Origin: a virus
Lineage: Duplodnaviria > Caudoviricetes
Direction: 5' to 3' (one strand)
DNA length: 61,397 nt
IMG/VR virus record: IMGVR_UViG_3300042566_000075
Coordinates: 1 to 61,397 of that record
Shown: positions 1 through 61,397 of the stretch, piece by piece
How the letters are laid out: each line of letters begins with the position of its first letter
Position numbering within the stretch: position 1 is the stretch's first letter
Program-made: the position numbers and the translations under genes
Notes under the pieces: model-generated
Databases searched by the model: none
Seen by the model: only the letters and a program-made list of their open reading frames with translations
What the model was told of the DNA's origin: nothing

Positions 1-127
1 CTAAGAGCATACCTAAAAGCGTAATCATCGAAACCGGCGAAGTGGCCGTCAAGTGGGGGCTAAAAGAAGCCCAGACGCTGGCGTCCCTTGGCTTTGCCGA
101 TGTCCCATCACCTATTAAGCGCGACTA
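1..127. repeat. 127-bp exact terminal duplication (copy at 61271-61397): circular-assembly overlap
   Basis: ctaagagcat...gcgacta is identical at both ends. The helicase ORF reads in frame through the join. 127 is a common assembler k-mer length. Confidence 0.95.
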
Positions 128-1493
128 CACGTGGACCGGTAAGTTCAAGCCGTTCGCCCACCAAGAGGCAACTGCGTCGTTCCTCACCCTGCACAAACGC
201 GCCTTCTGCTTTAACGAGCAAGGCACAGGTAAGACCGCATCTGTCATCTGGGCCGCCGACTACCTGCTAAACCTAGGTAAAATTAAGCGCGTCCTCGTAC
301 TTGGGCCTCTTTCGATCATGAAGTCGGCATGGCAGCGCGACCTCTTCACCTTCGCTATGCACCGGTCTTGCTCCGTCGCCCACGGTGACGCCAAGCAACG
401 CAAAAAGATTATCGCCGCTGGCGCTGAGTTCGTCATCATAAACTTCGACGGGGTAGCTGTCGTTAAGGACGAGATTATAGCTGGTGGTTTCGACCTCATC
501 GTGGTGGACGAGGCGAACGCCTATAAGAACCCACAGACAAACCGCTGGAAAGTACTAGCGCAAATCTTACAAAGCACCGACGCGGCTCTATGGATGCTTA
601 CTGGTACGCCAGCAGCACAAAGCCCTGTCGATGCGTTTGGTTTGGCGAAGCTCGTAAATCCTGACGGTTGCCCTAAATACTTCGGCCAGTTCCGCGACTC
701 GGTTATGATGAAGGTAACCCAGTTCAAGTGGTCACCTCGACCCGGCTCTGACCGTATTGTCCATCGCGTACTCCAGCCAGCCATCCGGTTCGAGAAGAAG
801 GACTGCCTCGACCTACCAGAAGTGACGTACACTGAACGCGAAGCGCCTCTCACCCCCCAGCAGCGTAAGTACTACAATGAGCTTAAGAACGAGATGCTCA
901 TCGAGGCGGCAGGTGAGGAGGTCAGTGCGGTCAACGCAGCGACCAAGATAAACAAACTCCTGCAAATCAGCGGGGGTGCGGTCTACACGGACACTAAGGA
1001 AGTCATCGAGTTCGACGTATCGAACCGCCTGAATGTGGTCACGGAAGTTATTGAAGAAGCTACTAGTAAGGTACTGGTATTCATACCGTTCACGCACACC
1101 ATCGAATTGTTGCAAGCCCACCTCACCAAACACAAGATTAGCTGCGCGGTCATCAACGGCAAAGTGTCAATGAACAAGCGCAGTGAGATTGTCGAGGAGT
1201 TCCAGTCGCGGAAAGACCCACACGTGCTACTCATACAACCACAGGCTGCATCGCACGGGCTTACGCTTACGGCAGCAGACACAATCATCTGGTATGCACC
1301 AGTGACCAGTGTGGAGACCTACCTACAGGCAAATGCCCGTATCAATCGCCCCGGCCAGAAGAACGCTATGACCATTGTGCACATCAAGGGAAGCCCAGTG
1401 GAGGAGCGGCTGTACGGCATGCTCCGTGGCAACATCGAAAACCATGAAAAAATTATCGACCTATACCGAGAAATGGTAAGCGATACTGCTTGA
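1..1493 (+). CDS. SNF2-family (SF2) helicase, 3' part; true start at 61213 across the join (about 516 aa)
   Basis: Walker A-like EQGTGKT, DEAN box, LTGTP motif III, HGLTL..AD motif V, QANARINRPGQ motif VI. In frame with ATG at 61213. Confidence 0.93.
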   Translation, partial: KSIPKSVIIETGEVAVKWGLKEAQTLASLGFADVPSPIKRDYTWTGKFKPFAHQEATASFLTLHKRAFCFNEQGTGKTASVIWAADYLLNLGKIKRVLVLGPLSIMKSAWQRDLFTFAMHRSCSVAHGDAKQRKKIIAAGAEFVIINFDGVAVVKDEIIAGGFDLIVVDEANAYKNPQTNRWKVLAQILQSTDAALWMLTGTPAAQSPVDAFGLAKLVNPDGCPKYFGQFRDSVMMKVTQFKWSPRPGSDRIVHRVLQPAIRFEKKDCLDLPEVTYTEREAPLTPQQRKYYNELKNEMLIEAAGEEVSAVNAATKINKLLQISGGAVYTDTKEVIEFDVSNRLNVVTEVIEEATSKVLVFIPFTHTIELLQAHLTKHKISCAVINGKVSMNKRSEIVEEFQSRKDPHVLLIQPQAASHGLTLTAADTIIWYAPVTSVETYLQANARINRPGQKNAMTIVHIKGSPVEERLYGMLRGNIENHEKIIDLYREMVSDTA

Positions 1494-1517
1494 CAATGTC
1501 AAAGGGTAGTATATGTA
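1490..1517 (+). promoter_or_regulatory. sigma70-like promoter whose -35 is half of the palindrome TTGACA-A-TGTCAA
   Basis: TTGACA at 1490-1495, palindrome 1490-1502, weak -10 (TATGTA at 1512), followed by RBS AAGGAG and ATG 1555. Confidence 0.5.
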
Positions 1518-1554
1518 GGGTTTGGGGTGCGCCAACCCCAACACGAAGGAGCAA

Positions 1555-1962
1555 ATGATGAATAACGAACAGTCAGTAGAAGAAATGGTGACCGCATACC
1601 GGAAAATCCGTGATGCCATCCGTGACAAAGAGGAGGAGTTCAAGGAAGAACTTGCCTCCCTGAAAGAACAATTAGACCTTGTTGCCGGAGGCTTACTCGA
1701 CATCTGCAATACGCTGGATGTAGATAGCTTACGCACCAACGCAGGAACGGTCTCTCGTCGGGTTAACACTCGGTACTGGACGAGCGATTGGGATGCGATG
1801 TATCAGTTCATTAAAGAACACGATGCACCCTTCCTGTTAGAACAACGCATCCATAATGGTAACTTGAAGCAGTTCTTGGCAGACAACCCAGAGGTTCTTC
1901 CTGTTGGCCTACAAGCCGATAACAAGTACGTCGTACAAGTCCGTAAACCTACATCTAAATAA
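1555..1962 (+). CDS. conserved phage replication-module protein with N-terminal coiled coil
   Basis: GAAGGAGCAAA RBS before ATG 1555/1558. Lies between the helicase and SSB-like genes. Confidence 0.75.
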   Translation: MMNNEQSVEEMVTAYRKIRDAIRDKEEEFKEELASLKEQLDLVAGGLLDICNTLDVDSLRTNAGTVSRRVNTRYWTSDWDAMYQFIKEHDAPFLLEQRIHNGNLKQFLADNPEVLPVGLQADNKYVVQVRKPTSK

Positions 1963-1974
1963 GGGGATATACCC

Positions 1975-2901
1975 ATGTCCAATGAAGTTTCTATTTTCAA
2001 ACAGCCCGGTGCAATCTCGACTTCGGCTAACCGTGGTCAACTCAGTGAACTCGCCAAAAGTTTCGCTGCTAGCGTAGGGGGTGGCACTAACCGCCGTATC
2101 CAGACCAACACCAACGGGACGTTTAAGCGCCTTGTAAACGGTGAGCAGATTGGCGATGCGGTACGTGGCGACATTGATGTCATTATCGTCCATGCGCTGC
2201 CCAAGGTTAGCCGTGTGTTCTATGCTGGGGCTTACGACCCTAACGCTAAGCCAACTCTACCAGATTGCTGGTCGAACAACGGCGACGCCCCAGAAGCTGC
2301 TGCGGGTAACAAGCAGTCAGCAAACTGCGTAAGCTGCCCTAAGAACGTGGTCGGCTCAGGCAGTAACGGTAAGGGCCGCGCATGCCGCTATCAGCGTCGT
2401 ATCGCAGTCATCCTACCTAACGACCCCACAGGGGAAGTGTACCAGTTCAACGTCCCAGCCAAGTCGCTCTTTGGTAAGGGTGTGGGCAATGTGCATCCCT
2501 TCGAAAGCTATGTGCGCTACCTGCTAGCTAACCACGAGTCGCCAGATACAGTGGTAACCAACATTAGCTACGACCTCAACGCCGATAGCATGGAGCTTCT
2601 CTTTACTCCTGTGCGCGGTACCAGCGACGAAGAGCGGGAACTCGTTAAACGTGCGCAGAGTGATGCAGCTACAAAGCGTATGTGCGAACTAACCGTAGCC
2701 CAGCAGGATGGTGCAAAGAAGGAGCCATCCGCTCCTGCACCCGCACCTAAAATTGCTAGGTCGGATGAGCCGGACGAAGAAGCTTCCGCTGTTATAGCGG
2801 AGCCTACGAAGCGCCCTGCTGCTAAGAGTGACGCTACCGCAGAACCTAAAGCCAACCTAGCTGCTGTCATTAGCAACTGGGGTAGTGATGAGGACGATTA
2901 A
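1975..2901 (+). CDS. putative single-stranded DNA-binding/annealing protein with Cys cluster and acidic C-terminus
   Basis: CWS...CVSC...RACR cysteines, low-complexity linker, acidic end WGSDEDD, replication context. Function is inferred. Confidence 0.6.
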   Translation: MSNEVSIFKQPGAISTSANRGQLSELAKSFAASVGGGTNRRIQTNTNGTFKRLVNGEQIGDAVRGDIDVIIVHALPKVSRVFYAGAYDPNAKPTLPDCWSNNGDAPEAAAGNKQSANCVSCPKNVVGSGSNGKGRACRYQRRIAVILPNDPTGEVYQFNVPAKSLFGKGVGNVHPFESYVRYLLANHESPDTVVTNISYDLNADSMELLFTPVRGTSDEERELVKRAQSDAATKRMCELTVAQQDGAKKEPSAPAPAPKIARSDEPDEEASAVIAEPTKRPAAKSDATAEPKANLAAVISNWGSDEDD

Positions 2902-3134
2902 TGACCTACGGCTATAGCCTCAAAACCATTGAAGCTAATAGCGAAGCTGACGATGGGCATCTGGGTGTGCAGCTAGGGAGGACGTGCATTAAGCATGGAG
3001 TCTCTGTGAGCAAAGTTGCACGTGACCTTGGTGCCACACGGCAGTCTGTATACAACTGGTTCTGCGGGGTTAGCGCCCCGCAGGGCGAGTTTATCGGGCT
3101 TATCCGTAAATACATCACCAACTTCCCTGTTTAA
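2901..3134 (+). CDS. Cro/XRE-like helix-turn-helix protein
   Basis: VSVSKVARDLGATRQSVYNWF HTH signature. TAATG coupling to the upstream gene. Confidence 0.8.
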   Translation: MTYGYSLKTIEANSEADDGHLGVQLGRTCIKHGVSVSKVARDLGATRQSVYNWFCGVSAPQGEFIGLIRKYITNFPV

Positions 3135-3188
3135 GTTTCATCCCCCACAAGCAGTAAGCAGGTTAACCTGCAGTGACGAGTGTGCCCA

Positions 3189-6035
3189 ATGGAAGAGTTT
3201 GACCTCCTATCGACAGTACAGCCATCTGAAGGGTGGTTTGCGATTTTCGGTATCAAAGGCAAAGACGATGTAAGACAGACGCTGGTTGAGACGCGTGAGG
3301 AAGCAGATAGGGTAGCCACTCTGTACCTCTCCCAAGAGCGTAATGTTTTCTTCGGTGTTGCTAAATATAAGACAGACGCAGGGCGTACCAAGGACAACGT
3401 ACAGGCGCTCCGTGCCTTATGGCTAGACATCGACTGCGGCGAAAGCAAAGCCGCAATCAGCGAAAAAACTGGCCGCCCTGACGGTTATATAGACCAAGAG
3501 ACAGGTCTTGCCGCGCTACGGGACTTCTGTGGACTCACAGGGTTACCCAAACCTACCCTTGTTAATTCAGGGCGCGGTATACACGCATACTGGACGCTTG
3601 ACCGAGACGTAACCCGCGAAGAGTGGGAGCCTGTCGCCCTCCGCCTCCGTGACTTGTGCTACACCCATAACTTCTTTGTGGACCCAGCAGTGTTTGAGGC
3701 GGCGCGCATACTGCGCATACCGGGCACGTTGAACTTCAAAGACGACCCCCCAAAACCGGTCGAAGTAATGCTCGTCGGGAAGCCGGTTAATTTTGACTGG
3801 CTTATACAGACGTTAGGTGTGAAGCACCTAGCAGCGCAGCCCAAGTGGGAGCCTACCGAACTCGGTAAGGCTATGAACAAAAGCGTCCAGTTCAACTTCG
3901 GCAAGATTATGCGCCGCAGTGAAAAGGGTGAAGGGTGCGCACAGCTTCTCCACGCGTACAGGAACCGTGATACCATAGACTATTACGATTGGTTCCACGC
4001 TATCTCGGTCGCTGCCATGTGCGAAGATGCGCCCGAGGCGGTACATATGATGTCCGAAGGGCACCCAGAATACGACCCTGCCACGGTGGAAAACAAGGTA
4101 GCCACCATCAAAGGTGCAACTAGCTGCGCTAAGTTTGAAGGGAAGAACCCAGCTTTATGTCAAGGATGCAAATGGAAGGGGGAAATCCTCGGCCCTAAGT
4201 ATCTTGGGCGTAAGATAAACGAAGCTAAGAGCAACAAAGTCGAAGAGGTCATAGATACACCCACAGGACCTAAGTCAGAAACATTCTATATACCAGAATA
4301 CCCGTTCCCGTTTTTCCGTGGGGAAGGCGGGGGTATATGGCGTAAGCCACCAAAGGGCGACGGCGACGAAGCGGAGCCTATCCTAGTATACCACAACGAC
4401 ATCTACATCGTGAAGCGTATGAAGGACAGGAAGATGGGAGAAGTCCTAGTCTTCCGCCGCCACCTACCGCTCGATGGAGTAGAAGATTTTTCGGTGCCCC
4501 TTAACGAGGTGTCCTCGAAAGACCTACTTCGCAAAGCTATATCAACATACAGCGTAGCTATTCACCCTAAGAAGTTCGACATGTTCATGGACTACGTGAT
4601 GCTGTCGGTGAACGCTACGCAGAACACAGGAAAGTTAGAAATCATGCGTAATCAATTTGGATGGGCAGACAACAACAGCCGCTTTGTCATCGGCGATCAA
4701 GAAGTTACTCGGGAGGGTATGCTCTATAGCCCACCTTCGGCAGTCACAGCGCCACTAGCACGGTATATGGGGCCGGTAGGCTCACTGGATAAATGGAAAG
4801 AAGTGTGGTCGCTGTACGGACGCCCCGGGTTGGAAGGCCATGCCTTCGCCGCGCTTAGCGCCTTTGGTGCTCCACTCTTGAAGTTCCTTAAGCAGTCCGG
4901 TGCTGCCATCAACCTCGTAAGTCCTGAGTCCGGCACGGGTAAGACAACCATCGCTCGTATGGCTATGAGTGTCTATGGGCACCCCACCGAACTTATTGCT
5001 AAGAAGTCAGACACGCTGAACGCAAAGATGCAGTGGTTGGCCATCATGTGCAACCTGCCATATTGTGTGGACGAAATCACCAATATGAGCGCTGATGATT
5101 TCTCTGAGTTGGTTTACGGTATGTCCCAAGGTAAGGGCAAAGAACGTATGACCGCGGGTGGCAACGAGCTACGTATCAACGAGACCACGTGGCAGACTAT
5201 CTCGATATGTACGTCGAACGCATCGTTCTATGAAAAGCTGTCTATCCGCAAGGATAGCCCTGACGGGGAGATGATGCGCCTGATCGAGTACCGTATTAGT
5301 CAGACGGATGCCATTAGCACCGAAGAAGGCAAGCAGATGTTCGACCAGCAGCTGATGGATAACTACGGCCACGCTGGGCCCATCTTCATGGCCTATGTGC
5401 TAGATAATATGGAGGAGGTTCTCGAAGCATGTAAGAACATCCAGTCTCGGCTTGACCTGCAGCTACGTCTAACACAGCGTGAACGCTTCTGGTCCGCTGG
5501 CGTTGCCGCTAACATCACGGCAGGTTTTATCGCCAAGATGCTGGACCTAATCGACTGGAATATGAACGATATATACCAGTGGGCATGCAACATGATTATC
5601 ACGCTGAGACAAGAGATTGAGCCGCCAGCGACGGACACAAGCCAAATCATCGGGGACTTTGTGAACCGCCACATCCAGAACACGCTCGTCGTAGACGACC
5701 AAGTGGACAGCCGTTCTAACATGGAGGTTAAACCGAAGATGGAACCGAAGGGCGAGCTAATCATTCGGTATGAACCTGACACCAAGATGCTGTTCTTTGC
5801 AGCTAAGAAGTTCAAGGAGTACTGCGTCCAGTTCCAGATTAACTACAAGGAAACCCTGCGTAGGCTAAAGAACGACGGTGTATACATAAGGAGCGACACT
5901 AAGCGGATGTCGAAGGGCATGAGGATTAACACCCTCGGCGTACAAGCACTATTCTTCGACACGTCGGTCAACGGCTTCATGGATGTAGAGGGCTTATTGC
6001 CTGTGGAGATCAGGGATGAAACTGGAGGGAGTTAG
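3189..6035 (+). CDS. primase-helicase (RepB/AEP-like primase fused to DUF927-type P-loop ATPase)
   Basis: WLDIDC, SGRGIHAYW and RILRIPGT primase motifs; Cys cluster; Walker A SPESGTGKTT; Walker B YCVDE. Start set at ATG 3189. Confidence 0.85.
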   Translation: MEEFDLLSTVQPSEGWFAIFGIKGKDDVRQTLVETREEADRVATLYLSQERNVFFGVAKYKTDAGRTKDNVQALRALWLDIDCGESKAAISEKTGRPDGYIDQETGLAALRDFCGLTGLPKPTLVNSGRGIHAYWTLDRDVTREEWEPVALRLRDLCYTHNFFVDPAVFEAARILRIPGTLNFKDDPPKPVEVMLVGKPVNFDWLIQTLGVKHLAAQPKWEPTELGKAMNKSVQFNFGKIMRRSEKGEGCAQLLHAYRNRDTIDYYDWFHAISVAAMCEDAPEAVHMMSEGHPEYDPATVENKVATIKGATSCAKFEGKNPALCQGCKWKGEILGPKYLGRKINEAKSNKVEEVIDTPTGPKSETFYIPEYPFPFFRGEGGGIWRKPPKGDGDEAEPILVYHNDIYIVKRMKDRKMGEVLVFRRHLPLDGVEDFSVPLNEVSSKDLLRKAISTYSVAIHPKKFDMFMDYVMLSVNATQNTGKLEIMRNQFGWADNNSRFVIGDQEVTREGMLYSPPSAVTAPLARYMGPVGSLDKWKEVWSLYGRPGLEGHAFAALSAFGAPLLKFLKQSGAAINLVSPESGTGKTTIARMAMSVYGHPTELIAKKSDTLNAKMQWLAIMCNLPYCVDEITNMSADDFSELVYGMSQGKGKERMTAGGNELRINETTWQTISICTSNASFYEKLSIRKDSPDGEMMRLIEYRISQTDAISTEEGKQMFDQQLMDNYGHAGPIFMAYVLDNMEEVLEACKNIQSRLDLQLRLTQRERFWSAGVAANITAGFIAKMLDLIDWNMNDIYQWACNMIITLRQEIEPPATDTSQIIGDFVNRHIQNTLVVDDQVDSRSNMEVKPKMEPKGELIIRYEPDTKMLFFAAKKFKEYCVQFQINYKETLRRLKNDGVYIRSDTKRMSKGMRINTLGVQALFFDTSVNGFMDVEGLLPVEIRDETGGS

Positions 6036-6210
6036 CTACGAGGTTAACTGGAGAAAGTTCAAACGAGGGACATCTATATTCTTCCCCTGCCTAGACCCCA
6101 AACGCGCTAAGGCACAAGTCCTAGTGGTTACCAAGCGCCTGAAGCTCAAGGTGTTGATAAAAGCGGTGATCGAAGACGGTATTAGGGGTTTACGCGTCTG
6201 GAGAATATGA
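6016..6210 (+). CDS. small basic phage protein (SIFFP...GLRVWR type), possibly DNA-binding
   Basis: 64-aa ORF overlapping the primase stop. Resembles the 56260-56460 protein in layout. Confidence 0.6.
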   Translation: MKLEGVSYEVNWRKFKRGTSIFFPCLDPKRAKAQVLVVTKRLKLKVLIKAVIEDGIRGLRVWRI

Positions 6211-6217
6211 GTATATA
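6189..6217 (+). promoter_or_regulatory. putative promoter for the 6225 small RNA
   Basis: TTTACG (6189-6194), 17-nt spacer, TATATA (6212-6217). Would start transcription near G6225, the first base of the hairpin. Confidence 0.35.
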
Positions 6218-6224
6218 CACCCTT

Positions 6225-6294
6225 GGAAGTTTGCTCCTTCCGTTAGGCACACTTTAACCCCCGGTTGCTCACTCAGCCGGGGGTTTTTATTTTT
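6225..6294 (+). ncRNA. candidate anti-Shine-Dalgarno small RNA 1 (hairpin with UUUGCUC loop plus intrinsic terminator)
   Basis: Stem GGAAG 6225-6229 / CTTCC 6237-6241. 6228-6241 is complementary over 10-12 nt to nine phage RBSs. Terminator follows. Confidence 0.6.
6256..6294 (+). terminator. rho-independent terminator at the convergence of replication and late transcription
   Basis: AACCCCCGGTTG-CTCACT-CAGCCGGGGGTT followed by a T-rich tract. Confidence 0.85.
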
Positions 6295-9200
6295 CCGGTG
6301 CGGCTGCTTGAATACCCGGCAGTGCAAACGGCGCTTCCTTCTTAGTGAAGGTTGAACCGCGCATCTGGAGGTCCCGCTCACGCTTGAACGCGTCGTAGGA
6401 GTTCTGAACAGTTTCTTCCGTAACAACCAGTGGCTCGACGGGGTGCTTTTTGTTGTATTCCACGAGCTTACGCCCTGCCGCGTCCATGTCGGTACGGTCT
6501 CGACTACCGTTTGTTTCGAAGTTGTACATCGCTTCGTTGAGGTCCCGTAGAAGCGACGTGCGTTGTTTTTCCGCGGTAGCGAATAGTTTGTTCCGCGCAG
6601 CGCGCTCCTTCTGGATTTGCGCTAGTTTTGTGGAGCCGAAGCCGGAAAGCTGAGCACCCAGTTGCGAAGAGGTTATCTCTGACTTAGCCAGCATCGGTAG
6701 TTCGCCGCGTGTTTCCGCGCCTTCTTCGGACAAACGGTACGTAGTAGCTACACCCTTAAATGCAGCGGGGAGAACTTTCTCCAGACCGCGAACTACGTCA
6801 CCTTTATACATGTCGGTGAGACCTTCACCGATGCCGGTAATTAGCGAGAGTCCCGGCACGTTAGCTTCGAGTGTCCGGAAAATAGTTTCACTAGTGGTAT
6901 CCGCCGGTTTACCTTCACGGAACCAGAGACCATCAAAAGTAGTACGTGATCCGATGTTAATGTCGGATAGCTCGGATATTGGGCCATTTACCAATATGTC
7001 GCTCAAGCGGTGCTGCAAGCCATCTATACCCGGAATGGTAATTTCCCCGAACTTACTAGGCATAAACTCGTACCGGAACCTGTAGTCAGAGTCGTTAGCG
7101 GTATAAGGGTTGCGCAGACGGCGAAGCTGCGCCTCCTCGTCATCATCGTCAGCCTCAAGCATATCTATGATAGTAGCAATAGTGCTATACAGCGGGAAAC
7201 CAGTTATGCCGTGGAACAAACCACCCATAAGCAAGACGCCCGTCAGTTCGTTCATGGCCTTTAGCCGGTCTTCGACAGACAGAAAGCCTGTCTTGCCACC
7301 CGTCAAAATGCGACGGAAGTTGTTATAGAAGAACGTAGTGGTGTTAACGGCGTACTGCTTAAAGAGAAACAACGCACGGCCAACGTCAGTACCCATCAAA
7401 CGAGGGCGGTTGAAGTCGCTGTAGTTACCCAACGTATCGTTTACGACCCCCACTGCCTTATCAACAGCAGCGTCGAAGTCTTTAGATTTGTTGTACTCCA
7501 ACTCGAAAGCCATCATAAAAGCTATTTCGCGGGTGATACGCTCCGAGGTGTTAAACAACACGGACATGCCGTTTATCGTGGACTCAGCAAGCTGTCCCGG
7601 AGTATACTTAGAAGCTCGGTCGGGCGTAGCTCGACTATCGAGAATACCCGCTACCTGAGTTTCAAAGACAGAACGCTCGTCACGAGCCATGGCAAAAGCC
7701 CGCTTTAGTACCGGGTTGGACCGCACAAACTGAGACTCACCGACAGTAGGTCCAGTATAGGATAGCTCCCCGTCGTCTTCCTCGACGATACCTATAGAGT
7801 CCCATATCTTGGAATACTTAGCCAGCATGATCGAAGACTTGGCGTAGCCGTAATCAGTCCATAGGCGCGGCATCACGCGGACAGGTATACCCGTTGTTTG
7901 CGCTACTGCGGTAGCAGCAGAGGTAAGGAACCAAACAAACGCAGCGCGGTTCAGTCTCGTGACAACGCGACCCGGTTCCTCTGGATTTATCTGCTCTAGT
8001 GCACGCTCTCCGATTTCCACGACGAAGGACTCAAGGCGCGCAGCTTCATCTAGCGGGAAGCCATCAAGGGAAGCCTTCGCTTCTTCGATAGTGTTTTTAA
8101 TACGCTGAGTGTACCGTAGACTGGTAAGCTGGTTAGCGTACTGAAAAGCAGTGGTTTTAAAGTTGCGGAACACATCTGCGCTAAAACCCGTCACGTTATC
8201 AGCGTGTAGGAATTGCTTGCGGATGCTCCGCTCAGGCAGTGTCATCAGGTAAACTTGGTATATCTGGTCTTTAATAGCGCTTACATCGACCTTGCCTTGG
8301 GTAGACGCTTTGTTGATGACCGAGAATATCTCCTGCAACATCCCGCTCTCTTCTTGGAAATTTTCCCGCAGAGAAGTGATGTCGTTACCAATCCGGAATA
8401 TACCATCGGTCCGAGGTACCTTTAGCTCGCGGGCGCGTTTGCGCAGAAAATTGTTACGTGCCCGCGCGCTTTCAAAAGCATAGAACTCACGCCCAGCATC
8501 CCCCTTGCCGACACGTAGCCAGTAGTCGCCGTAACGCTTAAAGGGAAAGTACTGCTCAGGAAAAATCGCTGGGTCAACATCAGGAAACTCGTCGTCGGAC
8601 GACTCTAGCTTACTTACGCGTTCTTTCTCCCGCTCAAGGCGCACGGCCTTCAAAAGAGCTTTCTTAGAAGCGGGGTCGATATCCAGCTTTTTGATTTGCT
8701 CGTCGAGCAGTGTGCGTGTGGTGCTGAGCATATCTTTGTAGTAGTCACGTATCTCTACGTATTGCTTATGCCCATTTTCTTGCTTACCTAGCTCTTCCCA
8801 CAGGTCGTACACCTCTTCGATCTGCGTCCGACGTTGGGTCAACTTGCCTTTAAAAGCAGCTTTTTGTTTAGGTGTAGCGGCTTTGTCCGCAATCAAAGCT
8901 TCATATCGCCGTACAACAGGGTCGTTAACAAGGGCGTCCGCCACTGTGTCATGGGCAGTCGGGTCCACACGATTTAGACGCGCAAGATGCATAGTGCTGC
9001 CCAGCACCTTTTGGCCGTTCTTACCCACGAACTTGGCGAAGCGCTGTGATATCTTAGCGAACCCACTGAGGTAAGCATTACGTTCTGCTCGCGCTTCATC
9101 TTCGAGAGTGGCTATACGCCGCAGGGCGGGCACTTCGCCTTCTTTCCATGCAATAATCCCGTCGGAGGGTAGCGCGTACAAGATACGTTTGAGCATAGTA

Positions 9201-12200
9201 TCGCCAATAGCGTTGTAGCGATCCTTCAGGCCGCCGAGGAAATCAGCAGCAGTGTGCCCTTCGATGGTGGTGCCAATACCTTCATCCAATATGCTCTTTG
9301 TCTCCGCACGGACGTCTCCATCGGGAAAGTCTTGGGCGGCGTTTGACAGCTGCACTTTACGCAAGCCCCGACTAATTTTCTTGTCGGATTTCTCAGCCTT
9401 CTTAGCTATTTTCTCAGCTTTAGCTGCCTTACGTTTTTGGAACCGTGTGCTTGCCGGTCCGGCTTTATTACCTTCGCGCACGGCACGGTCATGGGCCATC
9501 GCAAGAATAGTGGTAATCTCCGCGTCAGAAAAAGCTGCCTTGATGCGCATACGACGAGCAAAGTCTTTTACGATAGCAGCTAACTTAGCAAACATACTCG
9601 CTTCGATCCGCCCTGCTTCAGACCGCTGTGCAAGTACTTCCTCGACTGCACGGGCAAGTGGGTCTGTATCTCCGCTATAAGCGTTTGGGTTTTGCGCACG
9701 CCAAGCGTCGGTCTCGGCCCGTAGGTTACGGTTGGTATCATACATACCCCGCATCATCTTATCCAGACGCTGCCGAAACTGCTTCGCAAGACCGATATGA
9801 CCCAGCGTTTCATGGAAAAGAGTAGCTATGGCTTCTTCAGCAGTGTTGAGGTTATCAGCCACGATATAGACGTTACCGTCAGTATCCACTACGCCAGAAG
9901 GACTTAGCGCCTCTCCGCTAGTGATAGCCCCTTGAACTGAAGCAGGTAAGTCAGCCACCGACTGGACAACACTTGGTGCTTGCACGCCTGTGCGTTGCGC
10001 TACAGCTGCTACAATGGGAGTAACTTGGTCTACCGTGATATTACCGGGTTCACCGGGACGGAAGCGTTCGCCACTTATGGCCCGTTCAGCATATCGGGTC
10101 TTAGCCCCTTCGAGGACCGCACGAATTTCTTCGACTGGTTTACGACGGCTTTCAGTGGCAGTGGCAAGGAGGTTGTATGCCTTATCGTCTATCTGTTGCC
10201 CAACCTCTTCGTCCCAACGTGCAGTTTCAATCTCCTCAAGGAGAACGTCATAAGGGTCGGTTTCCGGCGCTACTTCCTCAACGGGTGCAACAGCTACCTC
10301 AGGTGCGATCTCTTCGGCTACTGGTGCGGGCTCAAGTGCGACCTCTTCGGTTACTGGCGCAACTTCTTCGGTTGCTAGCTCACGCGCTGCAATCTCTTGC
10401 CGCAGGGTTGCCTCGGCTTCAGCGTCCGCAGCTTCTTGTGCTGCTAGTTCTTGACGTCGCGTATCGACATAACCTTGTACATCTTCCTGTACAGCTACAT
10501 CGGGCGCAGCCACTATCTCAGGCGCAGCCGCTATCTCAGGCGCAGCCGCTATCTCAGGCGCAGCCGCTATCTCAGGCGCAGCCGCTATCTCAGGCGCAGC
10601 CGCTATCTCAGGCGCAGCCGCTATCTCAGGCGTAGGTGCAGGCGCAATGCCCACTTCACGCGCGCTTGCTTGGGCTATCGTTGGGATGGAGTCAGGGGCG
10701 GGGGCAGTGACTGATTTAATCGCAGCAGCAACAGGAGCTGCAGCTTGCACATCTAGTGGAGGAGCTGCAGGTGCAGCCTCAACAGTAGCCGCAGGAGGCG
10801 GAGGTGGGGCAGCAAACTTCTTGCCAGTAACCGCTTCCAGCGCAACCACGGGGTCACCACCATGCTTACCATTCGCAAGCTGGTTCTTAGCCATATCAAA
10901 CTGCTTTTGGTCAACGTCGTTCACATTGACGAGGGGATTATTGAGTATCGTGTCGTTCAGTAGCTGCCTAGCCGTGTCAACGCGTGTAGTCAGCTTGACT
11001 TTCTTATCCGCAAGGATGTTCTTAGCTTCGTCTAGTGCACCGACTCCCGCGTCCGTGCCAGTTGTAGGAACTGATACGCCAGAAACAGACTGCTCCAGTC
11101 CTCCTCCGACAGTCTCTCCAACGTCTGCAGCACCCGGTGCGGATGATGCGGTTCCGATATCAGCAGCAGCGCCTGCTCCACTTCCTCCGAGGTCATCCAC
11201 TCCGGTATCAGCATCAGCGACATCTATAGCTCCTTCCGCAGCTTCAAGGTTACGACGTGCAACCGCTTCAGCGACTTCTTGCTTCATGTTATATGCGGTG
11301 CGTAGGCGAGCGACCTCTGCTTCAAACGCAGCTTCTTCCGCTGGCATGCCCGCACGAAGCGCGGCAGTCTCAACCCGCTTAGCTACATTTTCTTCCTGAC
11401 GCGTTAACCGTCGGTCACCAAAGCCTTCAGTCGCACCTGCCACTGCACCTAGACCCGCGCCAGCAATACCTTCAAGCGTACCGGAACTAACCACGCCGCG
11501 CATGGTGTCAACGTCAAAGCCTTCGCGTTGAAGAGCGAGGTTCGTGGCAAGTTGTTCTTGTGCTCCCTGAACAAACTCAGGGACACCTTCCTTAGCTGCG
11601 ACACCCAATGCACGGCGACCTACGCCTTTAGCAGCTGCCTCTCCAGCTTCCGCTGCGGCAAGACGCCCAAACACACGCTGGCCTACCACCCTAGATAGAG
11701 CGCCTTCAATACCAGAAACACCTGATACCGCGCCTAAGCCGCCGCTAAGTAGGATTTGACCAAGGTTTTTCCCACTATATGCTTGCGCTGCGTCGGCAAG
11801 TGCTTCGGCCTTAGCTTCTGGTACACCTGCTTTTATATATTCTTCGCGCACTGCGTCATATATAGCGTTCTTAGCGGTACCTAGCCCCATGACGCCGCCG
11901 ACGAGAGCACCTGTACCCCCAACAACAGCGGCAGGAGCACCCGCATAAGTAGCAGCGGCAGTAGCCCCTATGGGTGCCGCCGCCGTACCAAAAGCCTGTG
12001 TAAGTGTATCAATCGGAGCTACAGCAAAGGCATTAATACCTGCGGCCACCTGCTGAAGAACGCCTTTGTTTTCGGCTTCTTTTAAGATTTTAGACTGCTT
12101 TTGTGCATCCTCTTTAGAGGACGCAGACATATATTCGTCAACCATCCCCTGCACATCTTTGATTGCTTTACGGACTTTTGTCCCTGCACCCGCAGCACCA

Positions 12201-12514
12201 GCGATAGCCTCAATACCGGCCCCGGTGCCTTTCATAATCCCCATGGGTATATCAGCTAAAAAGGCAAGTGGTTTACCTACAAAAGGTATTTTCTCTAACG
12301 CTGTCTCTTTTACGGGTGTTGGCTGCGCAGCTTGGGTTTGAACCTTTTTCTTTGGTCGGCCTTTAGCCAGATGGTCTGCAATCTGCTCAAAGGAGTAGCC
12401 AGCAGCCTGCGCACCTTGGACATCGAATTTATGCTCGCCCGCAAGGAAATAGGCTATTTGCGCGTCAGAGTATCCGGCCCTACGCGCAGCATCTATATCA
12501 AAAGTGCGGGGCAT
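6287..12514 (-). CDS. large internal virion/ejection polyvalent protein (2075 aa) with zincin-like HExxxH and PLxRFG-like motifs
   Basis: LFHETLGHIG motif, YFPFKRYGDY motif, duplicated N-terminal FDxxxAxxAGYS motif, last gene of the late operon, RBS CAGGAG. Confidence 0.75.
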   Translation of the reverse strand: MPRTFDIDAARRAGYSDAQIAYFLAGEHKFDVQGAQAAGYSFEQIADHLAKGRPKKKVQTQAAQPTPVKETALEKIPFVGKPLAFLADIPMGIMKGTGAGIEAIAGAAGAGTKVRKAIKDVQGMVDEYMSASSKEDAQKQSKILKEAENKGVLQQVAAGINAFAVAPIDTLTQAFGTAAAPIGATAAATYAGAPAAVVGGTGALVGGVMGLGTAKNAIYDAVREEYIKAGVPEAKAEALADAAQAYSGKNLGQILLSGGLGAVSGVSGIEGALSRVVGQRVFGRLAAAEAGEAAAKGVGRRALGVAAKEGVPEFVQGAQEQLATNLALQREGFDVDTMRGVVSSGTLEGIAGAGLGAVAGATEGFGDRRLTRQEENVAKRVETAALRAGMPAEEAAFEAEVARLRTAYNMKQEVAEAVARRNLEAAEGAIDVADADTGVDDLGGSGAGAAADIGTASSAPGAADVGETVGGGLEQSVSGVSVPTTGTDAGVGALDEAKNILADKKVKLTTRVDTARQLLNDTILNNPLVNVNDVDQKQFDMAKNQLANGKHGGDPVVALEAVTGKKFAAPPPPPAATVEAAPAAPPLDVQAAAPVAAAIKSVTAPAPDSIPTIAQASAREVGIAPAPTPEIAAAPEIAAAPEIAAAPEIAAAPEIAAAPEIAAAPEIVAAPDVAVQEDVQGYVDTRRQELAAQEAADAEAEATLRQEIAARELATEEVAPVTEEVALEPAPVAEEIAPEVAVAPVEEVAPETDPYDVLLEEIETARWDEEVGQQIDDKAYNLLATATESRRKPVEEIRAVLEGAKTRYAERAISGERFRPGEPGNITVDQVTPIVAAVAQRTGVQAPSVVQSVADLPASVQGAITSGEALSPSGVVDTDGNVYIVADNLNTAEEAIATLFHETLGHIGLAKQFRQRLDKMMRGMYDTNRNLRAETDAWRAQNPNAYSGDTDPLARAVEEVLAQRSEAGRIEASMFAKLAAIVKDFARRMRIKAAFSDAEITTILAMAHDRAVREGNKAGPASTRFQKRKAAKAEKIAKKAEKSDKKISRGLRKVQLSNAAQDFPDGDVRAETKSILDEGIGTTIEGHTAADFLGGLKDRYNAIGDTMLKRILYALPSDGIIAWKEGEVPALRRIATLEDEARAERNAYLSGFAKISQRFAKFVGKNGQKVLGSTMHLARLNRVDPTAHDTVADALVNDPVVRRYEALIADKAATPKQKAAFKGKLTQRRTQIEEVYDLWEELGKQENGHKQYVEIRDYYKDMLSTTRTLLDEQIKKLDIDPASKKALLKAVRLEREKERVSKLESSDDEFPDVDPAIFPEQYFPFKRYGDYWLRVGKGDAGREFYAFESARARNNFLRKRARELKVPRTDGIFRIGNDITSLRENFQEESGMLQEIFSVINKASTQGKVDVSAIKDQIYQVYLMTLPERSIRKQFLHADNVTGFSADVFRNFKTTAFQYANQLTSLRYTQRIKNTIEEAKASLDGFPLDEAARLESFVVEIGERALEQINPEEPGRVVTRLNRAAFVWFLTSAATAVAQTTGIPVRVMPRLWTDYGYAKSSIMLAKYSKIWDSIGIVEEDDGELSYTGPTVGESQFVRSNPVLKRAFAMARDERSVFETQVAGILDSRATPDRASKYTPGQLAESTINGMSVLFNTSERITREIAFMMAFELEYNKSKDFDAAVDKAVGVVNDTLGNYSDFNRPRLMGTDVGRALFLFKQYAVNTTTFFYNNFRRILTGGKTGFLSVEDRLKAMNELTGVLLMGGLFHGITGFPLYSTIATIIDMLEADDDDEEAQLRRLRNPYTANDSDYRFRYEFMPSKFGEITIPGIDGLQHRLSDILVNGPISELSDINIGSRTTFDGLWFREGKPADTTSETIFRTLEANVPGLSLITGIGEGLTDMYKGDVVRGLEKVLPAAFKGVATTYRLSEEGAETRGELPMLAKSEITSSQLGAQLSGFGSTKLAQIQKERAARNKLFATAEKQRTSLLRDLNEAMYNFETNGSRDRTDMDAAGRKLVEYNKKHPVEPLVVTEETVQNSYDAFKRERDLQMRGSTFTKKEAPFALPGIQAAAPEK
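10503..10632. repeat. 18-bp tandem repeat x7 (GGCGCAGCCGCTATCTCA) encoding PEIAAA on the minus strand
   Basis: Six identical units plus one with a single mismatch. Confidence 0.95.
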
Positions 12515-12548
12515 TTAGTAAACTCCTGCAAACTTACTCAGACTATTA

Positions 12549-13913
12549 TTAGCCTTCTTCACCGTAGAACGTCTCTATGGGTACCAACGACTGCCCGGTA
12601 AGTAGAGGTGCTGGTGTCTTGCTGGATGCCCTACCCTCTGTAAAGGTTGTATACCCAGCCCCAAAATCACCCTTACCTAACCGATCAATAATACGCTCTG
12701 TGCTGGATGGAGCGTATGCCGCCACTTTTGCGGCCTGCAGTGACACTAGCTGACCTGCCCTCTGCGTAGCATTTGACATCTTAGCGATAAGTAATTGGAC
12801 GGCATCACTCCGCTTCGCAAGCTCTATCTGAACAGCACGGTCTTTCATAGCTTCGGCTAGCGTACCATATTTCATGGTCATTTCCATAGCCAAATTCGCA
12901 GCTTCACGAGCGGACTTGTTGCTTATTCCTTCCTGTTCAGCCAACGACTTAACCGCATCACGCACTTCAGCACGCTGCTCCTTGACCCCAGCCTCAAAAC
13001 CGGGCAGCGCCGCACCGAGACCTGCGGTAGCAGATTGCAGTATAGAGCCCGGTGCATTTGCCATCGCAACCCCTGCCCTAATCATCGCCATATTAATATT
13101 TTCTTTGCGGCGCTTCTTTTGCTCTCCCTCGTCGAGGGACTTTTCAAGCTCCTTAGTCAGTCGGTCGCTGTACTTGGTCTGCTGGTTAGCCATCGCTTTA
13201 ATCGCTGCCAAGTTATCCTTGGGCGCTCCTGACACACCATACATAGATGCCGGGATGCCTTCAAAGGTTGGGAGTTTAATCGGTATCGGGGCTTTAGCAG
13301 CTCCCTGACCAGATACGACAATCTCATTAGTTGCGCTCGCAGGTGGGACATATTCGCTGTCTAGCTGAGCTAGATATGCCTTTTCTGCTTCTTCTGCTGC
13401 TATTTCTTCCGGTGTTTTTTCCTTAACAGGGCCACCCTCAAAAAACGCAACCATGCCGCCACCTGCGTAGCCGTCGTCGAAGCCACCGTTGGTAGGCTCA
13501 TCAAACATAGTGTCAGGTACGGGTAAAGTAGCTAAACCACCTTCGGCCATACCTTGAGGAGGCGGAGCCATACCCATATCTTGAGGAGGCGGAGCCATAC
13601 CCTGCGGTGGAGGGGCCATAGGAGGCGGAGCACCCATACCTTGCGCCGGAGCGGGCGGAGCACCCATAGGCGGAGGGGCTCCCATAGGAGCCATTTGTGG
13701 TTGGCCACCACCTAGAACTTGTTGCGCAACAGACGGTGCCTGCCCAGCTTCCATAACCTGTGCGGAACGCATACGGTCAATAAACATACCGGCAAGTACG
13801 GCAGCAGTAGGGTCAACGACGCCCATTTGCGCAGCTTGCGCAATACGCTGCTTGTTACCAGCATACTCTTTAGCGATGTCTTCTGGTGCTTGAATGCTGA
13901 ACGGCTTAGCCAA
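12549..13913 (-). CDS. internal virion/DNA ejection protein with Pro/Met-rich segment
   Basis: TTG start with AAGGAG RBS. Gly/Ala-rich helical composition, MAEGG/YAGGG motifs, position among ejection genes. Confidence 0.65.
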   Translation of the reverse strand: MAKPFSIQAPEDIAKEYAGNKQRIAQAAQMGVVDPTAAVLAGMFIDRMRSAQVMEAGQAPSVAQQVLGGGQPQMAPMGAPPPMGAPPAPAQGMGAPPPMAPPPQGMAPPPQDMGMAPPPQGMAEGGLATLPVPDTMFDEPTNGGFDDGYAGGGMVAFFEGGPVKEKTPEEIAAEEAEKAYLAQLDSEYVPPASATNEIVVSGQGAAKAPIPIKLPTFEGIPASMYGVSGAPKDNLAAIKAMANQQTKYSDRLTKELEKSLDEGEQKKRRKENINMAMIRAGVAMANAPGSILQSATAGLGAALPGFEAGVKEQRAEVRDAVKSLAEQEGISNKSAREAANLAMEMTMKYGTLAEAMKDRAVQIELAKRSDAVQLLIAKMSNATQRAGQLVSLQAAKVAAYAPSSTERIIDRLGKGDFGAGYTTFTEGRASSKTPAPLLTGQSLVPIETFYGEEG

Positions 13914-13924
13914 CTTATATCTCC

Positions 13925-15346
13925 TTAACCGGATAACGACCTATACGCACCGAGCGCACCTAAGCCGGTACCAAGTACCTGAGAAGCCATAGATGGGTTC
14001 TGGCCATACGTAATGTTGGTCGTGTTAAGACCTACAGGCAGACCGCGTAGCAGATTGCTCATATACCCCAACTGCTCGATAGGATAGTCACGTTGACGCA
14101 GGAAGTCAGCATAATACTGGTCGAGCCGCTGCTGTTCCATAGCCTGTGCTTGTGATGCCGCCGTAGTCTGCGCGCCAAGCCGCTGCAAGTCAGCCTGCTG
14201 CTGGTACTGCCCAAGGTTACCAAGGGTCTGCGCCATCTGCCCAGTCTGCCCGAAGGCAGCCAGTTGGTTCTGTGCACCAAACTGGTTCGACTGTTCCGCG
14301 AGGCGCTGCGCTTCAAGCGCCGCCTGCTGGTTAGCAAGCAAGCCCTGCATACCTGTCTGAGTGCCCAACTGCTGTGTACCAAGAGCCGCCTGTAGATTGC
14401 TTTGGCCCACTTGTAACCGTGATTGTTGGTTAGCGAGGGCTGCACGAAGTGCTTGGTCGGCGTTCATACCCTGTGTCTGCAGCTGTGCTGCAAGGTTCTG
14501 TACGTTGGCTTGGCTAGATGCGTCCAAGTTAGCAAGGGCTGCGCGTAGTCCGGTCTCAGTACCCAACTGTTGCGTGCTAAGTTTAGACTGCAGGTTAGCC
14601 TGTTCCGCAGCCTGCCGAGCTTGTTGCTCAGTGTTAAACTGCTGCATAGCTGCGCCATATGCACTCTGCATGCCTTGCGCTTCGATATCGCCCATCTGTT
14701 GTCCAAGGGCACGTTCACGCTCTGTGGCAGCGAGAAGTTGGCGGGCACCGCCATAAGTACCCTGACGCGCAGCGCCGAGGTCTTGAGCTAACTGCCCCTT
14801 GCGGGCATCAGTAACCGCTTCGCGCTTCTGTACGTCGAGCACGTTGCGCATATATGGCGACATATACCGCTCAGTCATACCCTGTTGGGTTACGCTGTCT
14901 GGGGCAGCCATCTGATATGCAGTGAGTTCTGGTTTAAACTGCGTCTGGGCAGCCTGCATCTGCGGAGCATTATATTTACCCGCTACGACATCCCCAGCGT
15001 CTTGCATCCGGTACTGCTGCAGTTCAGGCAACCCGACTTGTTGCGCAGTAAACTGAGCAGGTGTGTAATTAGCAGCGCGAAGCGAACCCTGACCGGCAAG
15101 TGCAGCAAGCCCCGAAGCGTCTGCAAACTGCTTGGGCGCTGTCATGTCGAGGTAGTTCTGCTGGATTTGTTCCTGAGCAGGCGTAAAGCCAGCGATCCGC
15201 TCGTACTTATACGGGGAATAGCCTTCGTTAGACCACGCCTGCGTACGCTGCATCACATTCTCAAAATACGGTCTTGCGTATTCCGGTATGGTGTTTGTAG
15301 TCGTGTTTACAGTCTGTTGAGTTGGTGTACTAGAACCGCCAGCCAT
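13925..15346 (-). CDS. Gln/Ala-rich DNA pilot/ejection protein
   Basis: Q/A-rich coiled coil with hydrophobic Gly-rich C-terminus. RBS CAGGAG. Confidence 0.65.
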   Translation of the reverse strand: MAGGSSTPTQQTVNTTTNTIPEYARPYFENVMQRTQAWSNEGYSPYKYERIAGFTPAQEQIQQNYLDMTAPKQFADASGLAALAGQGSLRAANYTPAQFTAQQVGLPELQQYRMQDAGDVVAGKYNAPQMQAAQTQFKPELTAYQMAAPDSVTQQGMTERYMSPYMRNVLDVQKREAVTDARKGQLAQDLGAARQGTYGGARQLLAATERERALGQQMGDIEAQGMQSAYGAAMQQFNTEQQARQAAEQANLQSKLSTQQLGTETGLRAALANLDASSQANVQNLAAQLQTQGMNADQALRAALANQQSRLQVGQSNLQAALGTQQLGTQTGMQGLLANQQAALEAQRLAEQSNQFGAQNQLAAFGQTGQMAQTLGNLGQYQQQADLQRLGAQTTAASQAQAMEQQRLDQYYADFLRQRDYPIEQLGYMSNLLRGLPVGLNTTNITYGQNPSMASQVLGTGLGALGAYRSLSG

Positions 15347-15349
15347 AAC

Positions 15350-15781
15350 TTACTCCTGTATATCCAATGGTAGCTCGAATGACTGTAGGGCAGACTTGTA
15401 CCCCTCATCCCGAAACACCCGTTCCCAACCTACACGCCCATGCGCTTCTATCGCGTCACACTTATTGTCCTTAGCCCATTTACGGAGCATGTCCAACATA
15501 GGCTTTTTCCATGTTGGGCTTTCCTTACCGCCGCACATCTCTAAGGAGAGGTAACGCTTACGCGGATAGTCTATGAACCGAGTTATTACGGCGCCCTTTA
15601 TATCATCACCGTCAAAAGCAATCCATAGCGGATAATCATATTCTAGTATGAGACCTAGTACGTCTTCGGTCTCATATTTACCTCGGCTGTGGGCAACGGC
15701 ATCTCGCACATACTGCTCTACCTGTGGCCATATGTTAGGCACAAGCTCTTTGGGCACAGCAGATATCAGGACTTCACTCAT
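15350..15781 (-). CDS. GNAT-fold acetyltransferase-like virion assembly protein
   Basis: WAKDNKCDAIEAHGRVGWERV pattern. Position between tail and ejection genes, as in podoviruses. Confidence 0.6.
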   Translation of the reverse strand: MSEVLISAVPKELVPNIWPQVEQYVRDAVAHSRGKYETEDVLGLILEYDYPLWIAFDGDDIKGAVITRFIDYPRKRYLSLEMCGGKESPTWKKPMLDMLRKWAKDNKCDAIEAHGRVGWERVFRDEGYKSALQSFELPLDIQE

Positions 15782-18198
15782 GCTAGCCCCTTAGCAAGCT
15801 TCGTGTCTTGTCCACGCCCAGCGCGTTTGCGTGCTTTGTGGGCCTTTTCCATCATGGCATAGAGCTTCTGCGTACCGCGCTTCGCACTACCACCGCCAAG
15901 GCGCTTTACAGCTTTGGGTTGGAAGATAACTTCGTCGCGGGCTACGCGTGCTTCTTGTTTGCCACCGATCCGTGCAGGGACAGAGTCGCTTACCCCATCA
16001 CCGCGACCGCGCACTGGCTGGCCGCCTAGCCGTTGAAGGAGTTCAATACCAGCGTTGCTGCTACCGTTACCGAGTTCTGAAACTGTGCGGGCGTCAACTA
16101 CAAAGGCTCCGTTATGCATGTTTACCGGTCCCCCTGCAGCAAGTTCTGGGTTGTTAGGCATACCAAACTCTGCATTGCCGCCACCGCCACCGCCATATTG
16201 CTTAGCGAGCGCATCAAAGAACGCATCTGTGCCGATAAGTGATGCTAGGTTAGCATTTGGGTTAGTCTGCACTGCACCTGCGGAAGGCCCAAAGCCGAAG
16301 TCCATCTCGCCGCCTACGTTTCCGGTATCCATAACGGTACCTGCATTCGGGTTAGGTTGCCGGTTAGCCTGCTGGTTATAGATGTTCATGTACGGACTGT
16401 TTAGGTCAAAGCCTGCAAGGCCATCAAAACCTGTATAACCCCTATTGCTGGCAGGTCCCGCTGTGTTGGCGGGTCCTGCTGTGCTGGTAGTTTTAGGTAG
16501 ACCAAAATCTAATTCCCCACCAGTACCGGTAGTTGTTGAGGCAGGTGTCGTAGTAGAAGGCGTGGTGGTACCAGCGGCAGCGGCAGCGGCAGCGGCGCGG
16601 GCCGCAGCATTAGCTTGTGCGGCAGCACGGATACGCTCAGAAGGCGAACCACCAACATAAGTACGTGAAGCAGTGATTGCTCCGGGTGATGTTTGGTAAC
16701 GTGCAGTAGCTTCTGGTAGCTTTGCAAACAGTTCCGAACCCATGGTATATGGGTCGCGCTTATCAGTGACGAAGTCATCCTTCTGCGTGAACTTCGGCGT
16801 GTACAGGTCTTTAAGCGTCTGTACACCGGGGCTATCGTATGTAGCACCGGGTATATCTGGACGGTCGGTAAGCGTCGCACCTGTACCGGTACCCGGAGTT
16901 ACACCGCCTCCGCCTCCGCCGCCGCCTCCGCCGCCGCCTCCATCCGTAACTGTGGAGGGTTTATATACTTGAGGTTTATCGTCTATAGCAGGTGCAGCAG
17001 GGGGTTTAGCCCGCGCAATCAGGTCATCAAGCGCTGCTATATCATTGCTAAACAACGTCTGAAACTGACCACGGTGTAGCTTTTGGTTACCGAGAGCACT
17101 TTGCAGCCCACTTGTTATCGTCTTTGCAAAATCAGTATCAGCCGCTCCCGCTGCCTTCAGCGCTGCTAGCTTCGCATCAAACGTCTTCGCATAGTCGCTA
17201 CGGTCAAACCCAAGGTCGTCAAGTGGGTTATCGGGGTTATCAATAGGACCACCCTCTGCGTAGCCACGGCGCTCACCGGACGCAGTCAGGTAGCCGATTG
17301 GGTTGACTTCATCGAAGAACTGGATTTCGCCCTCGCCTTCAACCCTAGGGTCAAACTTGCGCGGTATTGTGCGGTACGGACCTTCGTACTTGAACTGATA
17401 ACCCTCTTCGTCGGGATTGAAAGGTTTGTATGTAGGCTGCGAGGCATCCGAAATACCACTTAGTACACCCATACCCGCGATCATCGGAGCGTTCTTAGCA
17501 ATGATACCGGGAGTACCAGCAGGGAGGCCAGCACGTGCAGCAGCACCGAAGTTTTGAGCCAGACCAGCAAGACCCGTTTTAGCTGCTGTAGTACCAGCAG
17601 TGTTGGCCAGCATACTGTCCGCCGCAAGGTCACGCGCAAAGTTAGCAGATGATCCAAAACCCCCAGCGGTCGATCCCGCTGCTGTTGACGCTAGTTTAGT
17701 TCCAGTAGCCGCAGGTGCGAGACCACCAGCAAGCGAAGCGCCGCCATATGCTTGGAGACCGGCCATCAGACCTTTCGAGAGGCTACCTGTTTTAGCGACA
17801 GAGCCAGCAGCAACAAGGCCAGCAGCAGCAAGGGGGCCGACACCGGGTATAAAGTTAAGTCCGATACCAAGGAGTGTAGGTAACAGCTTCTTGAGGAAGC
17901 CAGCTTCAGGAAGGCCAGTCTCTGGGTTAATAGTAAGTGAGCCACCATGCGCCATAGCTAGGCCTTGGAGGCTGTTAACCTCGCCGGGTGTCATATGGAC
18001 AAGCATGGAGTCATCGCCACGACCGTAGCTCTGAAGCTCCTTTGCCATAGGATTAGCAGTCACAGAGAGACCACCCTGCGCAGGGAGGCCACCAGACATA
18101 CCCGGAACTTGCTGACCAAGCACGGGAGGATTACCCATAGTAGGCCTCATGCCACCTACCGGTGTATATGTTGGCGGAGCCGTTTGTACGTCCATCAT
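15778..18198 (-). CDS. internal virion protein (806 aa)
   Basis: GRGDDSMLVHMTPGEV...TINPETGLPEA and GDGVSDSVPA motifs separated by low-complexity G/A/T linkers. Confidence 0.65.
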   Translation of the reverse strand: MMDVQTAPPTYTPVGGMRPTMGNPPVLGQQVPGMSGGLPAQGGLSVTANPMAKELQSYGRGDDSMLVHMTPGEVNSLQGLAMAHGGSLTINPETGLPEAGFLKKLLPTLLGIGLNFIPGVGPLAAAGLVAAGSVAKTGSLSKGLMAGLQAYGGASLAGGLAPAATGTKLASTAAGSTAGGFGSSANFARDLAADSMLANTAGTTAAKTGLAGLAQNFGAAARAGLPAGTPGIIAKNAPMIAGMGVLSGISDASQPTYKPFNPDEEGYQFKYEGPYRTIPRKFDPRVEGEGEIQFFDEVNPIGYLTASGERRGYAEGGPIDNPDNPLDDLGFDRSDYAKTFDAKLAALKAAGAADTDFAKTITSGLQSALGNQKLHRGQFQTLFSNDIAALDDLIARAKPPAAPAIDDKPQVYKPSTVTDGGGGGGGGGGGGGVTPGTGTGATLTDRPDIPGATYDSPGVQTLKDLYTPKFTQKDDFVTDKRDPYTMGSELFAKLPEATARYQTSPGAITASRTYVGGSPSERIRAAAQANAAARAAAAAAAAGTTTPSTTTPASTTTGTGGELDFGLPKTTSTAGPANTAGPASNRGYTGFDGLAGFDLNSPYMNIYNQQANRQPNPNAGTVMDTGNVGGEMDFGFGPSAGAVQTNPNANLASLIGTDAFFDALAKQYGGGGGGNAEFGMPNNPELAAGGPVNMHNGAFVVDARTVSELGNGSSNAGIELLQRLGGQPVRGRGDGVSDSVPARIGGKQEARVARDEVIFQPKAVKRLGGGSAKRGTQKLYAMMEKAHKARKRAGRGQDTKLAKGLA

Positions 18199-18236
18199 GC
18201 TAATTCCTACCTTATCCCGTCGCTTATAGCATCAAC

Positions 18237-18542
18237 TCAAACAGAAGTCACGGTCTGCCATGCAGACCCATTATAAACACATAACTTACCTAATGTCGTA
18301 TCAAATACCACCCACCCAGCGCTAGGGGTAAGCGCATTTTTTTCAGTGGTAGTTACGTTCTTTGTAGCAAATATCCCACCTACAAACTCATCGGCTGTGT
18401 ATTTTTGCGCGTTGTTCGGTGTGCGTGAGTCCAACTGCGAGAAATAAGTTTCGATTACGCGGATAACCTGCCGTATATATTGCGCATCATATTCCGCTGG
18501 GGGGTTGGGCAGCGGGGCAGCGCGGAACCTGTCGAGTGCCAT
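18237..18542 (-). CDS. small tail-associated protein
   Basis: Coupled to the nozzle gene. VFDTTLGKLCVYNGSAW fibre-type motif. Confidence 0.6.
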   Translation of the reverse strand: MALDRFRAAPLPNPPAEYDAQYIRQVIRVIETYFSQLDSRTPNNAQKYTADEFVGGIFATKNVTTTEKNALTPSAGWVVFDTTLGKLCVYNGSAWQTVTSV

Positions 18543-20449
18543 TAGCGACGTCCATCAGGGCGAGCATCCAAGCGCGGTGCGCCTAACTGCCACTGTACCC
18601 CAAGTTGATCGGAACTAATTTTTAGCGCCATCTGACGCGCACGTGCGCGAACAAAGACCTGATCTGTATACTGGTTTACCGACGATGTTATTACGCGCTG
18701 GGCATCCGCAGGGTCGATAGAAACCGGAGCACCGGGGAAATTACGTGGACGTACAGTAAGTGTTACTTCAGCAGCCGTAGCGGTAGAAGTCGCAAAGCTA
18801 ATGTCTGGTAGTATACGCCGAGTAAGCATGAACTGATCGCCGTCATCGAGGTCAAAGTCAGACGACTGGATGTAGCTAACCATTGCGATGTCGTCGTCAT
18901 TAATGCCGTTCTCATGGTCATAGAGAGACCCAACCGAAGTACCGCCCGGAGTATTTGCACCTTGTGGGTAGTAGCGTACAGCGGTGTCGAGCCATGCCGT
19001 ACGGTCAATCGTGCCGTAATACCAGATACGCTCCAGATGGTTATAAACCACATAGGCATTATTGTAGTCCGAGTCTGCGGTGGGGTAGAACCACCAGACT
19101 TCGTTCCACTGCTCATTGGTGCCGCATACTACTTGGTCGGACTGGTTGAGGTTGAAGTTATTAAACACGTGGTTACGCAAGGTGCAGGGTAGCGTCTCGA
19201 CGCGACCGGTATAGGCATAGAACTTATCCTGCCCCATCCAGTAGGTAATGTTAGCCGCTGTAGTCACCGCCCGTGACGACATGATGGAGATATTATCCGC
19301 GTACTCCTGCAGACCAAACACGTCGGTCGTACCTAGAAACTGCAGGGTGTACAGGTGGCTGTCTGTCCAGACTAAGATTTCCTGCCGTGTAGGTAGAGCG
19401 CGCACGATGCGTGAACCACGAGAGACACGTAGGAAGCCAGCGGTATTAGTAACTGTAGGGGTCCAGTCACCCGGCGTATCTTGGTCAGCCCAGCGGATCA
19501 ACAACGGGTCAAAATCATCTGGGTCGGTAGACCCGAACGGCACAGCACCAAAGGCAATGATGTGCTTATCCTGCTGGGATACCAGCAACTGCATAATCTT
19601 AACGGGAACCGACGCTGCCGTAAATCCTTTAGCAGTCGCATAAGCTGACAGGCTAATAGCCCGAGTACCCAATGCATTCTGTGGGTCAGTTGTTACGCCG
19701 CGCTCCCACCAGTAACCTTCACCGTTACGGATATTCATCACGAGGTCGTTGTCGAAGTTGTCAAACCACCAGTCGCGCTGCGGCAATACTATCGGTTGGT
19801 CAGCACCTAGACCCCAAGCGTTACGACCCCATGTGCCCACACCCCAACCATAACCGTATACGGTAATTGCGTTACCGGGGTTAATCTCCATCTGCACGAC
19901 AATAGCAGTGCCGCCCCCACCAGTAACAGTAGATGTCGCAGCGGTAGCTACTTCGATAGTGAACGAGAAACCGCTGATAACTGAGGTGATGCGATGGTTG
20001 GCATTAAGTTCCGAAGCGGGGATACCGCCTACGGCCCCCGAAACACCTGAAATCTGCACGTAAGCACCAGCTACAGCATTGGTTGCAGTAACCGTAGTAA
20101 TCGTAACCGTGCGTGAACCATTGGTCGTATATACGCAGTTGTCCGAGTTTGTGGTACTAACTGTCGTACGGATGGGCGTGATATCGTAGAAATAACCCCC
20201 AACCTCAATGTAGACCTTCTCATCGGTACCTACAGCAAGGAAGTCATCTGTGAACGTAGTGACCCAGTTCCACATCTGACGGCAAGTACCAATAAACGTA
20301 CGGGGGGTAGCCTTAACCCACCCGCCTAGCTTCTCAGGGTAACCTGAGCGGAACCTGATCTTGTCGCACTCATACCAGCCGCCCTCGTTGGAGTAGTCGG
20401 TCTGATCGCGGTTTACACCGGGTTTGAACTGGAGCTTGATAAAGGCCAT
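18542..20449 (-). CDS. tail nozzle / tubular protein B (P22 gp10 / T7 gp12-like)
   Basis: 635-aa beta-rich protein, IRWADQ motif, position after fibres and before ejection proteins. Confidence 0.7.
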   Translation of the reverse strand: MAFIKLQFKPGVNRDQTDYSNEGGWYECDKIRFRSGYPEKLGGWVKATPRTFIGTCRQMWNWVTTFTDDFLAVGTDEKVYIEVGGYFYDITPIRTTVSTTNSDNCVYTTNGSRTVTITTVTATNAVAGAYVQISGVSGAVGGIPASELNANHRITSVISGFSFTIEVATAATSTVTGGGGTAIVVQMEINPGNAITVYGYGWGVGTWGRNAWGLGADQPIVLPQRDWWFDNFDNDLVMNIRNGEGYWWERGVTTDPQNALGTRAISLSAYATAKGFTAASVPVKIMQLLVSQQDKHIIAFGAVPFGSTDPDDFDPLLIRWADQDTPGDWTPTVTNTAGFLRVSRGSRIVRALPTRQEILVWTDSHLYTLQFLGTTDVFGLQEYADNISIMSSRAVTTAANITYWMGQDKFYAYTGRVETLPCTLRNHVFNNFNLNQSDQVVCGTNEQWNEVWWFYPTADSDYNNAYVVYNHLERIWYYGTIDRTAWLDTAVRYYPQGANTPGGTSVGSLYDHENGINDDDIAMVSYIQSSDFDLDDGDQFMLTRRILPDISFATSTATAAEVTLTVRPRNFPGAPVSIDPADAQRVITSSVNQYTDQVFVRARARQMALKISSDQLGVQWQLGAPRLDARPDGRR

Positions 20450-20459
20450 GAGCGCTCCG

Positions 20460-21134
20460 CTATACGAGATATGTTATAGTTAATGAACCGCCGGGAGGGA
20501 CGTTTATTGTGTATGTAGTTCCGGGGATTACGGTTATATTGGTATACGTTGTGGTAGCGGGGGCGACCGCTGTACGGTAGGGTACGCTGCCTGTAAGTGT
20601 ACCCCCAGCAAAACTTAAACTGAAAGCACTTGCGCTACTGCCGTTATTCCCAAGTACCCGGTAAGTAGCAACAACGTACCAACCGAAATCACCCCCAGAC
20701 GTAAGCTGAGAATACAAAATATTCCCCGACGAAGGGTGACTACCACGTTGCACTTTTATAGCCGTGTTACCTACAATCCAGAATGCTGGCCCGTAAGTTA
20801 TGCTACTATACCTATCGGCGGAGTCCACAAAATACTGCGGGCTTGGAAGCGATATATAGTTAGTTCCTACGTTACCCGAGATAATAGACTCAATATTATT
20901 TGCTGCTGCATCGAGCGTGCCCCACTGCGCATAAGGTGCCGTAGGTTGTGGAACTCCCGCAAAAGAAGCGTAAGCGTATCCCGTTTCACCGAACGTCTCG
21001 GAGTCAGCTGTAGCAGCGCCTCCATACCCAGATGCAACCTCTATACGCGAAGTAGGCGAGACCCACGACGTGGTAGAAGTGAACGTCTCACTAACGGATT
21101 TACGCGCTCCGGCACCTTTTGTAGCCGCAAACAC
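20460..21134 (-). CDS. putative receptor-binding/adhesin protein
   Basis: S/T/G/Y-rich. ITVIPGTTYTINV motif shared with 24832-25677. Confidence 0.55.
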   Translation of the reverse strand: MFAATKGAGARKSVSETFTSTTSWVSPTSRIEVASGYGGAATADSETFGETGYAYASFAGVPQPTAPYAQWGTLDAAANNIESIISGNVGTNYISLPSPQYFVDSADRYSSITYGPAFWIVGNTAIKVQRGSHPSSGNILYSQLTSGGDFGWYVVATYRVLGNNGSSASAFSLSFAGGTLTGSVPYRTAVAPATTTYTNITVIPGTTYTINVPPGGSLTITYLV

Positions 21135-21910
21135 TAGAAGTTCTGCCCGAAGATAGCTCCGTAGGTGTTGGTGCCGTCTTGAATAAAAGTGAAAATGTCA
21201 ATCTTATTGTTAGTACTTGTAGGTGTCGGAGTTAGGTTTGAACTCCACTTAAGCGTCGATCCGCCCGCCCATGTCAGAGTGTGAGTGCCGCCATACTGCA
21301 CCATGATGACAAACGACTTACCCGCAACTGAGGCAGGTAATGTGATGGTGGTATTAGCATTAGTCGTGAAGCGCTGCACGGTGCCATTAGCTAGTGAAAC
21401 AGTGAACGAAGAACCCGCCGCAGGCGCAAACAGCGTCTCGACGTAGTTAGTCACCGTAGGGTTAGTCAGCGCTTGATCGACGATGGGCGAAGCAACAGTA
21501 AGGGACGTCAGGTGAGTAGTCGTGGCTACTACGTTTGTGCCGTCGTTGTAGACCCACAGTGTCTTACCCGCTGGAACTGCGATACCTGTGCCGGTAGCAT
21601 TCTTAATTGTAATTGCATCAGCACAGTCGTTCTGTACGATGTAGACCTTTTCGATAGCAGGCACGATGAGGTTGCGAGCGCCACCAGTGGTCCCTGTGCA
21701 GCGTAGGCGCACGTTGCGCGCCGTCTGCGAAGCATTTGTATTAGTTAGCGCCAGCGTTACGTTACCACTGGAGAAGGTCACATCAGCAGAGCCAACGATA
21801 GCTTCCTCGATAGCCACACCAAGGTTGTCGTTCGTGACGTTACCCCACGTGGTATTGTTCTCACCTGTGGCCATTAGCTGAATTTTAAGATTGCTATAGG
21901 TACTTGGCAT
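21134..21910 (-). CDS. tail fibre protein
   Basis: Thr-rich beta protein. C-terminal W..KW...P...DIFTF domain paralogous to 25682-26254. Confidence 0.7.
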   Translation of the reverse strand: MPSTYSNLKIQLMATGENNTTWGNVTNDNLGVAIEEAIVGSADVTFSSGNVTLALTNTNASQTARNVRLRCTGTTGGARNLIVPAIEKVYIVQNDCADAITIKNATGTGIAVPAGKTLWVYNDGTNVVATTTHLTSLTVASPIVDQALTNPTVTNYVETLFAPAAGSSFTVSLANGTVQRFTTNANTTITLPASVAGKSFVIMVQYGGTHTLTWAGGSTLKWSSNLTPTPTSTNNKIDIFTFIQDGTNTYGAIFGQNF

Positions 21911-21919
21911 GTTCAGTCC

Positions 21920-22558
21920 TTACGTGGGGATTTGCACCCAATTCGGTGTTTGGTTATCATTGATAATGCTCCACACTAAAGTGCTTTTAACTCGTGCTGC
22001 GGCTTGTACACCAACAACGTCTACATTACAAATACCCCCTGCAATAGGGGTTCCTACCTGACCGGTAGCGGTAACGCCCGACACAAATACGCGTTTAAAC
22101 ACCCCAGTGGAAACCGAGTTGAGTAGAGCGGAAGCTTGTAGGCCAGTTACGCTGGTAAGTACGCTACTCGAAACAATCACCGAACCTACCGCACCTGACG
22201 CAACCACACCAGAAACCGGCACAGGCTTATTTACCGCTACATTAGCGGTACCTATAACACCTTCAGCAGATACTGAGGTAAGTGCAGTGGAAGCTAGCGC
22301 CCTTATGGACACAGAACCAACAAGACCTTCTGCCGATACAGAAGATGCCACGGCGCTGTTATCGGCTACAACTGATACGGTACCGATAAGACCAGTACCA
22401 ACGTCGTCGTTAGGGTCTACTGATATACCGCCGTCAGCAGCTACGCCTACACCATCGTCGATTACATTAAGCTCAAATCCGACTAACGTAACGACTACCG
22501 ACTGCTTACCTGCAGCATCGGAAAAAGCCGTAGTGGCGAAAGGAGAGAAACCGAACAT
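21920..22558 (-). CDS. Val/Gly/Ser-rich tail structural protein
   Basis: MFGFSPFA start, about 20-aa V/S/G periodic repeats. Confidence 0.6.
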   Translation of the reverse strand: MFGFSPFATTAFSDAAGKQSVVVTLVGFELNVIDDGVGVAADGGISVDPNDDVGTGLIGTVSVVADNSAVASSVSAEGLVGSVSIRALASTALTSVSAEGVIGTANVAVNKPVPVSGVVASGAVGSVIVSSSVLTSVTGLQASALLNSVSTGVFKRVFVSGVTATGQVGTPIAGGICNVDVVGVQAAARVKSTLVWSIINDNQTPNWVQIPT

Positions 22559-22602
22559 TATTTAGCCTCCCTCCTTCCTATAGTTAAGGGTTTAGGTTAG
22601 TC

Positions 22603-22782
22603 TTAGTTGCCTAGGTATTGCGAAGCAGCGGCAGCGACAGTAGCGATGGTGGCGAGGATACCAGCCAACTTAACTTTCCAACCCATCTTTGGCTTTTCGC
22701 CGTCCATAGGAAGTATCTTACCTGCGGCTTTCTTGAGGATCGCCTTTTCAACTTCTTTCTTCAGTGTGCTCTTAAAATCCAT
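22603..22782 (-). CDS. small membrane protein of the lysis cassette (59 aa)
   Basis: AAGGAG RBS before ATG 22782. C-terminal hydrophobic helix. Directly after the endolysin. Confidence 0.6.
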   Translation of the reverse strand: MDFKSTLKKEVEKAILKKAAGKILPMDGEKPKMGWKVKLAGILATIATVAAAASQYLGN

Positions 22783-22793
22783 CGTCGTTCTCC

Positions 22794-23408
22794 TTAGAGC
22801 CAAGTAGCGTACTTCTTAGTCTTCAGTTTGCGGTCGTCGAGGCCATGTGTACCACCATTAATACGCTTTGTCAGCGCAAGAATTGCAGCGTCATTGATGC
22901 CTTGGTCGCAGATGGACCACAGCTTGTTTGCGTCAAAGAACCACAGGGCGCTTTCAAAGCCGAGTTCGGTAGCCACAAGGTCTGGATTGTCTAGCACCTC
23001 TTGTTCGCGGCCAATGTACCGACCGAATGCGCGGTAGTTGTTCTTGCCCGTGAGTTGGAGGGGGCCTCGTCCTTTGTACAGCCACCCTTCGCCTGACGCT
23101 TCGTCGCCGTTGCCCATGCGGTTGGCATAGACACGGTTAGCAATCTTTGCCGGCTTGCGCTCGTAAGCGCGCGCCAGTGCGTCGGTCGGGAAGTACTTGC
23201 GGAAGATGCTGCGTAGACCTTTCGCGCCGTAGTTCAGGTTCTCGCTGAACGCTTTGAAGTTGCCCGACTCATGCGCCGTTTGAGCAAAAAAATGTGCAGC
23301 CCGATCAGGTGATAGTTTATAAAAAGCCGCAGCCGCCTTAAATGTACCCGGACCAAATGCGCCATCTGCGGTCACTCCGATTTTCTTTTGAAGATTTACA
23401 AGGCTCAT
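22794..23408 (-). CDS. endolysin, glycoside hydrolase family 19
   Basis: FFAQTAHESG, YKGRGPLQLTGKNNY and INGGTHGLDDR motifs. N-terminal ADGAFGPGT peptidoglycan-binding-like motif. Confidence 0.92.
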   Translation of the reverse strand: MSLVNLQKKIGVTADGAFGPGTFKAAAAFYKLSPDRAAHFFAQTAHESGNFKAFSENLNYGAKGLRSIFRKYFPTDALARAYERKPAKIANRVYANRMGNGDEASGEGWLYKGRGPLQLTGKNNYRAFGRYIGREQEVLDNPDLVATELGFESALWFFDANKLWSICDQGINDAAILALTKRINGGTHGLDDRKLKTKKYATWL

Positions 23409-23896
23409 TGTCCGGCACTCCGCCAATCAGGAAAGTCGTTTTCGTCAACCACGCCGTCGCCGTTGGCATCATAGCGCAGATCGTTGCGGTACTTCTCCCA
23501 AGGCTCCATGTCGTCATCATCGTCATCTTCAGGCTCGTCGATGAAGACCGTGCCTTGAGGGTCGCTATATGGCTTGGGTGCTTCTGGTTCTGGCGCAGGC
23601 GTGTCCAGTTCAAGCGGCGCTTCTGGCTCAGGCTCTTTGTCCCGCGCATTGGCGTTGAGGCTCAGGCCACCAAGTAACCCTACAAACGCACCGATGATGG
23701 TCTGGAAGGCGGGGTTGACCATCTCAAGGATGGCGGTGCTTTCTATAACGTCATTAGGCATAAACAGGCCAACGGCTAGTGTCAGCACAACGACAAGGAT
23801 AACTGCCGCCAGCGTGACGATTGCCACACGCACGACAAACTCAACGGTGTCGTTAACGCCTTCACCCTTGCTCTCAAAACTATTTAGGAAGCTCAT
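23405..23896 (-). CDS. two-TM membrane protein with acidic tail ending in an EF-hand-like loop
   Basis: Two hydrophobic segments, poly-Asp, DANGDGVVDEND. GAAGGAG RBS before ATG 23896. Confidence 0.65.
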   Translation of the reverse strand: MSFLNSFESKGEGVNDTVEFVVRVAIVTLAAVILVVVLTLAVGLFMPNDVIESTAILEMVNPAFQTIIGAFVGLLGGLSLNANARDKEPEPEAPLELDTPAPEPEAPKPYSDPQGTVFIDEPEDDDDDDMEPWEKYRNDLRYDANGDGVVDENDFPDWRSAGQ

Positions 23897-24173
23897 CTTC
23901 TTCTCCTTCAATCTTCTCTGGGGGCTTCGACGTCATTGAGCCGTTGCCCTGACCCGCCATCAATCCTGCCAACGCCCCGACGATGAACGTCGCTATCGGG
24001 TTAATCAGCTTAAAAAACTCAGCGTCATTCGGGGACTGCCCCTCCATCGGCTGCGACACAAACACCAGCGAGTATAACACTGTAGCCACAATAAACGTCA
24101 GTGTTAGCGACAGGACAATGCCGACGATGAACCGCAGCATTTCCTCTGGCGACCATTCACTTCTCGGCTTCAT
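23880..24173 (-). CDS. two-TM holin-like protein
   Basis: Two hydrophobic helices, about 97 aa, upstream of the endolysin. Confidence 0.55.
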   Translation of the reverse strand: MKPRSEWSPEEMLRFIVGIVLSLTLTFIVATVLYSLVFVSQPMEGQSPNDAEFFKLINPIATFIVGALAGLMAGQGNGSMTSKPPEKIEGEEDELPK

Positions 24174-24357
24174 GCTCTTTCTCTTCACCCGTATCAATTA
24201 GCCATTCGGTGCAATAGCCCATAGCGATGCACTTGGGCTTCTTGCAGATTTCCTCCTGCCAGTTTTCTGGGTCTTGGCAGTCATAGCGATAGCGGTCTTC
24301 GCAGCCCATGAGGGCCAGCAAAGCTAGAAACAGTGCATATGGTTTGACGTTAACCAC
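24157..24357 (-). CDS. Cys-rich lipoprotein (o-spanin-like)
   Basis: GTG start, signal peptide with lipobox LMGC, four further Cys. Confidence 0.6.
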   Translation of the reverse strand: MVNVKPYALFLALLALMGCEDRYRYDCQDPENWQEEICKKPKCIAMGYCTEWLIDTGEEKEHEAEK

Positions 24358-24367
24358 GTTAGTTTCC

Positions 24368-24832
24368 TTATACGCGGCTAGGGACGACAGGCCAAACAAT
24401 GTTGAATGGGTCACTTTGAGTTGTGATGTCGCGCAGTTCTTGGCGGTATATGGCCCAAGTTGCGGCGTCTGCCGAAGCGTCAGGAAGCTGTGTCCAATCA
24501 CAGGTCGATAAACGGCGGTTGCGATCTCCACGAATAAACGCCCACTGCGCTTGTGTACGGGCAGCAAGTTCGCTTTCAGTGAGTTCTACAATCTCATAGG
24601 TCTGGCGGTAGATACCGTCCTCACCCTTCCGAGGAGCAACTTCAACCACCTTCTGCGTTGGCTCACATTCAGGCTGCGATGCAAAGTCGTAACAGCCAAA
24701 ACCAAAACTCTCAACAGCCTCAGTCGTAAGCGGGTTAGGAAAAGATACTGTTGGAAACAGCATCCGAAAATTGTCTGCGAGAACTGGATAGCCATAAGCC
24801 ACGCCGTTTTCGTCAATCTGAATTACGTTCAT
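24368..24832 (-). CDS. tail fibre assembly chaperone
   Basis: RNRRLSTCDWTQLPD...YRQELRDIT..Q..P...WP signature. Confidence 0.85.
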   Translation of the reverse strand: MNVIQIDENGVAYGYPVLADNFRMLFPTVSFPNPLTTEAVESFGFGCYDFASQPECEPTQKVVEVAPRKGEDGIYRQTYEIVELTESELAARTQAQWAFIRGDRNRRLSTCDWTQLPDASADAATWAIYRQELRDITTQSDPFNIVWPVVPSRV

Positions 24833-25677
24833 TATAAGTTTCCTGTGTTAGTTGACGGGAAAGCGCGTCCTGCGCCCCAAATAATGCGGACTGCGCCACC
24901 AGCGCCGTTGCCGCCGACGCTGGGGGAAAAATCGCCAGTCTCGTAGTTATAGTAGTAGCCCCAGCCACCTCCGCCTCCGCCATAATTTCCACCGCTTTGG
25001 CCAGAGTAATAACCACCAGCAGTCCCCGCATTCCCACCGGAACCACCACCGCCCCCTGCGCTAAGGGTATCCCCACCCGCCCCTGATGCGCCTTGACCGA
25101 GTATACCAACACCGCCGCCGCCACCGCCGCCTGCCTGAAGGTAATCGGGGTATGCATATATATTGGAGCCAACCGCACCGCCGCCGCCGCCGCCGCCAGC
25201 CCCGGAACTCCCTACATTACTAGTCCCCCCCGCTCCTCCAGCGCCAGTATAGCCTCCCGCTCCCCCACCGCCGCGACTATCACTTGTAGCGCTATTACCG
25301 CCGTTGCCGCCGCCATCTCCAACATATGTACCTCCCACTCCCCCCGGAGTCCCATTACCGCCGCTTACCGTCCCTGTGTTAATGAAAGAACTAGTGCCGC
25401 CGAGGGAGCCCGTTGACTCATAGCCGTAAGCACCCCCAGCACCAACTTGCACTGTGTAGGATGTGCCGGGAGTTACCGTAATATTATTTTTCCAACCAAG
25501 GCCGCCGCCTGCTCCGCCCGATCCACCTGTTCCGCCGCCCACGCAAACAACACAAACGCTTGTTACTCCCGCAGGAGCTACCCACGAGAAAGTCCCAGCT
25601 GTGGTGTAAGCCTGTTGTCCCGGAGGTGGCCCACTTGCGCCGCCAACCATCAGCAATGCGCGAGATACGCTATCCAT
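24832..25677 (-). CDS. glycine-rich adhesin/receptor-binding protein
   Basis: Many poly-Gly segments, VCVVCVGGG and GAVRIIWG motifs. Start at ATG 25677. Confidence 0.75.
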   Translation of the reverse strand: MDSVSRALLMVGGASGPPPGQQAYTTAGTFSWVAPAGVTSVCVVCVGGGTGGSGGAGGGLGWKNNITVTPGTSYTVQVGAGGAYGYESTGSLGGTSSFINTGTVSGGNGTPGGVGGTYVGDGGGNGGNSATSDSRGGGGAGGYTGAGGAGGTSNVGSSGAGGGGGGGAVGSNIYAYPDYLQAGGGGGGGVGILGQGASGAGGDTLSAGGGGGSGGNAGTAGGYYSGQSGGNYGGGGGGWGYYYNYETGDFSPSVGGNGAGGAVRIIWGAGRAFPSTNTGNL

Positions 25678-25681
25678 CGCC

Positions 25682-26254
25682 TTACGCCGTGTAGTTCGTC
25701 TGAGATGCACCGAGCCAGACAGTGCCGCCGTTGTCAGTGACAAAAGTGAACAACTGAATGCGGTTAGTAGTGAGCGAGGGGGCAGTTCCCCCGGGCCAAC
25801 GCACGGCTGCAGGCCATGTTACAGTGCCGCTAGTCTGCGTTAGTTCGAGCGTGAAAGCAAAAGCACGGCTGGCTGGTACGTTGCTAAACGTGAACGTGCT
25901 GTTCGCGCTGATGGTCTTAGTAAAGAAGTTACCCAAGGAACAGTTAATATCAAGCGCTGCGACTGCGACTATGTTCTGCGATATGTTGCCGGATACGTCA
26001 AATTTAGTAGCGGGTGAACCTGTGCCTACCCCGACGTTAGTCCCGCTGTCGTACACCACAGACGCAGAGACCGCAGATGTACCATTACCCTTAACTAGAT
26101 AACCTGAAGTAAGCGTAGTCGCACCTGTGCCGCCGCTGGTAACAGGTGTTACATTACCGCCAACCCATACCGTGCCGTCCCATATCCATGATCCGCCATT
26201 GGCACTGTATACTTGGCCTATCGTGGGACTAGTAGGGAAATCAAGTGCTGCCAT
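25682..26254 (-). CDS. short tail fibre/adaptor protein
   Basis: LDFPTSPTIGQVY N-terminus, GGTGA and NVGVGTGSP fibre motifs, WPAAVRWPGG C-domain. Confidence 0.7.
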   Translation of the reverse strand: MAALDFPTSPTIGQVYSANGGSWIWDGTVWVGGNVTPVTSGGTGATTLTSGYLVKGNGTSAVSASVVYDSGTNVGVGTGSPATKFDVSGNISQNIVAVAALDINCSLGNFFTKTISANSTFTFSNVPASRAFAFTLELTQTSGTVTWPAAVRWPGGTAPSLTTNRIQLFTFVTDNGGTVWLGASQTNYTA

Positions 26255-26255
26255 C

Positions 26256-26735
26256 TTACTCTCCGATAAGTGGCAACGCAGGCCACTGGATGCTGAAAGG
26301 ATCAGCCTGCTTTGTTATATCACGCAAAGTTTTACGGTAAACGAGTTGTTCTAGACTGATAGCCGCACCTACTTCTGAGGCTTTCGTAACCCACCAATCC
26401 GTGCTGGATAACAGTTTGTTACGTTCCGCACGAACAACGGCCCACTGAGTTTCAGCCTTTTCAGCAGCATCTTCTGGGTCGAGTTCTGACACGATGTAGT
26501 TCTGCGTCCACACGCCATTGATTAACAGTGCAGGGGCATGCTCGCGGGTCTGCGTCGCAGGGTCGTAATATGGAGGCGTAACCAGCTTAAGCTGATGCAC
26601 GCCAAACTGTTCAAGCTGCTCAGGCGTCAGATTAGCTACGCGGCAGTAATTGTCTTCATCCCAACGAGTTGGCTCAACATCATGGATGTGCCGGACGAAC
26701 GTGTCGCCATCAGCCTGAACATAAAACAGGTTCAT
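26256..26735 (-). CDS. tail fibre assembly chaperone (second copy)
   Basis: RNKLLSSTDW...YRKTLRDITKQ..P...WP signature. Confidence 0.8.
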   Translation of the reverse strand: MNLFYVQADGDTFVRHIHDVEPTRWDEDNYCRVANLTPEQLEQFGVHQLKLVTPPYYDPATQTREHAPALLINGVWTQNYIVSELDPEDAAEKAETQWAVVRAERNKLLSSTDWWVTKASEVGAAISLEQLVYRKTLRDITKQADPFSIQWPALPLIGE

Positions 26736-27037
26736 CCCTCTGCTTCCTTTGCTTTGCGTTTTGCTGTTACGCGCTCAACAGCCGCAGCGTATGCGTCGGT
26801 GTCGTCAATCTGTGCCTTCAAAGCGTTTACAACGCCCATGACGTTACCCATTTGCTTGCGGGTGGCTTCAAGGCGTTCAGCTACGTTAGCGGCAAACTCG
26901 TTGTCTGTAGCGTTTGCCAACAAATGCTCAAAGTTCTTGCGGTCAAAGTCATAATGAAAATACTCAACCTCACGGGCATACATAGCCTCCGCAAGTACGT
27001 CGTATTTATATTCGGTTGGAAGTTGTTCGTACTGCAT
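26732..27037 (-). CDS. hypothetical helical protein in the fibre module
   Basis: 101-aa ORF coupled to the downstream gene by ATGA overlap. Confidence 0.65.
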   Translation of the reverse strand: MQYEQLPTEYKYDVLAEAMYAREVEYFHYDFDRKNFEHLLANATDNEFAANVAERLEATRKQMGNVMGVVNALKAQIDDTDAYAAAVERVTAKRKAKEAEG

Positions 27038-27048
27038 AGTGTTCTTTT

Positions 27049-29208
27049 CTATGGGTTGATTGTGAAGGCTACTTCTTGGCCACCGCCTGTAGGTAGTGTT
27101 GCTGGGTTGGCGTATTTAGTACCAAAGCCTGAGCCACTCCAAGGGTAAGCAGTGATATAAGGTGAAGACTCGTGCGCCACGGCAATCGCATCATTCGCTG
27201 GACTGAACGCTACGCCGCGGCCAGTACTCGCAGGTAATGTTGCTGGGTTTGCGTACTTAGTTCCGAAGCCCGCGCCACTCCAAGGGTATACCGTGACGAA
27301 TGGTGTTGTAAAGTGCGCTACGGCAATCGCATCGCCTATTGGGTTAAACGCTACACCGTTACATTGACTCGCAGGCAGCGTGGCTGGGTCAGCAAACTTT
27401 GTTCCGAAGCCCGCGCCACTCCAAGGGTATGCTGTGACGAATGGCGAATTGGAGTGCGCCACGGCAATCGCATTATTCGATGGACTGAACGCCACGCTAA
27501 GGGCAAGACCTGTAGGTAGTGTTGCTGGGTCAGCAAACTTTGTTCCGAAGCCCGCGCCACTCCAAGCATAAACAAAGATGAAGGGAGAACTAGATGTCAC
27601 CGTGGCAATCGCATTTCCAGCAGGGCTAAAAGCGACGCCACCGGAGCTATTAGGCAGCGTGGCTGGGTCAGCAAACTTAGTTCCGAAGCCAGAACTAGAC
27701 CAAGGATAGACAGAGATGAAGGGCGAAGAGTCATGGTTTACAGCAATCGCATCATTCGATGGACTGAATGCTACTCCATAGCAAGTACCAGTAGGCAGCG
27801 TAGCAGGATTTGCAAATTTAGTACCGAAGCCAGAACCGCTCCATGGGTATGCTGTGATGAAGGGTGTTGTCTGGTGCGCTACAGCAATAGCATTGCCAGA
27901 AGGGCTGAAGGCTACCGCATTCGGATTGTTTGCGGGTAACGTTGCTGGATTGGAGTATTTAGCACCAAAACCAACACCCCTCCAATCGTAGACATCCACG
28001 TATGGACTTCCATTTGCCGCCACAGCGATAGATTGAGATCCTGTATTGTTTGTTTGATACAGGTAGTTTGCCATCCACTTTGTCGCAGTCACTTTAATAC
28101 ACATTAGGGTGTTGTTCGGCGGGACACGGATGGTTCCGGTAGTCCCATTACCAAATACCAATGTATCACTAGTGATTGCTACGTTTACAAAAATTCCAAC
28201 ATTCTCAACCGTAAACAGAACAACAGTACCAATTGGGAACGCAACGCTGGCGTTTGCAGGTATAGTGTATGTTCGCGTAGCCGCGTCACTCGAAGGGTGA
28301 AATATCTGCTTACCAGCATCACTCAGAACAAGCGTGTAGTTTGCTGACTGGATGTTCTGCGGGTAGCTGATCGTCCCCGTTGGGCCGGTTGGCCCTGTCG
28401 CCCCTGTCGGCCCTGTGGCTCCGGTTGCCCCTGTCGCCCCTGTTGGGCCCATAGCGAACGTCACCCATTGTGCTGTAGTGCCGTCGTTATAGTATATGTA
28501 GGGTATACCCGTCTCGCTGTTCCACCAAACATCGCCCGCCGCTGGTGATACTGGTGCGGTTGCGCTGATGACAGCCCTTGGCGGCGCTACGCTAGATACC
28601 CAGCTTGTGCCGTTGCTAGTAAGGATATTACCAGAAGTACTCGGCGCAACAACTTGAAGTGCGTCAGTGCCGTTGCCCAAGAGGACATTATTTGCAGTCA
28701 GGGTCGCGGCACCAGTACCGCCATTGGCGACAGGCAGTGTGCCTGTTACGTTTGTTGTAAGGTTAACCGTCGAGAGGTAGCCGCTCGGATTAGCTGCCGG
28801 ATACGCACCTAGAGACGTCAGAGCATTAGCAGCGGTCGTGGCGTTTGTACCGCCATTGGCGATGGGGAGTACTGCAGAGCCTGCGGCGAGGGTCGAGCCG
28901 TCTTGATACACCGCCCTTTCTGCAGGATATGTAAGAAACACATCCTTGGCACCCGCGGCAAAGTCCACGAGCGCACCAGCATTACTGGACTCCAATACGG
29001 TATCACGAGAAAGCGTAGGACCAGCACCGAGGTACGTACCAATACCGACTTCCCACTGGTTATCCAGATTGATCGTGTAGTATGTCGTATTACCGTTGCC
29101 GATTACACTGAAAGACTGGTAGCCAATTACAGCGCCAGCAAGGGTTATGGTCCCTGTACCAGTGGTAGTGGTAGTCTCTCGGACGCGATCAGCAACGACT
29201 AAAGGCAT
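27049..29208 (-). CDS. tail fibre with collagen-like segment and C-terminal 7-repeat beta-propeller
   Basis: DRVRETTTTTGTG N-terminus, GGTGA and GPTGAT repeats, seven about 45-aa K[FY]x[DN]PATLP..VAF repeats. Confidence 0.85.
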   Translation of the reverse strand: MPLVVADRVRETTTTTGTGTITLAGAVIGYQSFSVIGNGNTTYYTINLDNQWEVGIGTYLGAGPTLSRDTVLESSNAGALVDFAAGAKDVFLTYPAERAVYQDGSTLAAGSAVLPIANGGTNATTAANALTSLGAYPAANPSGYLSTVNLTTNVTGTLPVANGGTGAATLTANNVLLGNGTDALQVVAPSTSGNILTSNGTSWVSSVAPPRAVISATAPVSPAAGDVWWNSETGIPYIYYNDGTTAQWVTFAMGPTGATGATGATGPTGATGPTGPTGTISYPQNIQSANYTLVLSDAGKQIFHPSSDAATRTYTIPANASVAFPIGTVVLFTVENVGIFVNVAITSDTLVFGNGTTGTIRVPPNNTLMCIKVTATKWMANYLYQTNNTGSQSIAVAANGSPYVDVYDWRGVGFGAKYSNPATLPANNPNAVAFSPSGNAIAVAHQTTPFITAYPWSGSGFGTKFANPATLPTGTCYGVAFSPSNDAIAVNHDSSPFISVYPWSSSGFGTKFADPATLPNSSGGVAFSPAGNAIATVTSSSPFIFVYAWSGAGFGTKFADPATLPTGLALSVAFSPSNNAIAVAHSNSPFVTAYPWSGAGFGTKFADPATLPASQCNGVAFNPIGDAIAVAHFTTPFVTVYPWSGAGFGTKYANPATLPASTGRGVAFSPANDAIAVAHESSPYITAYPWSGSGFGTKYANPATLPTGGGQEVAFTINP
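27052..28030. repeat. seven diverged about 135-bp coding repeats (propeller blades)
   Basis: Recurrent GCTGGGTCAGCAAACTT / CCGAAGCCCGCGCCACTCCAAG blocks. Confidence 0.85.
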
Positions 29209-29217
29209 TGGTTTTCC

Positions 29218-29688
29218 TTATACGATACGGATAATAGCGGTGGTATTAGAAGCCGTTGGGAAGATGATGGTGAAGTCACCGTCCGTCGAGCTCTTATCCG
29301 AGCCGAAGTCCAAAGCAGCTACTGCAGCGTTAGTCAGCGTAGTGTTTGCGTTTGAGTTAGCCGAAGGCGTCGTGTTGTAGATAAGCGCGCCGCGAGCCGT
29401 GATCGTTGCATTGGAGAAGGTCAGGTCGGAAAAGTCCGTGAAGCCTGTCCCTGTAGACGCGCTGTTGTTGGATGTAACCACACCAAGATTGACGAGCGTG
29501 CCGCCACCAGCAGTGTAGTTAGTACCCACAACTTCATTCGACGCAGTATATGCGGTGGTGTTGGCGTCAATCGAAGCGGACGAAGTGTATAGCGCCAGCT
29601 TGAAAGTATCACCGCTTACGCGGAAATCGTGTACGGCCAGCATAAGCTCGGCCTTAAACGACGTGGACATTGCTTGAGTAATTGGCAT
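29218..29688 (-). CDS. virion structural protein
   Basis: FKLALY...YTAGG..L...ARGALIYN...LDFG pattern, late context. Confidence 0.7.
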   Translation of the reverse strand: MPITQAMSTSFKAELMLAVHDFRVSGDTFKLALYTSSASIDANTTAYTASNEVVGTNYTAGGGTLVNLGVVTSNNSASTGTGFTDFSDLTFSNATITARGALIYNTTPSANSNANTTLTNAAVAALDFGSDKSSTDGDFTIIFPTASNTTAIIRIV

Positions 29689-29700
29689 CTTAAGGCCTCC

Positions 29701-29985
29701 TTATGTATCGAGTATAGCGGTTAGCTCTGGATGCCCCGCCTGCTTAAATTTGTTCACCAGAGTTACGTTATGAGACCGCACGGCCTCGTGCATATAGTGC
29801 ACCAAGACAGCACGGATGCTATCTTTAAAAGCTTCGGCTTGGTCGCGGATAGCTGGGTGTGATGCACTACCCACATAGATAATTTTGTCTAACGCCCGTT
29901 CGGCAACTTCCTCCGGCGTGGACCCACGACCTTGGGTCGCCATAACCATGACGTTACCAATAGTGCCTGAAACGGGATCAAACAT
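29701..29985 (-). CDS. hypothetical protein
   Basis: 94-aa ORF with TAGGAG RBS in the late operon. Confidence 0.7.
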   Translation of the reverse strand: MFDPVSGTIGNVMVMATQGRGSTPEEVAERALDKIIYVGSASHPAIRDQAEAFKDSIRAVLVHYMHEAVRSHNVTLVNKFKQAGHPELTAILDT

Positions 29986-29994
29986 CTATATCTC

Positions 29995-30675
29995 CTACCT
30001 AACCGGATACCGAACTTGCGGCGTCCGGTACATATCCTGCCTGTTTTTACCTTCACCAAGCTGTTTGAGCATACCTAACGCTTCGTCGTACCGCTTCTGG
30101 TACTCAGCGTTAATATCCTGCTCGCCCTTCATAAAGATATACGCCTCAATTAGCGCACCGTAAAGCAAAGCGCTATCGAAATTATCACCTAACCAAGAAG
30201 TGCCAGCCGTTACGATTGACTCTGGGTAGTAGAAGTAATGTAGCTCGACTACGTAATCTTCATCTGGTGTTGGCCCAAGAATGTACGAGTTCTCATCAAA
30301 GTAGGCGTAGTGTGTAGGTATACCTGTAACAGTTGGGTTCGGAAACGACTGCCGGATATAGCTTACATCCTTGTTGAGCATATACTCATAACGTCCATCA
30401 GCGTCGATGACAGCTATAGAGAAGTTGGCCAGCCAGTCTGAAGGCACCGACAGGTATTTGTTACCTGCCGTCATGTTACCCGTCACGTTCTTACGCAGAT
30501 CAAGCAACTGCACCGTGTTAAAGATGCGCTGCTCGGCCTGTTCAATAAACGTGTTGATCTGTTCGGTAGACGTGAACGTCACCGGAGTGGAGCCGTCAGA
30601 GCCGGTCCATGAGGTGTTGGGGAAGTCGTTTTCGACGTACCCCTTGATTGTCTCGAACAGTTCAGCGTAATTCAT
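29995..30675 (-). CDS. head-tail adaptor / tail tubular protein A-like
   Basis: FIEQAEQRI, G.PTHYA, LGPTPD and LLYGAL motifs. Confidence 0.7.
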   Translation of the reverse strand: MNYAELFETIKGYVENDFPNTSWTGSDGSTPVTFTSTEQINTFIEQAEQRIFNTVQLLDLRKNVTGNMTAGNKYLSVPSDWLANFSIAVIDADGRYEYMLNKDVSYIRQSFPNPTVTGIPTHYAYFDENSYILGPTPDEDYVVELHYFYYPESIVTAGTSWLGDNFDSALLYGALIEAYIFMKGEQDINAEYQKRYDEALGMLKQLGEGKNRQDMYRTPQVRYPVR

Positions 30676-30815
30676 TATGCCAACTTCTTGCTGCTATGCG
30701 TGCCCTTAGTCGCCGCACCCGTACCGCGAGTTTTCACAGTCTGAGTGTTGGGGATGTTGTTCGGGTAGCCTGAGTTGTTCTTCACAATCGGCACCGTTTT
30801 TGGCTTGTAGTCCAT
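30675..30815 (-). CDS. 46-aa basic protein (not in ORF track), MDYKPKTVP...RGTGAATKGTHSSKKLA
   Basis: Fills the gap between neighbours exactly, with TAATG coupling. Confidence 0.7.
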   Translation of the reverse strand: MDYKPKTVPIVKNNSGYPNNIPNTQTVKTRGTGAATKGTHSSKKLA

Positions 30816-30816
30816 A

Positions 30817-31011
30817 TTATTTACCCCGCGAAGATTTCTTCTGGTTGGCGACCTTGGCTAAGTTACGGCCCATAGCACCCATTTGTGCGTTGGTCTTGCC
30901 GCCCTTGGCCATCTTAGTCAGGGGTTTGCCCTTGTGCATTGCGCGCTCGTGCTTGTGCACGGCCTTCGCTGCAGTGGCTTTATCCTGCTTCATATCTTTC
31001 TTATCCATCAC
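30817..31011 (-). CDS. small Lys-rich protein with MAKGG motif
   Basis: 64 aa, GGAG RBS. Confidence 0.7.
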   Translation of the reverse strand: MMDKKDMKQDKATAAKAVHKHERAMHKGKPLTKMAKGGKTNAQMGAMGRNLAKVANQKKSSRGK

Positions 31012-31403
31012 TAATTCTCCGTCTCAATTGTTACGGTCCCTACTTGACCAGTGCCTAATAGCGTATTTGGAAGACCAAATAAACCCAAAGGATCATTTAG
31101 TCCTACAGGGTTCCAACCCCACTGGATTATGCGACTACCGTCACTTGGGTTATTGTTCGGGTTAAGGCCCGATTGGTAGTAGCTGTTGTCTGGGCGTGGG
31201 TCTCGCAACGCCTGTGGGTCATCCACTGGATACATACCCAACTGAAGCTGGGGCTGATCTGGTTCCCAGCAAGTGGGGCACACAAGGATGTTGACATTCT
31301 TGGTCTTAATGACAAGCCGTTTGAGTTCCTTCAGCTTGTACCGAAAGTTACAGCGGTCGCACTGGGCGATTGCCCATTTACCAGATGCAAACCGATTAGG
31401 CAC
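31011..31403 (-). CDS. Cys4 zinc-finger-like late protein
   Basis: CDRC...CPTC, then DDPQALRDPRPD. Confidence 0.7.
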   Translation of the reverse strand: MPNRFASGKWAIAQCDRCNFRYKLKELKRLVIKTKNVNILVCPTCWEPDQPQLQLGMYPVDDPQALRDPRPDNSYYQSGLNPNNNPSDGSRIIQWGWNPVGLNDPLGLFGLPNTLLGTGQVGTVTIETEN

Positions 31404-31406
31404 AAA

Positions 31407-32117
31407 TCACCGGAAATACTGACGAGGTGCGATGCGCAATGGCGCTTTCTCGCGGTCCTCATCAGCAGCCTGTTGCCAGAGTTCTTCGTACTGCATCTTC
31501 AACCCAGCAGAGCGCTCAAGCGCACCGGGCACCTTCAAGGATAGGTGATACGCGAGACCAGCCACCAAACAAGGGAGGAACCTAAACGGTATATCTTGCG
31601 TAGTAACACCATCACCAGCATCCTGTAAGCGGCGCAAGCGCCAGTAAACAAAGGTATAATAGTTGCTCTGGTCTGGGGCTGGCCACACATTAATCTGCGG
31701 TTCTTTCACACCAGTAACCGGATAGTCTGCACCTGACTGGCGGTTGATCCACACTTGGATAGGCCGACCCTGCGCGTTCTTATTTGGAATTGTTGAGTAT
31801 GTGTCGATACTAATCCGGTTGATGGTGATGTCGGTCTGCTGCTCCCCAGTCTGGGTGCGCACGACATGCTCAAGTAGGTCTATGGTATCTACAGGTAGGT
31901 CATAGACAATCTGCCCCTGAACCATAGGGATCGAACCTTGCTCGATGGTCCACAGGTTAATACCACGGTTAGCCCACTCAATGGTAAGCAGGTTCAAACT
32001 ACGACGTGCGGTGCGCAGATCATAACCCGTGCGAAGCTCAGCCCCGCAACGCTCAAAAGCCTCTTCGACTAAATCGTTGAGGTTAAGGTTAAATGTGCTG
32101 GTGCCCGAGGTAGTCAT
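31407..32117 (-). CDS. head-tail adaptor-like protein (second)
   Basis: EEAFERCG, WANRG.NLW, GRP and VWPAPD motifs. Confidence 0.7.
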   Translation of the reverse strand: MTTSGTSTFNLNLNDLVEEAFERCGAELRTGYDLRTARRSLNLLTIEWANRGINLWTIEQGSIPMVQGQIVYDLPVDTIDLLEHVVRTQTGEQQTDITINRISIDTYSTIPNKNAQGRPIQVWINRQSGADYPVTGVKEPQINVWPAPDQSNYYTFVYWRLRRLQDAGDGVTTQDIPFRFLPCLVAGLAYHLSLKVPGALERSAGLKMQYEELWQQAADEDREKAPLRIAPRQYFR

Positions 32118-32509
32118 CTGTATTTCGCTGCCTTCTTCGCTATGGCCTTCGGCTGCTTAACAAACTGTTTGCCTGCCTTAATACCTGCGCGCTTCGCCTT
32201 GCTTGTAGCAGAGTATTCCTGCGAACTCAAAGCCTCACGTGCTTTCTTAGGTAAGTAGCGCTCACCCGTAGCTTTCTTGCCCTGCGTAGACGGCTTGCCC
32301 GACTTGGTTCCCCAGTCTTCCTTGGTCCATTTGGTCAAGGATTTCTGTGCTTCTGTCTTTGGGCCGCTATAGCCACCGCCAGACTTCTTGTACCGCTGCG
32401 TAGCAAGCTGAGCTTTTCTCGCGGACCATTGCCCCGGATTGCCGCCTTTGTCGCCAGCTTTTACACTAGCGACAATGCGTTTCCACTTGGGTTCGTCCGA
32501 CCGGGCCAT
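32114..32509 (-). CDS. basic phage protein (DUF5872-like)
   Basis: GQWSARKAQL...YKKSGGGY...WTKEDW...ERYLP. Confidence 0.65.
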   Translation of the reverse strand: MARSDEPKWKRIVASVKAGDKGGNPGQWSARKAQLATQRYKKSGGGYSGPKTEAQKSLTKWTKEDWGTKSGKPSTQGKKATGERYLPKKAREALSSQEYSATSKAKRAGIKAGKQFVKQPKAIAKKAAKYR

Positions 32510-32799
32510 TACTTCTTCTTGAAGCCCTTAAGCATCTGCGCAAACCGTGCACGTTGACCTAGCTTACCGGGGGCCTTGGCGGCTTTTGCAAGTTTCCCTG
32601 CTGGGATTTTCTTTCCCTTAGGAGTGCCAAGCTGCGCACGGAGTGCGCCCGGTTTCTTGATCGCTTTGGAGATGTCAAGCTTCGCCTTACCGCCCTTAGC
32701 ATACACAGCCACCTCGTCGGGGTTATCCTTACGACGGATTGTCTTTTTACCCGGCATTTTGGAAGGGTTTATATCCCCCATACCCCGACAAGCGCGCAT
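32509..32799 (-). CDS. small basic protein with YAKGG and AIKKPGALR motifs
   Basis: 96 aa, coupled to both neighbours. Confidence 0.7.
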   Translation of the reverse strand: MRACRGMGDINPSKMPGKKTIRRKDNPDEVAVYAKGGKAKLDISKAIKKPGALRAQLGTPKGKKIPAGKLAKAAKAPGKLGQRARFAQMLKGFKKK

Positions 32800-33728
32800 T
32801 AGCAGGTTTTCCCGCCACGAGCCAGCATCTTGCCCTTGGTCTTACCCTTTACAGCGCAACCATCAGCACGCTTAGAGGCAGAGGAGACTGAGCCACCTGA
32901 AGCGTAGCACTTACCGCCACCGGCCTTCTTCATCATTGCACGGCCCTTAGTGTCAGCAGACTTCTTGACGAGAGCCTTACCGAACTTAGTTGCCTTACCG
33001 CCTTTTGCCATACCCGTGGTGTTACCCCGCGCAGCTTTAGCCGCAGTGTTTGCTGCCTTCCGTGCTGCAAGGTTCTCTCGGGTAATTGGTCCTAGTTTCG
33101 GAGCAGCAGCCGCCGCAGCAGTTCCCGTTATGTTGCCCCGCGCCGCTTTAGCCGCAGTGTTTGCTGCCTTCCGTGCTGCAAGGTTTTCGCGGGTAATTGG
33201 CCCTGAGCTTGAAACAGCGGGTTTTGCCGCAGTAGTTGTTGGCCTTGCGGTCGTAGTAGCGGATGCGCCAGCGGGCATACCACCCATAGCCATTTTCTTT
33301 ACGTTGCCGCCTTTTGCGTGCCCCATATTCAGCCGCCCAATATTTGTCGGTGTCCGTGCTGGAGCAGAAGCAGTGGAGCTTGCCTGTGCCGCTTTTGCGG
33401 CGGCTCCCTGCTGCAACTTATCGCTATTCGCTATGGCGTTAGCTTTGTTGGCAGAGGGACCTATTATAGCTGGAGTCCGCGGCTTAAGAGTTTTGTTTAG
33501 ACTACTTGCAACTCTCGACGGGAGGGACGTACCACCAAAGGCCATCTTCTTTACCTTACCGCCTTTTGCGTAGCCGCTCGAACGGTTTGCACGACCGATA
33601 GCTGCGGCCTGTTCTGGTGTAGGCTTGAGGTTTTTTATAGACTTACGGAACTTAGCATCCGCTGCCCGCTCGGCAGCAGTTGGTTGTGGGGGTTTTGGAG
33701 GTGTTGAACCACCGGAACGATATTTCAT
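32799..33728 (-). CDS. Lys/Ala-rich basic protein with nine xxxGG motifs and an internal duplication
   Basis: YRSGG, YAKGG, MAFGG, HAKGG, MAMGG, MAKGG, KAGGG, YASGG, LARGG. GPITRENLAARKAANTAAKAARGN occurs twice. Confidence 0.7.
   Translation of the reverse strand: MKYRSGGSTPPKPPQPTAAERAADAKFRKSIKNLKPTPEQAAAIGRANRSSGYAKGGKVKKMAFGGTSLPSRVASSLNKTLKPRTPAIIGPSANKANAIANSDKLQQGAAAKAAQASSTASAPARTPTNIGRLNMGHAKGGNVKKMAMGGMPAGASATTTARPTTTAAKPAVSSSGPITRENLAARKAANTAAKAARGNITGTAAAAAAPKLGPITRENLAARKAANTAAKAARGNTTGMAKGGKATKFGKALVKKSADTKGRAMMKKAGGGKCYASGGSVSSASKRADGCAVKGKTKGKMLARGGKTC
33021..33203. repeat. 72-bp imperfect direct repeat (33021-33092, 33132-33203)
   Basis: GCTTTAGCCGCAGTGTTTGCTGCCTTCCGTGCTGCAAGGTT core is identical in both copies. 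Confidence 0.9.
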
Positions 33729-33973
33729 AGCTTTGTCCTTCCTATCTCTTCTACTTTAGCTTCAAGGCGTTCAAATGCCTTATCAAACCGGTCACCCAGC
33801 CTATCGACCATTATGTTTACTTCTGACCGAGTGACATGGTCGCGTGCCACTTCTTCACGGGTTTTGTTGAGTAGGATGCCGAGACGATCCAATTCGTCGA
33901 TCTTGCCTTTAAACAAGAAGCCCATGATTGCCACCGTTGCGCTTAGTGCGATGTTCCATATCATCATCTCCAT
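33725..33973 (-). CDS. single-TM coiled-coil protein
   Basis: Hydrophobic N-terminal helix then heptad pattern. Start set at ATG 33973. Confidence 0.65.
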   Translation of the reverse strand: MEMMIWNIALSATVAIMGFLFKGKIDELDRLGILLNKTREEVARDHVTRSEVNIMVDRLGDRFDKAFERLEAKVEEIGRTKL

Positions 33974-33974
33974 G

Positions 33975-34229
33975 TCAACACTTCCAAGCCCGGAGTGACT
34001 TGTTGATGCGGCTGTTAGGATCATTCGCAGTCTTCTTACTTGTGAGTTTCTTCTTCATCCCGGACATCCGAGCGCAGAATGACTTCTTACGCGGACCACC
34101 TTCGGGCTGCGGTGCCTTGAGACCGGGCTTACCCGGATTGGCTTTATTGTAAGACGCACGACCCTTGGCGTTCAGCCCGCCAGACTTCGCTTTGCCTTCT
34201 TTGCGTGTCCAAGCCGGAGTCTTAGCCAT
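33975..34229 (-). CDS. small basic phage protein (DUF6321-like)
   Basis: GGLNAKGRASY...RKKSFCARM...SLRAWKC. Confidence 0.65.
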   Translation of the reverse strand: MAKTPAWTRKEGKAKSGGLNAKGRASYNKANPGKPGLKAPQPEGGPRKKSFCARMSGMKKKLTSKKTANDPNSRINKSLRAWKC

Positions 34230-34555
34230 CAGACAAAACGTCCTTTCGTCTTACCCTTGGTAGCGCAGCCGTCGGCACGCTTGGAAGCAGTTGAGCCACC
34301 CTTGGCCATTTTCTTGACCTTGCCGCCCTTACGCATCGTAGGCTCGTTTTCTTCGCCTACCATGGGACGGGTGCCTTTTTTCTCTTTCTCTTTCTCTTTC
34401 TCTTCGTCTTTGTCGCGGGCGCTTTTAGCGAGGTACGACATAGGAAGAAGCATACCCATACCCGAGTCGGCCAGCTTGGCCATACCTTTACCGAACATGC
34501 CCTTACCGGTTAGCGCCCCTGCGAGCGGCGAAATGTCACCTAACTTGATACCCAT
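34229..34555 (-). CDS. small basic protein with MRKGG/MAKGG and RADGCA.KGKTKG motifs
   Basis: C-terminus nearly identical to that of 32799-33728. Confidence 0.7.
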   Translation of the reverse strand: MGIKLGDISPLAGALTGKGMFGKGMAKLADSGMGMLLPMSYLAKSARDKDEEKEKEKEKKGTRPMVGEENEPTMRKGGKVKKMAKGGSTASKRADGCATKGKTKGRFV

Positions 34556-35292
34556 TATGCTGCATCCTTCTGTGCGGGGACAACCATCGGATAGAGGATG
34601 TCTTGTCCGTAGTTACCGGTATATTCCTGTACGCCCATGTGACCTAACGAGATTGATGGGTCGATCCAGACGTCGAAACCGAGTTCACGTGCACGGTCGC
34701 AGAAGAGGAAGTCTTCCCCCATGTAACCTTCCGACGTAACTTCGAAATCAAACATCGCAGTGAGCATACGATCCGTGCGTGTGTCATAATATTTCCACTC
34801 CGGATGGGCGGCTTCCATCTGTTCAAAGACTTCACGACGCACCAACATAAAGGCAGTCGCCACGCGCTTCGCACGTACGAGACCCATGCCATTCATGGTG
34901 AGTTCGCCATTTTCGTCATGGTCAAGCGTAGCGATGTAGGTTTTGGTTTCGCTGCGGGTGCGCGGGACACCAGCGACGATGCCCTTTTTGGGGTCTGTGC
35001 CCCACGCCATAAGGCGGAAAATATCGTCGGCCTCGAAGTTAATGTCCGAGTCGATGAACATTAGGTAGTCGCAGTTCGACTCCAGCAAGTCCTGCGCCAG
35101 CAGGTTGCGCGCACGAGAAACAACAGAGCAACCACAAATGCTGCCGATCTGAATATCAATCCCATGCTGCGCAGCCTGTTGCGCAAAGCGAGCAAGAGAA
35201 ACAGCTAGCTTCAAGGATACCTTGAAGTCGTACGCTGGAAGAGCAATGAAGATGCTCTTACCAGCTAAGTCGTAGCTTTTTTCCTGCTGCAT
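34555..35292 (-). CDS. GT-A fold glycosyltransferase-like protein (late copy)
   Basis: RARN, YLMFIDSD (DxD), FMLVRREVFE, GEDFLFC and H.G motifs. Confidence 0.75.
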   Translation of the reverse strand: MQQEKSYDLAGKSIFIALPAYDFKVSLKLAVSLARFAQQAAQHGIDIQIGSICGCSVVSRARNLLAQDLLESNCDYLMFIDSDINFEADDIFRLMAWGTDPKKGIVAGVPRTRSETKTYIATLDHDENGELTMNGMGLVRAKRVATAFMLVRREVFEQMEAAHPEWKYYDTRTDRMLTAMFDFEVTSEGYMGEDFLFCDRARELGFDVWIDPSISLGHMGVQEYTGNYGQDILYPMVVPAQKDAA

Positions 35293-35295
35293 ATA

Positions 35296-35769
35296 TCACC
35301 CGTAGAAAATGGTGCAGTGGATATTCGCACCGAGGAACACCCGGATACCGTTTTCCGCCAAAATACCTTCGCCGGGAATAACTACGCTATAGGCTGTTTG
35401 GTCCGAAGCGTCTGCTTGCGTTAATACCTCACCCCACACCGTGACGTTACCGCTGGTCGCGCCGCTGTTAGTCACAGTTACAGTGAACGTGTTGGTACCA
35501 GTTACAGTGACTTGATACGGGTTATCCGTTAAATCCCAATCGAGGTAGACCCATTGACCGGTACGTAGCCCATGGTTGGCTACGGTAATCGTCGCCGTTG
35601 TAGTGGACCGAGCATAAGTACCCGACATAGACACATCGTTCACAAACGTAGAATAACCGGTTGCGTTGGTGAACGGAAAAATAACCGCACCTTTTAAACG
35701 CGTACGGTACCCGACCATAAGGCCGTCATCGGCGGCATGAGTGGATTTGACATCAAATTGCATACCCAT
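35296..35769 (-). CDS. virion protein with small beta-barrel insert
   Basis: IPGEGIL motif and ANHGLRTGQ.V insert. Confidence 0.65.
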   Translation of the reverse strand: MGMQFDVKSTHAADDGLMVGYRTRLKGAVIFPFTNATGYSTFVNDVSMSGTYARSTTTATITVANHGLRTGQWVYLDWDLTDNPYQVTVTGTNTFTVTVTNSGATSGNVTVWGEVLTQADASDQTAYSVVIPGEGILAENGIRVFLGANIHCTIFYG

Positions 35770-35800
35770 CAGTATTCTCCTTCTTAGAGGTTGTTACCGA

Positions 35801-36181
35801 TTACGATGCAGTAGTTACGGCAATCCAAGTGGTGCTGCCGTCCGAAACGTACAAGCGAGTCGAAGTCGAGCTACCGTCGCTACGCAGGTAAATCGAACCC
35901 TTAGCAGCCGCAATAGTTGGAGCGCCTGAACCGATGTACATACCCATACCAGCAGCGACGTTGGTTGCAATGAATGCAGAAGCACCACCAGCGACAAGCC
36001 CAGTAGCGCTGTCAGCCGTGATGTTGCCGGTTGCCGTTATTGTGGTTGCTGCCAAAGAAGTTACCGAAGTAGCAGCGCCAAAAGTGCCGGTAACAGTAAC
36101 CGCGCCAGTCGTGCCATTGATCGAAATTGTTTGGAAGCCGTTCTCAGAACGAACTGGACCGTTAAATGTGGTATTAGCCAT
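35801..36181 (-). CDS. head fibre/decoration-like protein
   Basis: MANTTFNGPVRS start, GSGAP...GSIYLR motif. First gene after the capsid gene. Confidence 0.65.
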   Translation of the reverse strand: MANTTFNGPVRSENGFQTISINGTTGAVTVTGTFGAATSVTSLAATTITATGNITADSATGLVAGGASAFIATNVAAGMGMYIGSGAPTIAAAKGSIYLRSDGSSTSTRLYVSDGSTTWIAVTTAS

Positions 36182-36188
36182 GATTTAT

Positions 36189-36263
36189 CTCCTGTGTAGT
36201 AGCACTCGTACGTACCGTCTCTACTAAGTCCGCTGGGCCGGTCGGTACGAATAATATCCCTAG
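36189..36263 (-). ncRNA. candidate structured cis-regulatory leader RNA with two possible pseudoknots
   Basis: 7-bp stem CGUACCG/CGGUACG enclosing a CCG/CGG hairpin. UAGUAG can pair with CUACUA next to the RBS. Confidence 0.5.
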
Positions 36264-36284
36264 TAACGCAGATATAGCATATAT

Positions 36285-36318
36285 AAAAAAGAAGGGAAGA
36301 GATTTCTCTCCTCCCTTC
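36285..36318 (-). terminator. rho-independent terminator after the major capsid gene
   Basis: Minus strand GAAGGGAGGAGA-GAAA-TCTCTTCCCTTC-TTTTTT. Confidence 0.9.
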
Positions 36319-36354
36319 CCCCCGTTCCCTTGAGCTACGCTCTCGGGGAAACTA

Positions 36355-37266
36355 TTAGGCTGCGCCTTCGCTGCCGTACATACCCAGAGGGTCTGACCAG
36401 CCGAACGAATAACGCTCACGAGCCTTGTAACGTACGTTACCAGTATCGAAGTCACCGTCCATGCCCGTGCTCATTGGAGTACGAACAAAGTGCTTCAGAC
36501 CGTTTGGCACGTCTGTGGTCAAGAACCATGCATCCGTGTCGGTCAAGAAGTGGTTTACAGCGTATCCTTCTGGGATCGAGCCGTTCGACTTGATTGCGTT
36601 GATGTCGTTGTCCGCAGTCGAAACGCGAAGTTCGGTTTCGAGCAAGCGAGTAGCAACAAACATCAGGCTTGGCGGTACGACGAGCTTACGCGGTTTAGCC
36701 GCGATGAGCAGGCCACGTTCATCCGTCCACGCTGCGATCTGAATTACAGCCGCTTCAAGCGACGTTTCGTTCAAATCAGCAGGAGTGCTTGGGATGTTCG
36801 AGTTCGTGCCACCAGAAACCAATGGGTGCGAAGCCGAGAACAATGGTTGGCCGTCACCACCGGTGTAGTCGGTGTCGAAGCCGTTGTTCAAGACTGCGGC
36901 AGCCTTAGTTTGCTTGGTGTAGGACATGGCGCGAGCCAAGGCCTTTGTGTAACGCGACGACAAGGAGTCATACAAGTTATCTTCAATCGCTTCTTCCGTG
37001 AGCGAGAACCCGAGGGCAATCGTTTCGTGGTTGTAGCGAGCAGTGAAGACTTCCTGTGCGTTGTCATACGCGATGGCCGAACCTTCGTTCTTGACTGGAG
37101 CAGCCGAGAAACCAGAAAGCTTTGTTTCTTCTTCGAACGAACGCTCAGAAGTTTCCGTTTCGTAGATTTCTTTGTGCTCTTCGCCGTAACGTGCATACTC
37201 GAGGCCGAACAAAGCGTTCAGTCCGGGCAACAGTTCTTTAAGAAGTTGTGCGCGTGAAATTGCCAT
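36355..37266 (-). CDS. major capsid protein (HK97 fold, Mu gpT-like)
   Basis: 303 aa, LVVPPSL and RERYSFGWSD motifs, strong RBS, downstream terminator, follows scaffold genes. Confidence 0.88.
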   Translation of the reverse strand: MAISRAQLLKELLPGLNALFGLEYARYGEEHKEIYETETSERSFEEETKLSGFSAAPVKNEGSAIAYDNAQEVFTARYNHETIALGFSLTEEAIEDNLYDSLSSRYTKALARAMSYTKQTKAAAVLNNGFDTDYTGGDGQPLFSASHPLVSGGTNSNIPSTPADLNETSLEAAVIQIAAWTDERGLLIAAKPRKLVVPPSLMFVATRLLETELRVSTADNDINAIKSNGSIPEGYAVNHFLTDTDAWFLTTDVPNGLKHFVRTPMSTGMDGDFDTGNVRYKARERYSFGWSDPLGMYGSEGAA

Positions 37267-37278
37267 TGTTCAGTCTCC

Positions 37279-37896
37279 TTATGCCAGACCGGTTGGGTTG
37301 AGGTAGCTGTGGGTGCCTTGGTTCCACTTGACGATAACTTCGGTGTAAGAACCGGGGTTACCTGCAATAGCGGTCTCAGGAACAACGTCCACAACGCGGA
37401 TAGGCCACGTCGAAGTAGTACCTTCAGTCGAGTCTACACCGACCTTAGAGTTACCATTCGAAGTTGAACCTACGTTGTTCGCACCGTTAGCGAGCTTGAG
37501 GTTCGAACCAACAGCAGCCTGAGTGACATAGCTGACAGTGTTCGAGTTGGTACCAGCGCATACAGCAACCTTGAACAACGCATCAGGGTCTTCCTGAATG
37601 TACGCTGTGACGTCGCTGATGTTTGTGGTGCCGGGGTAGTACTGACGGAATGTCAGACCAAAGGTTGGGTCCGTGTAGGTGCAACCGAGGAAAACACCAA
37701 CAGGGGTGGCCGAGTCTGTACCAGTGTCCTTGCCAACAGTACCGCCTGCGAGCAACTTAACGACGTCACCATAGAAGATGGCAGTCGAAGAGTTGGTTGC
37801 GATTGGAAGTTGACGAGTTGCACCAGCAAAAACCTGTCCGCCGATCAAATTGATCGGGATTAGCCCGTAAGGGCTGGTAACAGAAGGGTATGCCAT
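37279..37896 (-). CDS. capsid decoration/cement protein
   Basis: IFYGDVV and GVFLGC.YTDP motifs. Immediately upstream of the capsid gene. Confidence 0.65.
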   Translation of the reverse strand: MAYPSVTSPYGLIPINLIGGQVFAGATRQLPIATNSSTAIFYGDVVKLLAGGTVGKDTGTDSATPVGVFLGCTYTDPTFGLTFRQYYPGTTNISDVTAYIQEDPDALFKVAVCAGTNSNTVSYVTQAAVGSNLKLANGANNVGSTSNGNSKVGVDSTEGTTSTWPIRVVDVVPETAIAGNPGSYTEVIVKWNQGTHSYLNPTGLA

Positions 37897-37912
37897 TTTA
37901 TAGCTCCTTTAG

Positions 37913-38389
37913 CTATTTGCCTTTGCCAAATGACGTCGTAGACCGTTTTTCCCTGAAGAGGGGCATACGAGCGTCGTTCTCACGCATGAAGTTATTGTCC
38001 ACGGAGTCCATCTGAGCCTGATTTTTACTAGCGAAGTATTCCTTACGCTGCTGCATCAGTTCTTCCGGTGCCTTGCACAACAACAGTCCTGCGACTTCGA
38101 TGTTGTCTTTGAAACGGCTGTCAGGGTCTACCAACATACGGAACTGAGGTTGTTCACTAATGCTAACTGGCTCCCAGCCTTCCCGTAGTTTGGACGAGAT
38201 GTTGCGGGGGTCGTTCTGACCCATTGAAGCTACACGTACCCAACGGTACGCATAACCCGGCTGTTTATCCGGTTCTGGCAGGGTCGAAGCCGGTTGCCAT
38301 ACTTTCGGACGTTCAGCCTCTGCACGAGTTTCACGAGGAGCGCGGGTTGCGTCTGCCTTGCCTTCAATTGCGTCAAGTAAATTAGCCAT
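37913..38389 (-). CDS. conserved head-module protein
   Basis: YRWVR...KLREGWEPV...GLLLCK.P pattern. Confidence 0.7.
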   Translation of the reverse strand: MANLLDAIEGKADATRAPRETRAEAERPKVWQPASTLPEPDKQPGYAYRWVRVASMGQNDPRNISSKLREGWEPVSISEQPQFRMLVDPDSRFKDNIEVAGLLLCKAPEELMQQRKEYFASKNQAQMDSVDNNFMRENDARMPLFREKRSTTSFGKGK

Positions 38390-38390
38390 C

Positions 38391-39335
38391 TTATTTCTCC
38401 ATCTTCATTACTTCGCGGGCATACTGCTCAGGCGTTACGCCTAGACGTTTTGCAACCGCAATTTGGGTACGATTTAACACAATCTTTTTGGGGGACCGTG
38501 TACGTGAAGCTGGAGCAACGACAGATGACGCTTTTTGTTCGCGTGCAGTGGGTCTGGTGCCACCATTATCCATTTCATCCCCGAAGTAATCGGAGAAGCG
38601 ACGGCGCATAGTTTTGTCTACAACGCCCCAATATTCGTCGGTGCCTGCAAATTGCGGGCCACGTTCATTTATGAGCCTCTGGTGAAGCCCAAGAGCAGTT
38701 GCAGTCATTTCCGGGTCCGTACCATACCACGTATTGCGCTCTTGCCACGCCATAGTTTTCTGGTCAGGTTGCGGAATTTGCACCTGCTGTTGCGGTATTT
38801 CTACCTCATTATATTCCTCCTGTAAAGAAGGACGATAATTATTTATTTGCTGTACTCGATAGTTAACTTGAGCAAGCTTCTCTTGAGCGTCTGCTAGACG
38901 ATCTGCATCACCTGACTCGTAAGCTTCTTTAAACTCACGTTTGGCTGCTGCAGCCTCAAATTCCGCAGTTTGTTTATAGCTACCAAGTAAGGACTGTTCG
39001 CCTTGTGCTAGCGTATTCTTTAGCCTGCGGTTCTCTTCAAGAATACGTTGCGCAACAGAAAGAGCTTCTGTCTTCTCGCGCATCTCGCGTTCTTTTTCAC
39101 GGCGTTCGTCGTGCCAGACTTTCTTCATCTGCTTCAGACGTGTCTTTACCTTGTCGGAGTAATCTTCAAGCTCATCAGCTTCTAATTCTTCAACAAGTTC
39201 CTTCGGCATTGGCTCGCGGCCACGGTCTGCTTCAGGGGTATCATCTTCGATTTCAATTTCCGGCTTATCAGCCTCAGAAACGGGGGTTTCGTCTTCGATC
39301 TCGAACGAAAAATCGTCGTTATCATCCATACTCAT
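38391..39335 (-). CDS. capsid scaffolding protein
   Basis: Acidic N-terminus, long coiled coil, C-terminal AKRLGVTPEQYA helix. Start at ATG 39335 with AAGGAG RBS. Confidence 0.75.
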   Translation of the reverse strand: MSMDDNDDFSFEIEDETPVSEADKPEIEIEDDTPEADRGREPMPKELVEELEADELEDYSDKVKTRLKQMKKVWHDERREKEREMREKTEALSVAQRILEENRRLKNTLAQGEQSLLGSYKQTAEFEAAAAKREFKEAYESGDADRLADAQEKLAQVNYRVQQINNYRPSLQEEYNEVEIPQQQVQIPQPDQKTMAWQERNTWYGTDPEMTATALGLHQRLINERGPQFAGTDEYWGVVDKTMRRRFSDYFGDEMDNGGTRPTAREQKASSVVAPASRTRSPKKIVLNRTQIAVAKRLGVTPEQYAREVMKMEK

Positions 39336-39363
39336 GTCATTCTCCTTGTACGGGTTACGTCCG

Positions 39364-39804
39364 TTAAGCGCGGGAAATGCCCCGGGGGTCTTCAACAACA
39401 CCTTCTACACTGTCGTCGTTGATGATGCGGAACTCACGACCGTGGATTTTCACACGGCTGCCTGCCATTGGGCGGGTCAGAATGAAGTCACCTTCTTGGC
39501 ACCATGGGCCAGACGGGAAGCGTTTCTCGTCCTTGTAGCAATCTGGACCCATCTTCAGCACCATAAGCACTGGAGTAGTGAGTTCTTCGTATTGCTTGGT
39601 AGCGTCGGCCTTAAAGATACCACCAGCGGTCTTCTCTTCGACTTCAGGGAGCGCGCACAGAATGCGGTATCCTGATGGGTCTGGAAGCTGCTTTGCACGG
39701 TCTTCTACCGGAACTTCGGGTTCTTTGTCCGCTGCCACAATGGGTTTGCCATTAAGGCCCACTAACGAGGGGGTGGTGACCCCAACAATATCAGTCATCG
39801 TCAT
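39364..39804 (-). CDS. groES: co-chaperonin GroES-like protein
   Basis: P.GYRIL, KTAGGI mobile loop, GD.IL, RIINDDSVEGVV. Confidence 0.85.
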   Translation of the reverse strand: MTMTDIVGVTTPSLVGLNGKPIVAADKEPEVPVEDRAKQLPDPSGYRILCALPEVEEKTAGGIFKADATKQYEELTTPVLMVLKMGPDCYKDEKRFPSGPWCQEGDFILTRPMAGSRVKIHGREFRIINDDSVEGVVEDPRGISRA

Positions 39805-39985
39805 GTTCCATTCTTTGTGCGGTTTCAGCGATGAAACCGTTTGACATCATAAGTCCGCGAATAATTCCGCAGGCGTATTTATATTCCCCATGGTCCTTTG
39901 CAGTTCCACGGGCGAGATCACCGCTAATCACGTCAATCTCATCTTGTACCTTTTTTGACAGGTACATCAGTACTTCATTCGTCAT
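39791..39985 (-). CDS. small conserved protein between portal and GroES
   Basis: 64 aa, YKYACGIIRGL, coupled overlaps. Confidence 0.7.
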   Translation of the reverse strand: MTNEVLMYLSKKVQDEIDVISGDLARGTAKDHGEYKYACGIIRGLMMSNGFIAETAQRMEHDDD

Positions 39986-42471
39986 TCATTCTCCTTAGGC
40001 ATTGCTTGGTTGGGAACGGGTTGTTCGCTTCGTAGGGCTTCACGGGACATCTCAATGCCCATGCGGAACCCTTCTGCTTCCTGCTTAGCTTCCATTTCAC
40101 TCTTGGAAGCGGCAAGTTTTGCGCCGACTTGTAGGCCAGCAATCTCTTCTTGCGACTCGATACGCTTTTGTTCGAGTTCAAGTCTGTCGTTCTTTTCAGC
40201 GGCGTCAATCTGCATCTTCTGCCGTTTAAGCTCGAGTTCGCCCTTCTTAATCTCCAGCTCTTGCATCTGCATCTGCACGATGGGGTCTTGTGCCATCTGC
40301 TGCGCCTGCTGCTGCTGGGCTTCGGCTTGGTTCTTCTGGAGCAACTGTTGTGCTGCGGCTGCAGCCAGACGGGAAACAGCCAGTTCAGTTGTTTCGTCCA
40401 TCTCAGCGTTAGGCTCTGGGAGTGGTACGCCCGCCTGCTCTTCGATTTGTTTACGATACGCGAACGCAAGGTGTTCTTGTATATGTGCGGATGCTGCAGC
40501 CATCATCGACTGTGCGTTAGGGTTCTGGCCCATAAGCTGCGCAATCTTGGGGTCTTGCATAGCAGCCATATGGACTGCGATATGGGCTTCGTGATCTTGG
40601 TAGATAAACGCCTTGACAGGCTTACCGTTAAGAACATCCATATTTTCAGACACAGGGTCACGCGGCTTCATGTCGTCGCCATCTTGAAGCGGGACGAGCT
40701 TCTGCGCGTTCTTGATACCTAGCACCTCAAGCATTTGACGGTGTAGATAGGGCAAGTCGTAGATTTGCGGCGCGCCCTGTGCCAACTGAATAACAGCCTG
40801 ATATTGTACGATCTTCTGCGCCATGGTAGCGGCGTTGGGGTCAGATACAGGGATAACATCGACGTTATCATAGTCAGACTTCTTAGCCCTGCGACCGCCT
40901 TCTTCTGGCTCAAATGAGTACTCGTCGGGTGTGTAGTCGCGGATGATGCCCTTAAGAAGCTGAAACTCCCGCTTCATTGCATAGTGGACGCGTGCCTGCA
41001 CGGCACTCATCATCTTCAACGTACGCTCGAGAATAGCCAGTGTGGTGCCCACAGGAGCCTGTGCAGACATGTCAGACACCTTCATGTCCGCCATACCCGC
41101 GAAGCGACGACCTTCGTCTACGATGGTCCCTAGGAGGCTGTAGAGCACTTGGCTTGGCTCTTTGTATGGCAGTGGCATGATATTATCACGCATCGTACCT
41201 GACGCTACGTCTACATCGCGCCATTCGGCAGGGCTTATCGGGGTGTCGTCACCCTTGACGCGCAAGCCCTTAGTTTTAAATCCGCCCGGTAGATTAGATA
41301 GAGTACCAGCATCAACAAGCTGACGAATAAGGCTGGTACCAGACTTAGCAAAAGCACCGATAAGGTGAATAAGGCCAAAAGCGTAGAAGCCAAAGCCCGG
41401 AACATACGAATAATGTACGAAGTGGTTGCGCTTAAGCTTCTTTTTGTCATCTGGGTTCCAGTTTCGGCGGATAGATAGGACCGTTTCGGTCTCTTTGTCT
41501 ATGGTCACGACGTATGGGAGCGCGATTTCAAGGTCATTTTCTTCCTTGTCGCGGTAGTCATCGTCCTCAATGACCAAATCCACGTGCATTTCGAGCAATT
41601 TGTACCGGTCATCGGTCTCTGCACGGAAGCCAAGCTGTTCTGAAATCTTCTGCTCGACCTCATCCATCGAATTGACGGGGTCTGGCAGGTCTACATCACG
41701 GTAAAACCCATTAGCTTGGAGCTTTCTTAGCTCGTTCGGGGTTTTCCGCATCACATGGGTGACGCGTTCAGCGACTTCCAAGCTGGACGCGCCATAAGGT
41801 ACGACTACATCTTCTGCTGCGACGTACATAGCGACTTGACGACCGAGTGATGGGTCGAAATACACCTTCTTGAACGCATTACCTGCGAGGCCCAACCCCC
41901 ACAGCATCCGCTCATGTTCAGGGCGATACTCGACCATCACATCGGTCAACTGATAATTCATATCTTCTTGGACGCGAGCAGCGGCGTCCTTCTTCTCTGG
42001 GGTCTCTTTACCGATTAACTGCGTGCGCACCGGCCCTTGGGCTGGGAATGTCTCGCTCATAGTCTCGGCTTGGAACTTAACTACCGCCTCAGACAGCAGT
42101 GGGTGATGTACACCACAGGCTCCGGGCCAAGGTTCCGTGCGGTCCTCGACCTTCATACCCAGCAGCTCAAGACCGTCTACATAAGTCTGTATCCAGTCCT
42201 TGCGGCTGCTAATATCTTCGTCAAACTCACCCAGCAGGTCGCCAGCAAGCTCTGTAAGCACGCCTTCGTCCAAGTCTTCGGCTAGGTTATCGTTAAAGTC
42301 GCCCTCGTCCTCACTCGGGTCAATCTCGATCTCCACGCCATCAATGTCGATCTCGACACTCTCAGGGTCTTCGATCTCAATCTCGATGTCAGAACCCTCG
42401 TCCATCTCCATCTCGGATTGGTCGAAGTCTAGGCCCATAGGGGCTTGGTTGAGCGACTTGTCGATATCCAT
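39982..42471 (-). CDS. portal protein with P22-like C-terminal barrel
   Basis: 829 aa after the terminase. FKKVYFD and GFGFYAFG motifs, long Gln-rich coiled-coil tail. Confidence 0.88.
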   Translation of the reverse strand: MDIDKSLNQAPMGLDFDQSEMEMDEGSDIEIEIEDPESVEIDIDGVEIEIDPSEDEGDFNDNLAEDLDEGVLTELAGDLLGEFDEDISSRKDWIQTYVDGLELLGMKVEDRTEPWPGACGVHHPLLSEAVVKFQAETMSETFPAQGPVRTQLIGKETPEKKDAAARVQEDMNYQLTDVMVEYRPEHERMLWGLGLAGNAFKKVYFDPSLGRQVAMYVAAEDVVVPYGASSLEVAERVTHVMRKTPNELRKLQANGFYRDVDLPDPVNSMDEVEQKISEQLGFRAETDDRYKLLEMHVDLVIEDDDYRDKEENDLEIALPYVVTIDKETETVLSIRRNWNPDDKKKLKRNHFVHYSYVPGFGFYAFGLIHLIGAFAKSGTSLIRQLVDAGTLSNLPGGFKTKGLRVKGDDTPISPAEWRDVDVASGTMRDNIMPLPYKEPSQVLYSLLGTIVDEGRRFAGMADMKVSDMSAQAPVGTTLAILERTLKMMSAVQARVHYAMKREFQLLKGIIRDYTPDEYSFEPEEGGRRAKKSDYDNVDVIPVSDPNAATMAQKIVQYQAVIQLAQGAPQIYDLPYLHRQMLEVLGIKNAQKLVPLQDGDDMKPRDPVSENMDVLNGKPVKAFIYQDHEAHIAVHMAAMQDPKIAQLMGQNPNAQSMMAAASAHIQEHLAFAYRKQIEEQAGVPLPEPNAEMDETTELAVSRLAAAAAQQLLQKNQAEAQQQQAQQMAQDPIVQMQMQELEIKKGELELKRQKMQIDAAEKNDRLELEQKRIESQEEIAGLQVGAKLAASKSEMEAKQEAEGFRMGIEMSREALRSEQPVPNQAMPKENE

Positions 42472-42738
42472 TTATTTAACCTTTTTAACCAAAGTCTTAG
42501 CCACTGCGAGTGCCGGAGAAGCAGATGCCGCCACTTCACCTACGCGAACTGCGGTTTCCGCTACGTCTCCGAGGATGTCGAATACGCTCTTTTTCTTTTT
42601 AGTCTGCGTCTCGTTCGCACCTGCTACGGCATCGGCGTATTCTACGCCTGCTGCACGTGCTTCGTTGAAGGCTGTGCGCTGGTCATCAGACCATTTTGAC
42701 CATTGTGTCTTACCGATTGGGAATAAAGCCTTGACCAT
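42472..42738 (-). CDS. hypothetical protein between terminase and portal
   Basis: 88 aa, exactly fills the gap. Confidence 0.65.
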   Translation of the reverse strand: MVKALFPIGKTQWSKWSDDQRTAFNEARAAGVEYADAVAGANETQTKKKKSVFDILGDVAETAVRVGEVAASASPALAVAKTLVKKVK

Positions 42739-44255
42739 TAGTAATATCCTTGATTGCGGTTCGACTTGAAATACTGGATTTCGTCCGGTTCGTCTAGCGT
42801 AGTAGTGATATAACCTCCACGCCTGAACCTATGTAGTGCCATAGACACCGTATCGACATAGTCATCGTTGGAACCTGCGGGAAATTCTGCAACTTCATCA
42901 ATGACTTCCTCGGCCCAGCGCGTCGCTGGTGCCCATACTCTACCAGACGCAAAGATATCAGCGATCCCGTTGAGTCGGCTTATCTTGTCATTACCCCGTG
43001 TCGGGGTGAACTCCTGCACCGGTATGCCCATGGCCCGCATCTCGTAGATGAGCGGCGCGCCTGACGCCTTTTTCTCGATGATAACCCCGTCTGGCTGCCA
43101 CTCTTTATACTCATCTATGGCCACACGCTTAAGCTCGGGGAACTCCATGCGGTCTCTGAAGGCATTCAGGAGGATAATGTTAGCCTGCGTCTCACCATTG
43201 TCGTCAGGGTGGTAGAACACACCCCACGTAGTACACGCCGAATAGTCGGCACGTTGTGTCTTCTCGAAGGCCGTATCCCAGCTTTGTAAGATAAAGTCAC
43301 AGCTTGGCGGGTCATCCCCTTCCCACTCCATCCACCACTCACGCTTGACGATAGCGGCCGACTCGGAGATGGGGTTCTGCTGATACTGCGCCATCCACTT
43401 GGAGTTAGGGACGTCGCGCTTAACTTTCTCAAGCTCGCTTAATTCCCAGAACTCAGGCCACAGTGGCTTCTCAGACGGAAGAATTGCTGGAAATTCAATG
43501 ACTTCCCACTCACCGATGGACTCGTTGGCAACGGCGTCTTTAATTATCTGCCCTGTCAGGTCACGCTTCGACCACCGCGTCATCACCACGACGATGGCCC
43601 CACCGGGCTGGAGACGCTGACGCGGCCCTGAGGTGTACCACTCGTAGGTCTTGTCGTAGATATCTGGGTTAACTTCTGCGATAGCAGCTTCCTGCTCGGA
43701 GTGCGGATCGTCGATGATGAGCACGTCAGCACCTTTACCAGTCACAGCACCGCCAATACCAATAGCGAAATAGTCTCCACCTTTGCTCGTATTCCAGCGT
43801 CCAGCTGCCTTAGAGTCCGAGGCCAGAACAAGGTCGGGGAAAATGTTGTGGTAAACCTCTGTATCTACAAGGTTTCTTACCTTACGACCGAAGCCTACGG
43901 CTAGCTCTGCTGTGTGCGAGCACTGAATGATCTTCTTATGGGGGAACTTGCCGAGGAACCATGCAGGTAACAAGTAAGAGGCGAACTCCGACTTTGTGTG
44001 TCGCGGTGGCATATTAATAATGAGCCGTTTGCACTCACCACGAGCAACCCGTTCAAACGCGTCTGCCATTTTTGCATGGTGTCGTCCCCCTATGAATGAC
44101 GGCCACACTTCCTTGACGAAGCCAAGGAACTTATCCTGTGCAACCTTCTTGGACTTCAGCTCGTGTAGCTTCTCCAACTCCGCAAGCAGTTTCTCCTGCT
44201 CCGGCAAGCTCAGCTTCGGCAGGATTTTGGGTATATCTTTGAGCGATATCGTCAC
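42738..44255 (-). CDS. terL: terminase large subunit
   Basis: MPPRHTKS Walker A, LIIDDP Walker B, VMTRW, SWDTA and DDYVD nuclease motifs. Probable GTG start at 44255 (GTGA overlap). Confidence 0.95.
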   Translation of the reverse strand: MTISLKDIPKILPKLSLPEQEKLLAELEKLHELKSKKVAQDKFLGFVKEVWPSFIGGRHHAKMADAFERVARGECKRLIINMPPRHTKSEFASYLLPAWFLGKFPHKKIIQCSHTAELAVGFGRKVRNLVDTEVYHNIFPDLVLASDSKAAGRWNTSKGGDYFAIGIGGAVTGKGADVLIIDDPHSEQEAAIAEVNPDIYDKTYEWYTSGPRQRLQPGGAIVVVMTRWSKRDLTGQIIKDAVANESIGEWEVIEFPAILPSEKPLWPEFWELSELEKVKRDVPNSKWMAQYQQNPISESAAIVKREWWMEWEGDDPPSCDFILQSWDTAFEKTQRADYSACTTWGVFYHPDDNGETQANIILLNAFRDRMEFPELKRVAIDEYKEWQPDGVIIEKKASGAPLIYEMRAMGIPVQEFTPTRGNDKISRLNGIADIFASGRVWAPATRWAEEVIDEVAEFPAGSNDDYVDTVSMALHRFRRGGYITTTLDEPDEIQYFKSNRNQGYY

Positions 44256-44512
44256 GTGATATCCACCACTTCCCCGCGCAGCCACTGACCCAGCATCAGC
44301 TGCATCTGACGCACATTCTCTTCGCCTATGGTAGTCTCGCCCTTGTCCGTGATTATCTTAGTGTCGTCGGTCGTCCAGCCTGCGTACATATCGCGCTTGG
44401 TGAAGGTCAGAACAGTCTCATCCCCTTCCATCAGCAGCGCAGTACCCGGAAGCTCTGCATCTTTAGGCGTGCCGGGACAAAACCCACGAAGTGCAGCGAT
44501 ACTAATCCTCAT
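44252..44512 (-). CDS. hypothetical protein between terminase genes
   Basis: 86-aa ORF overlapping both neighbours. Confidence 0.55.
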   Translation of the reverse strand: MRISIAALRGFCPGTPKDAELPGTALLMEGDETVLTFTKRDMYAGWTTDDTKIITDKGETTIGEENVRQMQLMLGQWLRGEVVDIT

Positions 44513-45155
44513 CTTTTTTACCCATGTCAGCTAGCTGAGCTTCTTCCATCTCGTCTAGCTCGCCAAACCCTGTATCCAGTATCTCTTCGATCTCGTTGTG
44601 GTCGAAGTGCGCTAGTTCTTCCTCGATAGTCTGCCCGAGGGGTGTGATGTCGATGATGTCTGCGTTCAGTAACCGCTTGACGCGCTCCTTAATCGCATTC
44701 TCCAGCTCTGTCGGGTCTTTGTAGTTGATCGTAATCTCGGACTTGGAAGTGAACAGGCCAATATCGCTGTGCTTACCTAGTAGCTCAAGCGCCTTCAGTT
44801 CTACCTTAGGATCACCGTAGTTCGCTAGCTCCATGAGCTTGAACGTAATTGCAGCCCGCACTTGGTTTGCATCTAGTGCCAACTGTTGGCCATAGGCACG
44901 CAGGAACTGGGCCGCACCAAATGCAGTTGTGACCTGATTGAGGTTCTTGGTTTCCCGCTTCTGCACCATGTCGGCAAGCTTCTTAGCTTCCTTAGCGGTG
45001 TTCTCATCCAACTCTAGCGGCGCACCCATGTTAACAAGGAGTTCTGCAGTGTTCCCCGCTAACGCAATCTCTTCAAGAAGCGACGTGGGTTTCTCTTCGA
45101 CGGTGTCGTAAGGCACCGGATATGCGTTGGAAGGTTCTACTTTGATAACGGGCAT
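44502..45155 (-). CDS. putative terminase small subunit (217 aa)
   Basis: LKALELLGK...GLF helix motif, first late gene. Start set at ATG 45155 (MPVIKV). Confidence 0.65.
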   Translation of the reverse strand: MPVIKVEPSNAYPVPYDTVEEKPTSLLEEIALAGNTAELLVNMGAPLELDENTAKEAKKLADMVQKRETKNLNQVTTAFGAAQFLRAYGQQLALDANQVRAAITFKLMELANYGDPKVELKALELLGKHSDIGLFTSKSEITINYKDPTELENAIKERVKRLLNADIIDITPLGQTIEEELAHFDHNEIEEILDTGFGELDEMEEAQLADMGKKDED

Positions 45156-45224
45156 GTGTGCAGCATCCGGTTTGAGGGAAGCAGTGAAGCCGTGCGTGTA
45201 ACAGGCTAGGTACAACAATGTAAA

Positions 45225-45522
45225 GGGGAAAAGGGGGGTGACGCAAACTGAGGGAAGCACCACCCCACCCAAGGGCATCGCATGGCAAAATGCGATGACG
45301 AATACTACCGCACGGGTTTTGCATGTCAAGGTACCATAGACGGGGGGTGTTTCTATGTGCGGGCAAGACGGATACTGGCTAGAAAAAATAGGGGGTGGGG
45401 GGTCTTGATTTGACATTGTATAGGGGGGTGTTTCTGGGATGTGCTGATATAATGTGCAAAATAGTATGTATAGGGGGGCGGCACCTTGTCTGTGGGGCGA
45501 GGGGGGTCGGGGGGCGGTGGGG
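45225..45522 (+). other. poly-G tract region between divergent late and early blocks; possible packaging/terminus signal
   Basis: About 11 runs of G4-G6. GGGGGGTGTTTCT occurs at 45342 and 45423. Confidence 0.5.
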
Positions 45523-45528
45523 TAAACA

Positions 45529-45576
45529 GAACAAAGAACGAACAACCCTGCACCCCCACCGGAACAAAACGTGAAA
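45529..45576. promoter_or_regulatory. two alphaproteobacterial LexA-type boxes (GAAC-N7-GAAC)
   Basis: GAACAAAGAACGAAC at 45529-45543 (perfect) and GAACAAAACGTGAAA at 45562-45576 (one mismatch), non-coding. Confidence 0.5.
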
Positions 45577-45697
45577 CCTCACTTTGTTAGGTAGTTTCGT
45601 GCGATTTTTCTTGTGTTATCCCTCAAATTGTGGGACAAACAAATCATCGAGAGAGCAACAACGCTACTCGATACCACACACAATAGGAGCAAACATT

Positions 45698-46180
45698 ATG
45701 ACTAACACAGTATCAGTAACAGCAGCACGCAATGCCTACATGAAGGCTACCGAGTCTACATATGGTAAGCTGCGCGAATATGCCGAGAGCCTTACCGAGC
45801 AGCTAGGCGAAGGTTGGTGGCTTATCCCAATGAAAGGCCCGCTGTCTGGTAATGAAGCCAAGGTGCGGGAAGCTATCCGAGCAGAGAAGGCTCTAGTGCT
45901 TGAGCTAGCCAAGGAGAAGAAGGCCAAGAACCCTAAGTATAATGAGTATAAGCCTTGGTCTGACGTGCTTAAGTATGTGAAGCCTGAAGTCAAGAAGGGT
46001 GCTGGTGCTAATGCGCCACGGGATATCCACGACCGCTTTGTCACCGAGCTTACCAAGCTCTATAAGGCAGGCAAGGCAGATGAGAACCCGACCGAGGCAA
46101 CACTCGACGCTACGTTCTTTATCGGCAAGGGCCTCGAAATACTCGGCATCGACCTGACACAATTCAACCTAATGGACTAA
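45698..46180 (+). CDS. first early gene, hypothetical (160 aa)
   Basis: AGGAGCAAAC RBS before ATG 45698. Followed by two hairpins. Confidence 0.8.
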   Translation: MTNTVSVTAARNAYMKATESTYGKLREYAESLTEQLGEGWWLIPMKGPLSGNEAKVREAIRAEKALVLELAKEKKAKNPKYNEYKPWSDVLKYVKPEVKKGAGANAPRDIHDRFVTELTKLYKAGKADENPTEATLDATFFIGKGLEILGIDLTQFNLMD

Positions 46181-46187
46181 TCGGGAA

Positions 46188-46268
46188 GGGGAGGCGCAAG
46201 CCTCCCCGACCTAACTAAGTTACAACCCCTCACCGAACCCTCATGCGCAAGCATGGGGGTTTTTGTTT
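46188..46268 (+). terminator. GCAA-loop hairpin (46188-46207) plus intrinsic terminator (46236-46268)
   Basis: GGGGAGGC-GCAA-GCCTCCCC, then AACCCTCATGC-GCAA-GCATGGGGGTT-TTTGTTT. Confidence 0.85.
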
Positions 46269-46363
46269 GCACCTCGCACAGCAGGGTGAACGCGTCTAAC
46301 TTAGTTAGGTGTCGCCATGATAGTAGTCCTGCGGATGAGGCGACCAAGTGGGTAGGTGAAAAC

Positions 46364-46787
46364 CTTACAATACATAAACCTTACGTTACTAGCCCTAACT
46401 AAGTTAGACCCCCATGATAGTAAGCATGAGGATGAGGCGACCGAGGTATTGTAAGGAAAGTTGGGTAACGTAAGAAAAGTAAGCCCTATTGTAAGAAAAT
46501 GACCCACGCATTTCTGCGCTTTGTAAGGGTCGTAAGGGTTGTAAGGTTTTTTTCAGGGTTCGCTCCGGAAAGACGCCCTCTCGCAGATGCACCGCGTAAC
46601 CCGTAAGAAAAATCGCCCCAGCCCTTATTATTATTATTTTTACCTTACTTTCTTACATTACAACCAATTTCCTTACTGAAACCCGCAGGCTTCTGCCATT
46701 TTCTATTGTAAGTTTTTCTCTCTCACTTTTCTTACATTACCCCAATTTTCCTTACAAAGCGCAGTTTTCCGTCACCCATTTCCTTAC
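46364..46787. other. probable replication origin: inverted GTAAG/CTTAC iterons around an AT-rich core
   Basis: 18 GTAAG/CTTAC in about 425 bp. Orientation flips across TTATTATTATTATTTTT at 46625-46641. Confidence 0.7.
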
Positions 46788-46792
46788 ACTGC

Positions 46793-46870
46793 CTAACCTT
46801 GTTAGACGTGCCCGACCTCGTGCCCACATGACTTGACATAAGAGGGACTTTGTGTTACATTAAAAAGAAA
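46793..46870 (+). promoter_or_regulatory. early promoter module A
   Basis: Palindrome, CCCGACCTCGTGCCCACAT, TTGACA 46833-46838, 17 nt, TG-n-TACATT 46856-46861. Confidence 0.8.
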
Positions 46871-46930
46871 AACAAAAGGCCAGACAGGTTCGACCCAACG
46901 GACCTAACAAAGTTAGAGAAGGAGCAAAAT

Positions 46931-47122
46931 ATGCACTGCAATTGTGGCGATGAAATAAATCCGAGACGCGTAGCCCTTGGCTACCGAACATGTCCTGTGT
47001 GTGGGGACCGAGAGGCACGGCAGGTAAAGTTTACCACTGTGCCTCTCAACAAGTCCAACTACGTTGTGGTCTCCGACTACCGCGAACTGGCATGGCTCAA
47101 CCCTAAGAACGTCAACATCTAA
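46931..47122 (+). CDS. DksA/TraR-like C4 zinc-finger protein (63 aa)
   Basis: CNCGDEINPRRVALGYRTCPVC. GAAGGAGCAAA RBS. Confidence 0.6.
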   Translation: MHCNCGDEINPRRVALGYRTCPVCGDREARQVKFTTVPLNKSNYVVVSDYRELAWLNPKNVNI

Positions 47123-47133
47123 CAAAGTGAGGA

Positions 47134-47379
47134 ATGAAAATGGTTAGTGACTTAAGCATTAAGATGAAAGCGGCTGTCCTGCTACGCAGATATGACCAGC
47201 TACGCAGAGAGCTACGAGAGACAGAGTATGAGTTAGGCCCAGCCGTGGCCGAATACGGCATACAGACTGGACGCCGAGGCCTATCGAAAGACCACTTCCG
47301 TAGCGAACTTGAACGTGAGGAACTTATCCGACTGGAGATAGCAGCCGAGCGTGACGCATGGGAGAAAGCAAATGGATGA
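47134..47379 (+). CDS. hypothetical early protein
   Basis: 81-aa ORF with GAGG RBS. Confidence 0.65.
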   Translation: MKMVSDLSIKMKAAVLLRRYDQLRRELRETEYELGPAVAEYGIQTGRRGLSKDHFRSELEREELIRLEIAAERDAWEKANG

Positions 47380-47521
47380 GCTGAACGATTGGGACAAGGT
47401 AGCACTGGCCTTCGACATACTGGAGAACGCCGAGGTGATGCAGGAGTTTGACACAACACTATGGATACAGGTGGACCGCGACTTGTGGGAAGCCTTTTGC
47501 GAAGAAGGATATAACGGATGA
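47372..47521 (+). CDS. 49-aa acidic protein (not in ORF track), MDELNDWDKVALAFDILENAEVMQEFDTTLWIQVDRDLWEAFCEEGYNG
   Basis: GGAG RBS, overlaps both neighbours, 14 of 49 residues are D/E. Confidence 0.65.
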   Translation: MDELNDWDKVALAFDILENAEVMQEFDTTLWIQVDRDLWEAFCEEGYNG

Positions 47522-47676
47522 CCGAACAACCAACCAAAGACCGCAACTACTACCGCATGCTCACCAACAACGAGCTTATCGCCACCGCCAAGGAACGCTT
47601 ACACCTAACAGAGTTAGAGCAGGTGCTAACCGAGCGGTTACTAAAAGCCGAGCGCGAGAGGAAGAACAATGACTAA
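47518..47676 (+). CDS. 52-aa hypothetical protein (not in ORF track)
   Basis: ATGA overlap, AAGGA RBS. Confidence 0.6.
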   Translation: MTEQPTKDRNYYRMLTNNELIATAKERLHLTELEQVLTERLLKAERERKNND

Positions 47677-47767
47677 CACACTACTACATATAGCAGCCGA
47701 GATATTCTTCGTAAGCGCAGGTATCTTCGCAGTGTGGGCCATCCACACAACCATCAAGGGGAAATGA
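47669..47767 (+). CDS. 32-aa single-TM peptide (not in ORF track)
   Basis: MTNTLLHIAAEIFFVSAGIFAVWAIHTTIKGK. GAGG RBS, fills the gap. Confidence 0.55.
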   Translation: MTNTLLHIAAEIFFVSAGIFAVWAIHTTIKGK

Positions 47768-47768
47768 C

Positions 47769-48185
47769 ATGGGTTATCGGTCAGAAGTAGATGTAGTTAT
47801 CTACGCACCAGTGGACAGCGGCACATCATACCCGTTGCTCAAGCTGTGGTTCGACGAGAACTACCCCGTCAAGGAAGCCAAGGACGAATGGGAAGCGAGG
47901 ATTACCTACGACCCAGAGAGCCGAGGCATCTCCGTCTACTACAATGACGTGAAGTGGTATGACACCTACGAACATCCGCAAGCGGTGGAGAGAGTGTTCG
48001 ATGCCATCGACCGACTGCTAGACGAGCAAGCAGTGTTGGGCGACCCCACGGCGTTCAACATAGCATGGGAGTTTGTGCGCCTTGGCGAGGAAGACCAAGA
48101 CACCGAGATAAGGATGAGCGCCAACGCAGATGCGGTAATCGCAGTGAACCGCTCAACAGAGATATCGTTTCAATCACAAGCCTAA
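47769..48185 (+). CDS. acidic early protein (MGYRSEV...KWY...FVRLGE type)
   Basis: 138-aa ORF in the early operon. Confidence 0.75.
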   Translation: MGYRSEVDVVIYAPVDSGTSYPLLKLWFDENYPVKEAKDEWEARITYDPESRGISVYYNDVKWYDTYEHPQAVERVFDAIDRLLDEQAVLGDPTAFNIAWEFVRLGEEDQDTEIRMSANADAVIAVNRSTEISFQSQA

Positions 48186-48207
48186 CAAAGTTAGAAGGAG
48201 CAAACAC

Positions 48208-49152
48208 ATGGGCTGGAATAATCACTACCGCAACTGGGACATACCCAGACTTGCATCATACAACGACGCAGTGAAGCGCGAGGCGACAGTCAAACCTATT
48301 CGCGGCGATGCTAACGGAACTAAGCCGCTGGGTGCGCGCAACAAGAAATACTACAACATACGCAAGGAGGGTAATGACATCGTGGTGCGGATGCATGCCA
48401 CGGACATCGTGCGTTACCATCCAGATAATACGCTAACCATACAGAATGGTGGCTGGGTATCGCCCTCGACGCACGACATGTTCAACATGTTACTTGGGCT
48501 ACATATGCGCACCTTCCACTACAGGGCTTGGGTTACTTGCTACATGCGCAGGGCCATAGGGTCAAACGCGCCTGAGATTGTGCATGGCGAGTGGCGGCTA
48601 CCTAACAACGTGCCAGTGAGGATTGTCCCGCACGAAGGCCACTGGCTACTCGACGACATGGAAGAGAACGTGACGCATGCGGTCAACCGCAAGGCAGCTA
48701 ACAAAGTTAGGAAGGAATACGCAGGGTTTCGGACATACCTCTCCGCAATGACCAAGCTGCGCACCGAGTATGTATCGCAGCCGCGCTGGAATGGGCCTGA
48801 TGTGACCCTACCCGTGGTGAAGGTAAGCCGCAGTGAGCTTGAGGCGCACAACCTCATAGACTACACCGCTGTGGTGGAAGCTAACCGCAAGTGCGCGTCA
48901 CAAGGAGACAACCTCAAGGGACTGATACGTAGCGACAAGCCGGAGGATAACTACCGAGCCTTGCTTACTATCATGAGAAGTGCCCACGAGGGACGGTATT
49001 GGATTAGCTCCGAGGGTATATCCATCGCACCAGAGCGCATAACCAAAACGTTCGAAGAACTAGTCATGTTCATGCACCGCTATGAGGTGCTGGAGCGCAA
49101 GCCAGCGAAGCGGGGTGTGCCGACACGGGACCGCTATATAAATTGGTTCTAA
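48208..49152 (+). CDS. hypothetical early protein (314 aa)
   Basis: GAAGGAGCAAAC RBS. Confidence 0.8.
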   Translation: MGWNNHYRNWDIPRLASYNDAVKREATVKPIRGDANGTKPLGARNKKYYNIRKEGNDIVVRMHATDIVRYHPDNTLTIQNGGWVSPSTHDMFNMLLGLHMRTFHYRAWVTCYMRRAIGSNAPEIVHGEWRLPNNVPVRIVPHEGHWLLDDMEENVTHAVNRKAANKVRKEYAGFRTYLSAMTKLRTEYVSQPRWNGPDVTLPVVKVSRSELEAHNLIDYTAVVEANRKCASQGDNLKGLIRSDKPEDNYRALLTIMRSAHEGRYWISSEGISIAPERITKTFEELVMFMHRYEVLERKPAKRGVPTRDRYINWF

Positions 49153-49228
49153 CAAAGTTAGAGGTCCCCGACCTCGTGCCCACATCACTTGACTTGGGTA
49201 TATTATTGTGCTACAATAAAAAGAAAAA
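49149..49228 (+). promoter_or_regulatory. early promoter module B
   Basis: Palindrome, CCCGACCTCGTGCCCACAT, TTGACT 49189-49194, 17 nt, TG-n-TACAAT 49212-49217. Confidence 0.85.
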
Positions 49229-49291
49229 GCTGGGAAATCAGCCACCTAGAGTAAACAAACCTAACAAAGTTACACACGAAGGAGCAATATA

Positions 49292-50359
49292 ATGTCTATT
49301 GATTTTGGTTCAAACATCTCGCTTGCCGAAGCCGCAGAGCTTATCGCAGCTATCCCCGACAATCGGTTCCTACTTGAGGGTGAGCCTGGGATTGGCAAGT
49401 CCAGTATCATGAAGTCGCTCAAGGCCAAGCTAGGTGACCGCTACGTCTATGCCTACTTTGACTGCGCTCAGAAAGACCTTGGCGACATCGCCATGCCGAG
49501 CGTGAACCGCGAGCTACGGGTAACAGAGTATTTCCCCAATGCTGCGCTCCAGTTGCAGCATGGCAAGCCAGCAGTCATCATGCTTGACGAGTTTGCTAAG
49601 GCTCCGCCGCCTGTGCAGAATATGCTTCACCCGCTACTCGAAGAACACAACCCACGGCTAGGCGACATTGAGCTACATCCAGACTCAATCGTGTTCCTTA
49701 CGTCTAACTTGTCAAGCGATGGTGTTGGCGATGTTATCAAGGGCCATACTCTTAACAGAGTATCCAGAGTGCGCGTAGCCAAACCAGACAGCGACCAGTG
49801 GCTTGAGTGGGCTATCAACAACGACATCGAGCCTGTTGTCATGGCTTGGGTAAAGCAGTTCCCTCATGCGCTGGCTTCATACACTGACGGCACGCAGAAC
49901 GAGAACGCATATATCTACAACCCCAAGGCTATGCAAAAGTCGTATGTCAGCCCACGCTCTTTGTCTCGTGCTTCTAACATAGTTAGGCGTCGTGAGCAGG
50001 TATCATCCAACGCTCTTACCGCTGCGCTATCAGGCACAATCGGTGAGGCAGCAGCGCGGGATATGCAAGCCTACATCACATACCAAGACCAGCTACCGAC
50101 ATGGGAACACATCACATCCAAGCCCAATGATGCGGCTATCCCTGCGTCAGCAGGTGCATGTGCGGTGCTTATCTTCGGTGCAATCATGAAGGTGACCAAA
50201 GAGACAATGGCTCCGTTCATGACCTACCTGTCTCGCTTCGAACCAGAGTGGCAAGCATGCTTCGCTATTAACATTGCGAAGAACCCACAGCGTCAGTCGG
50301 TTGCGTTTTCATCCGCTGCGTTCGCTAACTGGGTGCGGGACAATGAGGACTTACTCTAA
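49292..50359 (+). CDS. MoxR/dynein-related AAA+ ATPase
   Basis: GEPGIGKS Walker A, IMLDEF Walker B, TSN sensor I, LNR and SPRS motifs. Confidence 0.88.
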   Translation: MSIDFGSNISLAEAAELIAAIPDNRFLLEGEPGIGKSSIMKSLKAKLGDRYVYAYFDCAQKDLGDIAMPSVNRELRVTEYFPNAALQLQHGKPAVIMLDEFAKAPPPVQNMLHPLLEEHNPRLGDIELHPDSIVFLTSNLSSDGVGDVIKGHTLNRVSRVRVAKPDSDQWLEWAINNDIEPVVMAWVKQFPHALASYTDGTQNENAYIYNPKAMQKSYVSPRSLSRASNIVRRREQVSSNALTAALSGTIGEAAARDMQAYITYQDQLPTWEHITSKPNDAAIPASAGACAVLIFGAIMKVTKETMAPFMTYLSRFEPEWQACFAINIAKNPQRQSVAFSSAAFANWVRDNEDLL

Positions 50360-50381
50360 TACCAACACAAGGAGCAAACTA

Positions 50382-51578
50382 ATGGATATGCAGAAAGCAG
50401 AGCGTAAGCTCAAGAAAGTCAAGATTAACCTCATGCGCAACCCCATGTTCGCATTGTGGTCTGGCATCATGATGGTCGGTAAGACTAGCGTAGCAGAGGA
50501 CGTGCCAACGGCATGCACCAATGGCCGCGACGAGATATACGGCTTGGAGTTCATAACAAAGTTAGACGAGAAGCAGCTAGGGTTCGTCGTGCTACACGAG
50601 AACATGCACAAGGGCTTACGCCACATGACAACATGGCAGAAGCTCCGAGCAGAGAACCCACGCCTAGCTAACATCGCAATGGACCATGTAATCAACCTTA
50701 TGATTATGGAGATGGACCCGAACGAGCAAGTCATCGCCATGCCTCGCCTTGATGATGGCACACCGATGGCGTGTTACGATACCAAATACAAAGGCATGAA
50801 CACCAAGCAAGTCTTCGACCTACTGAAGCAGGACAATCCAGATGGCGAAGGTGGCGAAGGCTTCGACGAGCATGACTGGGATGGGGCCAAGGAGATGACC
50901 GCCGAGGACCGCAAGGAACTAGAGCGCGAGGTGGACCAAGCCCTACGCCAAGGCCAGATAGCAGCTATGAAAGCTACGGGTAAAGGTGGGCTAAGTGTCA
51001 ACCGAGAGCTAGGCGACATGCTCCAGCCACAGATAGACTGGCGCGAAGCACTGCGTGAGTTTGTGTCCGCTACCTGCAATGCCAAGGATGCGTCATCATG
51101 GCGCAGGGTCAACAGGCGCATGCTGGGCCAAGATGTGTATCTTCCTACGCTAGTAGGGGAGAAGGTCGGACATATCGCTATCGGCATAGACACAAGTGGC
51201 TCTATCGGTGCGGACGAACTCAATGTGTTCCTGTCCGAGGTCAAGGCTATCGTCGAGGAGGTGCATCCCGACAAGCTAGACCTCATCTATTGGGATGGCA
51301 ACGTAGCGGGGCATGAGGTCTACGACATGGCAACTATGTCTAACCTTGTTAGCTCTACTAAGCCAGTAGGTGGAGGCGGCACTGACCCAACCTGTATGAT
51401 GCGCTACCTCAAGGAACAGAACATCAAGCCAGAGTGCATCATCCAGCTGACTGACGGGTATGTCTGTGACTGGGGTGACGAGTGGGATGCGCCCATCATG
51501 TGGGTAATCTCAGAGTCGCGCTACACATCGGGACGTATCGTAGCGCCAGTGGGTAAGACTGTGCATATCAAGGGGTAA
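50382..51578 (+). CDS. putative metallopeptidase plus VWA-like domain protein (DUF2201-type)
   Basis: TACTNG, HENMH (HExxH), IDTSGSI MIDAS, GGGGT and LTDG motifs. Start at ATG 50382. Confidence 0.85.
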   Translation: MDMQKAERKLKKVKINLMRNPMFALWSGIMMVGKTSVAEDVPTACTNGRDEIYGLEFITKLDEKQLGFVVLHENMHKGLRHMTTWQKLRAENPRLANIAMDHVINLMIMEMDPNEQVIAMPRLDDGTPMACYDTKYKGMNTKQVFDLLKQDNPDGEGGEGFDEHDWDGAKEMTAEDRKELEREVDQALRQGQIAAMKATGKGGLSVNRELGDMLQPQIDWREALREFVSATCNAKDASSWRRVNRRMLGQDVYLPTLVGEKVGHIAIGIDTSGSIGADELNVFLSEVKAIVEEVHPDKLDLIYWDGNVAGHEVYDMATMSNLVSSTKPVGGGGTDPTCMMRYLKEQNIKPECIIQLTDGYVCDWGDEWDAPIMWVISESRYTSGRIVAPVGKTVHIKG

Positions 51579-51588
51579 GGAGCAAACA

Positions 51589-51834
51589 ATGACTAAAGCA
51601 ATCATACGTTACGGCTACGACAACTATATCGTGGAGGCAGAGGATGCGCTGCGCATACATGAAATCCTAGCCAAGGCTGAACACTACCATAGGAACTACC
51701 GCTCAACAGCAGATGGCGGCACTACCTACCATGTCTGGGAGCAGGACATGAGCAGTGAGATGCGTGACATAACGCTTATGCCCGATGGCCTTTACCGCAT
51801 GGCAAAGCTGGCGGGTAAACCAGAAGATAAATAA
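51589..51834 (+). CDS. hypothetical early protein
   Basis: 81 aa, AAGGAGCAAAC RBS. Confidence 0.75.
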   Translation: MTKAIIRYGYDNYIVEAEDALRIHEILAKAEHYHRNYRSTADGGTTYHVWEQDMSSEMRDITLMPDGLYRMAKLAGKPEDK

Positions 51835-51896
51835 AATACCGGATAGCAAACCGGACGACCTAACTAGGTTACATATAACACAATAGGAGCAAACTA

Positions 51897-52739
51897 ATGA
51901 GCATTACATCTTCGTCGGTTCTTGTCGAACTGAACATCTCCGTCTGGACAGCCAACAAGCTGGACAAGGACACCACCACCAAGCTGACCGCTGACAGCAA
52001 CGCGACTAGCGACGCAGCCCAAGTGCGTAAGAACCTCATGGCTGGCACAACCTTACGCAAGGACATAGCGGACTTCGCTGCGCTGTGCCGCACATGGCAC
52101 AACAGCCAGACCCTACCTTGGGCAGACCGAGGTTCTAGGCTACTACCCACAAGCCTCTTCATGGCATACAAGACCGAGGTTAACGCACGACGCGCTACGT
52201 TCACGCAGTTGGTAGATAAGTTTCGCCTCGAATACCCGAAGCTGATGACCACTGCGGCACAGCACATGGGCGACCTACATGACCCTGCAGATTATCCGAG
52301 CGTGGATGAGGTGATGGACAAGTTTGGCTTCCGCCTTGTGTTCTCTCCTGTGCCAGAGGCGGGTGACTTCCGTGTGGACATACCCAACCAAGAACTCGAC
52401 GCCATACGCAAGGAATATGATGCTAACTTTGTTAGCCGTGTTGACGAAGCCATGCGCACCCCGTGGGAGCAACTGCACAAGATGCTGACCACTATGTCTA
52501 ACAAGCTAGGGCTAGAGGAGAAGACCCGCTGGCACGACACCTTCCTCACGAACGCACAGGAGATGTGCGGGATGCTTACTCACCTCAACCTCACTGGCGA
52601 CCCCAAGCTAGAGGATGCGCGGCGCAAGCTGGAGTCGGCGTTGATTGGCTTGGATATTGATGACCTCAAGGAAAGCGAAGACATCCGCACCAACGTCAAG
52701 GGCAAGCTCGATACAATCCTTTCGGGATTTGATTGGTAA
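51897..52739 (+). CDS. DUF3150-like protein
   Basis: LNISVW..TLPW...G.RLLP...LNLTGDP.L pattern. Linked to the AAA/VWA pair. Confidence 0.65.
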   Translation: MSITSSSVLVELNISVWTANKLDKDTTTKLTADSNATSDAAQVRKNLMAGTTLRKDIADFAALCRTWHNSQTLPWADRGSRLLPTSLFMAYKTEVNARRATFTQLVDKFRLEYPKLMTTAAQHMGDLHDPADYPSVDEVMDKFGFRLVFSPVPEAGDFRVDIPNQELDAIRKEYDANFVSRVDEAMRTPWEQLHKMLTTMSNKLGLEEKTRWHDTFLTNAQEMCGMLTHLNLTGDPKLEDARRKLESALIGLDIDDLKESEDIRTNVKGKLDTILSGFDW

Positions 52740-52762
52740 GGCACAGGTAAGGAGTAACAACA

Positions 52763-53632
52763 ATGACTAAGCAACTATACCCATGCGAGGGTTTCCCGAA
52801 CGTATATATCAACCGCAACCCCGCCTTCGTAGACCGTACTACGCGGTTTGTGGTCCACGACAGGATGCTACCTCTAATAGAGGAGCTGTGTAAGCACCGC
52901 CCACAATGGACGTTTAAATCCCTTAACGCATCAATAAACACAGATGTAGTGGCGGCACATCACTTTGATGTTTATGAGAACGGCCAGTCGCTAGGCGAAA
53001 TCTCCGTTGAGTCAGGCTATCGCGCTGATACAGGGTCGATAACCTATTACCGGTTCGACAACCCAAGGTTGTCCGGTAAGCGCCAGCGCGGTATTTGGAA
53101 TAAAACCAGTAAGCTCGACCTAGCAGTGAAGAACATACTTAAAGCCTTTCACGCTAAGACGTTAGCCGAGACCATTGTAGAGGTCGAGCGACAGATAGAG
53201 GTTAAGCTGAACGAGAATACTAGGACTGCTAATGCAGATTTTGACAGCGGCTTCAGACGCATGGGCGCGTTCCTCACGGGATATGTAATGAGAAACTGGG
53301 ATGCGGTAGCACCTGCGCTAAAGGCAGCGGGCGCACCAGTGCCAGACGACCTGCCTGAGCGTCTTGCCGTTAGGAACGAAGCAGAGGGTGTAGAACTGGC
53401 CTACCGCAACCAAGGAGGGTTTACTATAATCACGCGAGGCAGCGACTACATCATGGTGCGCGGCTTCGGGGACGAGCGAGAGACAGAGGTCAAGTCCAGC
53501 GAACAGCTGACAGACAACATCCGCCGTAACCTTGGCTTCCTCAAACTGACCGAGGGCAGTGCGATTATACCCAACGTAGGTGTGCGACTTAACGAGAGCA
53601 CCTTCTTTGTTATTGATAAGGAACTTGTATGA
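52763..53632 (+). CDS. hypothetical early protein (289 aa)
   Basis: AAGGAGTAAC RBS. Confidence 0.8.
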   Translation: MTKQLYPCEGFPNVYINRNPAFVDRTTRFVVHDRMLPLIEELCKHRPQWTFKSLNASINTDVVAAHHFDVYENGQSLGEISVESGYRADTGSITYYRFDNPRLSGKRQRGIWNKTSKLDLAVKNILKAFHAKTLAETIVEVERQIEVKLNENTRTANADFDSGFRRMGAFLTGYVMRNWDAVAPALKAAGAPVPDDLPERLAVRNEAEGVELAYRNQGGFTIITRGSDYIMVRGFGDERETEVKSSEQLTDNIRRNLGFLKLTEGSAIIPNVGVRLNESTFFVIDKELV

Positions 53633-53805
53633 CCGAGGAACTAAAACGCAAACGCGGACAGCGTGGGCTGGGCAAGCGTCCGGCCTTGGGAGGTCACGTT
53701 ACCATACGCCTATCGAGCGAAGCTATGGACTTCTATAGGAGCTTCCCTAGCTTCACAGCTAAGATGCGTGAAGTCTTAACAGACTACGCTGATACACACA
53801 GATAA
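53629..53805 (+). CDS. 58-aa BrnA-antitoxin-like ribbon-helix-helix protein (not in ORF track)
   Basis: RGQRGLGKRPALGGHVTIRLSSEAMDFYRSFPSFTAKMREVL fits the GRP..VTIRL..V..F...RIN..L layout. ATGA overlap, AAGGA RBS. Confidence 0.7.
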   Translation: MTEELKRKRGQRGLGKRPALGGHVTIRLSSEAMDFYRSFPSFTAKMREVLTDYADTHR

Positions 53806-53863
53806 CATATAGTTGCTCCTAACTATGTTAGACTAGGCCGCCTTTCGGGGCGGTCTTTTTTTT
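53803..53863 (+). ncRNA. candidate anti-Shine-Dalgarno small RNA 2 (3'-UTR hairpin with GCUCCU loop plus terminator)
   Basis: TAACAT(AT)AGTT-GCTCCT-AACTATGTTA hairpin at 53803-53830, then terminator. Confidence 0.5.
53836..53863 (+). terminator. rho-independent terminator ending the early operon
   Basis: GGCCGCCT-TTCG-GGGCGGTC followed by T8. Confidence 0.92.
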
Positions 53864-53875
53864 CTTCATTAGCGT

Positions 53876-53903
53876 TTGACAATGTAAATTGAGGGTGTAT
53901 GGT
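53876..53903 (+). promoter_or_regulatory. sigma70-like middle promoter
   Basis: TTGACA 53876-53881, 16 nt, TATGGT 53898-53903. Confidence 0.6.
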
Positions 53904-53929
53904 GAGGAGCCAAACAAGGAGTAAACAAG

Positions 53930-54130
53930 ATGAATAATACAAGAGAACTTCGCGCATTCCTAGTCGAACAGATGCAGGGTGTAGCTTCGGGTAAGGTCAA
54001 CAGTGAGAAGGCCAAGTCCATTTCCAACCTGTCACAGCAAATCTACAACACCATTAACATCGAAGTGAAGATGGCGTTGTCGAAGGCAAAGCTGAATGGG
54101 CAAAGCCTAGATGCTGTCGAGTTCAATTGA
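53930..54130 (+). CDS. hypothetical protein (66 aa)
   Basis: AAGGAGTAAAC RBS. Confidence 0.75.
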   Translation: MNNTRELRAFLVEQMQGVASGKVNSEKAKSISNLSQQIYNTINIEVKMALSKAKLNGQSLDAVEFN

Positions 54131-54812
54131 CCTAACAGCACTTCCTGATGACCTCGTCCGTCAACTGGAACGCACCGTCACAGACTACGAGCGTAAGCAG
54201 AATAAGCTACGCTCATGGCAAGAGGTGCTTGACCACGGGACGGACGAGGAAATCATGGAGAAAGCGCAGGAGGAGTGCGACAAGGGCGCACCCATTACCT
54301 TTGCACGGAACTACCCTAGGATTGGCTGGCCGTTAATGACAGACCTAGCCCGTGAGATTGTCCCGTACAATATGCGAGACCATCCGCGCAGACCCGTCAT
54401 CATGAAGGGTGCAATAGAAATCTGCTACAGGAGGTTTTCGCTATCAGAGGGCCGCAACGCACCAAACGGCTGGGTAATCCGTGTCTTTGAACGGGCAATG
54501 CGTATGAGCAAGAAGACGCTCATCGAGTGGCAGGAAATATCAGACTTCGCTAGTGAGCTAGCAACTAAGATTGCTAACCGGCATTACGGAGTAACCTACC
54601 ACTTTTGGGACTATACCAGACCCCGAAGGTATGAAGCCCGTCGAGATGAACAATTAGTTTTGATGAGCGGACGCTGGGTTAGCCTACCGCACGAACAATA
54701 TAGAAACGTGCAGATGTTCCAAAAGGTAATCCGCAAGACAGAGAAGCTGGAAGACCGACTGGCACTACTACGCGCAGCAAGGAAAGAACGAGCCGATGGC
54801 AGCAACACCTGA
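54111..54812 (+). CDS. hypothetical protein (233 aa)
   Basis: Long ORF overlapping both neighbours. Confidence 0.7.
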   Translation: MLSSSIDLTALPDDLVRQLERTVTDYERKQNKLRSWQEVLDHGTDEEIMEKAQEECDKGAPITFARNYPRIGWPLMTDLAREIVPYNMRDHPRRPVIMKGAIEICYRRFSLSEGRNAPNGWVIRVFERAMRMSKKTLIEWQEISDFASELATKIANRHYGVTYHFWDYTRPRRYEARRDEQLVLMSGRWVSLPHEQYRNVQMFQKVIRKTEKLEDRLALLRAARKERADGSNT

Positions 54813-55101
54813 GAAGAAAGTGAAGGATAAGGTTAAGTCCATCCTCACTGCACACGAGACATATTTTTTTCTACCCGCAACCCACGGCTTTGGCCGTAGC
54901 GGTGTCCCCGACATTGTAGCCTGTGTGAACGGTTGGTTCCTTGCGATTGAGTGCAAGGCAAACGGTGGTAAGACTACTGCCCTACAGGTGCGCGAGATTG
55001 AAGCGATACGCAGGTCTAACGGCGTAGCCGTAGTAGTAGACGAGACGAACTACGACATGCTCCCTGACCTCATCAAAAAACTGAAAGGGGAAACACGGTG
55101 A
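54796..55101 (+). CDS. VRR-NUC domain nuclease (Holliday junction resolvase-like)
   Basis: TPEKKVK, GVPDIV, AIECKA and TALQ motifs. Confidence 0.88.
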   Translation: MAATPEKKVKDKVKSILTAHETYFFLPATHGFGRSGVPDIVACVNGWFLAIECKANGGKTTALQVREIEAIRRSNGVAVVVDETNYDMLPDLIKKLKGETR

Positions 55102-55394
55102 ACCAAGGTGTAGAGCTTTTACTCCAGCGGATGGATAGCCACCCTGAAGAGTTTAACACACACAACCCAGACAAGCGCGTCCGCGAGAAGTGGCACTGGG
55201 TGACGGGGCCGATTAAGACGCGGATGGACTTTATGAATAGGAACCCAGACGACGACCCAGTGATGCACTTCGAGTCCCTTGGGTTCCTGACAGACCGCGA
55301 AATCCTCATGCTTCATGATAAGTATATGAGCATCCAAGGAGACAGCTTCAGTCGCAGGGTTATGGCTACGCTACTAACAGATGGCGAAGCCTAA
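55098..55394 (+). CDS. hypothetical protein
   Basis: GTGA overlap, 98 aa. Confidence 0.7.
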   Translation: MNQGVELLLQRMDSHPEEFNTHNPDKRVREKWHWVTGPIKTRMDFMNRNPDDDPVMHFESLGFLTDREILMLHDKYMSIQGDSFSRRVMATLLTDGEA

Positions 55395-55436
55395 CAGAGT
55401 TAGGTGTGGATACTATCATAGGAAGGAGCAGAGGCG

Positions 55437-55712
55437 ATGAACGAGGAATATATTGAAGTCCTTAAGGCTATCAAAGGTGTAGGGGCAACGCTGGCCCGCC
55501 GTATACCGAAGGAGCTAGAGCGGCAGGGGCTGACCATCTACAAGAAGAAAGTTTTTGTGAACGGTCGCCGTCCCAACAGCAGCCAGCCTATGACCCCAGA
55601 GCTACGCGCTGCTATACTTGAATATTTTGAAGGTGACCCTGAGGTTACGCAGCAGGAGATAGCCAACATGTTTAACGTGAACATTGGGCGCGTGAACGAG
55701 GTGCTCTCGTGA
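55437..55712 (+). CDS. HTH protein
   Basis: TQQEIANMFNVNIGRVNEVL. GGAAGGAGCA RBS. Confidence 0.75.
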   Translation: MNEEYIEVLKAIKGVGATLARRIPKELERQGLTIYKKKVFVNGRRPNSSQPMTPELRAAILEYFEGDPEVTQQEIANMFNVNIGRVNEVLS

Positions 55713-56035
55713 CAAGATACAAAGGCATAACCCAAGGCGACCAAGATATCATCAAGACTATCGGCTACATAACGGACGATAGATACATCGCGTCTTATCA
55801 TGGTGTGGATGTGCGGCGCGTCACCGCCCTACGCAAGCAGGTAGACGAACACAAAGCCAAGGAGGCGAAGGCAATACACGTTAGCCAGAAGAACGCACCT
55901 TCAGGTTTGCACAGCGACTCCGAGCGCAAGTGGAATGCCGATGCCAAGGAAGGCTCGACTAAACTACGCGACGCACTGTTTGCGTTCTTTGAGAAGCGGA
56001 TGCTGGAGAAAGCAGGATTGGAGAAGGGGCAATGA
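55709..56035 (+). CDS. hypothetical protein, possible HTH
   Basis: DRYIASYHGVDVRRVTALRK. GTGA overlap. Confidence 0.65.
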   Translation: MTRYKGITQGDQDIIKTIGYITDDRYIASYHGVDVRRVTALRKQVDEHKAKEAKAIHVSQKNAPSGLHSDSERKWNADAKEGSTKLRDALFAFFEKRMLEKAGLEKGQ

Positions 56036-56190
56036 ATAACCTAAAGTCTGTAGTGCATTTGCATTTACCGAAAGTGTTTTCGTTTCGGATAATGACGAAG
56101 CTCTTTGACAACGGCGATGCGGCAATCGTGTTCTCACTACAGGTGTGGCGGGGCGGTGTGTCGTTAACGATGATGCTGCAAGCGAAATAG
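56032..56190 (+). CDS. 52-aa hypothetical protein (not in ORF track)
   Basis: ATGA overlap with the upstream gene, fills the gap. Confidence 0.5.
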   Translation: MNNLKSVVHLHLPKVFSFRIMTKLFDNGDAAIVFSLQVWRGGVSLTMMLQAK

Positions 56191-56198
56191 GAAAGAAA

Positions 56199-56276
56199 AT
56201 GACCCTGCGCCAATTCCTGTTCGATAATTTCGGCTGGGATATTTATGATTGGAGTGAAGATGACATTCGGTTCTAA
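56199..56276 (+). CDS. 25-aa aromatic/acidic micropeptide MTLRQFLFDNFGWDIYDWSEDDIRF
   Basis: AGGA RBS, fills the gap before 56260. Confidence 0.45.
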   Translation: MTLRQFLFDNFGWDIYDWSEDDIRF

Positions 56277-56460
56277 CGTGCGCAAGTCGAAGTACGGCCT
56301 CAACGCGATGGCGGTGGGCGAGGTTAAGATATTCGATACACCAGCGAAGCGGGACAGAGACCTAATCCGCCGCGCTGCGCATAACCAAAACATACGGTCA
56401 GAGCGCTACTACATAACCCGCGCTGTGGGCGACACCATTCATGTAACAAGGGTACGCTAA
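56260..56460 (+). CDS. small basic protein (SKY..M.VGE type)
   Basis: GGAG RBS before ATG 56260. TAATG coupling to the polymerase. Confidence 0.65.
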   Translation: MTFGSNVRKSKYGLNAMAVGEVKIFDTPAKRDRDLIRRAAHNQNIRSERYYITRAVGDTIHVTRVR

Positions 56461-58277
56461 TGACGATACTGACAATCGACTTCGAGACCTATTACGACCG
56501 GACCTACTCGCTCTCCAAGGTAACAACGGAGGAGTATATCCGTGATGAGTTGTTTGAGGTTATCGGCGTATCAGTAAAGACAGACGATGGACCAGCGCAA
56601 TGGTTCTCCGGCCCGAAGGAAGCTACAAAGAAGTGGCTTTCGCAATTTGCGTGGGACGAGGCGACCGCCGTAGCGCACAACGCTGTGTTCGACATGGCTA
56701 TTCTTAACTGGATATTCAACATCCGACCCAAGCGCATAGTGGATACGCTGTCTATGGCCCGTGCCAAACATGGCACATCTGTGGGTGGCAGCCTAAAAGC
56801 TTTAGCCGAGCATTATAAGCTAGGGGTGAAGGGCAACGAGGTCATAAACGCCCTTGGTAAAGGCCGACTGGACTTCACGTCAGACGAGCTATCCCGTTAT
56901 GCAGAGTATTGTGTGAACGACACGGAGCTTACCTATAAGCTTTTCGAGTGCCTTGCGGTGGACTTCCCTGTGACTGAACTGCGGCTCATAGACTTGACGC
57001 TACGCATGTTCACTGAACCCACGTTAGGGGTAGCTTACTACCCACTGGTCGAGCATCTTAGTAGGGTGCGTGAAGCCAAAGTACAGCTGATGGAGCAGAT
57101 AAACGCTGACCGCGAACAGTTGATGAGCAATCCAAAGTTTGCAGAAATATTGACCGAACTAGGTGTAGCGCCACCGATGAAGATTAGCCCCGCTACAGGT
57201 AAAGAAACCTATGCCTTTGCTAAGAGTGACGAGGAGTTCAAGGCTCTACTTGAGCATGAAGACCCACGAGTTCAGGCGCTTGTTGCTGCGCGGCTAGGTG
57301 TAAAGTCTACGCTGGAAGAGACAAGGACCGAACGGTTCATGGGCATCTCGACACGGGGGCCGCTACCCATCCCCCTGCGCTACTATGCAGCACACACTGG
57401 ACGCTGGGGTGGGGACGATAAGGTGAACATGCAGAACCTGCCCCGCAGCTCGCCCCTCAAAGACTGCATCTACGCACCTCCAAACCACCTGCTTGTTGAT
57501 AGCGACTCCTCGCAGATTGAAGCGCGTACACTTGCGTGGTTGGCAGGGCAGAACGACCTTGTTGACGCCTTCGAAAAAGGCGAGGACGTTTATAAGATTA
57601 TGGCCTCCTCCATATATGGCGTTGACCGCGAGGCTGTGACCAAGGACCAGCGGTTCGTAGGTAAGACAACCATTCTTGGTGCAGGGTACGGCATGGGGCC
57701 TAAAAAGTTCCGCATCCAGCTTAAGGCAATGGGTGTGGACCTACCGCAAAGTGAATGCGACCGCATCATCAGAGTTTATCGGGAGACTTACCCTAAAATC
57801 CCAGAGTTATGGCGTGAGGCTGGCGAGGCGCTCGACGCCATTGCTAACAACCAGACAGCCCCACTTGGGCTTGACGGAGTTGTGCAGGTTGAAGGGTACA
57901 AAGGCATCCGGCTACCCAACGGACTACACCTCAAGTACCCGAACCTTCGGTGGGTGTTTACCGATGGTAAGCAAGAGATGGTTTACGACCAGAAGAGGGG
58001 CAAAGCGCTAATACCTAACCGCATATACGGTGGGAAGCTCATCGAGAACGTGTGTCAGGCTCTCGCCCGTATCGTGATTGGCGAACAGATGTTGATGATT
58101 GCGCGTAAGTATCGTGTGGTCATGACGGTGCACGACGCTGTGGGCTGTATTGTCCCGACAGCAGAAGCAGAACGCGCTCAGGAGTTCGTAGAAATCTGCA
58201 TGCGCATACGCCCTAAGTGGGCACTGGGATTACCCTTGAATTGCGAGAGTAAGATAGGAGAAACGTATGGAGATTAA
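56460..58277 (+). CDS. polA: DNA polymerase family A with 3'-5' exonuclease
   Basis: IDFETY, AHNAVFD and YCVND exonuclease motifs; HTGR; DSSQIEAR (A); KTTILGAGYG (B); TVHD (C). Confidence 0.95.
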   Translation: MTILTIDFETYYDRTYSLSKVTTEEYIRDELFEVIGVSVKTDDGPAQWFSGPKEATKKWLSQFAWDEATAVAHNAVFDMAILNWIFNIRPKRIVDTLSMARAKHGTSVGGSLKALAEHYKLGVKGNEVINALGKGRLDFTSDELSRYAEYCVNDTELTYKLFECLAVDFPVTELRLIDLTLRMFTEPTLGVAYYPLVEHLSRVREAKVQLMEQINADREQLMSNPKFAEILTELGVAPPMKISPATGKETYAFAKSDEEFKALLEHEDPRVQALVAARLGVKSTLEETRTERFMGISTRGPLPIPLRYYAAHTGRWGGDDKVNMQNLPRSSPLKDCIYAPPNHLLVDSDSSQIEARTLAWLAGQNDLVDAFEKGEDVYKIMASSIYGVDREAVTKDQRFVGKTTILGAGYGMGPKKFRIQLKAMGVDLPQSECDRIIRVYRETYPKIPELWREAGEALDAIANNQTAPLGLDGVVQVEGYKGIRLPNGLHLKYPNLRWVFTDGKQEMVYDQKRGKALIPNRIYGGKLIENVCQALARIVIGEQMLMIARKYRVVMTVHDAVGCIVPTAEAERAQEFVEICMRIRPKWALGLPLNCESKIGETYGD

Positions 58278-58551
58278 AGGTATAAAAGGATACCGCGACA
58301 TGCACATGACGCCCAGCGCTGTGCCATCCGCTGAAGACTACCAAGAATGGTTAGACAGGCCGACAAACCGTAGGCGACCAAAGTTTGGCATTACACACCA
58401 AAAGGAAATGACTGGGGTTAAGTTACGCAGGGCGGCAATCATGCGTAAGCAAGGTGAAAGCTGGCAAGACTGTGCCAACGCTGTTGGGTTGTCTTCCGGT
58501 AGCAGCGTCAGGGCGTACTTCGAGTTTATGCCTCAACATTTACAACCGTAG
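58267..58551 (+). CDS. hypothetical protein, possible HTH
   Basis: GESWQDCANAVGLSSGSSVR. TAGGAG RBS. Confidence 0.65.
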   Translation: MEIKGIKGYRDMHMTPSAVPSAEDYQEWLDRPTNRRRPKFGITHQKEMTGVKLRRAAIMRKQGESWQDCANAVGLSSGSSVRAYFEFMPQHLQP

Positions 58552-58569
58552 GAAAGAAGGAGAATAGAA

Positions 58570-58758
58570 ATGGACCAGTTAGTAGCATTGATAACAATAG
58601 CAGCAATATTTGTACTGGTTTATGCCAGTTATCAGCTTGGTAAGGGGAGCGCGAACGGCGAGATACTCACCATCAAACGTGAGAACGAGCGGCTGAACAA
58701 GGAATTACACAGGCTGACTGACCGCGACGAGCGTGGTCGGTTTAAAAGGAGTAAGTAG
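58570..58758 (+). CDS. single-TM coiled-coil protein ending RDERGRF
   Basis: AAGGAG RBS, hydrophobic N-terminus. Confidence 0.7.
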   Translation: MDQLVALITIAAIFVLVYASYQLGKGSANGEILTIKRENERLNKELHRLTDRDERGRFKRSK

Positions 58759-58931
58759 TGCCAATAGTAAAACGGTCTAGACGAACATGGACGCCAGATA
58801 TGGATGCCGAATTGCTAAAGTATTACGAGCATGGCCTGAGGGCGGCGTACATAGCCGAACGAATGGGGCTTACGATTGCCTCCGTAGAGGGCCGCTACCA
58901 CAAACTAAAGAGAGCGAAAGCAAATGACTGA
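58758..58931 (+). CDS. 57-aa GcrA-like/Myb-like HTH protein (not in ORF track)
   Basis: WTPDMDAELLKYYEHGLRAAYIAERMGLTIASVEGRYHKL aligns by eye with the GcrA N-domain WT.....L..LW..GLSA.QIA..LG..TRNAVIGK.HRL. GTG start with AAGGAG RBS. Confidence 0.7.
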   Translation: MPIVKRSRRTWTPDMDAELLKYYEHGLRAAYIAERMGLTIASVEGRYHKLKRAKAND

Positions 58932-59685
58932 AGAGAAACGACCAAGCATTATGATTGCCACCCCGATGTACGGTGGCATGTGCACAGGACACTATGTGCA
59001 GGGCCTGCTTATGACCATGGCTAAGATGCGTGAGATTGGTGTTAATATAGCGTGGTGTCAGATTATGAACGAGAGCCTTATCACACGGGCACGTAACGAA
59101 CTGGCACGAGTATTCCTTGAGAGTGACCATGACTACCTGATGTTCATCGACGCTGACATTGGCTTTGACCAAGAGGCCATCGCGCACTTGCTGCTGGCCG
59201 ACAAGGATATCGTATGCGGTATCTACCCTAAGAAAGAAGTGAACTGGGATAGCGTGGAACGCGCTGCCAGCCTTGAAATCACCTCTAACCTTAAGGACTA
59301 TGCCGGAGCCTTTGTGTTCAACATGGTCGGGGGTGAAGACGTGCACAGCGACGAGACAGGCTGCATTGAAGTCCGCCATGGTGGCACAGGCTTCATGCTA
59401 ATCAAGCGGGGTGTGTTCGAGCATCTTATGCCCCACGTGCCGACTTATCGTACATCGTCGTTCCAAGACCCAGTGACCGGCGAGTATGACAAACCTTTGA
59501 CCCATGAGTTCTTCGCTACGTCAATCGACGAGAGCGGGGCACTGCTGTCGGAGGATTACCATTTTTGTGAACTGTGGCGCACCCACGGTGGCAAAATACA
59601 CGCCCATCCGTTCATCCAGTTGTACCATGTAGGCACATATGTGTTTGGTGGTGACATCCTAAAGAGCGGTGGCAATCTTAAATAA
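58924..59685 (+). CDS. GT-A fold glycosyltransferase-like protein (replication-module copy)
   Basis: IATPMYGG, ESLITRARN, YLMFIDAD, GTGFMLIKR.VFE and SEDY.FC motifs. Confidence 0.78.
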   Translation: MTEEKRPSIMIATPMYGGMCTGHYVQGLLMTMAKMREIGVNIAWCQIMNESLITRARNELARVFLESDHDYLMFIDADIGFDQEAIAHLLLADKDIVCGIYPKKEVNWDSVERAASLEITSNLKDYAGAFVFNMVGGEDVHSDETGCIEVRHGGTGFMLIKRGVFEHLMPHVPTYRTSSFQDPVTGEYDKPLTHEFFATSIDESGALLSEDYHFCELWRTHGGKIHAHPFIQLYHVGTYVFGGDILKSGGNLK

Positions 59686-59697
59686 GGAGCAAATGAA

Positions 59698-60231
59698 ATG
59701 AGTACGAGAAAGAAAGTCATAGGAGACAACGTTATAAAGTTGTTGAAAAAGGGTTACTCGCCCAAGGAAGTCACCGAGCGTATAGCGGTAAGCTACAACT
59801 ACGTATGGAAACTGAAGAAGGGTTTGGAGAAAGCGGCGCAGGAAGCATTCTCGTCTGAGGAAGTAGGTCTCTCCGAGGAGGCGCTTATTGAAGTGGCACT
59901 CGCAGCCTCGCAAGGTAAGGGTAAGCCTATGCCCACACCGAAACCCGAACCGGAAGTCAGTGGAGTGGGTAAGGTGCTAGACGCAAGGGCGGAACAGTAC
60001 GGTTCGTTCATGCAGTCTGCGGATACGGTTGTCAGAATTAAGAGCATCATGCACAATGCGGTAGCTCGTAACGAAGTGCACCTGTACCCCGACCAGCTAC
60101 AGGCGTTGGATATGATTGCGACTAAGATAAGCCGTATCGTACATGGCAACCCAAACCACCTAGATAGCTGGATTGATATAGCTGGCTATGCTATGTTAGT
60201 AGCTGACCGTATCCAAGGGAAAATCAGATAG
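59698..60231 (+). CDS. N-terminal HTH plus DUF6378-like domain protein
   Basis: KGYSPKEVTERIAVSYNYVWK, then R..QYG...KISRI..G...HLDSWIDIAGYA. Confidence 0.7.
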   Translation: MSTRKKVIGDNVIKLLKKGYSPKEVTERIAVSYNYVWKLKKGLEKAAQEAFSSEEVGLSEEALIEVALAASQGKGKPMPTPKPEPEVSGVGKVLDARAEQYGSFMQSADTVVRIKSIMHNAVARNEVHLYPDQLQALDMIATKISRIVHGNPNHLDSWIDIAGYAMLVADRIQGKIR

Positions 60232-60232
60232 C

Positions 60233-60904
60233 ATGACAGCGTGGTCCTATAGCAGCATCAAGACCTTCGACCAGTGTCCGAAGAAGTACTTCCACCTCAA
60301 AGTGGTTAAGGACGTTAAGGATGAGCCGGGGGAAGCTGCTGACTATGGGACCGCCGTCCATGAAGCGGCAGAGCATTACGTCAAACACGGAATACCAATT
60401 CCGAACAAGTTTGCGTACATGAAGCCCATCGTAGAGTCGCTTGCGGAAATCAAAGGTGATAAGCACACAGAGTTAAAGCTCGGTGTCAGGAAGACGGATA
60501 CTGGCTACGAACCCTGCGGCTTCTTCGATAAGGATGTTTGGTGGAGGGGTATCGTTGACCTTGTTATCATCAACGGCGACAAGGCCCACATGGTTGACTA
60601 CAAAACCGGAAAGAACACCAAGTACGCAGACCCCAAGCAGCTTGACCTGATGGCTGGCGCGTTGTTCGTGCACTACCCAGAGCTTAAGACGGTTAAGTCT
60701 GCTCTAGCATATGTAGTAAGCAGTGAGTTTATACCAAAGGTTCACGTTGCTGAGCAGCGTGATGAATATCTAGCGACTTTCCGCGACGAGTTGGATAGAC
60801 TAGAACACGCCGAACTAAGTGGGGTCTGGAACCCCAAAAGTGGCCCTTTATGTGGCTGGTGCCCTGTGGTAGAATGCGAGCACCACCGCCCGAGGAGACG
60901 ATGA
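60233..60904 (+). CDS. PD-(D/E)XK exonuclease, Cas4/RecB-like
   Basis: WSYSS..F.QCP, GTAVHE, GIVDL, VDYKTG, QL.LMA and C..C....C motifs. Confidence 0.88.
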   Translation: MTAWSYSSIKTFDQCPKKYFHLKVVKDVKDEPGEAADYGTAVHEAAEHYVKHGIPIPNKFAYMKPIVESLAEIKGDKHTELKLGVRKTDTGYEPCGFFDKDVWWRGIVDLVIINGDKAHMVDYKTGKNTKYADPKQLDLMAGALFVHYPELKTVKSALAYVVSSEFIPKVHVAEQRDEYLATFRDELDRLEHAELSGVWNPKSGPLCGWCPVVECEHHRPRRR

Positions 60905-61188
60905 TGGCACGAGATTACAAACGCGAGTACGAGACGTACCAAGGCACTGAGCAGCAGAAGAAGAACCGTGCTTCTCGCAATGCAGCCCGTGCCAAGATGA
61001 TGAAGGCTGGCAAAGTCAGCAAGGGTGACGGGAAAGACGTTGCCCACGTAAAAGCATTTGACAAAGGCGGCAACAACAAGACAGGGCTGCGCGTTGAGAA
61101 CAAGTCGGCCAACCGCTCGTTCAAGCGGGACAGCAAGAAGAACCTAGTGTCTGAAACCAGTGCACGGGAACGCAAACGTAAGAAGTGA
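60901..61188 (+). CDS. small HNH-like protein, possibly degenerate
   Basis: RDYKREY...GDGKDVAH...GG.N...LRV....NRS. Confidence 0.65.
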   Translation: MMARDYKREYETYQGTEQQKKNRASRNAARAKMMKAGKVSKGDGKDVAHVKAFDKGGNNKTGLRVENKSANRSFKRDSKKNLVSETSARERKRKK

Positions 61189-61212
61189 CTTTATTAAGGT
61201 GGAAATACACCC

Positions 61213-61397
61213 ATGCAAATCGTTGATAATCGTGCATTGGTCCTGACGACCAGTGACCCAAGCCTAATAACTAAGAGCATACCTAAAAGCGTAATCATCG
61301 AAACCGGCGAAGTGGCCGTCAAGTGGGGGCTAAAAGAAGCCCAGACGCTGGCGTCCCTTGGCTTTGCCGATGTCCCATCACCTATTAAGCGCGACTA
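61213..61397 (+). CDS. SNF2 helicase, 5' part (continues through the terminal overlap into 1-1493)
   Basis: ATG 61213 with GGTGG RBS. MQIVDNRALVLTTSDPSLITKSIPKSVIIETGEVAVKW is in frame with the 42..1493 ORF. Confidence 0.9.
   Translation, partial: MQIVDNRALVLTTSDPSLITKSIPKSVIIETGEVAVKWGLKEAQTLASLGFADVPSPIKRD
61271..61397. repeat. second copy of the 127-bp terminal duplication
   Basis: Identical to 1-127. Confidence 0.95.

Follow-up and report, generated by a model that had tools for sequence, protein, structure and literature searches.

A candidate phage small RNA whose loop complements a tag in early-gene ribosome-binding sites of uncultured tailed phages

Does the short gap in which the early and late arms of an uncultured tailed phage converge encode a small RNA, and which transcripts would such an RNA recognise? 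We studied this question in the IMG/VR virus record IMGVR_UViG_3300042566_000075, whose whole stretch of 61,397 nucleotides is referred to here as the window. Judged from comparative sequence analysis, the predicted RNA belongs to a large and as yet undescribed RNA family of uncultured tailed phages, and we consider it fairly probable that it acts in trans as an anti-RBS small RNA (sRNA) that down-regulates early genes sharing a tag in their ribosome-binding sites (RBSs). The features on which this reading is built are collected in Table 1.

Table 1. Predicted features of the locus and candidate target RBSs in the window; complement lengths are contiguous Watson-Crick pairs counted against 6225-6247.
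Feature	Position	Strand	Basis or remark
Conserved 64-aa ORF	6016..6210	+	ORF list; last codons G-L-R-V-W-R-I-stop bear the -35
-35-like hexamer TTTACG	6189..6194	+	direct reading; inside the 64-aa ORF
-10-like hexamer TATATA	6212..6217	+	direct reading; non-coding, one base past the stop codon
Predicted small RNA, ~68 nt	6225..6292	+	5' anti-RBS hairpin, linker, intrinsic terminator
Hairpin GGAAG-UUUGCUC-CUUCC	6225..6241	+	direct reading; loop and 3' arm (6228-6241) form the putative anti-RBS seed
Variable linker GTTAGGCACACTTT	6242..6255	+	not kept across the family
Intrinsic terminator stem-loop (6256-6285) and T-run	6256..6294	+	terminator scan
Tagged RBS GAAGGAGCAAA, gene 1555-1962 (DUF7307-like)	1545..1555	+	11-nt complement, duplex -21.0 kcal/mol
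Tagged RBS AGGAGCAAAC, gene 45698-46180	45685..45694	+	10-nt complement
Tagged RBS, gene 46931-47122	46918..46928	+	11-nt complement
Tagged RBS, gene 48208-49152	48194..48205	+	12-nt complement
Tagged RBS, gene 49292-50359 (AAA ATPase, Pfam AAA_5)	49278..49287	+	10-nt complement
Tagged RBS, gene 50382-51578 (DUF2201, VWA-like; Pfam match)	50369..50380	+	12-nt complement
Tagged RBS, gene 51589-51834	51577..51587	+	11-nt complement
Tagged RBS, gene 51897-52739	51885..51895	+	11-nt complement
Tagged RBS GGAAGGAGCA, gene 55437-55712	55421..55430	+	10-nt Watson-Crick, 12 nt with G-U
Tagged RBS, gene 59698-60231	59684..59693	+	10-nt complement
Weaker candidate AAGGAGTAA, gene 52763-53632	52749..52757	+	6-nt Watson-Crick, 9 nt with one G-U
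Weaker candidate AAGGAGTAAAC, gene 53930 onward	53916..53926	+	6-nt Watson-Crick, 11 nt with one G-U

The gap, which the original prediction had put at under 80 bp and furnished with a hairpin and an intrinsic terminator, measures 76 bp (6211-6286) between the stop codons of the plus-strand ORF and of the minus-strand ORF 6287-12514, and holds both elements. The terminator scan gave a stem of 12 pairs (8 G-C), a 6-nt loop and a T-rich tail, and the convergent gene, which encodes 2075 aa, has a stop codon that the terminator region overlaps. A Rho-independent terminator with a U-tail, as looked for in a trans-encoded sRNA, is thereby present, and its stem covaries in the family. The two ends of the predicted RNA follow from the geometry of promoter and terminator. 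An RNA of roughly 65-70 nt had been proposed; the length now predicted is about 68 nt, both helices covary, and the covariance model built for the family (R1) has a single strong match in the window, at 6221-6292 (74.6 bits, E 4e-17). In the minimum free energy fold of the window's 68-mer, the 5' end pairs with the linker and the GGAAG/CUUCC hairpin is not formed. Two other readings of the element were rejected: that of a minus-strand RBS (on that strand AGGAGCAAA is not followed by a start codon at the usual distance, and the flank is not conserved) and that of a tRNA-like structure (ARAGORN found nothing in the window).

The exact 17-mer of the hairpin was found in at least 119 IMG/VR stretches. 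Among the 17-mer matches listed there are 67 unique contexts with a terminator, and 65 of these follow the same ORF end. The covariance model recovered 70 copies in 80 related loci, or 71 matches in 81 sources once the window is included. Across the family 95.2% of cells are paired, compared with 78.7% in shuffles, and the observed value was reached by 0 of 500 shuffles. Over 53 distinct sequences, four of the five hairpin pairs are changed on both sides with 91% of cells paired, and seven of the ten terminator pairs with 97%; these counts lean towards the hairpin, as it was supplied to the covariance model by hand. RNAalifold on a plain MAFFT alignment called the terminator and not the hairpin. 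Stem variants that retain pairing (GAGAG/CTCTC, GCAAG/CTTGC, GGTAG/CTACC, GACAG/CTGTC and GAAAG/CTTTC) were listed independently of the model. The core GCTCC is invariant in the alignment (A1) across lineages with differing linker and terminator, an apparent invariance that is inflated because the exact-17-mer search supplied 56 of the 92 model sequences. Collectively, and as far as comparative analysis can tell, what the family conserves is a structured RNA that includes its own terminator and shows compensatory changes in both helices.

Outside this core set, 12 divergent loci lack GCTCC, and the matches of their RNAs to RBSs are just scattered 8-11-nt stretches, too weak to be used. Subgroups of the family have GGTTG or CATCACTCC motifs in common in the linker, and many members carry additional CUCC motifs in terminator loops and linkers. 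A link between the linker GTTAGG and an early-region palindrome, CTAAC-N3-GTTAG, was also considered and dropped for want of a clear association: the palindrome occurs in four complete relatives with the GTTAGG linker and one without it, and is absent from four others.

A promoter of its own is a further feature looked for in a trans-encoded sRNA. The promoter originally proposed, TTTACG and TATATA separated by a 17-nt spacer, is followed, seven bases past the -10 hexamer, by the hairpin. In the 65 family contexts among the matches listed, the Leu codon within the -35 is TTA in 54 cases, TTG in 11 and CTN in none, while the neighbouring Arg codon is free (CGT 26, CGC 19, CGA 14, CGG 6). Furthermore, all 98 unique members have a TA after a 16-18-nt spacer, and 74 have TAT there, compared with 5-54 of 98 for TA at other offset trios. 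In 93 of the 98 members the -10 box follows the start of the stop codon by 3-4 nt, and in 95 the box lies past the stop codon, so that the TA box is non-coding because it comes just after the stop. From the end of the -10 box to the first hairpin base there are 6-7 nt in most members. The constrained synonymous sites of the -35 and the fixed TA(T) box lend comparative support to the putative promoter, whereas a generic sigma-70 scan of the window did not call it; the scan missed it because the window's -10 hexamer ends in A and not T, the final T being found in just 18 of 98 members. Taken together, these patterns of constraint speak for a candidate promoter within the 3' end of the 64-aa ORF.

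The same observations bear on whether the element might lack a promoter and instead be the 3' UTR of the early operon, acting on the same targets within a long mRNA or after processing in the manner of 3' UTR-derived sRNAs. Its position directly past the last plus-strand gene and its use of that arm's terminator agree with such an origin, as do the non-canonical -10 and a start site whose position is a prediction. The non-coding TA(T) box, whose spacing to the -35 and to the hairpin is fixed in 98 of 98 members, and the constrained synonymous sites of the -35 argue against it, because a processed 3' end needs neither. We consider this origin unlikely, and note that the two routes, own promoter and 3' UTR, are not mutually exclusive.

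Next we turn to the predicted targets. Twelve RBSs had been named as complementary to the hairpin, and the counts bear this out: ten are perfect complements over 10-12 nt, and two match with one G-U pair. Of the approximately 37 plus-strand genes, some 10-12 are tagged. The window has nine copies of AGGAGCAAA, where 0.52 would be expected, and nine was reached in 0 of 100 shuffles; eight copies stand at plus-strand RBSs, and the sole minus-strand copy is the complement of the hairpin itself. A conserved seed complementary to several translation-initiation regions, another feature looked for in a trans-encoded sRNA, is therefore present. Duplexes of -16 kcal/mol or lower are predicted for 14 of 37 start regions in the plus arm and 7 of 47 in the minus arm, and by this measure the arms are not cleanly separated.

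The tag itself is found in the early arm only. The GGAGCAAA tag (GGAG then CAAA) is carried by 8 of 24 early-arm and 0 of 24 late-arm RBSs within the window, and by 94 of 402 early-arm and 0 of 87 late-arm candidate RBSs across the family; in an unrelated phage group it was found at 0 of 68 RBSs. The suggestion that the loop reads a non-canonical extension of the RBS agrees with this distribution of the tag, which holds for the window as well as for the family.

Furthermore, hairpin and tag vary together. A co-variation between loop and early RBSs had been put forward as a check of the idea, and it is seen at two positions, in comparisons that ignore shared ancestry. At the first, a stem position, members with the 3' arm CUUCC have 90 tagged RBSs, of which 75 carry A and 8 carry G at position -2; members with the 3' arm CUCUC have 22, of which 10 carry G and 8 carry A (A-to-G shift, Fisher p = 2e-4, shared ancestry ignored). 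RBS positions -3 and -4 do not track the stem. At the second, a loop position, five records (98 kb) with the loop UUCGCUCC contain eight sense-strand AGGAGCGAA sites and no AGGAGCAAA, and the four AGGAGCGAA sites that we inspected are all RBSs with the usual spacing. One AGGAGCGAA RBS of the UUCGCUC-loop lineage lies about 4.66 kb upstream of the RNA, a distance equivalent to that of the 1545 site, of which, by its position, it may be the ortholog. A second CGCUCC group has GCGA 8 times vs GCAA 6 times, and the UGCUCC phages have GGAGCA 182 times vs GGAGCG 18 times. For phages with short loops (AUGCUC, CUGCUC) no co-variation was observed, and GGAGCAAA is still a top tag (4 of 16 and 3 of 21). 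The compensatory change of seed and target that is looked for in a trans-encoded sRNA is accordingly seen, with shared ancestry ignored and the short-loop variants excepted. That hairpin and tag change together between lineages suggests an RNA timer for early-gene translation.

A comparison with known RNAs raises the question of whether host rather than phage mRNAs are the main targets. As anticipated, no described family reaches its threshold: Rfam 15 at the gathering score gave no match in the 61,397 bases on both strands, and in the literature we found no tag-reading phage sRNA system of this form. The best sub-threshold Rfam matches to the phage element are two families of bacterial anti-SD sRNAs. 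The first, alphaR8 (suhB/MmgR, RF00519), scores 24.9 bits at 6210-6299 and 25.0 in a relative (L002), against a gathering score of 41; in the cmscan alignment its consensus GUUUcCUCCCU faces GUUUGCUCCUU, which is similar and not identical, so the 10-mer anti-SD motif of that family is not reproduced. The second, ar14 (RF02344, which we take to be the 'cuckoo'/CcsR RNAs), scores 22-25 bits in 3 of 11 relatives' loci against a gathering score of 58.8, and gave no match at E up to 10 in 6100-6400 of the window. The alphaR8 members MmgR and SisA-D share, in the account of PMC12559287 cited here, a common 10-mer with an anti-SD signature. As far as such accounts describe them, alphaR8 and ar14 resemble the phage element in being short RNAs with an exposed CU-rich anti-SD motif, a Rho-independent terminator and many RBS targets. 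They differ from it in that the phage motif is GCUCCU with a UUU loop extension, that the gene here is in a phage, and that the predicted regulon consists of the phage's own early genes with a co-varying tag.

An RNA aimed mainly at host mRNAs, a general anti-SD for host takeover that matches phage RBSs merely as a side effect of the likeness among all RBSs, could account for the resemblance to these families (suhB/MmgR 24.9 bits, ar14 25 bits), for the complementarity of the invariant GCUCCU to the near-universal AGGAG and for the further CUCC motifs in many members' terminator loops and linkers. We hold it to be quite improbable, as the loop matches a non-SD extension, CAAA(C), that is missing from late phage genes, and the joint change of loop and phage tag is unexplained by host targets.

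The ORF that always adjoins the element raises another possibility, namely that the hairpin is a protein-binding site, bound for example by the 64-aa protein or by a factor of the RegA/RegB type that reads the tag as well, or a site acting at the DNA level. The 75 homologues of the protein are 44-72 aa long, unnamed, and without exception of environmental or viral origin; residues G58, L59, R60 and W62 are invariant, and the AlphaFold model reaches a pLDDT of 93.8. Searches against Pfam and PHROGs gave no match, a PDB profile search no significant match, and Foldseek no significant fold (best E-value 0.34); the ESM Atlas held viral hypothetical clusters only. A precedent for protein-read RBS tags exists in T4 RegB, whose strong sites share, according to PMC3014915, an extended early-gene SD motif, GG*AGRAYARAA, and the palindromic arms of the hairpin could suit a dimer. 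The hairpin, however, bears the complement of the tag and not the tag, and therefore one RNA-binding protein would not read both; moreover, the stem arms covary in a way that keeps pairing while the loop stays asymmetric, and the 64-aa protein lacks a significant match to nucleic-acid-binding proteins in the fold and sequence searches. We regard a protein or DNA site as very improbable. An accessory terminator stem or mRNA stabiliser with functionless RBS complementarity, which would suit a short element adjoining the terminator and a hairpin that is weak alone, is already disfavoured and hardly credible given the 12-nt consensus match unexpected of a generic stabiliser, a core that is invariant though linker and terminator differ between lineages, and the co-variation with the tag.

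Those parts of the original interpretation that sequence data can address all turned out in its favour, and for the trans-acting anti-RBS sRNA that we favour, we propose the following mechanism. A host-type promoter lying within the final codons of the conserved 64-aa ORF would start transcription, which would end at the intrinsic terminator where the early and late arms converge. The resulting 5' hairpin has the invariant core (U)GCUCCU, an anti-Shine-Dalgarno extended into the loop, which is complementary over 10-12 nt to the tagged RBS (A)AGGAGCAAA(C), a tag found at about a quarter of early and middle genes and at 0 late genes. Pairing would begin at the loop (UUUGCUC with GAGCAAA), then extend into the 3' arm and occlude the RBS, and translation of the tagged genes would therefore be lowered or shut off as the RNA accumulates. 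The sequence features, the family, the covariation of the helices, the strand-specific tag and its co-variation with the RNA are observed; that a discrete RNA is made from this promoter, that it represses, when it acts and whether a chaperone takes part are the portions of this scheme that we infer from sequence. As to dependence on an RNA chaperone such as Hfq, the feature visible in the sequence is the U-tailed terminator.

More broadly, we would give roughly even chances to the view that this uncultured tailed phage clade runs an RNA tag/anti-tag timer. A private SD extension on early and middle genes would be read by one sRNA from the end of the early arm, the genes would be switched down together, and the lineage-specific code would co-evolve. 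Such a system would be an RNA counterpart of T4 RegA/RegB and the first phage sRNA with a regulon set by a dedicated, genome-wide RBS tag of its own. To our knowledge, temporal control of this kind at early RBSs is known so far for proteins (T4 RegA, RegB) and not for RNA. As described in the sources cited, RegB and RegA share with the present proposal the post-transcriptional shut-off of early genes at translation-initiation regions, and RegB is the closest functional analogue of the early-RBS tag; the T4 effectors are proteins, whereas here an RNA acting by base pairing is proposed, and there is no homology.

Phage-encoded base-pairing RNAs offer further comparisons. In the c4 RNA of P1/P7, loop sequences are described as pairing around the RBS of a phage mRNA and blocking translation (PMC12197685), which is similar to the present case in that a phage-encoded RNA has the RBS of phage mRNA as its target (predicted here). 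The target of c4, an antisense RNA, is a single operon (ant) in the control of lysogeny, whereas here about ten dispersed genes with a common tag would be addressed, and no c4-type Rfam family was matched, whether the gathering score or E up to 10 was the cut-off. The lambda RNA LPR1/PreS is a phage-encoded base-pairing small RNA (10.1101/2024.10.31.621285); the targets given in that report are host genes, and not a tagged set of phage genes.

If true, this would mean that temporal control of phage genes is written into RBSs and read by a single small RNA, in a family of hundreds of environmental contigs. The family holds natural compensatory variants (tag A/G with loop U/C, and -2 A/G with stem U/C), and the idea is therefore directly testable with reporters. 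The tag could also serve as a simple early-gene marker for annotating such phages, and the pair as a possible compact orthogonal translational switch for synthetic biology.

Five sequencing runs contain small shares of the window's sequence. On 5600-6900, four wetland metatranscriptomes gave nine sparse pieces of 151-267 nt, with 6128-6259 outside their coverage. Cultured relatives were sought by blastn (5000-8000 as the query, 50,697 phage records) and by tblastn of the 64-aa ORF, and neither gave a match. A pattern scan of GTDB genomes returned three contigs from MAGs assigned to three different phyla, and these are probably phage contigs binned by mistake. The best match of the primase is Pseudomonas phage Rollin, at 27.9% identity.

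The virus record is complete (61,397 bp, bounded by direct terminal repeats), and its two arms converge on a gap in which both the hairpin and the intrinsic terminator of the original prediction are present, as confirmed by direct reading and by a terminator scan.

Layout of the window and of the gap between its convergent arms
Feature	Position	Strand	Remarks
Early arm	~45.6 kb to record end and on to 6,210	+	includes SNF2-type helicase, DUF927 primase-helicase
Late arm	45,545 down to 6,287	-	includes terminase, major head protein, 2075-aa protein
Convergent gap, 76 bp	between stops of 64-aa ORF (6016-6210, +) and 2075-aa ORF (6287-12514, -)		
-35-like hexamer TTTACG	6189-6194	+	direct reading
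-10-like hexamer TATATA	6212-6217	+	17-nt spacer after TTTACG; direct reading
Hairpin GGAAG-TTTGCTC-CTTCC	6225-6241	+	starts 7 nt past TATATA; direct reading
Linker, 14 nt	between hairpin and terminator stem-loop	+	direct reading
Terminator stem-loop, 12 pairs, then T-run	6256-6285	+	listed by terminator scan

The 64-aa ORF houses the predicted promoter and always adjoins the RNA, and a joint function is therefore possible; its product has a confidently predicted fold (pLDDT 93.8) of strands, one helix and then a beta-hairpin, for which structural and sequence comparison returned no significant relative. The late arm ends with the gene of the 2075-aa protein, whose C-terminal ~950 residues are matched by PHROG profiles of giant virion-associated proteins, namely phrog_10089 (labelled ‘DarB-like antirestriction’, E 7e-46) and phrog_11358 (E 8e-45).

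All 12 RBSs that had been named as complementary to the hairpin do match it, 10 through 10-12 contiguous Watson-Crick pairs and two with the help of one G-U pair. The RBS extension AGGAGCAAA (the tag), complementary to the RNA loop and 3′ arm, has nine copies in the window against 0.52 expected; eight are at RBSs on the + strand, and the single copy on the - strand is the hairpin complement. Taking as candidate RBS any GGAG followed, 5-10 nt on, by the ATG or GTG of a reading frame open for 40 codons or more, we found CAAA directly after GGAG in 8/24 early versus 0/24 late candidates of the window, in 94/402 sense (early) versus 0/87 antisense (late) candidates of the phage loci carrying the RNA element, and in 0/68 candidates of an unrelated phage group. 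The late-arm RBSs of the window mostly read GGAGA. The tagged window genes with an assignable function are two neighbours at 49292-51578 (+), the first for a MoxR-like AAA ATPase (AAA_5) and the second for a DUF2201 metallopeptidase/VWA-like protein, each behind a tagged RBS. Duplex energies of -16 kcal/mol or below were obtained for 14 of 37 early and 7 of 47 late start regions and overlap between the arms, so specificity must rest on the contiguous GAGCAAA match of the loop and not on total energy.

The exact 17-mer of the hairpin occurs in at least 119 IMG/VR stretches. About one third of the matches listed are unrelated coding sequence, and the remainder have one architecture in common, running 5′ to 3′ from a small-ORF end through a TA-rich box, the hairpin and a lineage-specific linker to a strong terminator; the loci listed give 67 unique contexts with a terminator, 65 of which have the ORF end G-L-R-(V/I)-W-R ahead of the hairpin. 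Scanning with the coding motif only (at least 117 stretches) exposed hairpin variants, with loops TTTGCTC, TTGCTC, ATGCTC, CTGCTC, TTTTGCTC, AATCGCTC and others among the matches listed, and with stems GGAAG/CTTCC, GAGAG/CTCTC, GCAAG/CTTGC, GGTAG/CTACC, GACAG/CTGTC and GAAAG/CTTTC. Three family members (L211, L212 and L213) lie on GTDB MAG contigs labelled Sericytochromatia, Actinomycetota and Bacillota, one of them 61.7 kb and thus about whole-phage size; these contigs are likely mis-binned, and the labels are therefore not to be taken as hosts.

The GCTCC core is invariant in an alignment of 92 sequences. A covariance model built on this alignment, with both helices supplied by hand, has a single strong hit in the window (74.6 bits), its second-best hit there, at 22.5 bits, lying antisense to an RBS, and gives 71 matches over 81 sources overall. 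The model-fitted alignment, which is biased towards the supplied structure, has 95.2% of its cells paired, compared with 78.7% in shuffles (0/500 reach the observed value) and 50-62% with slid partners, and pairs changed on both sides number 4/5 in the first hairpin and 7/10 in the terminator. Compensatory stem variants are visible in the raw sequences too. Together with the pairing statistics, they indicate that pairing is under selection, which points to RNA, a single-stranded nucleic acid. On the plain alignment RNAalifold found the terminator alone and did not call the hairpin, and in the minimum-free-energy fold of the window 68-mer the 5′ end prefers pairing with the linker.

The window terminator loop (6266-6277) carries a further CU-rich motif, TTGCTCACTCA, and terminator loops or linkers of many other members of the alignment carry CCTCC, TCCTCCCC and GCATCACTCC; these extra motifs are possible second seeds. 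In the UUCGCUC-loop lineage (L014/L018, ~6985-7097; L224, L228, L230) the RNA looks longer, with an additional 5′ hairpin and single-stranded CUUUCUCCUUU ahead of the conserved hairpin.

Comparison across the family lends the promoter proposed for this RNA some support. The -35-like hexamer sits in codons G-L-R of the 64-aa ORF, where the Leu codon is TTA in 54 contexts, TTG in 11 and CTN in none (contexts gathered without constraint on the region), and the adjoining Arg codon uses all four CGN (26, 19, 14, 6). A TA follows the -35 by 16-18 nt in 98/98 unique members (TAT in 74/98), compared with 5-54 of 98 at other offset trios. The ORF stop codon begins 3-4 nt upstream of this TA box in 93/98 members, so the box is non-coding, and its conservation argues for a promoter. 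In most members 6-7 nt separate the end of the box from the first hairpin base, with the GCTCC core following at 14-15 nt in 78/98. This conserved pattern fits a host-type promoter from which the RNA would begin with the hairpin. Two features speak against such a promoter: the final -10 hexamer position is T in only 18/98, and a generic promoter scan of the window does not list the TTTACG/TATATA site.

The co-variation of RNA and tag, for which a test had been suggested, was found at some positions and not at others. RBS base -2 lies opposite base 3 of the 3′ arm. Among the 90 unique tagged RBSs from the 74 loci with arm CUUCC, base -2 is A in 75 cases and G in 8; among the 22 tagged RBSs from the 19 loci with arm CUCUC, G is found 10 times and A 8 times (Fisher p = 2e-4, kinship ignored). 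Untagged candidate RBSs of the CUCUC phages have G there in only 3/45. The tag likewise follows the loop: five records with loop UUCGCUCC, from two sequence groups and 98 kb in total, hold eight sense-strand copies of AGGAGCGAA and none of AGGAGCAAA (kinship ignored). The four AGGAGCGAA sites fetched are all RBSs with the usual spacing (AGGAGCGAAnn, then ATG or GTG). One lies ~4.66 kb upstream of the RNA, at the same distance as the tagged window gene 1555-1962, and from position only we infer that the two genes are orthologous. In a second CGCUCC group the sense strand has GCGA 8 times versus GCAA 6 times (kinship ignored), and UGCUCC phages have GGAGCA 182 times versus GGAGCG 18 times (Fisher p = 0.008, small numbers, kinship ignored). 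However, no such link with the stem holds for RBS positions -3 and -4, and phages with 6-nt loops still have GGAGCAAA among their top tags (4/16 for AUGCUC, 3/21 for CUGCUC), indicating that pairing beyond GGAGCA is not always maintained.

The available computational tests all favour the interpretation as a putative small RNA. We consider it rather probable that a trans-acting RNA of ~68 nt, transcribed from a promoter of its own, blocks initiation on tagged early and middle mRNAs: the loop would nucleate on the tag extension, and the 3′ arm would then open and cover the Shine-Dalgarno sequence. Over 5600-6900, four metatranscriptomes yielded nine short pieces in all, none overlapping the RNA site. 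It seems unlikely to us that the element instead forms the 3′ end of the early operon or is released from that end. An anti-SD RNA directed at the host would not account for the co-variation of RNA and tag, and we hold it to be quite unlikely. The same co-variation makes a protein-binding or DNA site very improbable and a functionless terminator accessory barely credible.

The suggested Rfam check for a prior description returned no family at gathering score in the window. Below threshold, the highest-scoring families, in the window or in loci of relatives, are bacterial anti-SD sRNAs, namely suhB/MmgR (24.9 bits, threshold 41), ar14 (25, threshold 58.8) and NsiR1, and the likeness is one of design, not membership. 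In the passages cited here, the alphaR8 family (MmgR, SisA-D) is described as having a 10-mer with anti-SD signature in common (PMC12559287), the c4 RNA of P1 and P7 as pairing through its loops around the ant RBS (PMC12197685), T4 RegB as cleaving early mRNAs where an extended SD motif occurs, T4 RegA as repressing early and middle mRNAs at initiation regions (both PMC3014915), and lambda LPR1/PreS as regulating host genes (10.1101/2024.10.31.621285). Word-based full-text searches of open-access papers and bioRxiv listed no paper describing, in title or abstract, a phage sRNA aimed at the phage's own early RBSs through a shared tag; an earlier description elsewhere is possible. Base-pairing anti-SD sRNAs are known already; the new logic would be that a phage marks out a regulon within its own genome by an RBS tag which co-evolves with the RNA.

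The early arm contains other repeats. A 13-bp palindrome, CTAAC-N3-GTTAG, has ~16 copies at 46211-55403 (+ strand listing) and is also found at 45578; it is confined to the left part of the arm, often directly upstream of tagged RBSs or promoter-like blocks, and could serve a phage regulator as operator or act as a hairpin signal. Among complete relatives, four close ones have 9-12 copies each within one ~10-kb stretch, another has 15 and four others have none. Furthermore, two near-identical blocks (~46806-46850 and 49163-49205; ...CCCGACCTCGTGCCCACAT.ACTTGAC...), each following a palindrome copy and containing TTGAC-type hexamers, look like duplicated early promoters.

Follow-up and report, generated by a model that had tools for sequence, protein, structure and literature searches.

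In T4, the RegB endoribonuclease and the RegA repressor determine a post-transcriptional shut-off at many early Shine-Dalgarno regions, while the late genes are spared; virulent phages, to our knowledge, have so far yielded only a handful of small RNAs. Two RNAs of PAK_P3 and the bands C and D of T4 are described as having no known function (PMC4933390). The c4 antisense RNA of the temperate phages P1 and P7, which serves immunity, hits one operon (icd-ant) with loops that pair around the ribosome-binding site (RBS) of the phage mRNA and block its translation (PMC12197685); a limited literature search and the consulted part of that 2025 review gave no virulent-phage RNA directed at an RBS tag common to many of the phage's own genes. 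Repeated DNA sites are represented by the operators and stoperators of Cluster A mycobacteriophages (L5 gp71 and relatives), reported as asymmetric 13-bp sites, bound by a monomer and oriented with transcription, which are spread genome-wide in these temperate phages and are thought to stop initiation and elongation (PMC9283540). The start-associated SAS/ESAS sequences of Cluster K are still unverified in function as of 2025, according to the accounts consulted.

The window, i.e., the whole 61,397-nucleotide stretch analysed, is a complete 61.4-kb genome of an uncultured phage from lake water, to which 539–552 IMG/VR contigs are related; the phage is virulent-looking and freshwater, and its family is abundant in lakes. 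As the sequence-only reading of this DNA had stated, an integrase is not recognisable among the 77 ORFs scanned (PHROGs on 77, Pfam on 34), and the same scans revealed no gp71-type repressor, no parABS families and no ParA-/ParB-like family; a single small Cro-like HTH protein (77 aa) is encoded at 2901–3134. A search of a phage collection gave no nucleotide match to the window and no match for the small ORF 6016–6207, and the product of e9 shares only 29% identity with cyanophage proteins.

The window resembles Cluster A in its short 13-bp site, present in more than 10 copies in promoter regions and short intergenic gaps and in some cases overlapping stop and start codons (PMC9283540); in contrast to the Cluster A sites as reported there, those of the window are symmetric, restricted to one arm and in 5 of 13 cases within ORFs, and the scans found neither a gp71-like repressor nor an integrase. 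Cluster K, as described, shares with it an extended AGGAG-containing word 3–7 nt before starts in the non-structural half only, commonly with a lineage-specific inverted repeat of variable spacer length in front of it and sometimes with the upstream stop inside the element. However, the consensus there is GGGATAGGAGCCC and the tag here AGGAGCAAA, the repeats there are 17 bp and imperfect while the arms in the window are 5–7 bp and exact, and the accounts consulted describe no complementary RNA hairpin for Cluster K, whereas the window phage has one. The likeness to c4 lies in the pairing of a phage RNA loop around RBSs, but here a single loop matches the tag of about 11 genes in a phage without lysogeny genes; unlike the RegA and RegB proteins, the proposed effector would be an RNA, selective by virtue of a private addition to the Shine-Dalgarno sequence.

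Judging from the sequence, the array of DNA sites and the RBS-complementary RNA element both exist and both are under selection. That they are two independent modules on the plus arm, an operator array for a phage dimer and an anti-RBS small RNA, is a reading with an even chance of being right. The fuller proposal, a trans-acting RNA of ~70 nt, with its invariant loop as an "anti-tag" for early and middle genes, that would switch translation from early to late without a protein repressor, alongside an independent operator array whose binder swaps with its sites, is put forward tentatively, at something short of even. The features on which the RNA module is based are the following:

6189–6217, plus strand: promoter-like TTTACG-17-TATATA over the terminal codons and stop of ORF 6016–6210
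6225–6241, plus strand: hairpin GGAAG, loop TTTGCTC, CTTCC; its AGTTTGCTCCT complements tag AGGAGCAAACT
6224–6294, plus strand: candidate small RNA of ~70 nt with a putative 5' end, comprising the anti-RBS hairpin, a linker, the terminator stem 6256–6285 and a U-run
46920–46928, plus strand: AGGAGCAAA tag of e1
1547, 45685, 48196, 50370, 51578, 51885 and 59685: other AGGAGCAAA tags
49280: AGGAGCAA tag

The tag AGGAGCAAA occurs in 9 copies against 0.52 expected, 8 reading with the plus arm and none with the minus arm, and AGGAGCAA is present 9 times in the plus-arm sense and never in the minus-arm sense; AGGAGCAA(A) represents the Shine-Dalgarno sequence and the spacer before start codons, in the plus (early/replication) arm only. 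The extended form AGGAGCAAAC is found on about 11 plus-arm genes and on no structural gene, and across relatives a start codon follows within 1–8 nt after 343 of 408 copies of GGAGCAA. Early genes, to which the tag had been assigned together with the palindrome, are not its only carriers, because copies are also located in the replication module (1547 and 59685); the enrichment of both elements is real.

The hairpin at 6225–6241 is the strongest result of the analysis, and the second anti-RBS hairpin, which closes the replication block ahead of the terminator 6256–6285, is one of the earlier proposals that hold, being real and conserved with covariation. It is retained in 59 of 67 distinct relatives with stems of the types GGAAG/CTTCC, GAGAG/CTCTC, GCAAG/CTTGC, GACAG/CTGTC and GAAAG/CTTTC; its G-U pairs are compatible with the plus strand only. 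In 49 aligned sequences the five core stem pairs contain no unpaired cell, and the stem covariation score is 0.321 versus 0.110 ± 0.017, a value as high being reached in none of 500 shuffles and all slid controls remaining at or below 0.146. The element is regarded as a candidate small RNA because a promoter-like site precedes the hairpin and a terminator follows it. The window's site matches 8 of 12 consensus positions and lies in a region (6189–6217) outside the scan that gave the promoters P1–P3 listed below; among relatives, a -10-like hexamer ends 4–8 nt 5' of the hairpin in 44 of 60, in non-coding sequence, and TTTACG with a 16–18 nt spacer is present in 37 of 60, the latter conservation not being independent evidence because TTTACG falls within conserved codons (GLR). 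In computational terms, the generic layout of a trans-acting small RNA (promoter-like site, structured seed, intrinsic terminator) is present. No window element reaches the gathering score of any Rfam family. The alpha-proteobacterial mmgR model (RF00519), which has a similar arrangement of small 5' hairpin, C/U stretch of the type GUUUcCUCCCU, linker and terminator, aligns over positions 1–77 with E = 0.0014 in a 131-base search; the window RNA is not a member because it scores 24.9 bits, under the gathering score of 41, and the C/U motif, single-stranded in the mmgR consensus, is in the window RNA within the hairpin loop.

The loop with its closing pairs, AGUUUGCUCCU, is complementary to the tag AGGAGCAAAC, and predicted duplexes of -15 kcal/mol or below are obtained for 11 of 32 plus-arm initiation regions versus 2 of 46 minus-arm ones (Mann-Whitney p = 0.0045). 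AGGAGCA ranks among the top upstream 7-mers in each of the 8 complete genomes whose loop is UGCUCC and does not in those with deviant loops (CGCUCC, AGUUCC; n = 2); a genome with loop UUAGUUC shows enrichment of neither GGAACTA nor GGAGCAA. A finer loop-tag covariation beyond the core AGGAGCA was sought and is not clean, loops CUGCUC and AUGCUC coexisting with GGAGCAAG tags, and the specificity is uncertain because strong Shine-Dalgarno sequences in general would be partners for a GCUCC loop.

This imperfect match beyond AGGAGCA is in favour of a different role, in which the hairpin would be a cis element of the 3' UTR only (a stabiliser, a termination helper or a protein site) with no action on RBSs in trans. 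Its position directly upstream of a terminator closing a long operon fits such a role; the RNA-library run X24 offers no sign of a separate RNA, its few 151-nt contigs (share 0.06) being uninformative as they show neither strand nor ends. Against it, the stem covaries while the loop stays invariant, 11 nucleotides are complementary to the commonest private tag, the -10-like element is conserved in non-coding sequence, and the genomes G006 and G011 lose the canonical loop and the tag enrichment together; a purely cis function is rather unlikely. A trans-acting RNA, whose transcription and direction of effect we infer from the conservation, covariation and complementarity above, would be made downstream of the last plus-arm gene as a ~70-nt molecule with a 5-bp stem and the invariant loop UUUGCUC, and would most likely pair with the tagged initiation regions, so that translation would fall as the RNA accumulates.

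The second module is the palindrome CTAAC-N3-GTTAG, with 13 perfect copies in the window against 0.07 expected (13 were reached in none of 100 shuffles), all confined to 46296–55403; of 7 one-mismatch copies, 6 are within 45578–51860. The early part of the plus arm is organised as follows, palindromes being perfect unless stated:

45578–45590: one-mismatch palindrome CTCACTTTGTTAG, 5' of the e0 promoter region
45698–46180, plus strand: e0, first plus-arm gene; 160 aa, helical, orphan family
46211–46223: one-mismatch palindrome between the e0 stop and terminator 46235–46262; perfect in L005 and L014
46296–46308: palindrome CTAACTTAGTTAG, non-coding, then a CCATGATAGTA box
46395–46407: palindrome CTAACTAAGTTAG, non-coding, then a CCATGATAGTA box
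46793–46805: palindrome 27 nt 5' of the P1 -35
46833–46861, plus strand: sigma-70-type promoter P1, TTGACA-17-TACATT, TG ahead of the second hexamer
46904–46916: palindrome in the e1 5' UTR; AAGGAGCAAA starts 3 nt after
47119–47131: one-mismatch palindrome including the e1 TAA stop, directly ahead of the e2 Shine-Dalgarno sequence
47605–47617: palindrome within small ORF e3b (47518–47676)
48182–48194: palindrome including the e4 TAA stop, 1 nt ahead of the e5 AGGAGCAAA tag
48698–48710: palindrome within e5, coding ANKVR; relatives keep the site and the middle codon varies
49149–49161: palindrome including the e5 TAA stop, 27 nt 5' of the P2 -35
49189–49217, plus strand: sigma-70-type promoter P2, TTGACT-17-TACAAT, TG ahead of the second hexamer
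49261–49273: one-mismatch palindrome in the e6 5' UTR, ahead of AGGAGCAA (49280)
49974–49986: palindrome within e6, coding SNIVR (TCT AAC ATA GTT AGG); in 30 of 61 orthologues
51340–51352: palindrome within e7, coding SNLVS
51860–51872: one-mismatch palindrome between e8 and e9, ahead of AGGAGCAAA (51885)
52423–52435: palindrome within e9, coding ANFVS; a recent gain, only in the window and L019
53629–53805, plus strand: e11, last early gene, RHH-like, 58 aa
53807–53828, plus strand: weak CUCC-loop hairpin (loop 53816–53819) containing TTGCTCCT, complement of AGGAGCAA
53819–53831: palindrome between the e11 stop and the terminator; left arm part of the CUCC-loop hairpin
53835–53856, plus strand: intrinsic terminator closing the early operon
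53876–53903, plus strand: sigma-70-type promoter P3, TTGACA-16-TATGGT
55391–55403: palindrome including the m4 TAA stop; reads as promoter-like CTAACA-17-TATCAT 5' of m5

Eight of the 13 perfect sites are intergenic or on stop codons and five are within ORFs; two are 27 nt upstream of a -35, two adjoin terminators, and the pairs around P1 and P2 (one site upstream of the -35, one in the 5' UTR) are 111–112 bp apart. The adjacency of palindrome and tag claimed earlier is confirmed at 46904/46920 and 48182/48196, while at 49261 and 51860 the palindromes are imperfect (GTTAC). Relatives retain the palindrome on the same arm, mostly in the form CTAACA-N-TGTTAG; the family consensus is a-c-CTAACA-W-TGTTAG-g-t, relaxed to CTAAC-N3-GTTAG in the window's clade, and over 374 non-redundant sites its symmetry extends to the flanks and to the central base (A 0.52, T 0.40). 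Four complete relatives of 60–64 kb have all their 9–12 sites within one stretch of 9–10 kb and none outside, and a fifth has 19–21 sites in 10 kb. Three lineages have CTAACATTGTTAG, CTGATACGTATCAG or TAGTGACAAGTCACTA at intergenic positions that are orthologous and have homologous flanks, and further lineage-specific palindromes are likewise restricted to the plus arm. Sites within ORFs are, as far as codon usage indicates, imposed on the codons: 30 of 61 e6 orthologues read TCT AAC AT(T/A) GTT AG, while those from loci with zero or one site use codons such as AGC, ATC, GTG and CGA, or different residues.

The palindrome would thus be a double-stranded DNA operator, in ~13 copies over the first 9 kb of the plus arm, most likely bound by a symmetric dimer encoded by the phage, which would regulate early transcription through loops around promoters and a block to elongation at gene junctions; binding and its direction of effect are what we infer from the statistics and conservation of the sites. 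The co-occurrence of half-site spacings of 0, 1 and 2 nt in single genomes (L025, L026, L063) is awkward for a rigid dimer.

The best of the candidate binders is e0, by association only. It is present in 16 of the 23 class-A loci listed, and 6 of the other 7 extend only 5–6 kb upstream of e9; three loci bearing other palindromes have a divergent e0, L032 and L033 have neither e0 nor palindromes, and the GTGAC and CTGATAC lineages have unrelated proteins in this first-gene slot, which is flanked by palindromes in all classes examined. L026, with its 12 sites, lacks e0 in all six frames, and, given that early slots are hypervariable in general, the exchange of the slot gene may be fortuitous. 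A DNA-binding fold was not detected in the e0 model (pLDDT 87), for which Foldseek gave nothing at E ≤ 0.001 and VIA a top Z-score of 5.9 (under 8); sequence searches of Pfam and PDB returned no hit, and profile searches of PDB none that could be used. Homologue searching returned 216 hypothetical proteins, none of them named, and protein-atlas look-ups gave unnamed clusters only, with weak leads to DUF3102 (0.81) and Phage_Repressor_c (0.80), neither of which is supported by Pfam on 21 e0 members. Two other proteins were discarded: the Cro-like HTH protein as the binder, since it has the same recognition helix, (S/T)RQ(S/T)(V/I)Y(N/H)WF, across six genomes with five different palindromes, and m4 (55098–55394) as an RHH protein, since it has no RHH look and is restricted to the closest relatives.

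The lack of a phage binder in these searches favours a host protein (a global regulator or a nucleoid protein), lineage-specific palindromes then reflecting different hosts; the invariance of the half-site among phages whose proteins are just 55–60% identical and the loss of the array in some lineages, e.g., L009, agree with this. However, the arrays occupy one arm only, whole sets are swapped at orthologous positions between close relatives, and the first-gene slot changes in parallel with the palindromes, so that a host binder is unlikely and a phage-encoded one is preferred.

The palindromes could also act as RNA hairpins 5' of the RBS, with a role in transcript processing or stability or in the control of translation: for 151 of 402 distinct sites, the ~45 nt downstream include both a Shine-Dalgarno sequence and a start codon, the spacer on the plus strand of the window's clade is far more often AAA than TTT, and variable spacing suits a loop. 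This is very unlikely, as the sequence is invariant and compensatory changes are missing, conservation includes an A and a T that flank the single central base and could not pair in a hairpin, some sites are upstream of promoters or after terminators, and the predicted hairpins do not exceed shuffled sequence in stability (z = 0.42 and -0.67). Among described hairpins and operators, N4-type hairpin promoters were rejected, no RNA polymerase gene being found (a 2075-aa protein has LPD39 and DarB-like matches only) and the right arm overlapping the Shine-Dalgarno sequence in some relatives; the GTTAG operator of MepR, reported in PMC3936728, is not relevant because its half-sites are in the opposite order (GTTAG-N4-CTAAC).

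The sequence-only reading had joined these parts in one switch, in which the RHH protein of the last early gene would bind the palindromes and both hairpins would shut the early programme, acting as a timer or setting up a dormancy without integration that SOS would lift. The presence of both hairpins in the window, the missing integrase and the position of the RHH-like e11 as the final gene ahead of the early terminator are in its favour. The RHH assignment is weak: e11 shows a beta-strand-like HVTIRL followed by two helices, and Pfam BrnA_antitoxin matches 4 of 11 members (best E 0.005), but the window protein scores 14.5 bits against a gathering cut-off of 26.1, the monomer model (pLDDT 68) has helices 30–38 and 40–57 and no strand, and no fold match was obtained by Foldseek and nothing usable by PDB profile searches. 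Across relatives, judging from co-occurrence, e11 is not coupled to the palindromes: its family is in 50 loci, 29 with at least 3 sites and 16 with none, it is absent from L013 and L015 despite 6–7 sites, and near-identical copies occur in the close relatives L012, L011 and L009, with 6, 2 and 0 sites, respectively. The tag is at least as frequent without the palindrome (GGAGCAA at 0.50 per kb in 29 palindrome-less relatives versus 0.32), and the hairpin-terminator module is found in two palindrome-less relatives; the integrated hypothesis thus fails its own refutation test because e11, palindromes, tag and hairpin occur independently in relatives. SOS release was based on LexA-type boxes that are at chance level, GAAC-N7-GAAC having 1 match (45529) versus 1.8 expected and at least one in 77 of 100 shuffles, and CTGT-N8-ACAG 2 matches, both remote in the tail-gene region and none near the early region. 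For lysogeny or dormancy there is nothing in support, since the relatives in bacterial bins are merely phage-sized contigs in three MAGs of discordant taxa. The coupled switch is therefore highly improbable. Two of its components persist: the anti-RBS hairpin at the e11 3' end does overlap a palindrome (TTGCTCCT at 53813 with 53819, in a 9-bp hairpin directly ahead of terminator 53835–53856), and the idea that completed operons yield inhibitors survives, strengthened, for a product of the replication block damping tagged genes, i.e., for the 6225 hairpin only, the e11-end hairpin being thermodynamically weak and limited, by folding, to the window and five close relatives.

The palindrome dispersal, with 13-bp copies some by promoters and some within genes, resembles the OB sites of RK2 and the dispersed centromeres of phage N15, but a role as centromere-like sites, or as KorB/ParB-type loading sites, in plasmid-like maintenance or long-range silencing is barely conceivable, given that the ORFs scanned contain no ParA-/ParB-like family, a carrier state is unsupported and the arrays are restricted to early genes.

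The operator array adds another large uncultured family to the growing number of phages in which a private palindrome marks off the early genes, and the sister lineages constitute an unusually clean natural experiment because they bear different palindromes at orthologous positions, so that the swaps could reveal a new family of DNA-binding regulators. The RNA module matters more: if true, it would be an RNA counterpart of T4 RegA/RegB and, if real, it would provide a simple and portable timing of gene classes through a private ribosome-binding word, as well as a testable explanation for unexplained start-associated sequences in other phages.

Comparison with related phage contigs suggests that the integrated regulation proposed in the sequence-only reading, a single switch joining an RHH protein, operator palindromes, anti-RBS hairpins, LexA/SOS control and dormancy, is largely wrong and that two real modules remain, an array of palindromic operators and a candidate small RNA of ~70 nt. 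The underlying observations were largely right, as the palindrome array, the ribosome-binding tag and the hairpins are all present in the window; their coupling in one two-layer switch is unsupported because the parts occur independently when their co-occurrence across relatives is examined. LexA control finds no support in searches for GAAC-N7-GAAC and CTGT-N8-ACAG boxes, nor does dormancy, since the relatives found in bacterial bins are phage-sized contigs only, in three MAGs of discordant taxa.

The window is a complete IMG/VR virus record (61,397 bp, terminal repeats, completeness rating 100%) with a GC content of 52%, and its genes are divided into two arms with the following features.

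45545 down to 6287 (-): minus arm, with genes for packaging, head, tail and lysis and one for an LPD39/DarB-like virion protein of 2075 aa
45584, past the record's end, to 6210 (+): plus arm, with early and then replication genes (Hjc-like nuclease, PolA, PD-(D/E)XK exonuclease, helicase, primase)
45698-46180 (+): e0, solitary first gene of the plus arm, with its own terminator
Between e0 and e1: non-coding region of 750 bp
46931-53805 (+): early genes e1-e11, terminated at 53835-53856
46833-46861, 49189-49217 and 53876-53903 (+): sigma-70-type promoters P1, P2 and P3
53807-53828 (+): element at the end of e11, with CUCC in the loop and containing TTGCTCCT
2901-3134: Cro-like HTH protein of 77 aa
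6225-6241 (+): hairpin complementary to the tag, downstream of the small last gene 6016-6210

No integrase was found among the window ORFs scanned. The large terminase is related to those of HTVC023P-type pelagiphages and some cyanophages (~50-57% identity); no relative at the nucleotide level was found among cultured phages, and many lake-water metagenomes contain the phage. The giant virion-type protein (6287-12514, (-)) combines an LPD39 domain with DarB-like PHROG matches in the C-terminal half; possibly it is ejected and serves as an anti-restriction or polyvalent protein. Genes e6-e9 (49292-52739) form a module, conserved in over 500 IMG/VR relatives, which encodes a MoxR-type AAA+ ATPase, a DUF2201 metallopeptidase/VWA protein, a small protein and a DUF3150-like protein. 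Right behind P3 lies a variable cassette, genes m1-m2 (53928-54796), which is exchanged for ~230 other letters in lake-water strain contigs. The stretch 46330-46800 holds 18 CTTAC/GTAAG pentamers (consensus ~TTTYCTTACA) in 470 bp, ~13-fold over the genome average, arranged in oppositely oriented blocks around a GC-rich core and an AT-rich run (46626-46645), and is probably a replication origin.

The palindrome CTAAC-N3-GTTAG occurs in 13 copies against 0.07 expected, all within 46296-55403, and seven one-mismatch copies further extend the array. The non-coding region holds three perfect copies, of which one is 27 nt ahead of the P1 -35, and the 5' UTR of e1 holds another; at three the upstream gene (e4, e5, m4) takes its stop codon from the cTAAc, one of these being also 27 nt upstream of P2; one immediately precedes the early terminator and the other five are within ORFs. 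P1 and P2 each have one palindrome upstream and one in the 5' UTR, 111-112 bp apart. In both promoters, the 27 nt that separate the upstream palindrome from the -35 form a near-identical box, CCCGACCTCGTGCCCACAT(G/C)AC (46806-46832 and 49162-49188). A 34-nt direct repeat, 85% identical (46315-46348 and 46412-46445; core CCATGATAGTA), begins 6-7 nt past two palindromes, and the inverted form of its core, TACTATCATAGG, is at 55409-55421, after the palindrome at 55391; palindrome and repeat core together give a promoter-like CTAACW-15/17-GATAGT or TATCAT that is conserved in close relatives.

Relatives were surveyed for the palindrome at 14 loci reached via e6 and in 80 of 539 relatives reached via an e9 profile. 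In the family the palindrome usually reads CTAACA-N-TGTTAG and reaches 22 copies in 12 kb; half-site spacings of 0 and 2 nt are also present, at times within one genome. In four complete relatives all 9-12 palindromes are inside one stretch of 9-10 kb, and a fifth has 19-21 in 10 kb. The consensus of 374 non-redundant sites is symmetric out to a-c...g-t, with A (0.52) or T (0.40) as central base, and the predicted RNA hairpins of the palindromes are no better than those of shuffled sequence. The symmetric consensus and the presence of sites ahead of promoters and past terminators point to recognition of the DNA duplex by a symmetric protein, not to an RNA hairpin. Selection on the palindrome works at the nucleotide level: in e6, 30 of 61 orthologues encode S-N-I-V-(R/S) as TCT AAC AT(T/A) GTT AG, while those from loci with 0 or 1 site have different codons or residues there. 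Palindromes are also gained and lost among relatives, that of e9 being shared, among the orthologues compared, by the window and L019 alone.

Other lineages of the family carry different palindromes in the same arm, including TA-GTGAC-NN-GTCAC-TA (9 copies), CTGATACGTATCAG (8 copies), CTCAC-N4-GTGAG, TTAAC-N4-GTTAA and AACCATGGTT; no array at all was found in relatives L009, L032 and L033. Upstream of e6 and e7, homologous flanks enclose CTAACATTGTTAG in L012, CTGATACGTATCAG in L047 and TAGTGACAAGTCACTA in L050. At L047 6784, L012 1564, L050 8491 and their neighbours, the flanks of the orthologous intergenic spacer are kept and the embedded palindrome is exchanged. Such spacers amount to a naturally occurring set of specificity swaps that lends itself to identifying the binder.

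The best candidate binder is e0, with roughly even chances, because no recognisable DNA-binding fold was found in this all-helical orphan protein by structure and sequence searches and because early slots are variable in general, which counts against it. Of the 23 class-A loci listed, 16 have e0, and six of the seven exceptions extend only 5-6 kb upstream of e9; L026 covers 10 kb upstream of e9, yet is without e0. Divergent forms of e0 accompany three other palindromes (L053, L065, L072), L032 and L033 have neither e0 nor palindromes, and in the GTGAC and CTGATAC lineages its slot is occupied by unrelated proteins (281 and 229 aa); in every class the slot gene is flanked by palindromes. The 77-aa HTH protein cannot set the specificity, since a single recognition helix is kept over five palindrome classes. 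The e11 protein, to which the sequence-only reading had assigned the role of RHH operator protein, has weak evidence of an RHH-like nature and is not coupled to the sites: its family occurs in 29 loci with at least three sites and in 16 with none, it is absent from L013 and L015 (6-7 sites), and near-identical copies in L012, L011 and L009 accompany 6, 2 and 0 sites, respectively.

The two modules would act as separate layers, as proposed from sequence. In the first, a phage-encoded dimer would sit on the palindromes, whose placement around P1 and P2, where genes meet and next to terminators would fit repression through looping and road-blocking; alternatively, it may activate from about -57 to -69. 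For the repression reading, PMC9283540 describes such an arrangement for Cluster A operators/stoperators, but the window array lacks the asymmetry that defines stoperators.

The second layer would act on the tag AGGAGCAA(A), a Shine-Dalgarno sequence with its spacer, which has nine copies of AGGAGCAA in plus-arm sense, including the replication module, and none in minus-arm sense. It is found throughout the family and is independent of the palindrome, since it is frequent in relatives without CTAAC palindromes (0.50 per kb, vs 0.32 per kb in those with them); in both groups pooled, 343 of the 408 copies have a start codon 1-8 nt downstream. Tag and palindrome taken together most resemble the SAS/ESAS of Cluster K mycobacteriophages, elements of still unknown role with an extended Shine-Dalgarno word and an upstream lineage-specific inverted repeat on the non-structural half only.

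Of the two anti-RBS hairpins, the one at 6225-6241 is conserved with covariation and the element is a well-supported candidate small RNA. The preceding gene belongs to a family with 552 IMG/VR relatives, and the 5-bp stem and the loop (N)TTGCTC are kept in 59 of 67 distinct sequences, most of the eight missed by the hairpin search still having C/U-rich anti-Shine-Dalgarno-like stretches. The stems vary (GGAAG/CTTCC 38, GAGAG/CTCTC 6, GCAAG/CTTGC 5, GACAG/CTGTC 4, GAAAG/CTTTC 4) while AG-TTTGCTC-CT is invariant, an 11-nt stretch exactly complementary to AGGAGCAAACT. Across an alignment of 49 sequences, none of the five core pairs shows an unpaired cell; the covariation score is 0.321 vs 0.110 +/- 0.017 (0 of 500 shuffles), with slid controls all <=0.146, and G-U pairs in three sequences are compatible with the plus strand only. 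An intrinsic terminator follows the hairpin; a -10-like TATAnn, starting at or just past the stop codon and ending 4-8 nt before the hairpin, is present in 44 of 60 relatives, with TTTACG 16-18 nt upstream of it in 37. No Rfam family reached its gathering score, the best sub-threshold match being the small RNA mmgR (24.9 bits vs 41). Two relatives without palindromes have the module. The e11-end hairpin, by comparison, is weak (-4.3 to -7.2 kcal/mol; z-scores -2.1 to +0.4) and restricted to the window and five close relatives.

With the loop region, duplexes of <=-15 kcal/mol are predicted for 11 of the 32 initiation regions in the plus arm (e0, e1, e5-e9, m1, m5 and two genes with starts at 1561 and 59698) vs 2 of 46 in the minus arm. 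Among ten complete genomes, AGGAGCA is one of the commonest upstream 7-mers in 8/8 with a UGCUCC loop and in 0/2 with deviant loops; outside this core the match of loop and tag is loose. The outcome proposed for the small RNA resembles that of T4 RegA/RegB. Its proposed manner of action is like that of P1/P7 c4 RNA as described in the review PMC12197685, but it differs from both in having one loop whose target is a tag common to many genes, an arrangement in a phage RNA of which no description was found in the literature searched or in that review. The small RNA, made either from a weak promoter of its own or out of the replication operon's 3' end, would pair with tagged initiation regions and lower their translation, and the structural genes, without the tag, would escape it.

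Follow-up and report, generated by a model that had tools for sequence, protein, structure and literature searches.

The window analysed here, i.e. the whole stretch of DNA, is a complete virus record of 61397 bases (61.4 kb) from an uncultured, podovirus-like phage of lake water, and it raises a simple question: what is the role of a short palindrome, CTAACNNNGTTAG, that recurs over some 10 kb of this genome? The phage is apparently lytic; neither an integrase nor an immunity repressor was detected among its genes, and no close cultured phage was found. The 127-base repeat at the ends of the record is read as an assembly overlap. The array region carries bacterial-type promoters and ribosome sites and probably holds the genes that are switched on first, where the term 'early' is based on promoters and gene order only. 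The reading that we prefer, and to which we give an even chance, is that the 19 palindromes are operators for a phage-encoded regulator that blocks transcription after initiation, with the small protein p58 as candidate.

The palindromes form a confined array

A scan of the window recovered 13 perfect sites, all in 46296-55403 (Table 1), against a mean of 0.07 (maximum 2) in 100 dinucleotide-preserving shuffles, close to the chance level of about 0.06 per genome given in an earlier note on this DNA. When one mismatch was allowed 20 sites were found (shuffles: mean 1.93, maximum 7), and 19 of these, the 13 perfect copies and 6 with one mismatch, lie within 45578-55403 (9.8 kb), at exactly the coordinates listed in that note. 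No copies had been noticed there in the other 51 kb, which holds for the perfect sites, but there is one near-match at 24350, TTAACCACGTTAG, which for 51 kb is no excess above chance. The reversed pattern, taken as a control, gave 0 matches. A comparable density outside the early region was not seen in this genome-wide scan, and the confinement extends to all of the five related records, each of which has 9-12 perfect sites within ~10 kb. The left-arm TAA indeed serves as stop codon of four ORFs and six sites indeed lie within ORFs, as had been claimed, whereas the spacer is A/T-centred in most sites (17/19) and not strictly: 11 sites have A at the centre, 6 have T and 2 have G. AAA (7) and TTT (2) are among the spacer trinucleotides of the 19 sites.

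Table 1. Palindromic sites, promoters and the p58 gene in the array region (window coordinates)
Feature	Coordinates	Strand	Match or sequence	Context
Site 1	45578..45590		one mismatch, CTCACTTTGTTAG	divergent region, 33 bp from first leftward (structural-side) gene starting 45545
Site 2	46211..46223		one mismatch (GTTAC)	immediately ahead of terminator-like hairpin 46235-46262
Site 3	46296..46308		perfect	opens first ~99-bp tandem unit, non-coding region
Site 4	46395..46407		perfect	opens second ~99-bp tandem unit
Site 5	46793..46805		perfect	centre ~-69 of P1
Promoter P1	46833..46861	+	TTGACA-17-TACATT, TG before -10	consensus match only
Site 6	46904..46916		perfect	centre ~+42 of P1; 1 nt ahead of Shine-Dalgarno of next gene
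Site 7	47119..47131		one mismatch (GTGAG)	TAA stop of ORF 46850-47122
Site 8	47605..47617		perfect	within ORF 47448-47672
Site 9	48182..48194		perfect	TAA stop of ORF 47769-48185; p314 Shine-Dalgarno directly after
Site 10	48698..48710		perfect	within p314 (48208-49152)
Site 11	49149..49161		perfect	TAA stop of p314; centre ~-69 of P2
Promoter P2	49189..49217	+	TTGACT-17-TACAAT, TG before -10	consensus match only
Site 12	49261..49273		one mismatch (GTTAC)	centre ~+43 of P2; upstream of ATPase gene
Site 13	49974..49986		perfect	within MoxR-like ATPase gene (49292-50359)
Site 14	50553..50565		one mismatch (ATAAC)	within DUF2201 gene; putative site, window's subclade only
Site 15	51340..51352		perfect	within DUF2201 gene
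Site 16	51860..51872		one mismatch (GTTAC)	upstream of p280
Site 17	52423..52435		perfect	within p280 (51897-52739); window's subclade only
p58 gene	53629..53805	+		ribbon-helix-helix-like, candidate binder; last gene of P2 operon
Site 18	53819..53831		perfect	between p58 stop codon and terminator-like hairpin 53835-53856
Promoter P3	53876..53903	+	TTGACA-16-TATGGT	no site downstream
Site 19	55391..55403		perfect	TAA stop of ORF 55098-55394; upstream of non-conserved 91-aa HTH gene; last site of array

The spacing of the sites bears on the possibility that a protein which organises the DNA, and not its transcription, uses them for nucleation or bridging, with a role in compaction, insulation or protection of the first 10 kb, in the control of the neighbouring origin-like region, or as an entry ratchet. 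In close relatives the sites are spaced more evenly than random (CV 0.36 in L016 and 0.26 in L008, a regularity that none of 5000 random placements reached), and near-even intervals of ~0.5-0.8 kb are found in L016, L008, L027, L020 and L022, the intragenic sites filling the gaps within long genes. Moreover, most sites are away from promoters, and four of them flank an iteron-rich, origin-like block in which an AT run is surrounded by 13 YGTAAGR repeats (46363-46788). In the window itself, however, the evenness is not significant (CV 0.72, P 0.13), and a search of the early proteins for ParB-like or other spreading families gave none. In addition, the candidate binder is encoded in the region and would be made from it, so that it could not protect the DNA or pull it in on arrival. 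We consider a DNA-organising role unlikely, and the suggestion made before, that the sites are handles for DNA entry or protection, found no support.

Conservation of the sites in related phages

Many of the sites have counterparts in relatives. Site 1 is matched by a site 19-68 bp from the start of the orthologous gene in L010, L017, L030/L031, L033 and L040, site 2 is perfect in L005 and L014, and L010, L012, L013, L015 and L018 likewise have a site ahead of the ATPase gene. Among the matches listed, site 15 is kept in the window's subclade and in L010, and L033 has GATAAC, an outer mismatch; the site is also kept in L030, L035 and L020.

Synonymous-site conservation of the intragenic copies, proposed earlier as a check, was found for the sites in the ATPase gene and in p314. 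The ATPase site at 49974 is perfect in 10 of the 13 orthologues while neighbouring codons vary. It has one mismatch in L014 (GTG) and is lost in L009 (AGC TAC ATC GTG CGA), where alternative codons leave the residues S, V and R unchanged. Of 33 orthologues of p314, 19 have the core TAAC-N3-GTTA at the same codons; the protein is 23-39% identical between lineages and the core is kept at identities down to 23-27%. Judged from these orthologues, the array sites are conserved under selection at the level of the DNA.

This conservation at fixed codon positions across deep divergence speaks against the idea that the repeats serve mainly in recombination, as junction linkers that shuffle early cassettes, and have no direct regulatory role. 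It is true that many sites lie exactly at gene junctions, that the gene content of the left part of the array differs among relatives and that 53929-54795 is replaced by other sequence in other lake strains. Nevertheless, the replaced segment is not bounded by sites, and copying of whole linkers would not produce variable spacers between invariant arms. Such a linker function seems very improbable indeed.

The core TAAC-N3/4-GTTA persists across lineages in which the ATPase is only 52-62% identical. This persistence, together with the observation that p58 is not detectable in every core-bearing lineage, would suit recruitment by the phage of a host transcription factor that binds the palindrome. 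However, the G+C content of relatives with the TAAC core ranges from 42% to 54%, which is taken as a sign of different hosts and would favour a phage-encoded reader. More distant relatives have quite different palindromes in equivalent places, the pattern that a phage carrying both reader and site would be expected to give, and the sole match in the genome collection was a phage-sized contig inside a MAG. A host factor is thus judged quite improbable.

Position relative to promoters and genes

The centres of the sites next to P1 (-35 at 46833) and P2 (-35 at 49189) lie at ~-69 and +42/+43 of the estimated start, in agreement with the earlier description of copies that bracket both strong promoters. 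This geometry recurs among 25 strong promoters of 14 genomes: a site centre falls at +42 to +60 in 14 of them and at -56 to -73 in 7, and at -50 to +40 in none (0/25). Core sigma-70 promoters are avoided, and the sites are located at leaders, at gene junctions and inside long genes. Of 142 intergenic sites, 44 (~1/3) are positioned 5-24 nt ahead of a start codon, and 23 share bases with the stop codon upstream.

Duplex DNA or RNA hairpin

The positions in leaders, ahead of start codons and over stop codons would also suit hairpins in the early RNA (stem of 5 bp, loop of 3-4). Lying in leaders and between cistrons, such hairpins would be targets of a phage RNA-binding protein or nuclease that sets the translation, processing or decay of early messages, or else would act as weak attenuators. 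L028, L030, L031, L039 and L040 each have both spacer lengths, 3 and 4, within a single genome, which is easy for a loop and unusual for a rigid dimer. Moreover, the equivalent palindromes in the distant relatives L074, L084 and L058 are long-stemmed and followed by T runs, and one variant of L074 is flagged as a terminator. Finally, the absence of covariation between invariant arms, reported before, holds within this genome, but between lineages the outermost pair differs on both arms (C-G, A-T, G-C, T-A). In the case of L035 the four C-G sites, which gave the impression of a link between the two arms, all lie at the left end (3249-4715), which fits a mosaic better than arm pairing.

Several comparisons argue against pairing in RNA. 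At the central base neither strand is preferred (AAT 109 versus ATT 88 in 389 dereplicated sites from 39 genomes), and complementary flanks are not more frequent than in within-genome shuffles (129 versus 136, 92 versus 103.5 and 49 versus 72.6 in 296 sites), the flank preference being symmetric (C/T at -2 versus G/A at +2). Among 81 one-mismatch variants, 4 would allow G-U pairing on the sense RNA versus 10 of the mirror kind, so that a G-U bias is lacking. The stems have little stability (-1.9 to -5.3 kcal/mol), and shuffled sequences match it in 3-25 of 200 cases. Proteins that read RNA loops usually require a conserved loop rather than a conserved stem; the window's subclade shows the reverse, with invariant arms around a free spacer, and in other lineages the symmetry (TAACA-W-TGTTA) reaches further inwards, to positions at which a hairpin could not form pairs. 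A terminator-like structure is not seen at any of the 19 sites, and there was no Rfam match (E up to 1). Furthermore, a sense-RNA element is unlikely at 46296, 46395 and 46793, three sites that have a 12-pair terminator-like hairpin on one side and P1 on the other, and at 45578, which is in the divergent region.

Taken together, the tests of central base, flanks, G-U pairing and stem stability favour a protein that reads double-stranded DNA over a hairpin, and we regard the hairpin as rather unlikely. Hence, of the earlier interpretation, the preference for a dimeric DNA-binding protein is supported, although the mixed spacers and the palindromes with T runs cut against it.

A candidate regulator

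The protein p58 (58 residues) has a basic N-terminal tail rich in Arg, Gly and Lys. An HMM of the family matched in 30 loci, all of which belong to lineages with the TAAC core. Considering the loci that cover the interval from p280 to Hjc, p58 is present in 26 of 38 TAAC-rich versus 2 of 34 TAAC-poor loci, and the order gene, site, hairpin, TTGACA is found in 7 of 10 relatives. The association is confounded by shared ancestry and is not absolute. L009 and L011 have p58 and almost no sites in the parts covered by their contigs, whereas no p58 was detectable in L042 (GTAACA-W-TGTTAC, 10-11 sites) and in the TTAAC lineages L060, L062, L070 and L081, which do have the core. L013 and L015 lack p58 and encode a different small protein, which gives weak matches to AT-hook and RepB-RCR_reg; in L013 a site precedes its gene.

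A ribbon-helix-helix (RHH) fold of p58 is weakly supported. Six of 15 family members have weak matches to BrnA (RHH), the best of which (E 0.0051) is below the cut-off of Pfam; several relatives were named 'DUF4415 family' by JGI, and the best PDB profile matches have E-values of 0.15-0.52. The AF2 monomer is predicted to have two helices following an extended segment (mean pLDDT 65). Residues of the predicted strand vary (T/H/N/S/P at one position), whereas the core motif is constant. The RHH-like protein at 53629, one of the binders proposed in the earlier note, is the best candidate, by association only.

Comparison with known systems

The closest published analogue would be the 17-bp dyad repeat 5'-TGTTCGG-N3-CCGAACA, found in dozens of copies in Cluster O mycobacteriophages; its authors predicted a dimeric DNA-binding protein and, in the available text, left the function of the repeat unexplained (PMC4351075). 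It may be alike in working and belongs to a separate sequence family. As described in that text, both systems have invariant inverted arms, a variable 3-bp spacer (with TTT/AAA commonest in Cluster O) whose orientation is meaningless relative to transcription, many intergenic copies with about one third inside coding regions (here 6/19), and phages that are not obviously temperate (PMC4351075). The differences are arms of 7 bp there versus 5 bp here, of unrelated sequence, and a genome-wide spread there versus confinement to ~10 kb here (PMC4351075), next to the contrast between mycobacteriophages and uncultured lake-water phages. The present array adds the deep synonymous-site conservation of intragenic copies, the spacer variants of 3 and 4 and the recurrent position at +42 to +60.

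In phage L5 numerous 13-bp stoperators are dispersed in transcribed DNA, and the phage repressor bound to them terminates elongation, by which a block of genes is silenced; the Cluster A phages are temperate. The many dispersed 13-bp sites in transcribed DNA make the two systems comparable. The stoperators are asymmetric, as the earlier note had stated, and bound by a monomeric repressor according to the text available of PMC9283540, and their orientation follows transcription (discussion of PMC4351075). In contrast, the sites of this phage are palindromic and without orientation, and, as mentioned above, no integrase and no immunity repressor were found.

In the text available of PMC3203893, the SAS and ESAS of Cluster K are conserved repeats just upstream of translation starts, the former asymmetric and tightly tied to start codons and the latter inverted repeats whose spacers vary. 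Their conservation goes together with that of the gene family downstream, and their function was left unexplained. Here, only about one third of the intergenic sites is near starts and many sites are inside genes or near promoters.

RHH repressors of the CopG, Arc and MetJ type act at a promoter through a single operator or a few of them. The likeness consists of a small RHH-like protein with a basic N-terminal arm that is encoded beside the sites, where one dimer per arm would be possible. The number of sites (19 over 10 kb), none of which covers a core promoter, and the weak support for the fold of p58 set the array apart.

Proposed role of the array

In the operator reading, one symmetric phage protein would bind all sites as double-stranded DNA, most likely p58 and then probably as a dimer of dimers with one dimer per arm. 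As p58 is encoded by the last gene of the P2 operon, it would build up while the early genes are read. Considering that the core promoters are left uncovered and that the sites are in leaders, 56-73 bp upstream of starts, at junctions and within long genes, the main effect of the bound protein would come after initiation, where the occupied sites would form a row of roadblocks irrespective of orientation, with neighbouring sites possibly bridged. The outcome would be feedback control, followed by the shut-down of the entire early block; the region-wide silencing or roadblock suggested earlier fits the positions of the sites. Given that many uncultured relatives keep the sites, the array is most likely a docking set for a phage regulator of those genes.

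The palindrome array and its genomic setting

The array of CTAAC-N3-GTTAG palindromes is real and far beyond chance. Perfect copies number 13 in the window, all at 46296-55403; dinucleotide-preserving shuffles average 0.07 copies and reach two at most. A scan that allowed up to one mismatch yielded 20 sites against a shuffled mean of 1.93 and a largest value of 7. Nineteen of these 20 fall within the array; the remaining one, at 24350, represents the chance level for the 51 kb outside it. The pattern read backwards, taken as a control, had no match in the window. The whole-window scan thus returned the nineteen sites of the earlier note at the same coordinates, and what that note had said of their disposition was borne out as well: the TAA of the left arm is the stop codon of the ORFs that end at 47122, 48185, 49152 and 55394, six of the 19 sites lie inside ORFs, and both strong sigma-70-type early promoters, P1 and P2, are bracketed by sites centred at about -69 and about +42/+43. 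The central base of the spacer is A in 11 sites, T in six and G in two. Contigs of four lake runs differ from the window at 40 listed positions and 655 more; none of those listed is in an arm and one is in a spacer (46303), which is uninformative on arm conservation because only about 0.8 would be expected in the arms.

At 61,397 bases the window covers a complete virus record, and the 127 bases repeated at its ends we read as an assembly overlap. Its genes form two divergent blocks (see the table). Profile scans of 77 ORFs against PHROGs or Pfam found no integrase, CI-like or other immunity repressor, or partition gene, and the window scans found neither an RNA polymerase nor a tRNA. The phage looks lytic and podovirus-like, its transcription would depend on the host RNA polymerase, and the large polyvalent protein is probably an ejected internal protein. 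We infer that the palindrome block is early, since its promoters are strong and of consensus type and it precedes the replication genes. A nucleotide search for near-identity of the region in 50,697 phage records gave no match, and in the ATPase protein search all relatives were below 60% identity, the 25 matches listed being 23-25% identical and mostly from N4-like and Vibrio phages, many of them annotated as N4 gp24-like. By these searches the phage has no close cultured relative. Its DNA is present in many lake-water metagenomes, and one RNA run contains 6% of the sampled words. The sole match of the host search in a genome collection was L086, a contig of 61.7 kb from a MAG that bears the title Candidatus Sericytochromatia, with an ATPase of 62% identity, a GTAACC-NN-GGTTAC variant of the palindrome and a p58-like gene. 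It was set aside as host evidence since the contig is phage-sized and may be mis-binned; the assignment may be a host hint or a binning artefact.

Several further features of the block were observed. An origin-like, non-coding stretch contains 13 of the 37 YGTAAGR heptamers of the genome, ordered as two reverse, seven forward and four reverse copies around an AT run, and is about 92% conserved in the related loci L005 and L014; four palindrome sites surround it. Each of two tandem units of about 99 bp opens with a palindrome site, after which comes a conserved YATGATAGTA box, and contigs of several lake runs end within this stretch. Other lake-run contigs differ by strain-level cassettes, one in which 230 other letters are swapped in and one with about 255 letters inserted, both just past promoter P3. 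The gene starts in 45690-55440 have unusually uniform ribosome-binding sites (GGAGCAA), 5-9 nt ahead of the start codon.

Coordinates of the features of the window
Feature	Position	Strand	Content or remark
Leftward gene block	45545 down to 6287	-	terminase, portal, major head protein, tail fibres, endolysin, 'DNA ejection protein', DarB-like protein
Rightward gene block	45698 across the record ends to 6210	+	small proteins without assigned function, then ATPase and replication genes
Polyvalent protein, 2075 aa	6287-12514	-	LPD39 domain and DarB-like C-terminal half; ends the virion gene block
MoxR-like ATPase	49292-50359	+	rightward block
DUF2201 metallopeptidase/VWA protein; small Hjc-like nuclease			rightward block
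Family-A DNA polymerase, exonuclease, SNF2 helicase, DUF927 primase-helicase			rightward block
Palindrome array	45578-55403		19 sites
Tandem units	46296-46440		two
Origin-like block	46363-46788		YGTAAGR heptamers
AT run	46625-46642		within origin-like block
19-base box	46811-46829; 49167-49185		two identical copies
P1, predicted promoter	46833		position of -35
P2, predicted promoter	49189		position of -35
P3, predicted promoter	53876		position of -35
p314	48208-49152
p280	51897-52739
p58	53629-53805	+	RHH-like candidate reader; last gene of the P2 operon
Strain-level cassette, swapped	53929-54795
Strain-level cassette, inserted	55091/55099

Conservation and variation among relatives

The ATPase search gave 14 related loci from uncultured phages, and a profile of the ATPase gave 220 relatives, the best 80 of which were kept as 79 loci. 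Whole-record scans of five relatives (four complete, one 72% complete) revealed 9-12 perfect sites in each, every one of them within about 10 kb, and no match to the control pattern in any. In close relatives, with an ATPase of 98% identity, the arms are exact and the spacers differ (e.g. CTAACCTTGTTAG versus CTAACCTAGTTAG). The core that remains constant among the related lineages is TAAC-N3/4-GTTA, the outermost pair, which depends on the lineage, being C-G, A-T, G-C or T-A. In the window's subclade the spacer is of 3 bases and free in sequence, most other lineages have CTAACA-W-TGTTAG, and the loci L013, L015, L036, L037 and L041 have the 4-base form CTAACA-NN-TGTTAG. Both spacings occur in one locus in L028, L030, L031, L039 and L040. 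In L040 all 13 four-spacer sites are intergenic and three of the four three-spacer sites are the old intragenic ones, positions at which an added base would break the reading frame.

The intragenic copies allow the DNA and the protein to be compared at the same positions. The site within the ATPase gene reads TCT AAC ATW GTT AGG/AGC and is perfect in 10 of 13 orthologues, with variable codons next to it. It has one mismatch (GTG) in L014, and in L009 it has simply decayed (AGC TAC ATC GTG CGA), as three residues are unchanged there by way of alternative codons. The gene for p314 evolves fast, its product being 23-39% identical between lineages, yet 19 of 33 orthologues hold the TAAC-N3-GTTA core at one and the same codon position; in those that lack the core the amino acids at this position differ as well. 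The site at 51340, in the DUF2201 gene, is kept also in other lineages, and those at 50553 and 52423 were seen in the window's subclade only. Judged from these orthologous genes, the array is conserved under selection at the level of the DNA.

Relatives with an ATPase of 45-50% identity have unrelated palindromes, namely GTGGCA-N4-TGCCAC, GTATCA-N4-TGATAC, TTCACAA-N2-TTGTGAA, TACTGTC-N-GACAGTA and GTATA-N4-TATAC. These occupy equivalent places, and two TTGACA-17-TATAAT promoters of the AT-rich distant relative L074 each have one centred at about +48. The same locus has palindromes with stems of 12-14 pairs followed by T runs (3941-3973 and 8115-8150), 40-85 nt after consensus promoters, which resemble leader terminators. 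In locus L067 (5971-6389) the first gene after one copy of GTGGCA-N4-TGCCAC codes for an HTH_31 (Cro/C1-type) protein that may be the cognate reader of that lineage's palindrome.

Recognition as duplex DNA or as RNA

The symmetry tests used copies from 38-39 genomes, pooled and dereplicated by context. No strand preference is seen at the central base (AAT 109, ATT 88, AAAT 21, ATTT 13), and the flanks show mirror-image base preferences (C/T at -2 versus G/A at +2, and A/G at -3 versus T at +3). Complementarity of the flanks over 296 sites was observed in 129, 92 and 49 cases, versus 136.0, 103.5 and 72.6 upon shuffling of the right flanks within each genome; as the flanks are no more complementary than shuffled ones, the two halves vary independently in the manner of half-sites and do not extend a stem. 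The mismatch in the one-mismatch variants inside the arrays (n=81) is at the outermost position in 56; four of the 81 would retain pairing by G-U in the sense RNA, as compared with ten mirror-kind variants. The symmetry in many lineages takes in the inner A and T that flank a single central base and that cannot pair in a hairpin. An apparent linkage of the arms in locus L035 (C-G in 4 sites, A-T in 12) was rejected, being positional instead, with all four C-G sites at the left end of the array.

If the sites acted as hairpins in the transcript, their placement 5-24 nt ahead of a start codon in 44 of 142 intergenic cases would be accounted for, and the presence of 3- and 4-base spacers within one genome and the long palindromes with T runs in some distant relatives speak for the same explanation. 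The corresponding stems are weak, with 5 bp, two G-C pairs and -1.9 to -5.3 kcal/mol. An intrinsic terminator has a G+C-rich stem and then a T run, and the 11 terminator-like hits in the window include none of the 19 sites; a search of Rfam gave no match to the sites. The combination of an invariant stem and a free loop in the window's subclade better fits a protein that sits on two major-groove half-sites over an uncontacted spacer than an RNA-binding protein that reads the loop, a preference based on general knowledge of such proteins. We consider it likely, overall, that the sites are recognised as duplex DNA, counting together their possible roles as operators, as DNA-organising sites and, in part, as sites for a host factor.

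Placement of the sites

A survey of 25 strong promoters from 14 genomes (score at least 11 of 13) showed that the sites avoid the core promoters. Site centres between -50 and +40 were found at none of the 25, at +42 to +60 they were found at 14, and at -56 to -73 at seven. A near-match site lies 33 bp from the first leftward gene, and a counterpart is present 19-68 bp from the start of the orthologous gene in at least five other lineages. The sites are spaced far more evenly than random in the 82%-identity relatives L016 (CV 0.36) and L008 (CV 0.26), with none of 5000 random placements as even, and more evenly than random also in L027, L020, L022 and L035. The spacing in the window is not significantly even (CV 0.72, P 0.13), since sites cluster at the left and two long gaps follow at the right. 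DNA looping between the sites at -69 and +42/+43 was considered and rejected for want of a conserved phase between the two, their distance being 111-112 bp here versus 124 bp in L016; most relatives have one site only. The 19-base box CCCGACCTCGTGCCCACAT occurs in identical form at P1 and P2, in each case between the -35 and the palindrome upstream of it; it may be a second site for regulation or a remnant of a duplication.

Candidate binding proteins

Ribbon-helix-helix (RHH) repressors are dimers with a strand-helix-helix fold. The 58-residue protein p58 has a basic N-terminal tail (KRKRGQRGLGKRPA), a short segment of alternating hydrophobic residues (HVTIRLS) and then two helices, and in the AF2 model of the monomer helices 30-38 and 42-56 follow an extended segment (mean pLDDT 65). 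Matches to the RHH family BrnA_antitoxin were obtained with six of 15 p58 members, all below the cut-off (best E 0.0051), a profile match from the PDB, 2q2k, had an E of 0.52, and several of the 577 p58 relatives carry the JGI label 'DUF4415 family'. Prediction of a complex of two copies scored 0.38 against a mark of 0.42 and counts neither way. Membership of the RHH family is thus weakly suggested.

An HMM built on 15 orthologues found the p58 family in 30 loci, all of lineages with the TAAC core, and in L086 besides. Where the interval from p280 to the Hjc-like gene is covered, p58 is present in 26 of 38 TAAC-rich and in two of 34 TAAC-poor loci, a contrast that is confounded by ancestry; the TAAC-rich class also takes in some AT-rich genomes with chance matches. 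In seven of ten relatives a site comes directly after the p58 gene, and then a terminator-like hairpin and a TTGACA promoter. By this gene order and co-occurrence p58 is a candidate reader of the palindromes. Against it, L042 and the lineages with TTAAC have sites and no detected p58, L009 and L011 have p58 and almost no sites in the contig halves scanned, and p58 varies in its putative strand residues under a constant core motif.

Other proteins were considered as well. L013 and L015, which lack p58, encode a different small protein, which gives weak matches to AT-hook and RepB-RCR_reg and in L013 has a site ahead of it. The 91-aa HTH/sigma-region-4-like protein at 55437 was ruled out as binder, because no relative encodes it. 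The AlphaFold model of p314 is confident (pLDDT 88.8) and has no clear structural match (best E 0.07 with Foldseek, best Z 4.1 with VIA-align). Clusters of the ESM Atlas were uninformative, with Kyano_Gp96 in 11% of the members for p314 and DUF3150 in 12-17% for p280.

Comparison with known systems

The closest likeness is to a repeat of the Cluster O mycobacteriophages. That repeat is a 17-bp sequence, TGTTCGG-N3-CCGAACA, with invariant 7-bp inverted arms and a 3-bp spacer that is mostly TTT or AAA, in 34 copies without orientation that are spread throughout the genome, about a third of them in coding regions (PMC4351075). These phages are described as not obviously temperate and the function of the repeat as unknown, and the authors predicted a dimeric binder that acts elsewhere than at initiation (PMC4351075). 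The palindromes of the window likewise have invariant inverted arms, a variable 3-bp spacer and many copies, both intergenic and intragenic, whereas their sequence is different and they are confined to the array region. They are therefore of the same kind and of a different family. New with respect to the Cluster O case are the confinement to one block, the deep conservation of intragenic copies, the natural variants in spacing and sequence, and a candidate reader.

The stoperators of Cluster A (L5-type) are 13-bp sites whose orientation follows transcription, their reader being a temperate phage's immunity repressor. They stop elongation, are asymmetric and are read by a monomer (PMC9283540). 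The array resembles them in having many sites in transcribed DNA away from the promoters. It differs in that its sites are palindromic, with a central base free of strand bias, and in that the profile scans found no integrase, CI-like repressor or partition gene. The SAS/ESAS repeats of Cluster K are tied to start codons (PMC3203893).

Hairpin promoters of the N4-like virion RNA polymerase were compared as well. The ATPase is 'N4 gp24-like', at about 24% identity. The 2075-aa virion-side protein has matches to the LPD39 and DarB-like families only, and a sequence search of the PDB gave no polymerase match for it. The N4-like virion RNA polymerase is a giant protein, and its promoter has a direction, with transcription starting a few bases downstream and space left for a leader. 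In contrast, several sites of the array end 1-14 nt ahead of a start codon or ribosome site, others are inside ORFs or directly before a terminator-like hairpin, and no signal of orientation was found. Systems of the ParB/KorB type combine dispersed palindromic operators with a ParB-family protein; no ParB-like family was found among the early-region proteins with Pfam (E up to 0.01-1), several of these proteins being without any family. A literature search for the name or string of the motif found no paper, most subscription journals being outside its coverage.

Proposed function

The earlier note had interpreted the array as a region-wide means of silencing or blocking transcription, bound by a dimeric protein. 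This is supported in part: the existence of the sites, their confinement to the block, their symmetry, their conservation under selection on the DNA and their avoidance of core promoters are shown, and binding by a protein, the identity of that protein, repression and timing are proposed. A symmetric protein made by the phage, probably p58, would accumulate while the P2 operon is read and would bind the 19 sites. The bound protein would then stop RNA polymerase once initiation is over, at the sites in the leaders and at one point after another along the operons, whichever way the polymerase moves, with feedback control and finally closure of the early block as the outcome. We give even chances to such a shutdown of the early block, after initiation, by a phage-made protein on these sites.

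Alternatively, the array could be a phage 'macrodomain', comparable to MatP/matS or ParB/parS, the organisers of bacterial chromosomes, in which a small RHH protein spreads or bridges from near-even sites and folds the early block into a closed nucleoprotein body. We regard this as improbable. It would imply about one nucleation site per 0.5-0.8 kb, maintained within essential genes throughout the existence of the clade, and a 10-kb region that is physically switched off in a lytic phage that lacks its own RNA polymerase; on this view a flexible dimer of dimers, reading the arms one by one, would explain why 3- and 4-bp spacers are tolerated.

A few cultured phages are known to have dispersed invariant palindromes. 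The present array offers a cleaner case, being restricted to a single temporal block, with synonymous intragenic conservation across at least 220 uncultured relatives and a candidate reader adjoining it, and the natural variants (the outer pair, the 3- or 4-base spacer and the other palindromes at equivalent places) form a ready-made mutant series. If post-initiation blocking by a phage-made protein is true, site and protein would constitute a compact pair amenable to testing in a reporter system, with no need of the host, and a lytic phage that uses the RNA polymerase of its host would close its early genes after initiation and not at the promoter.
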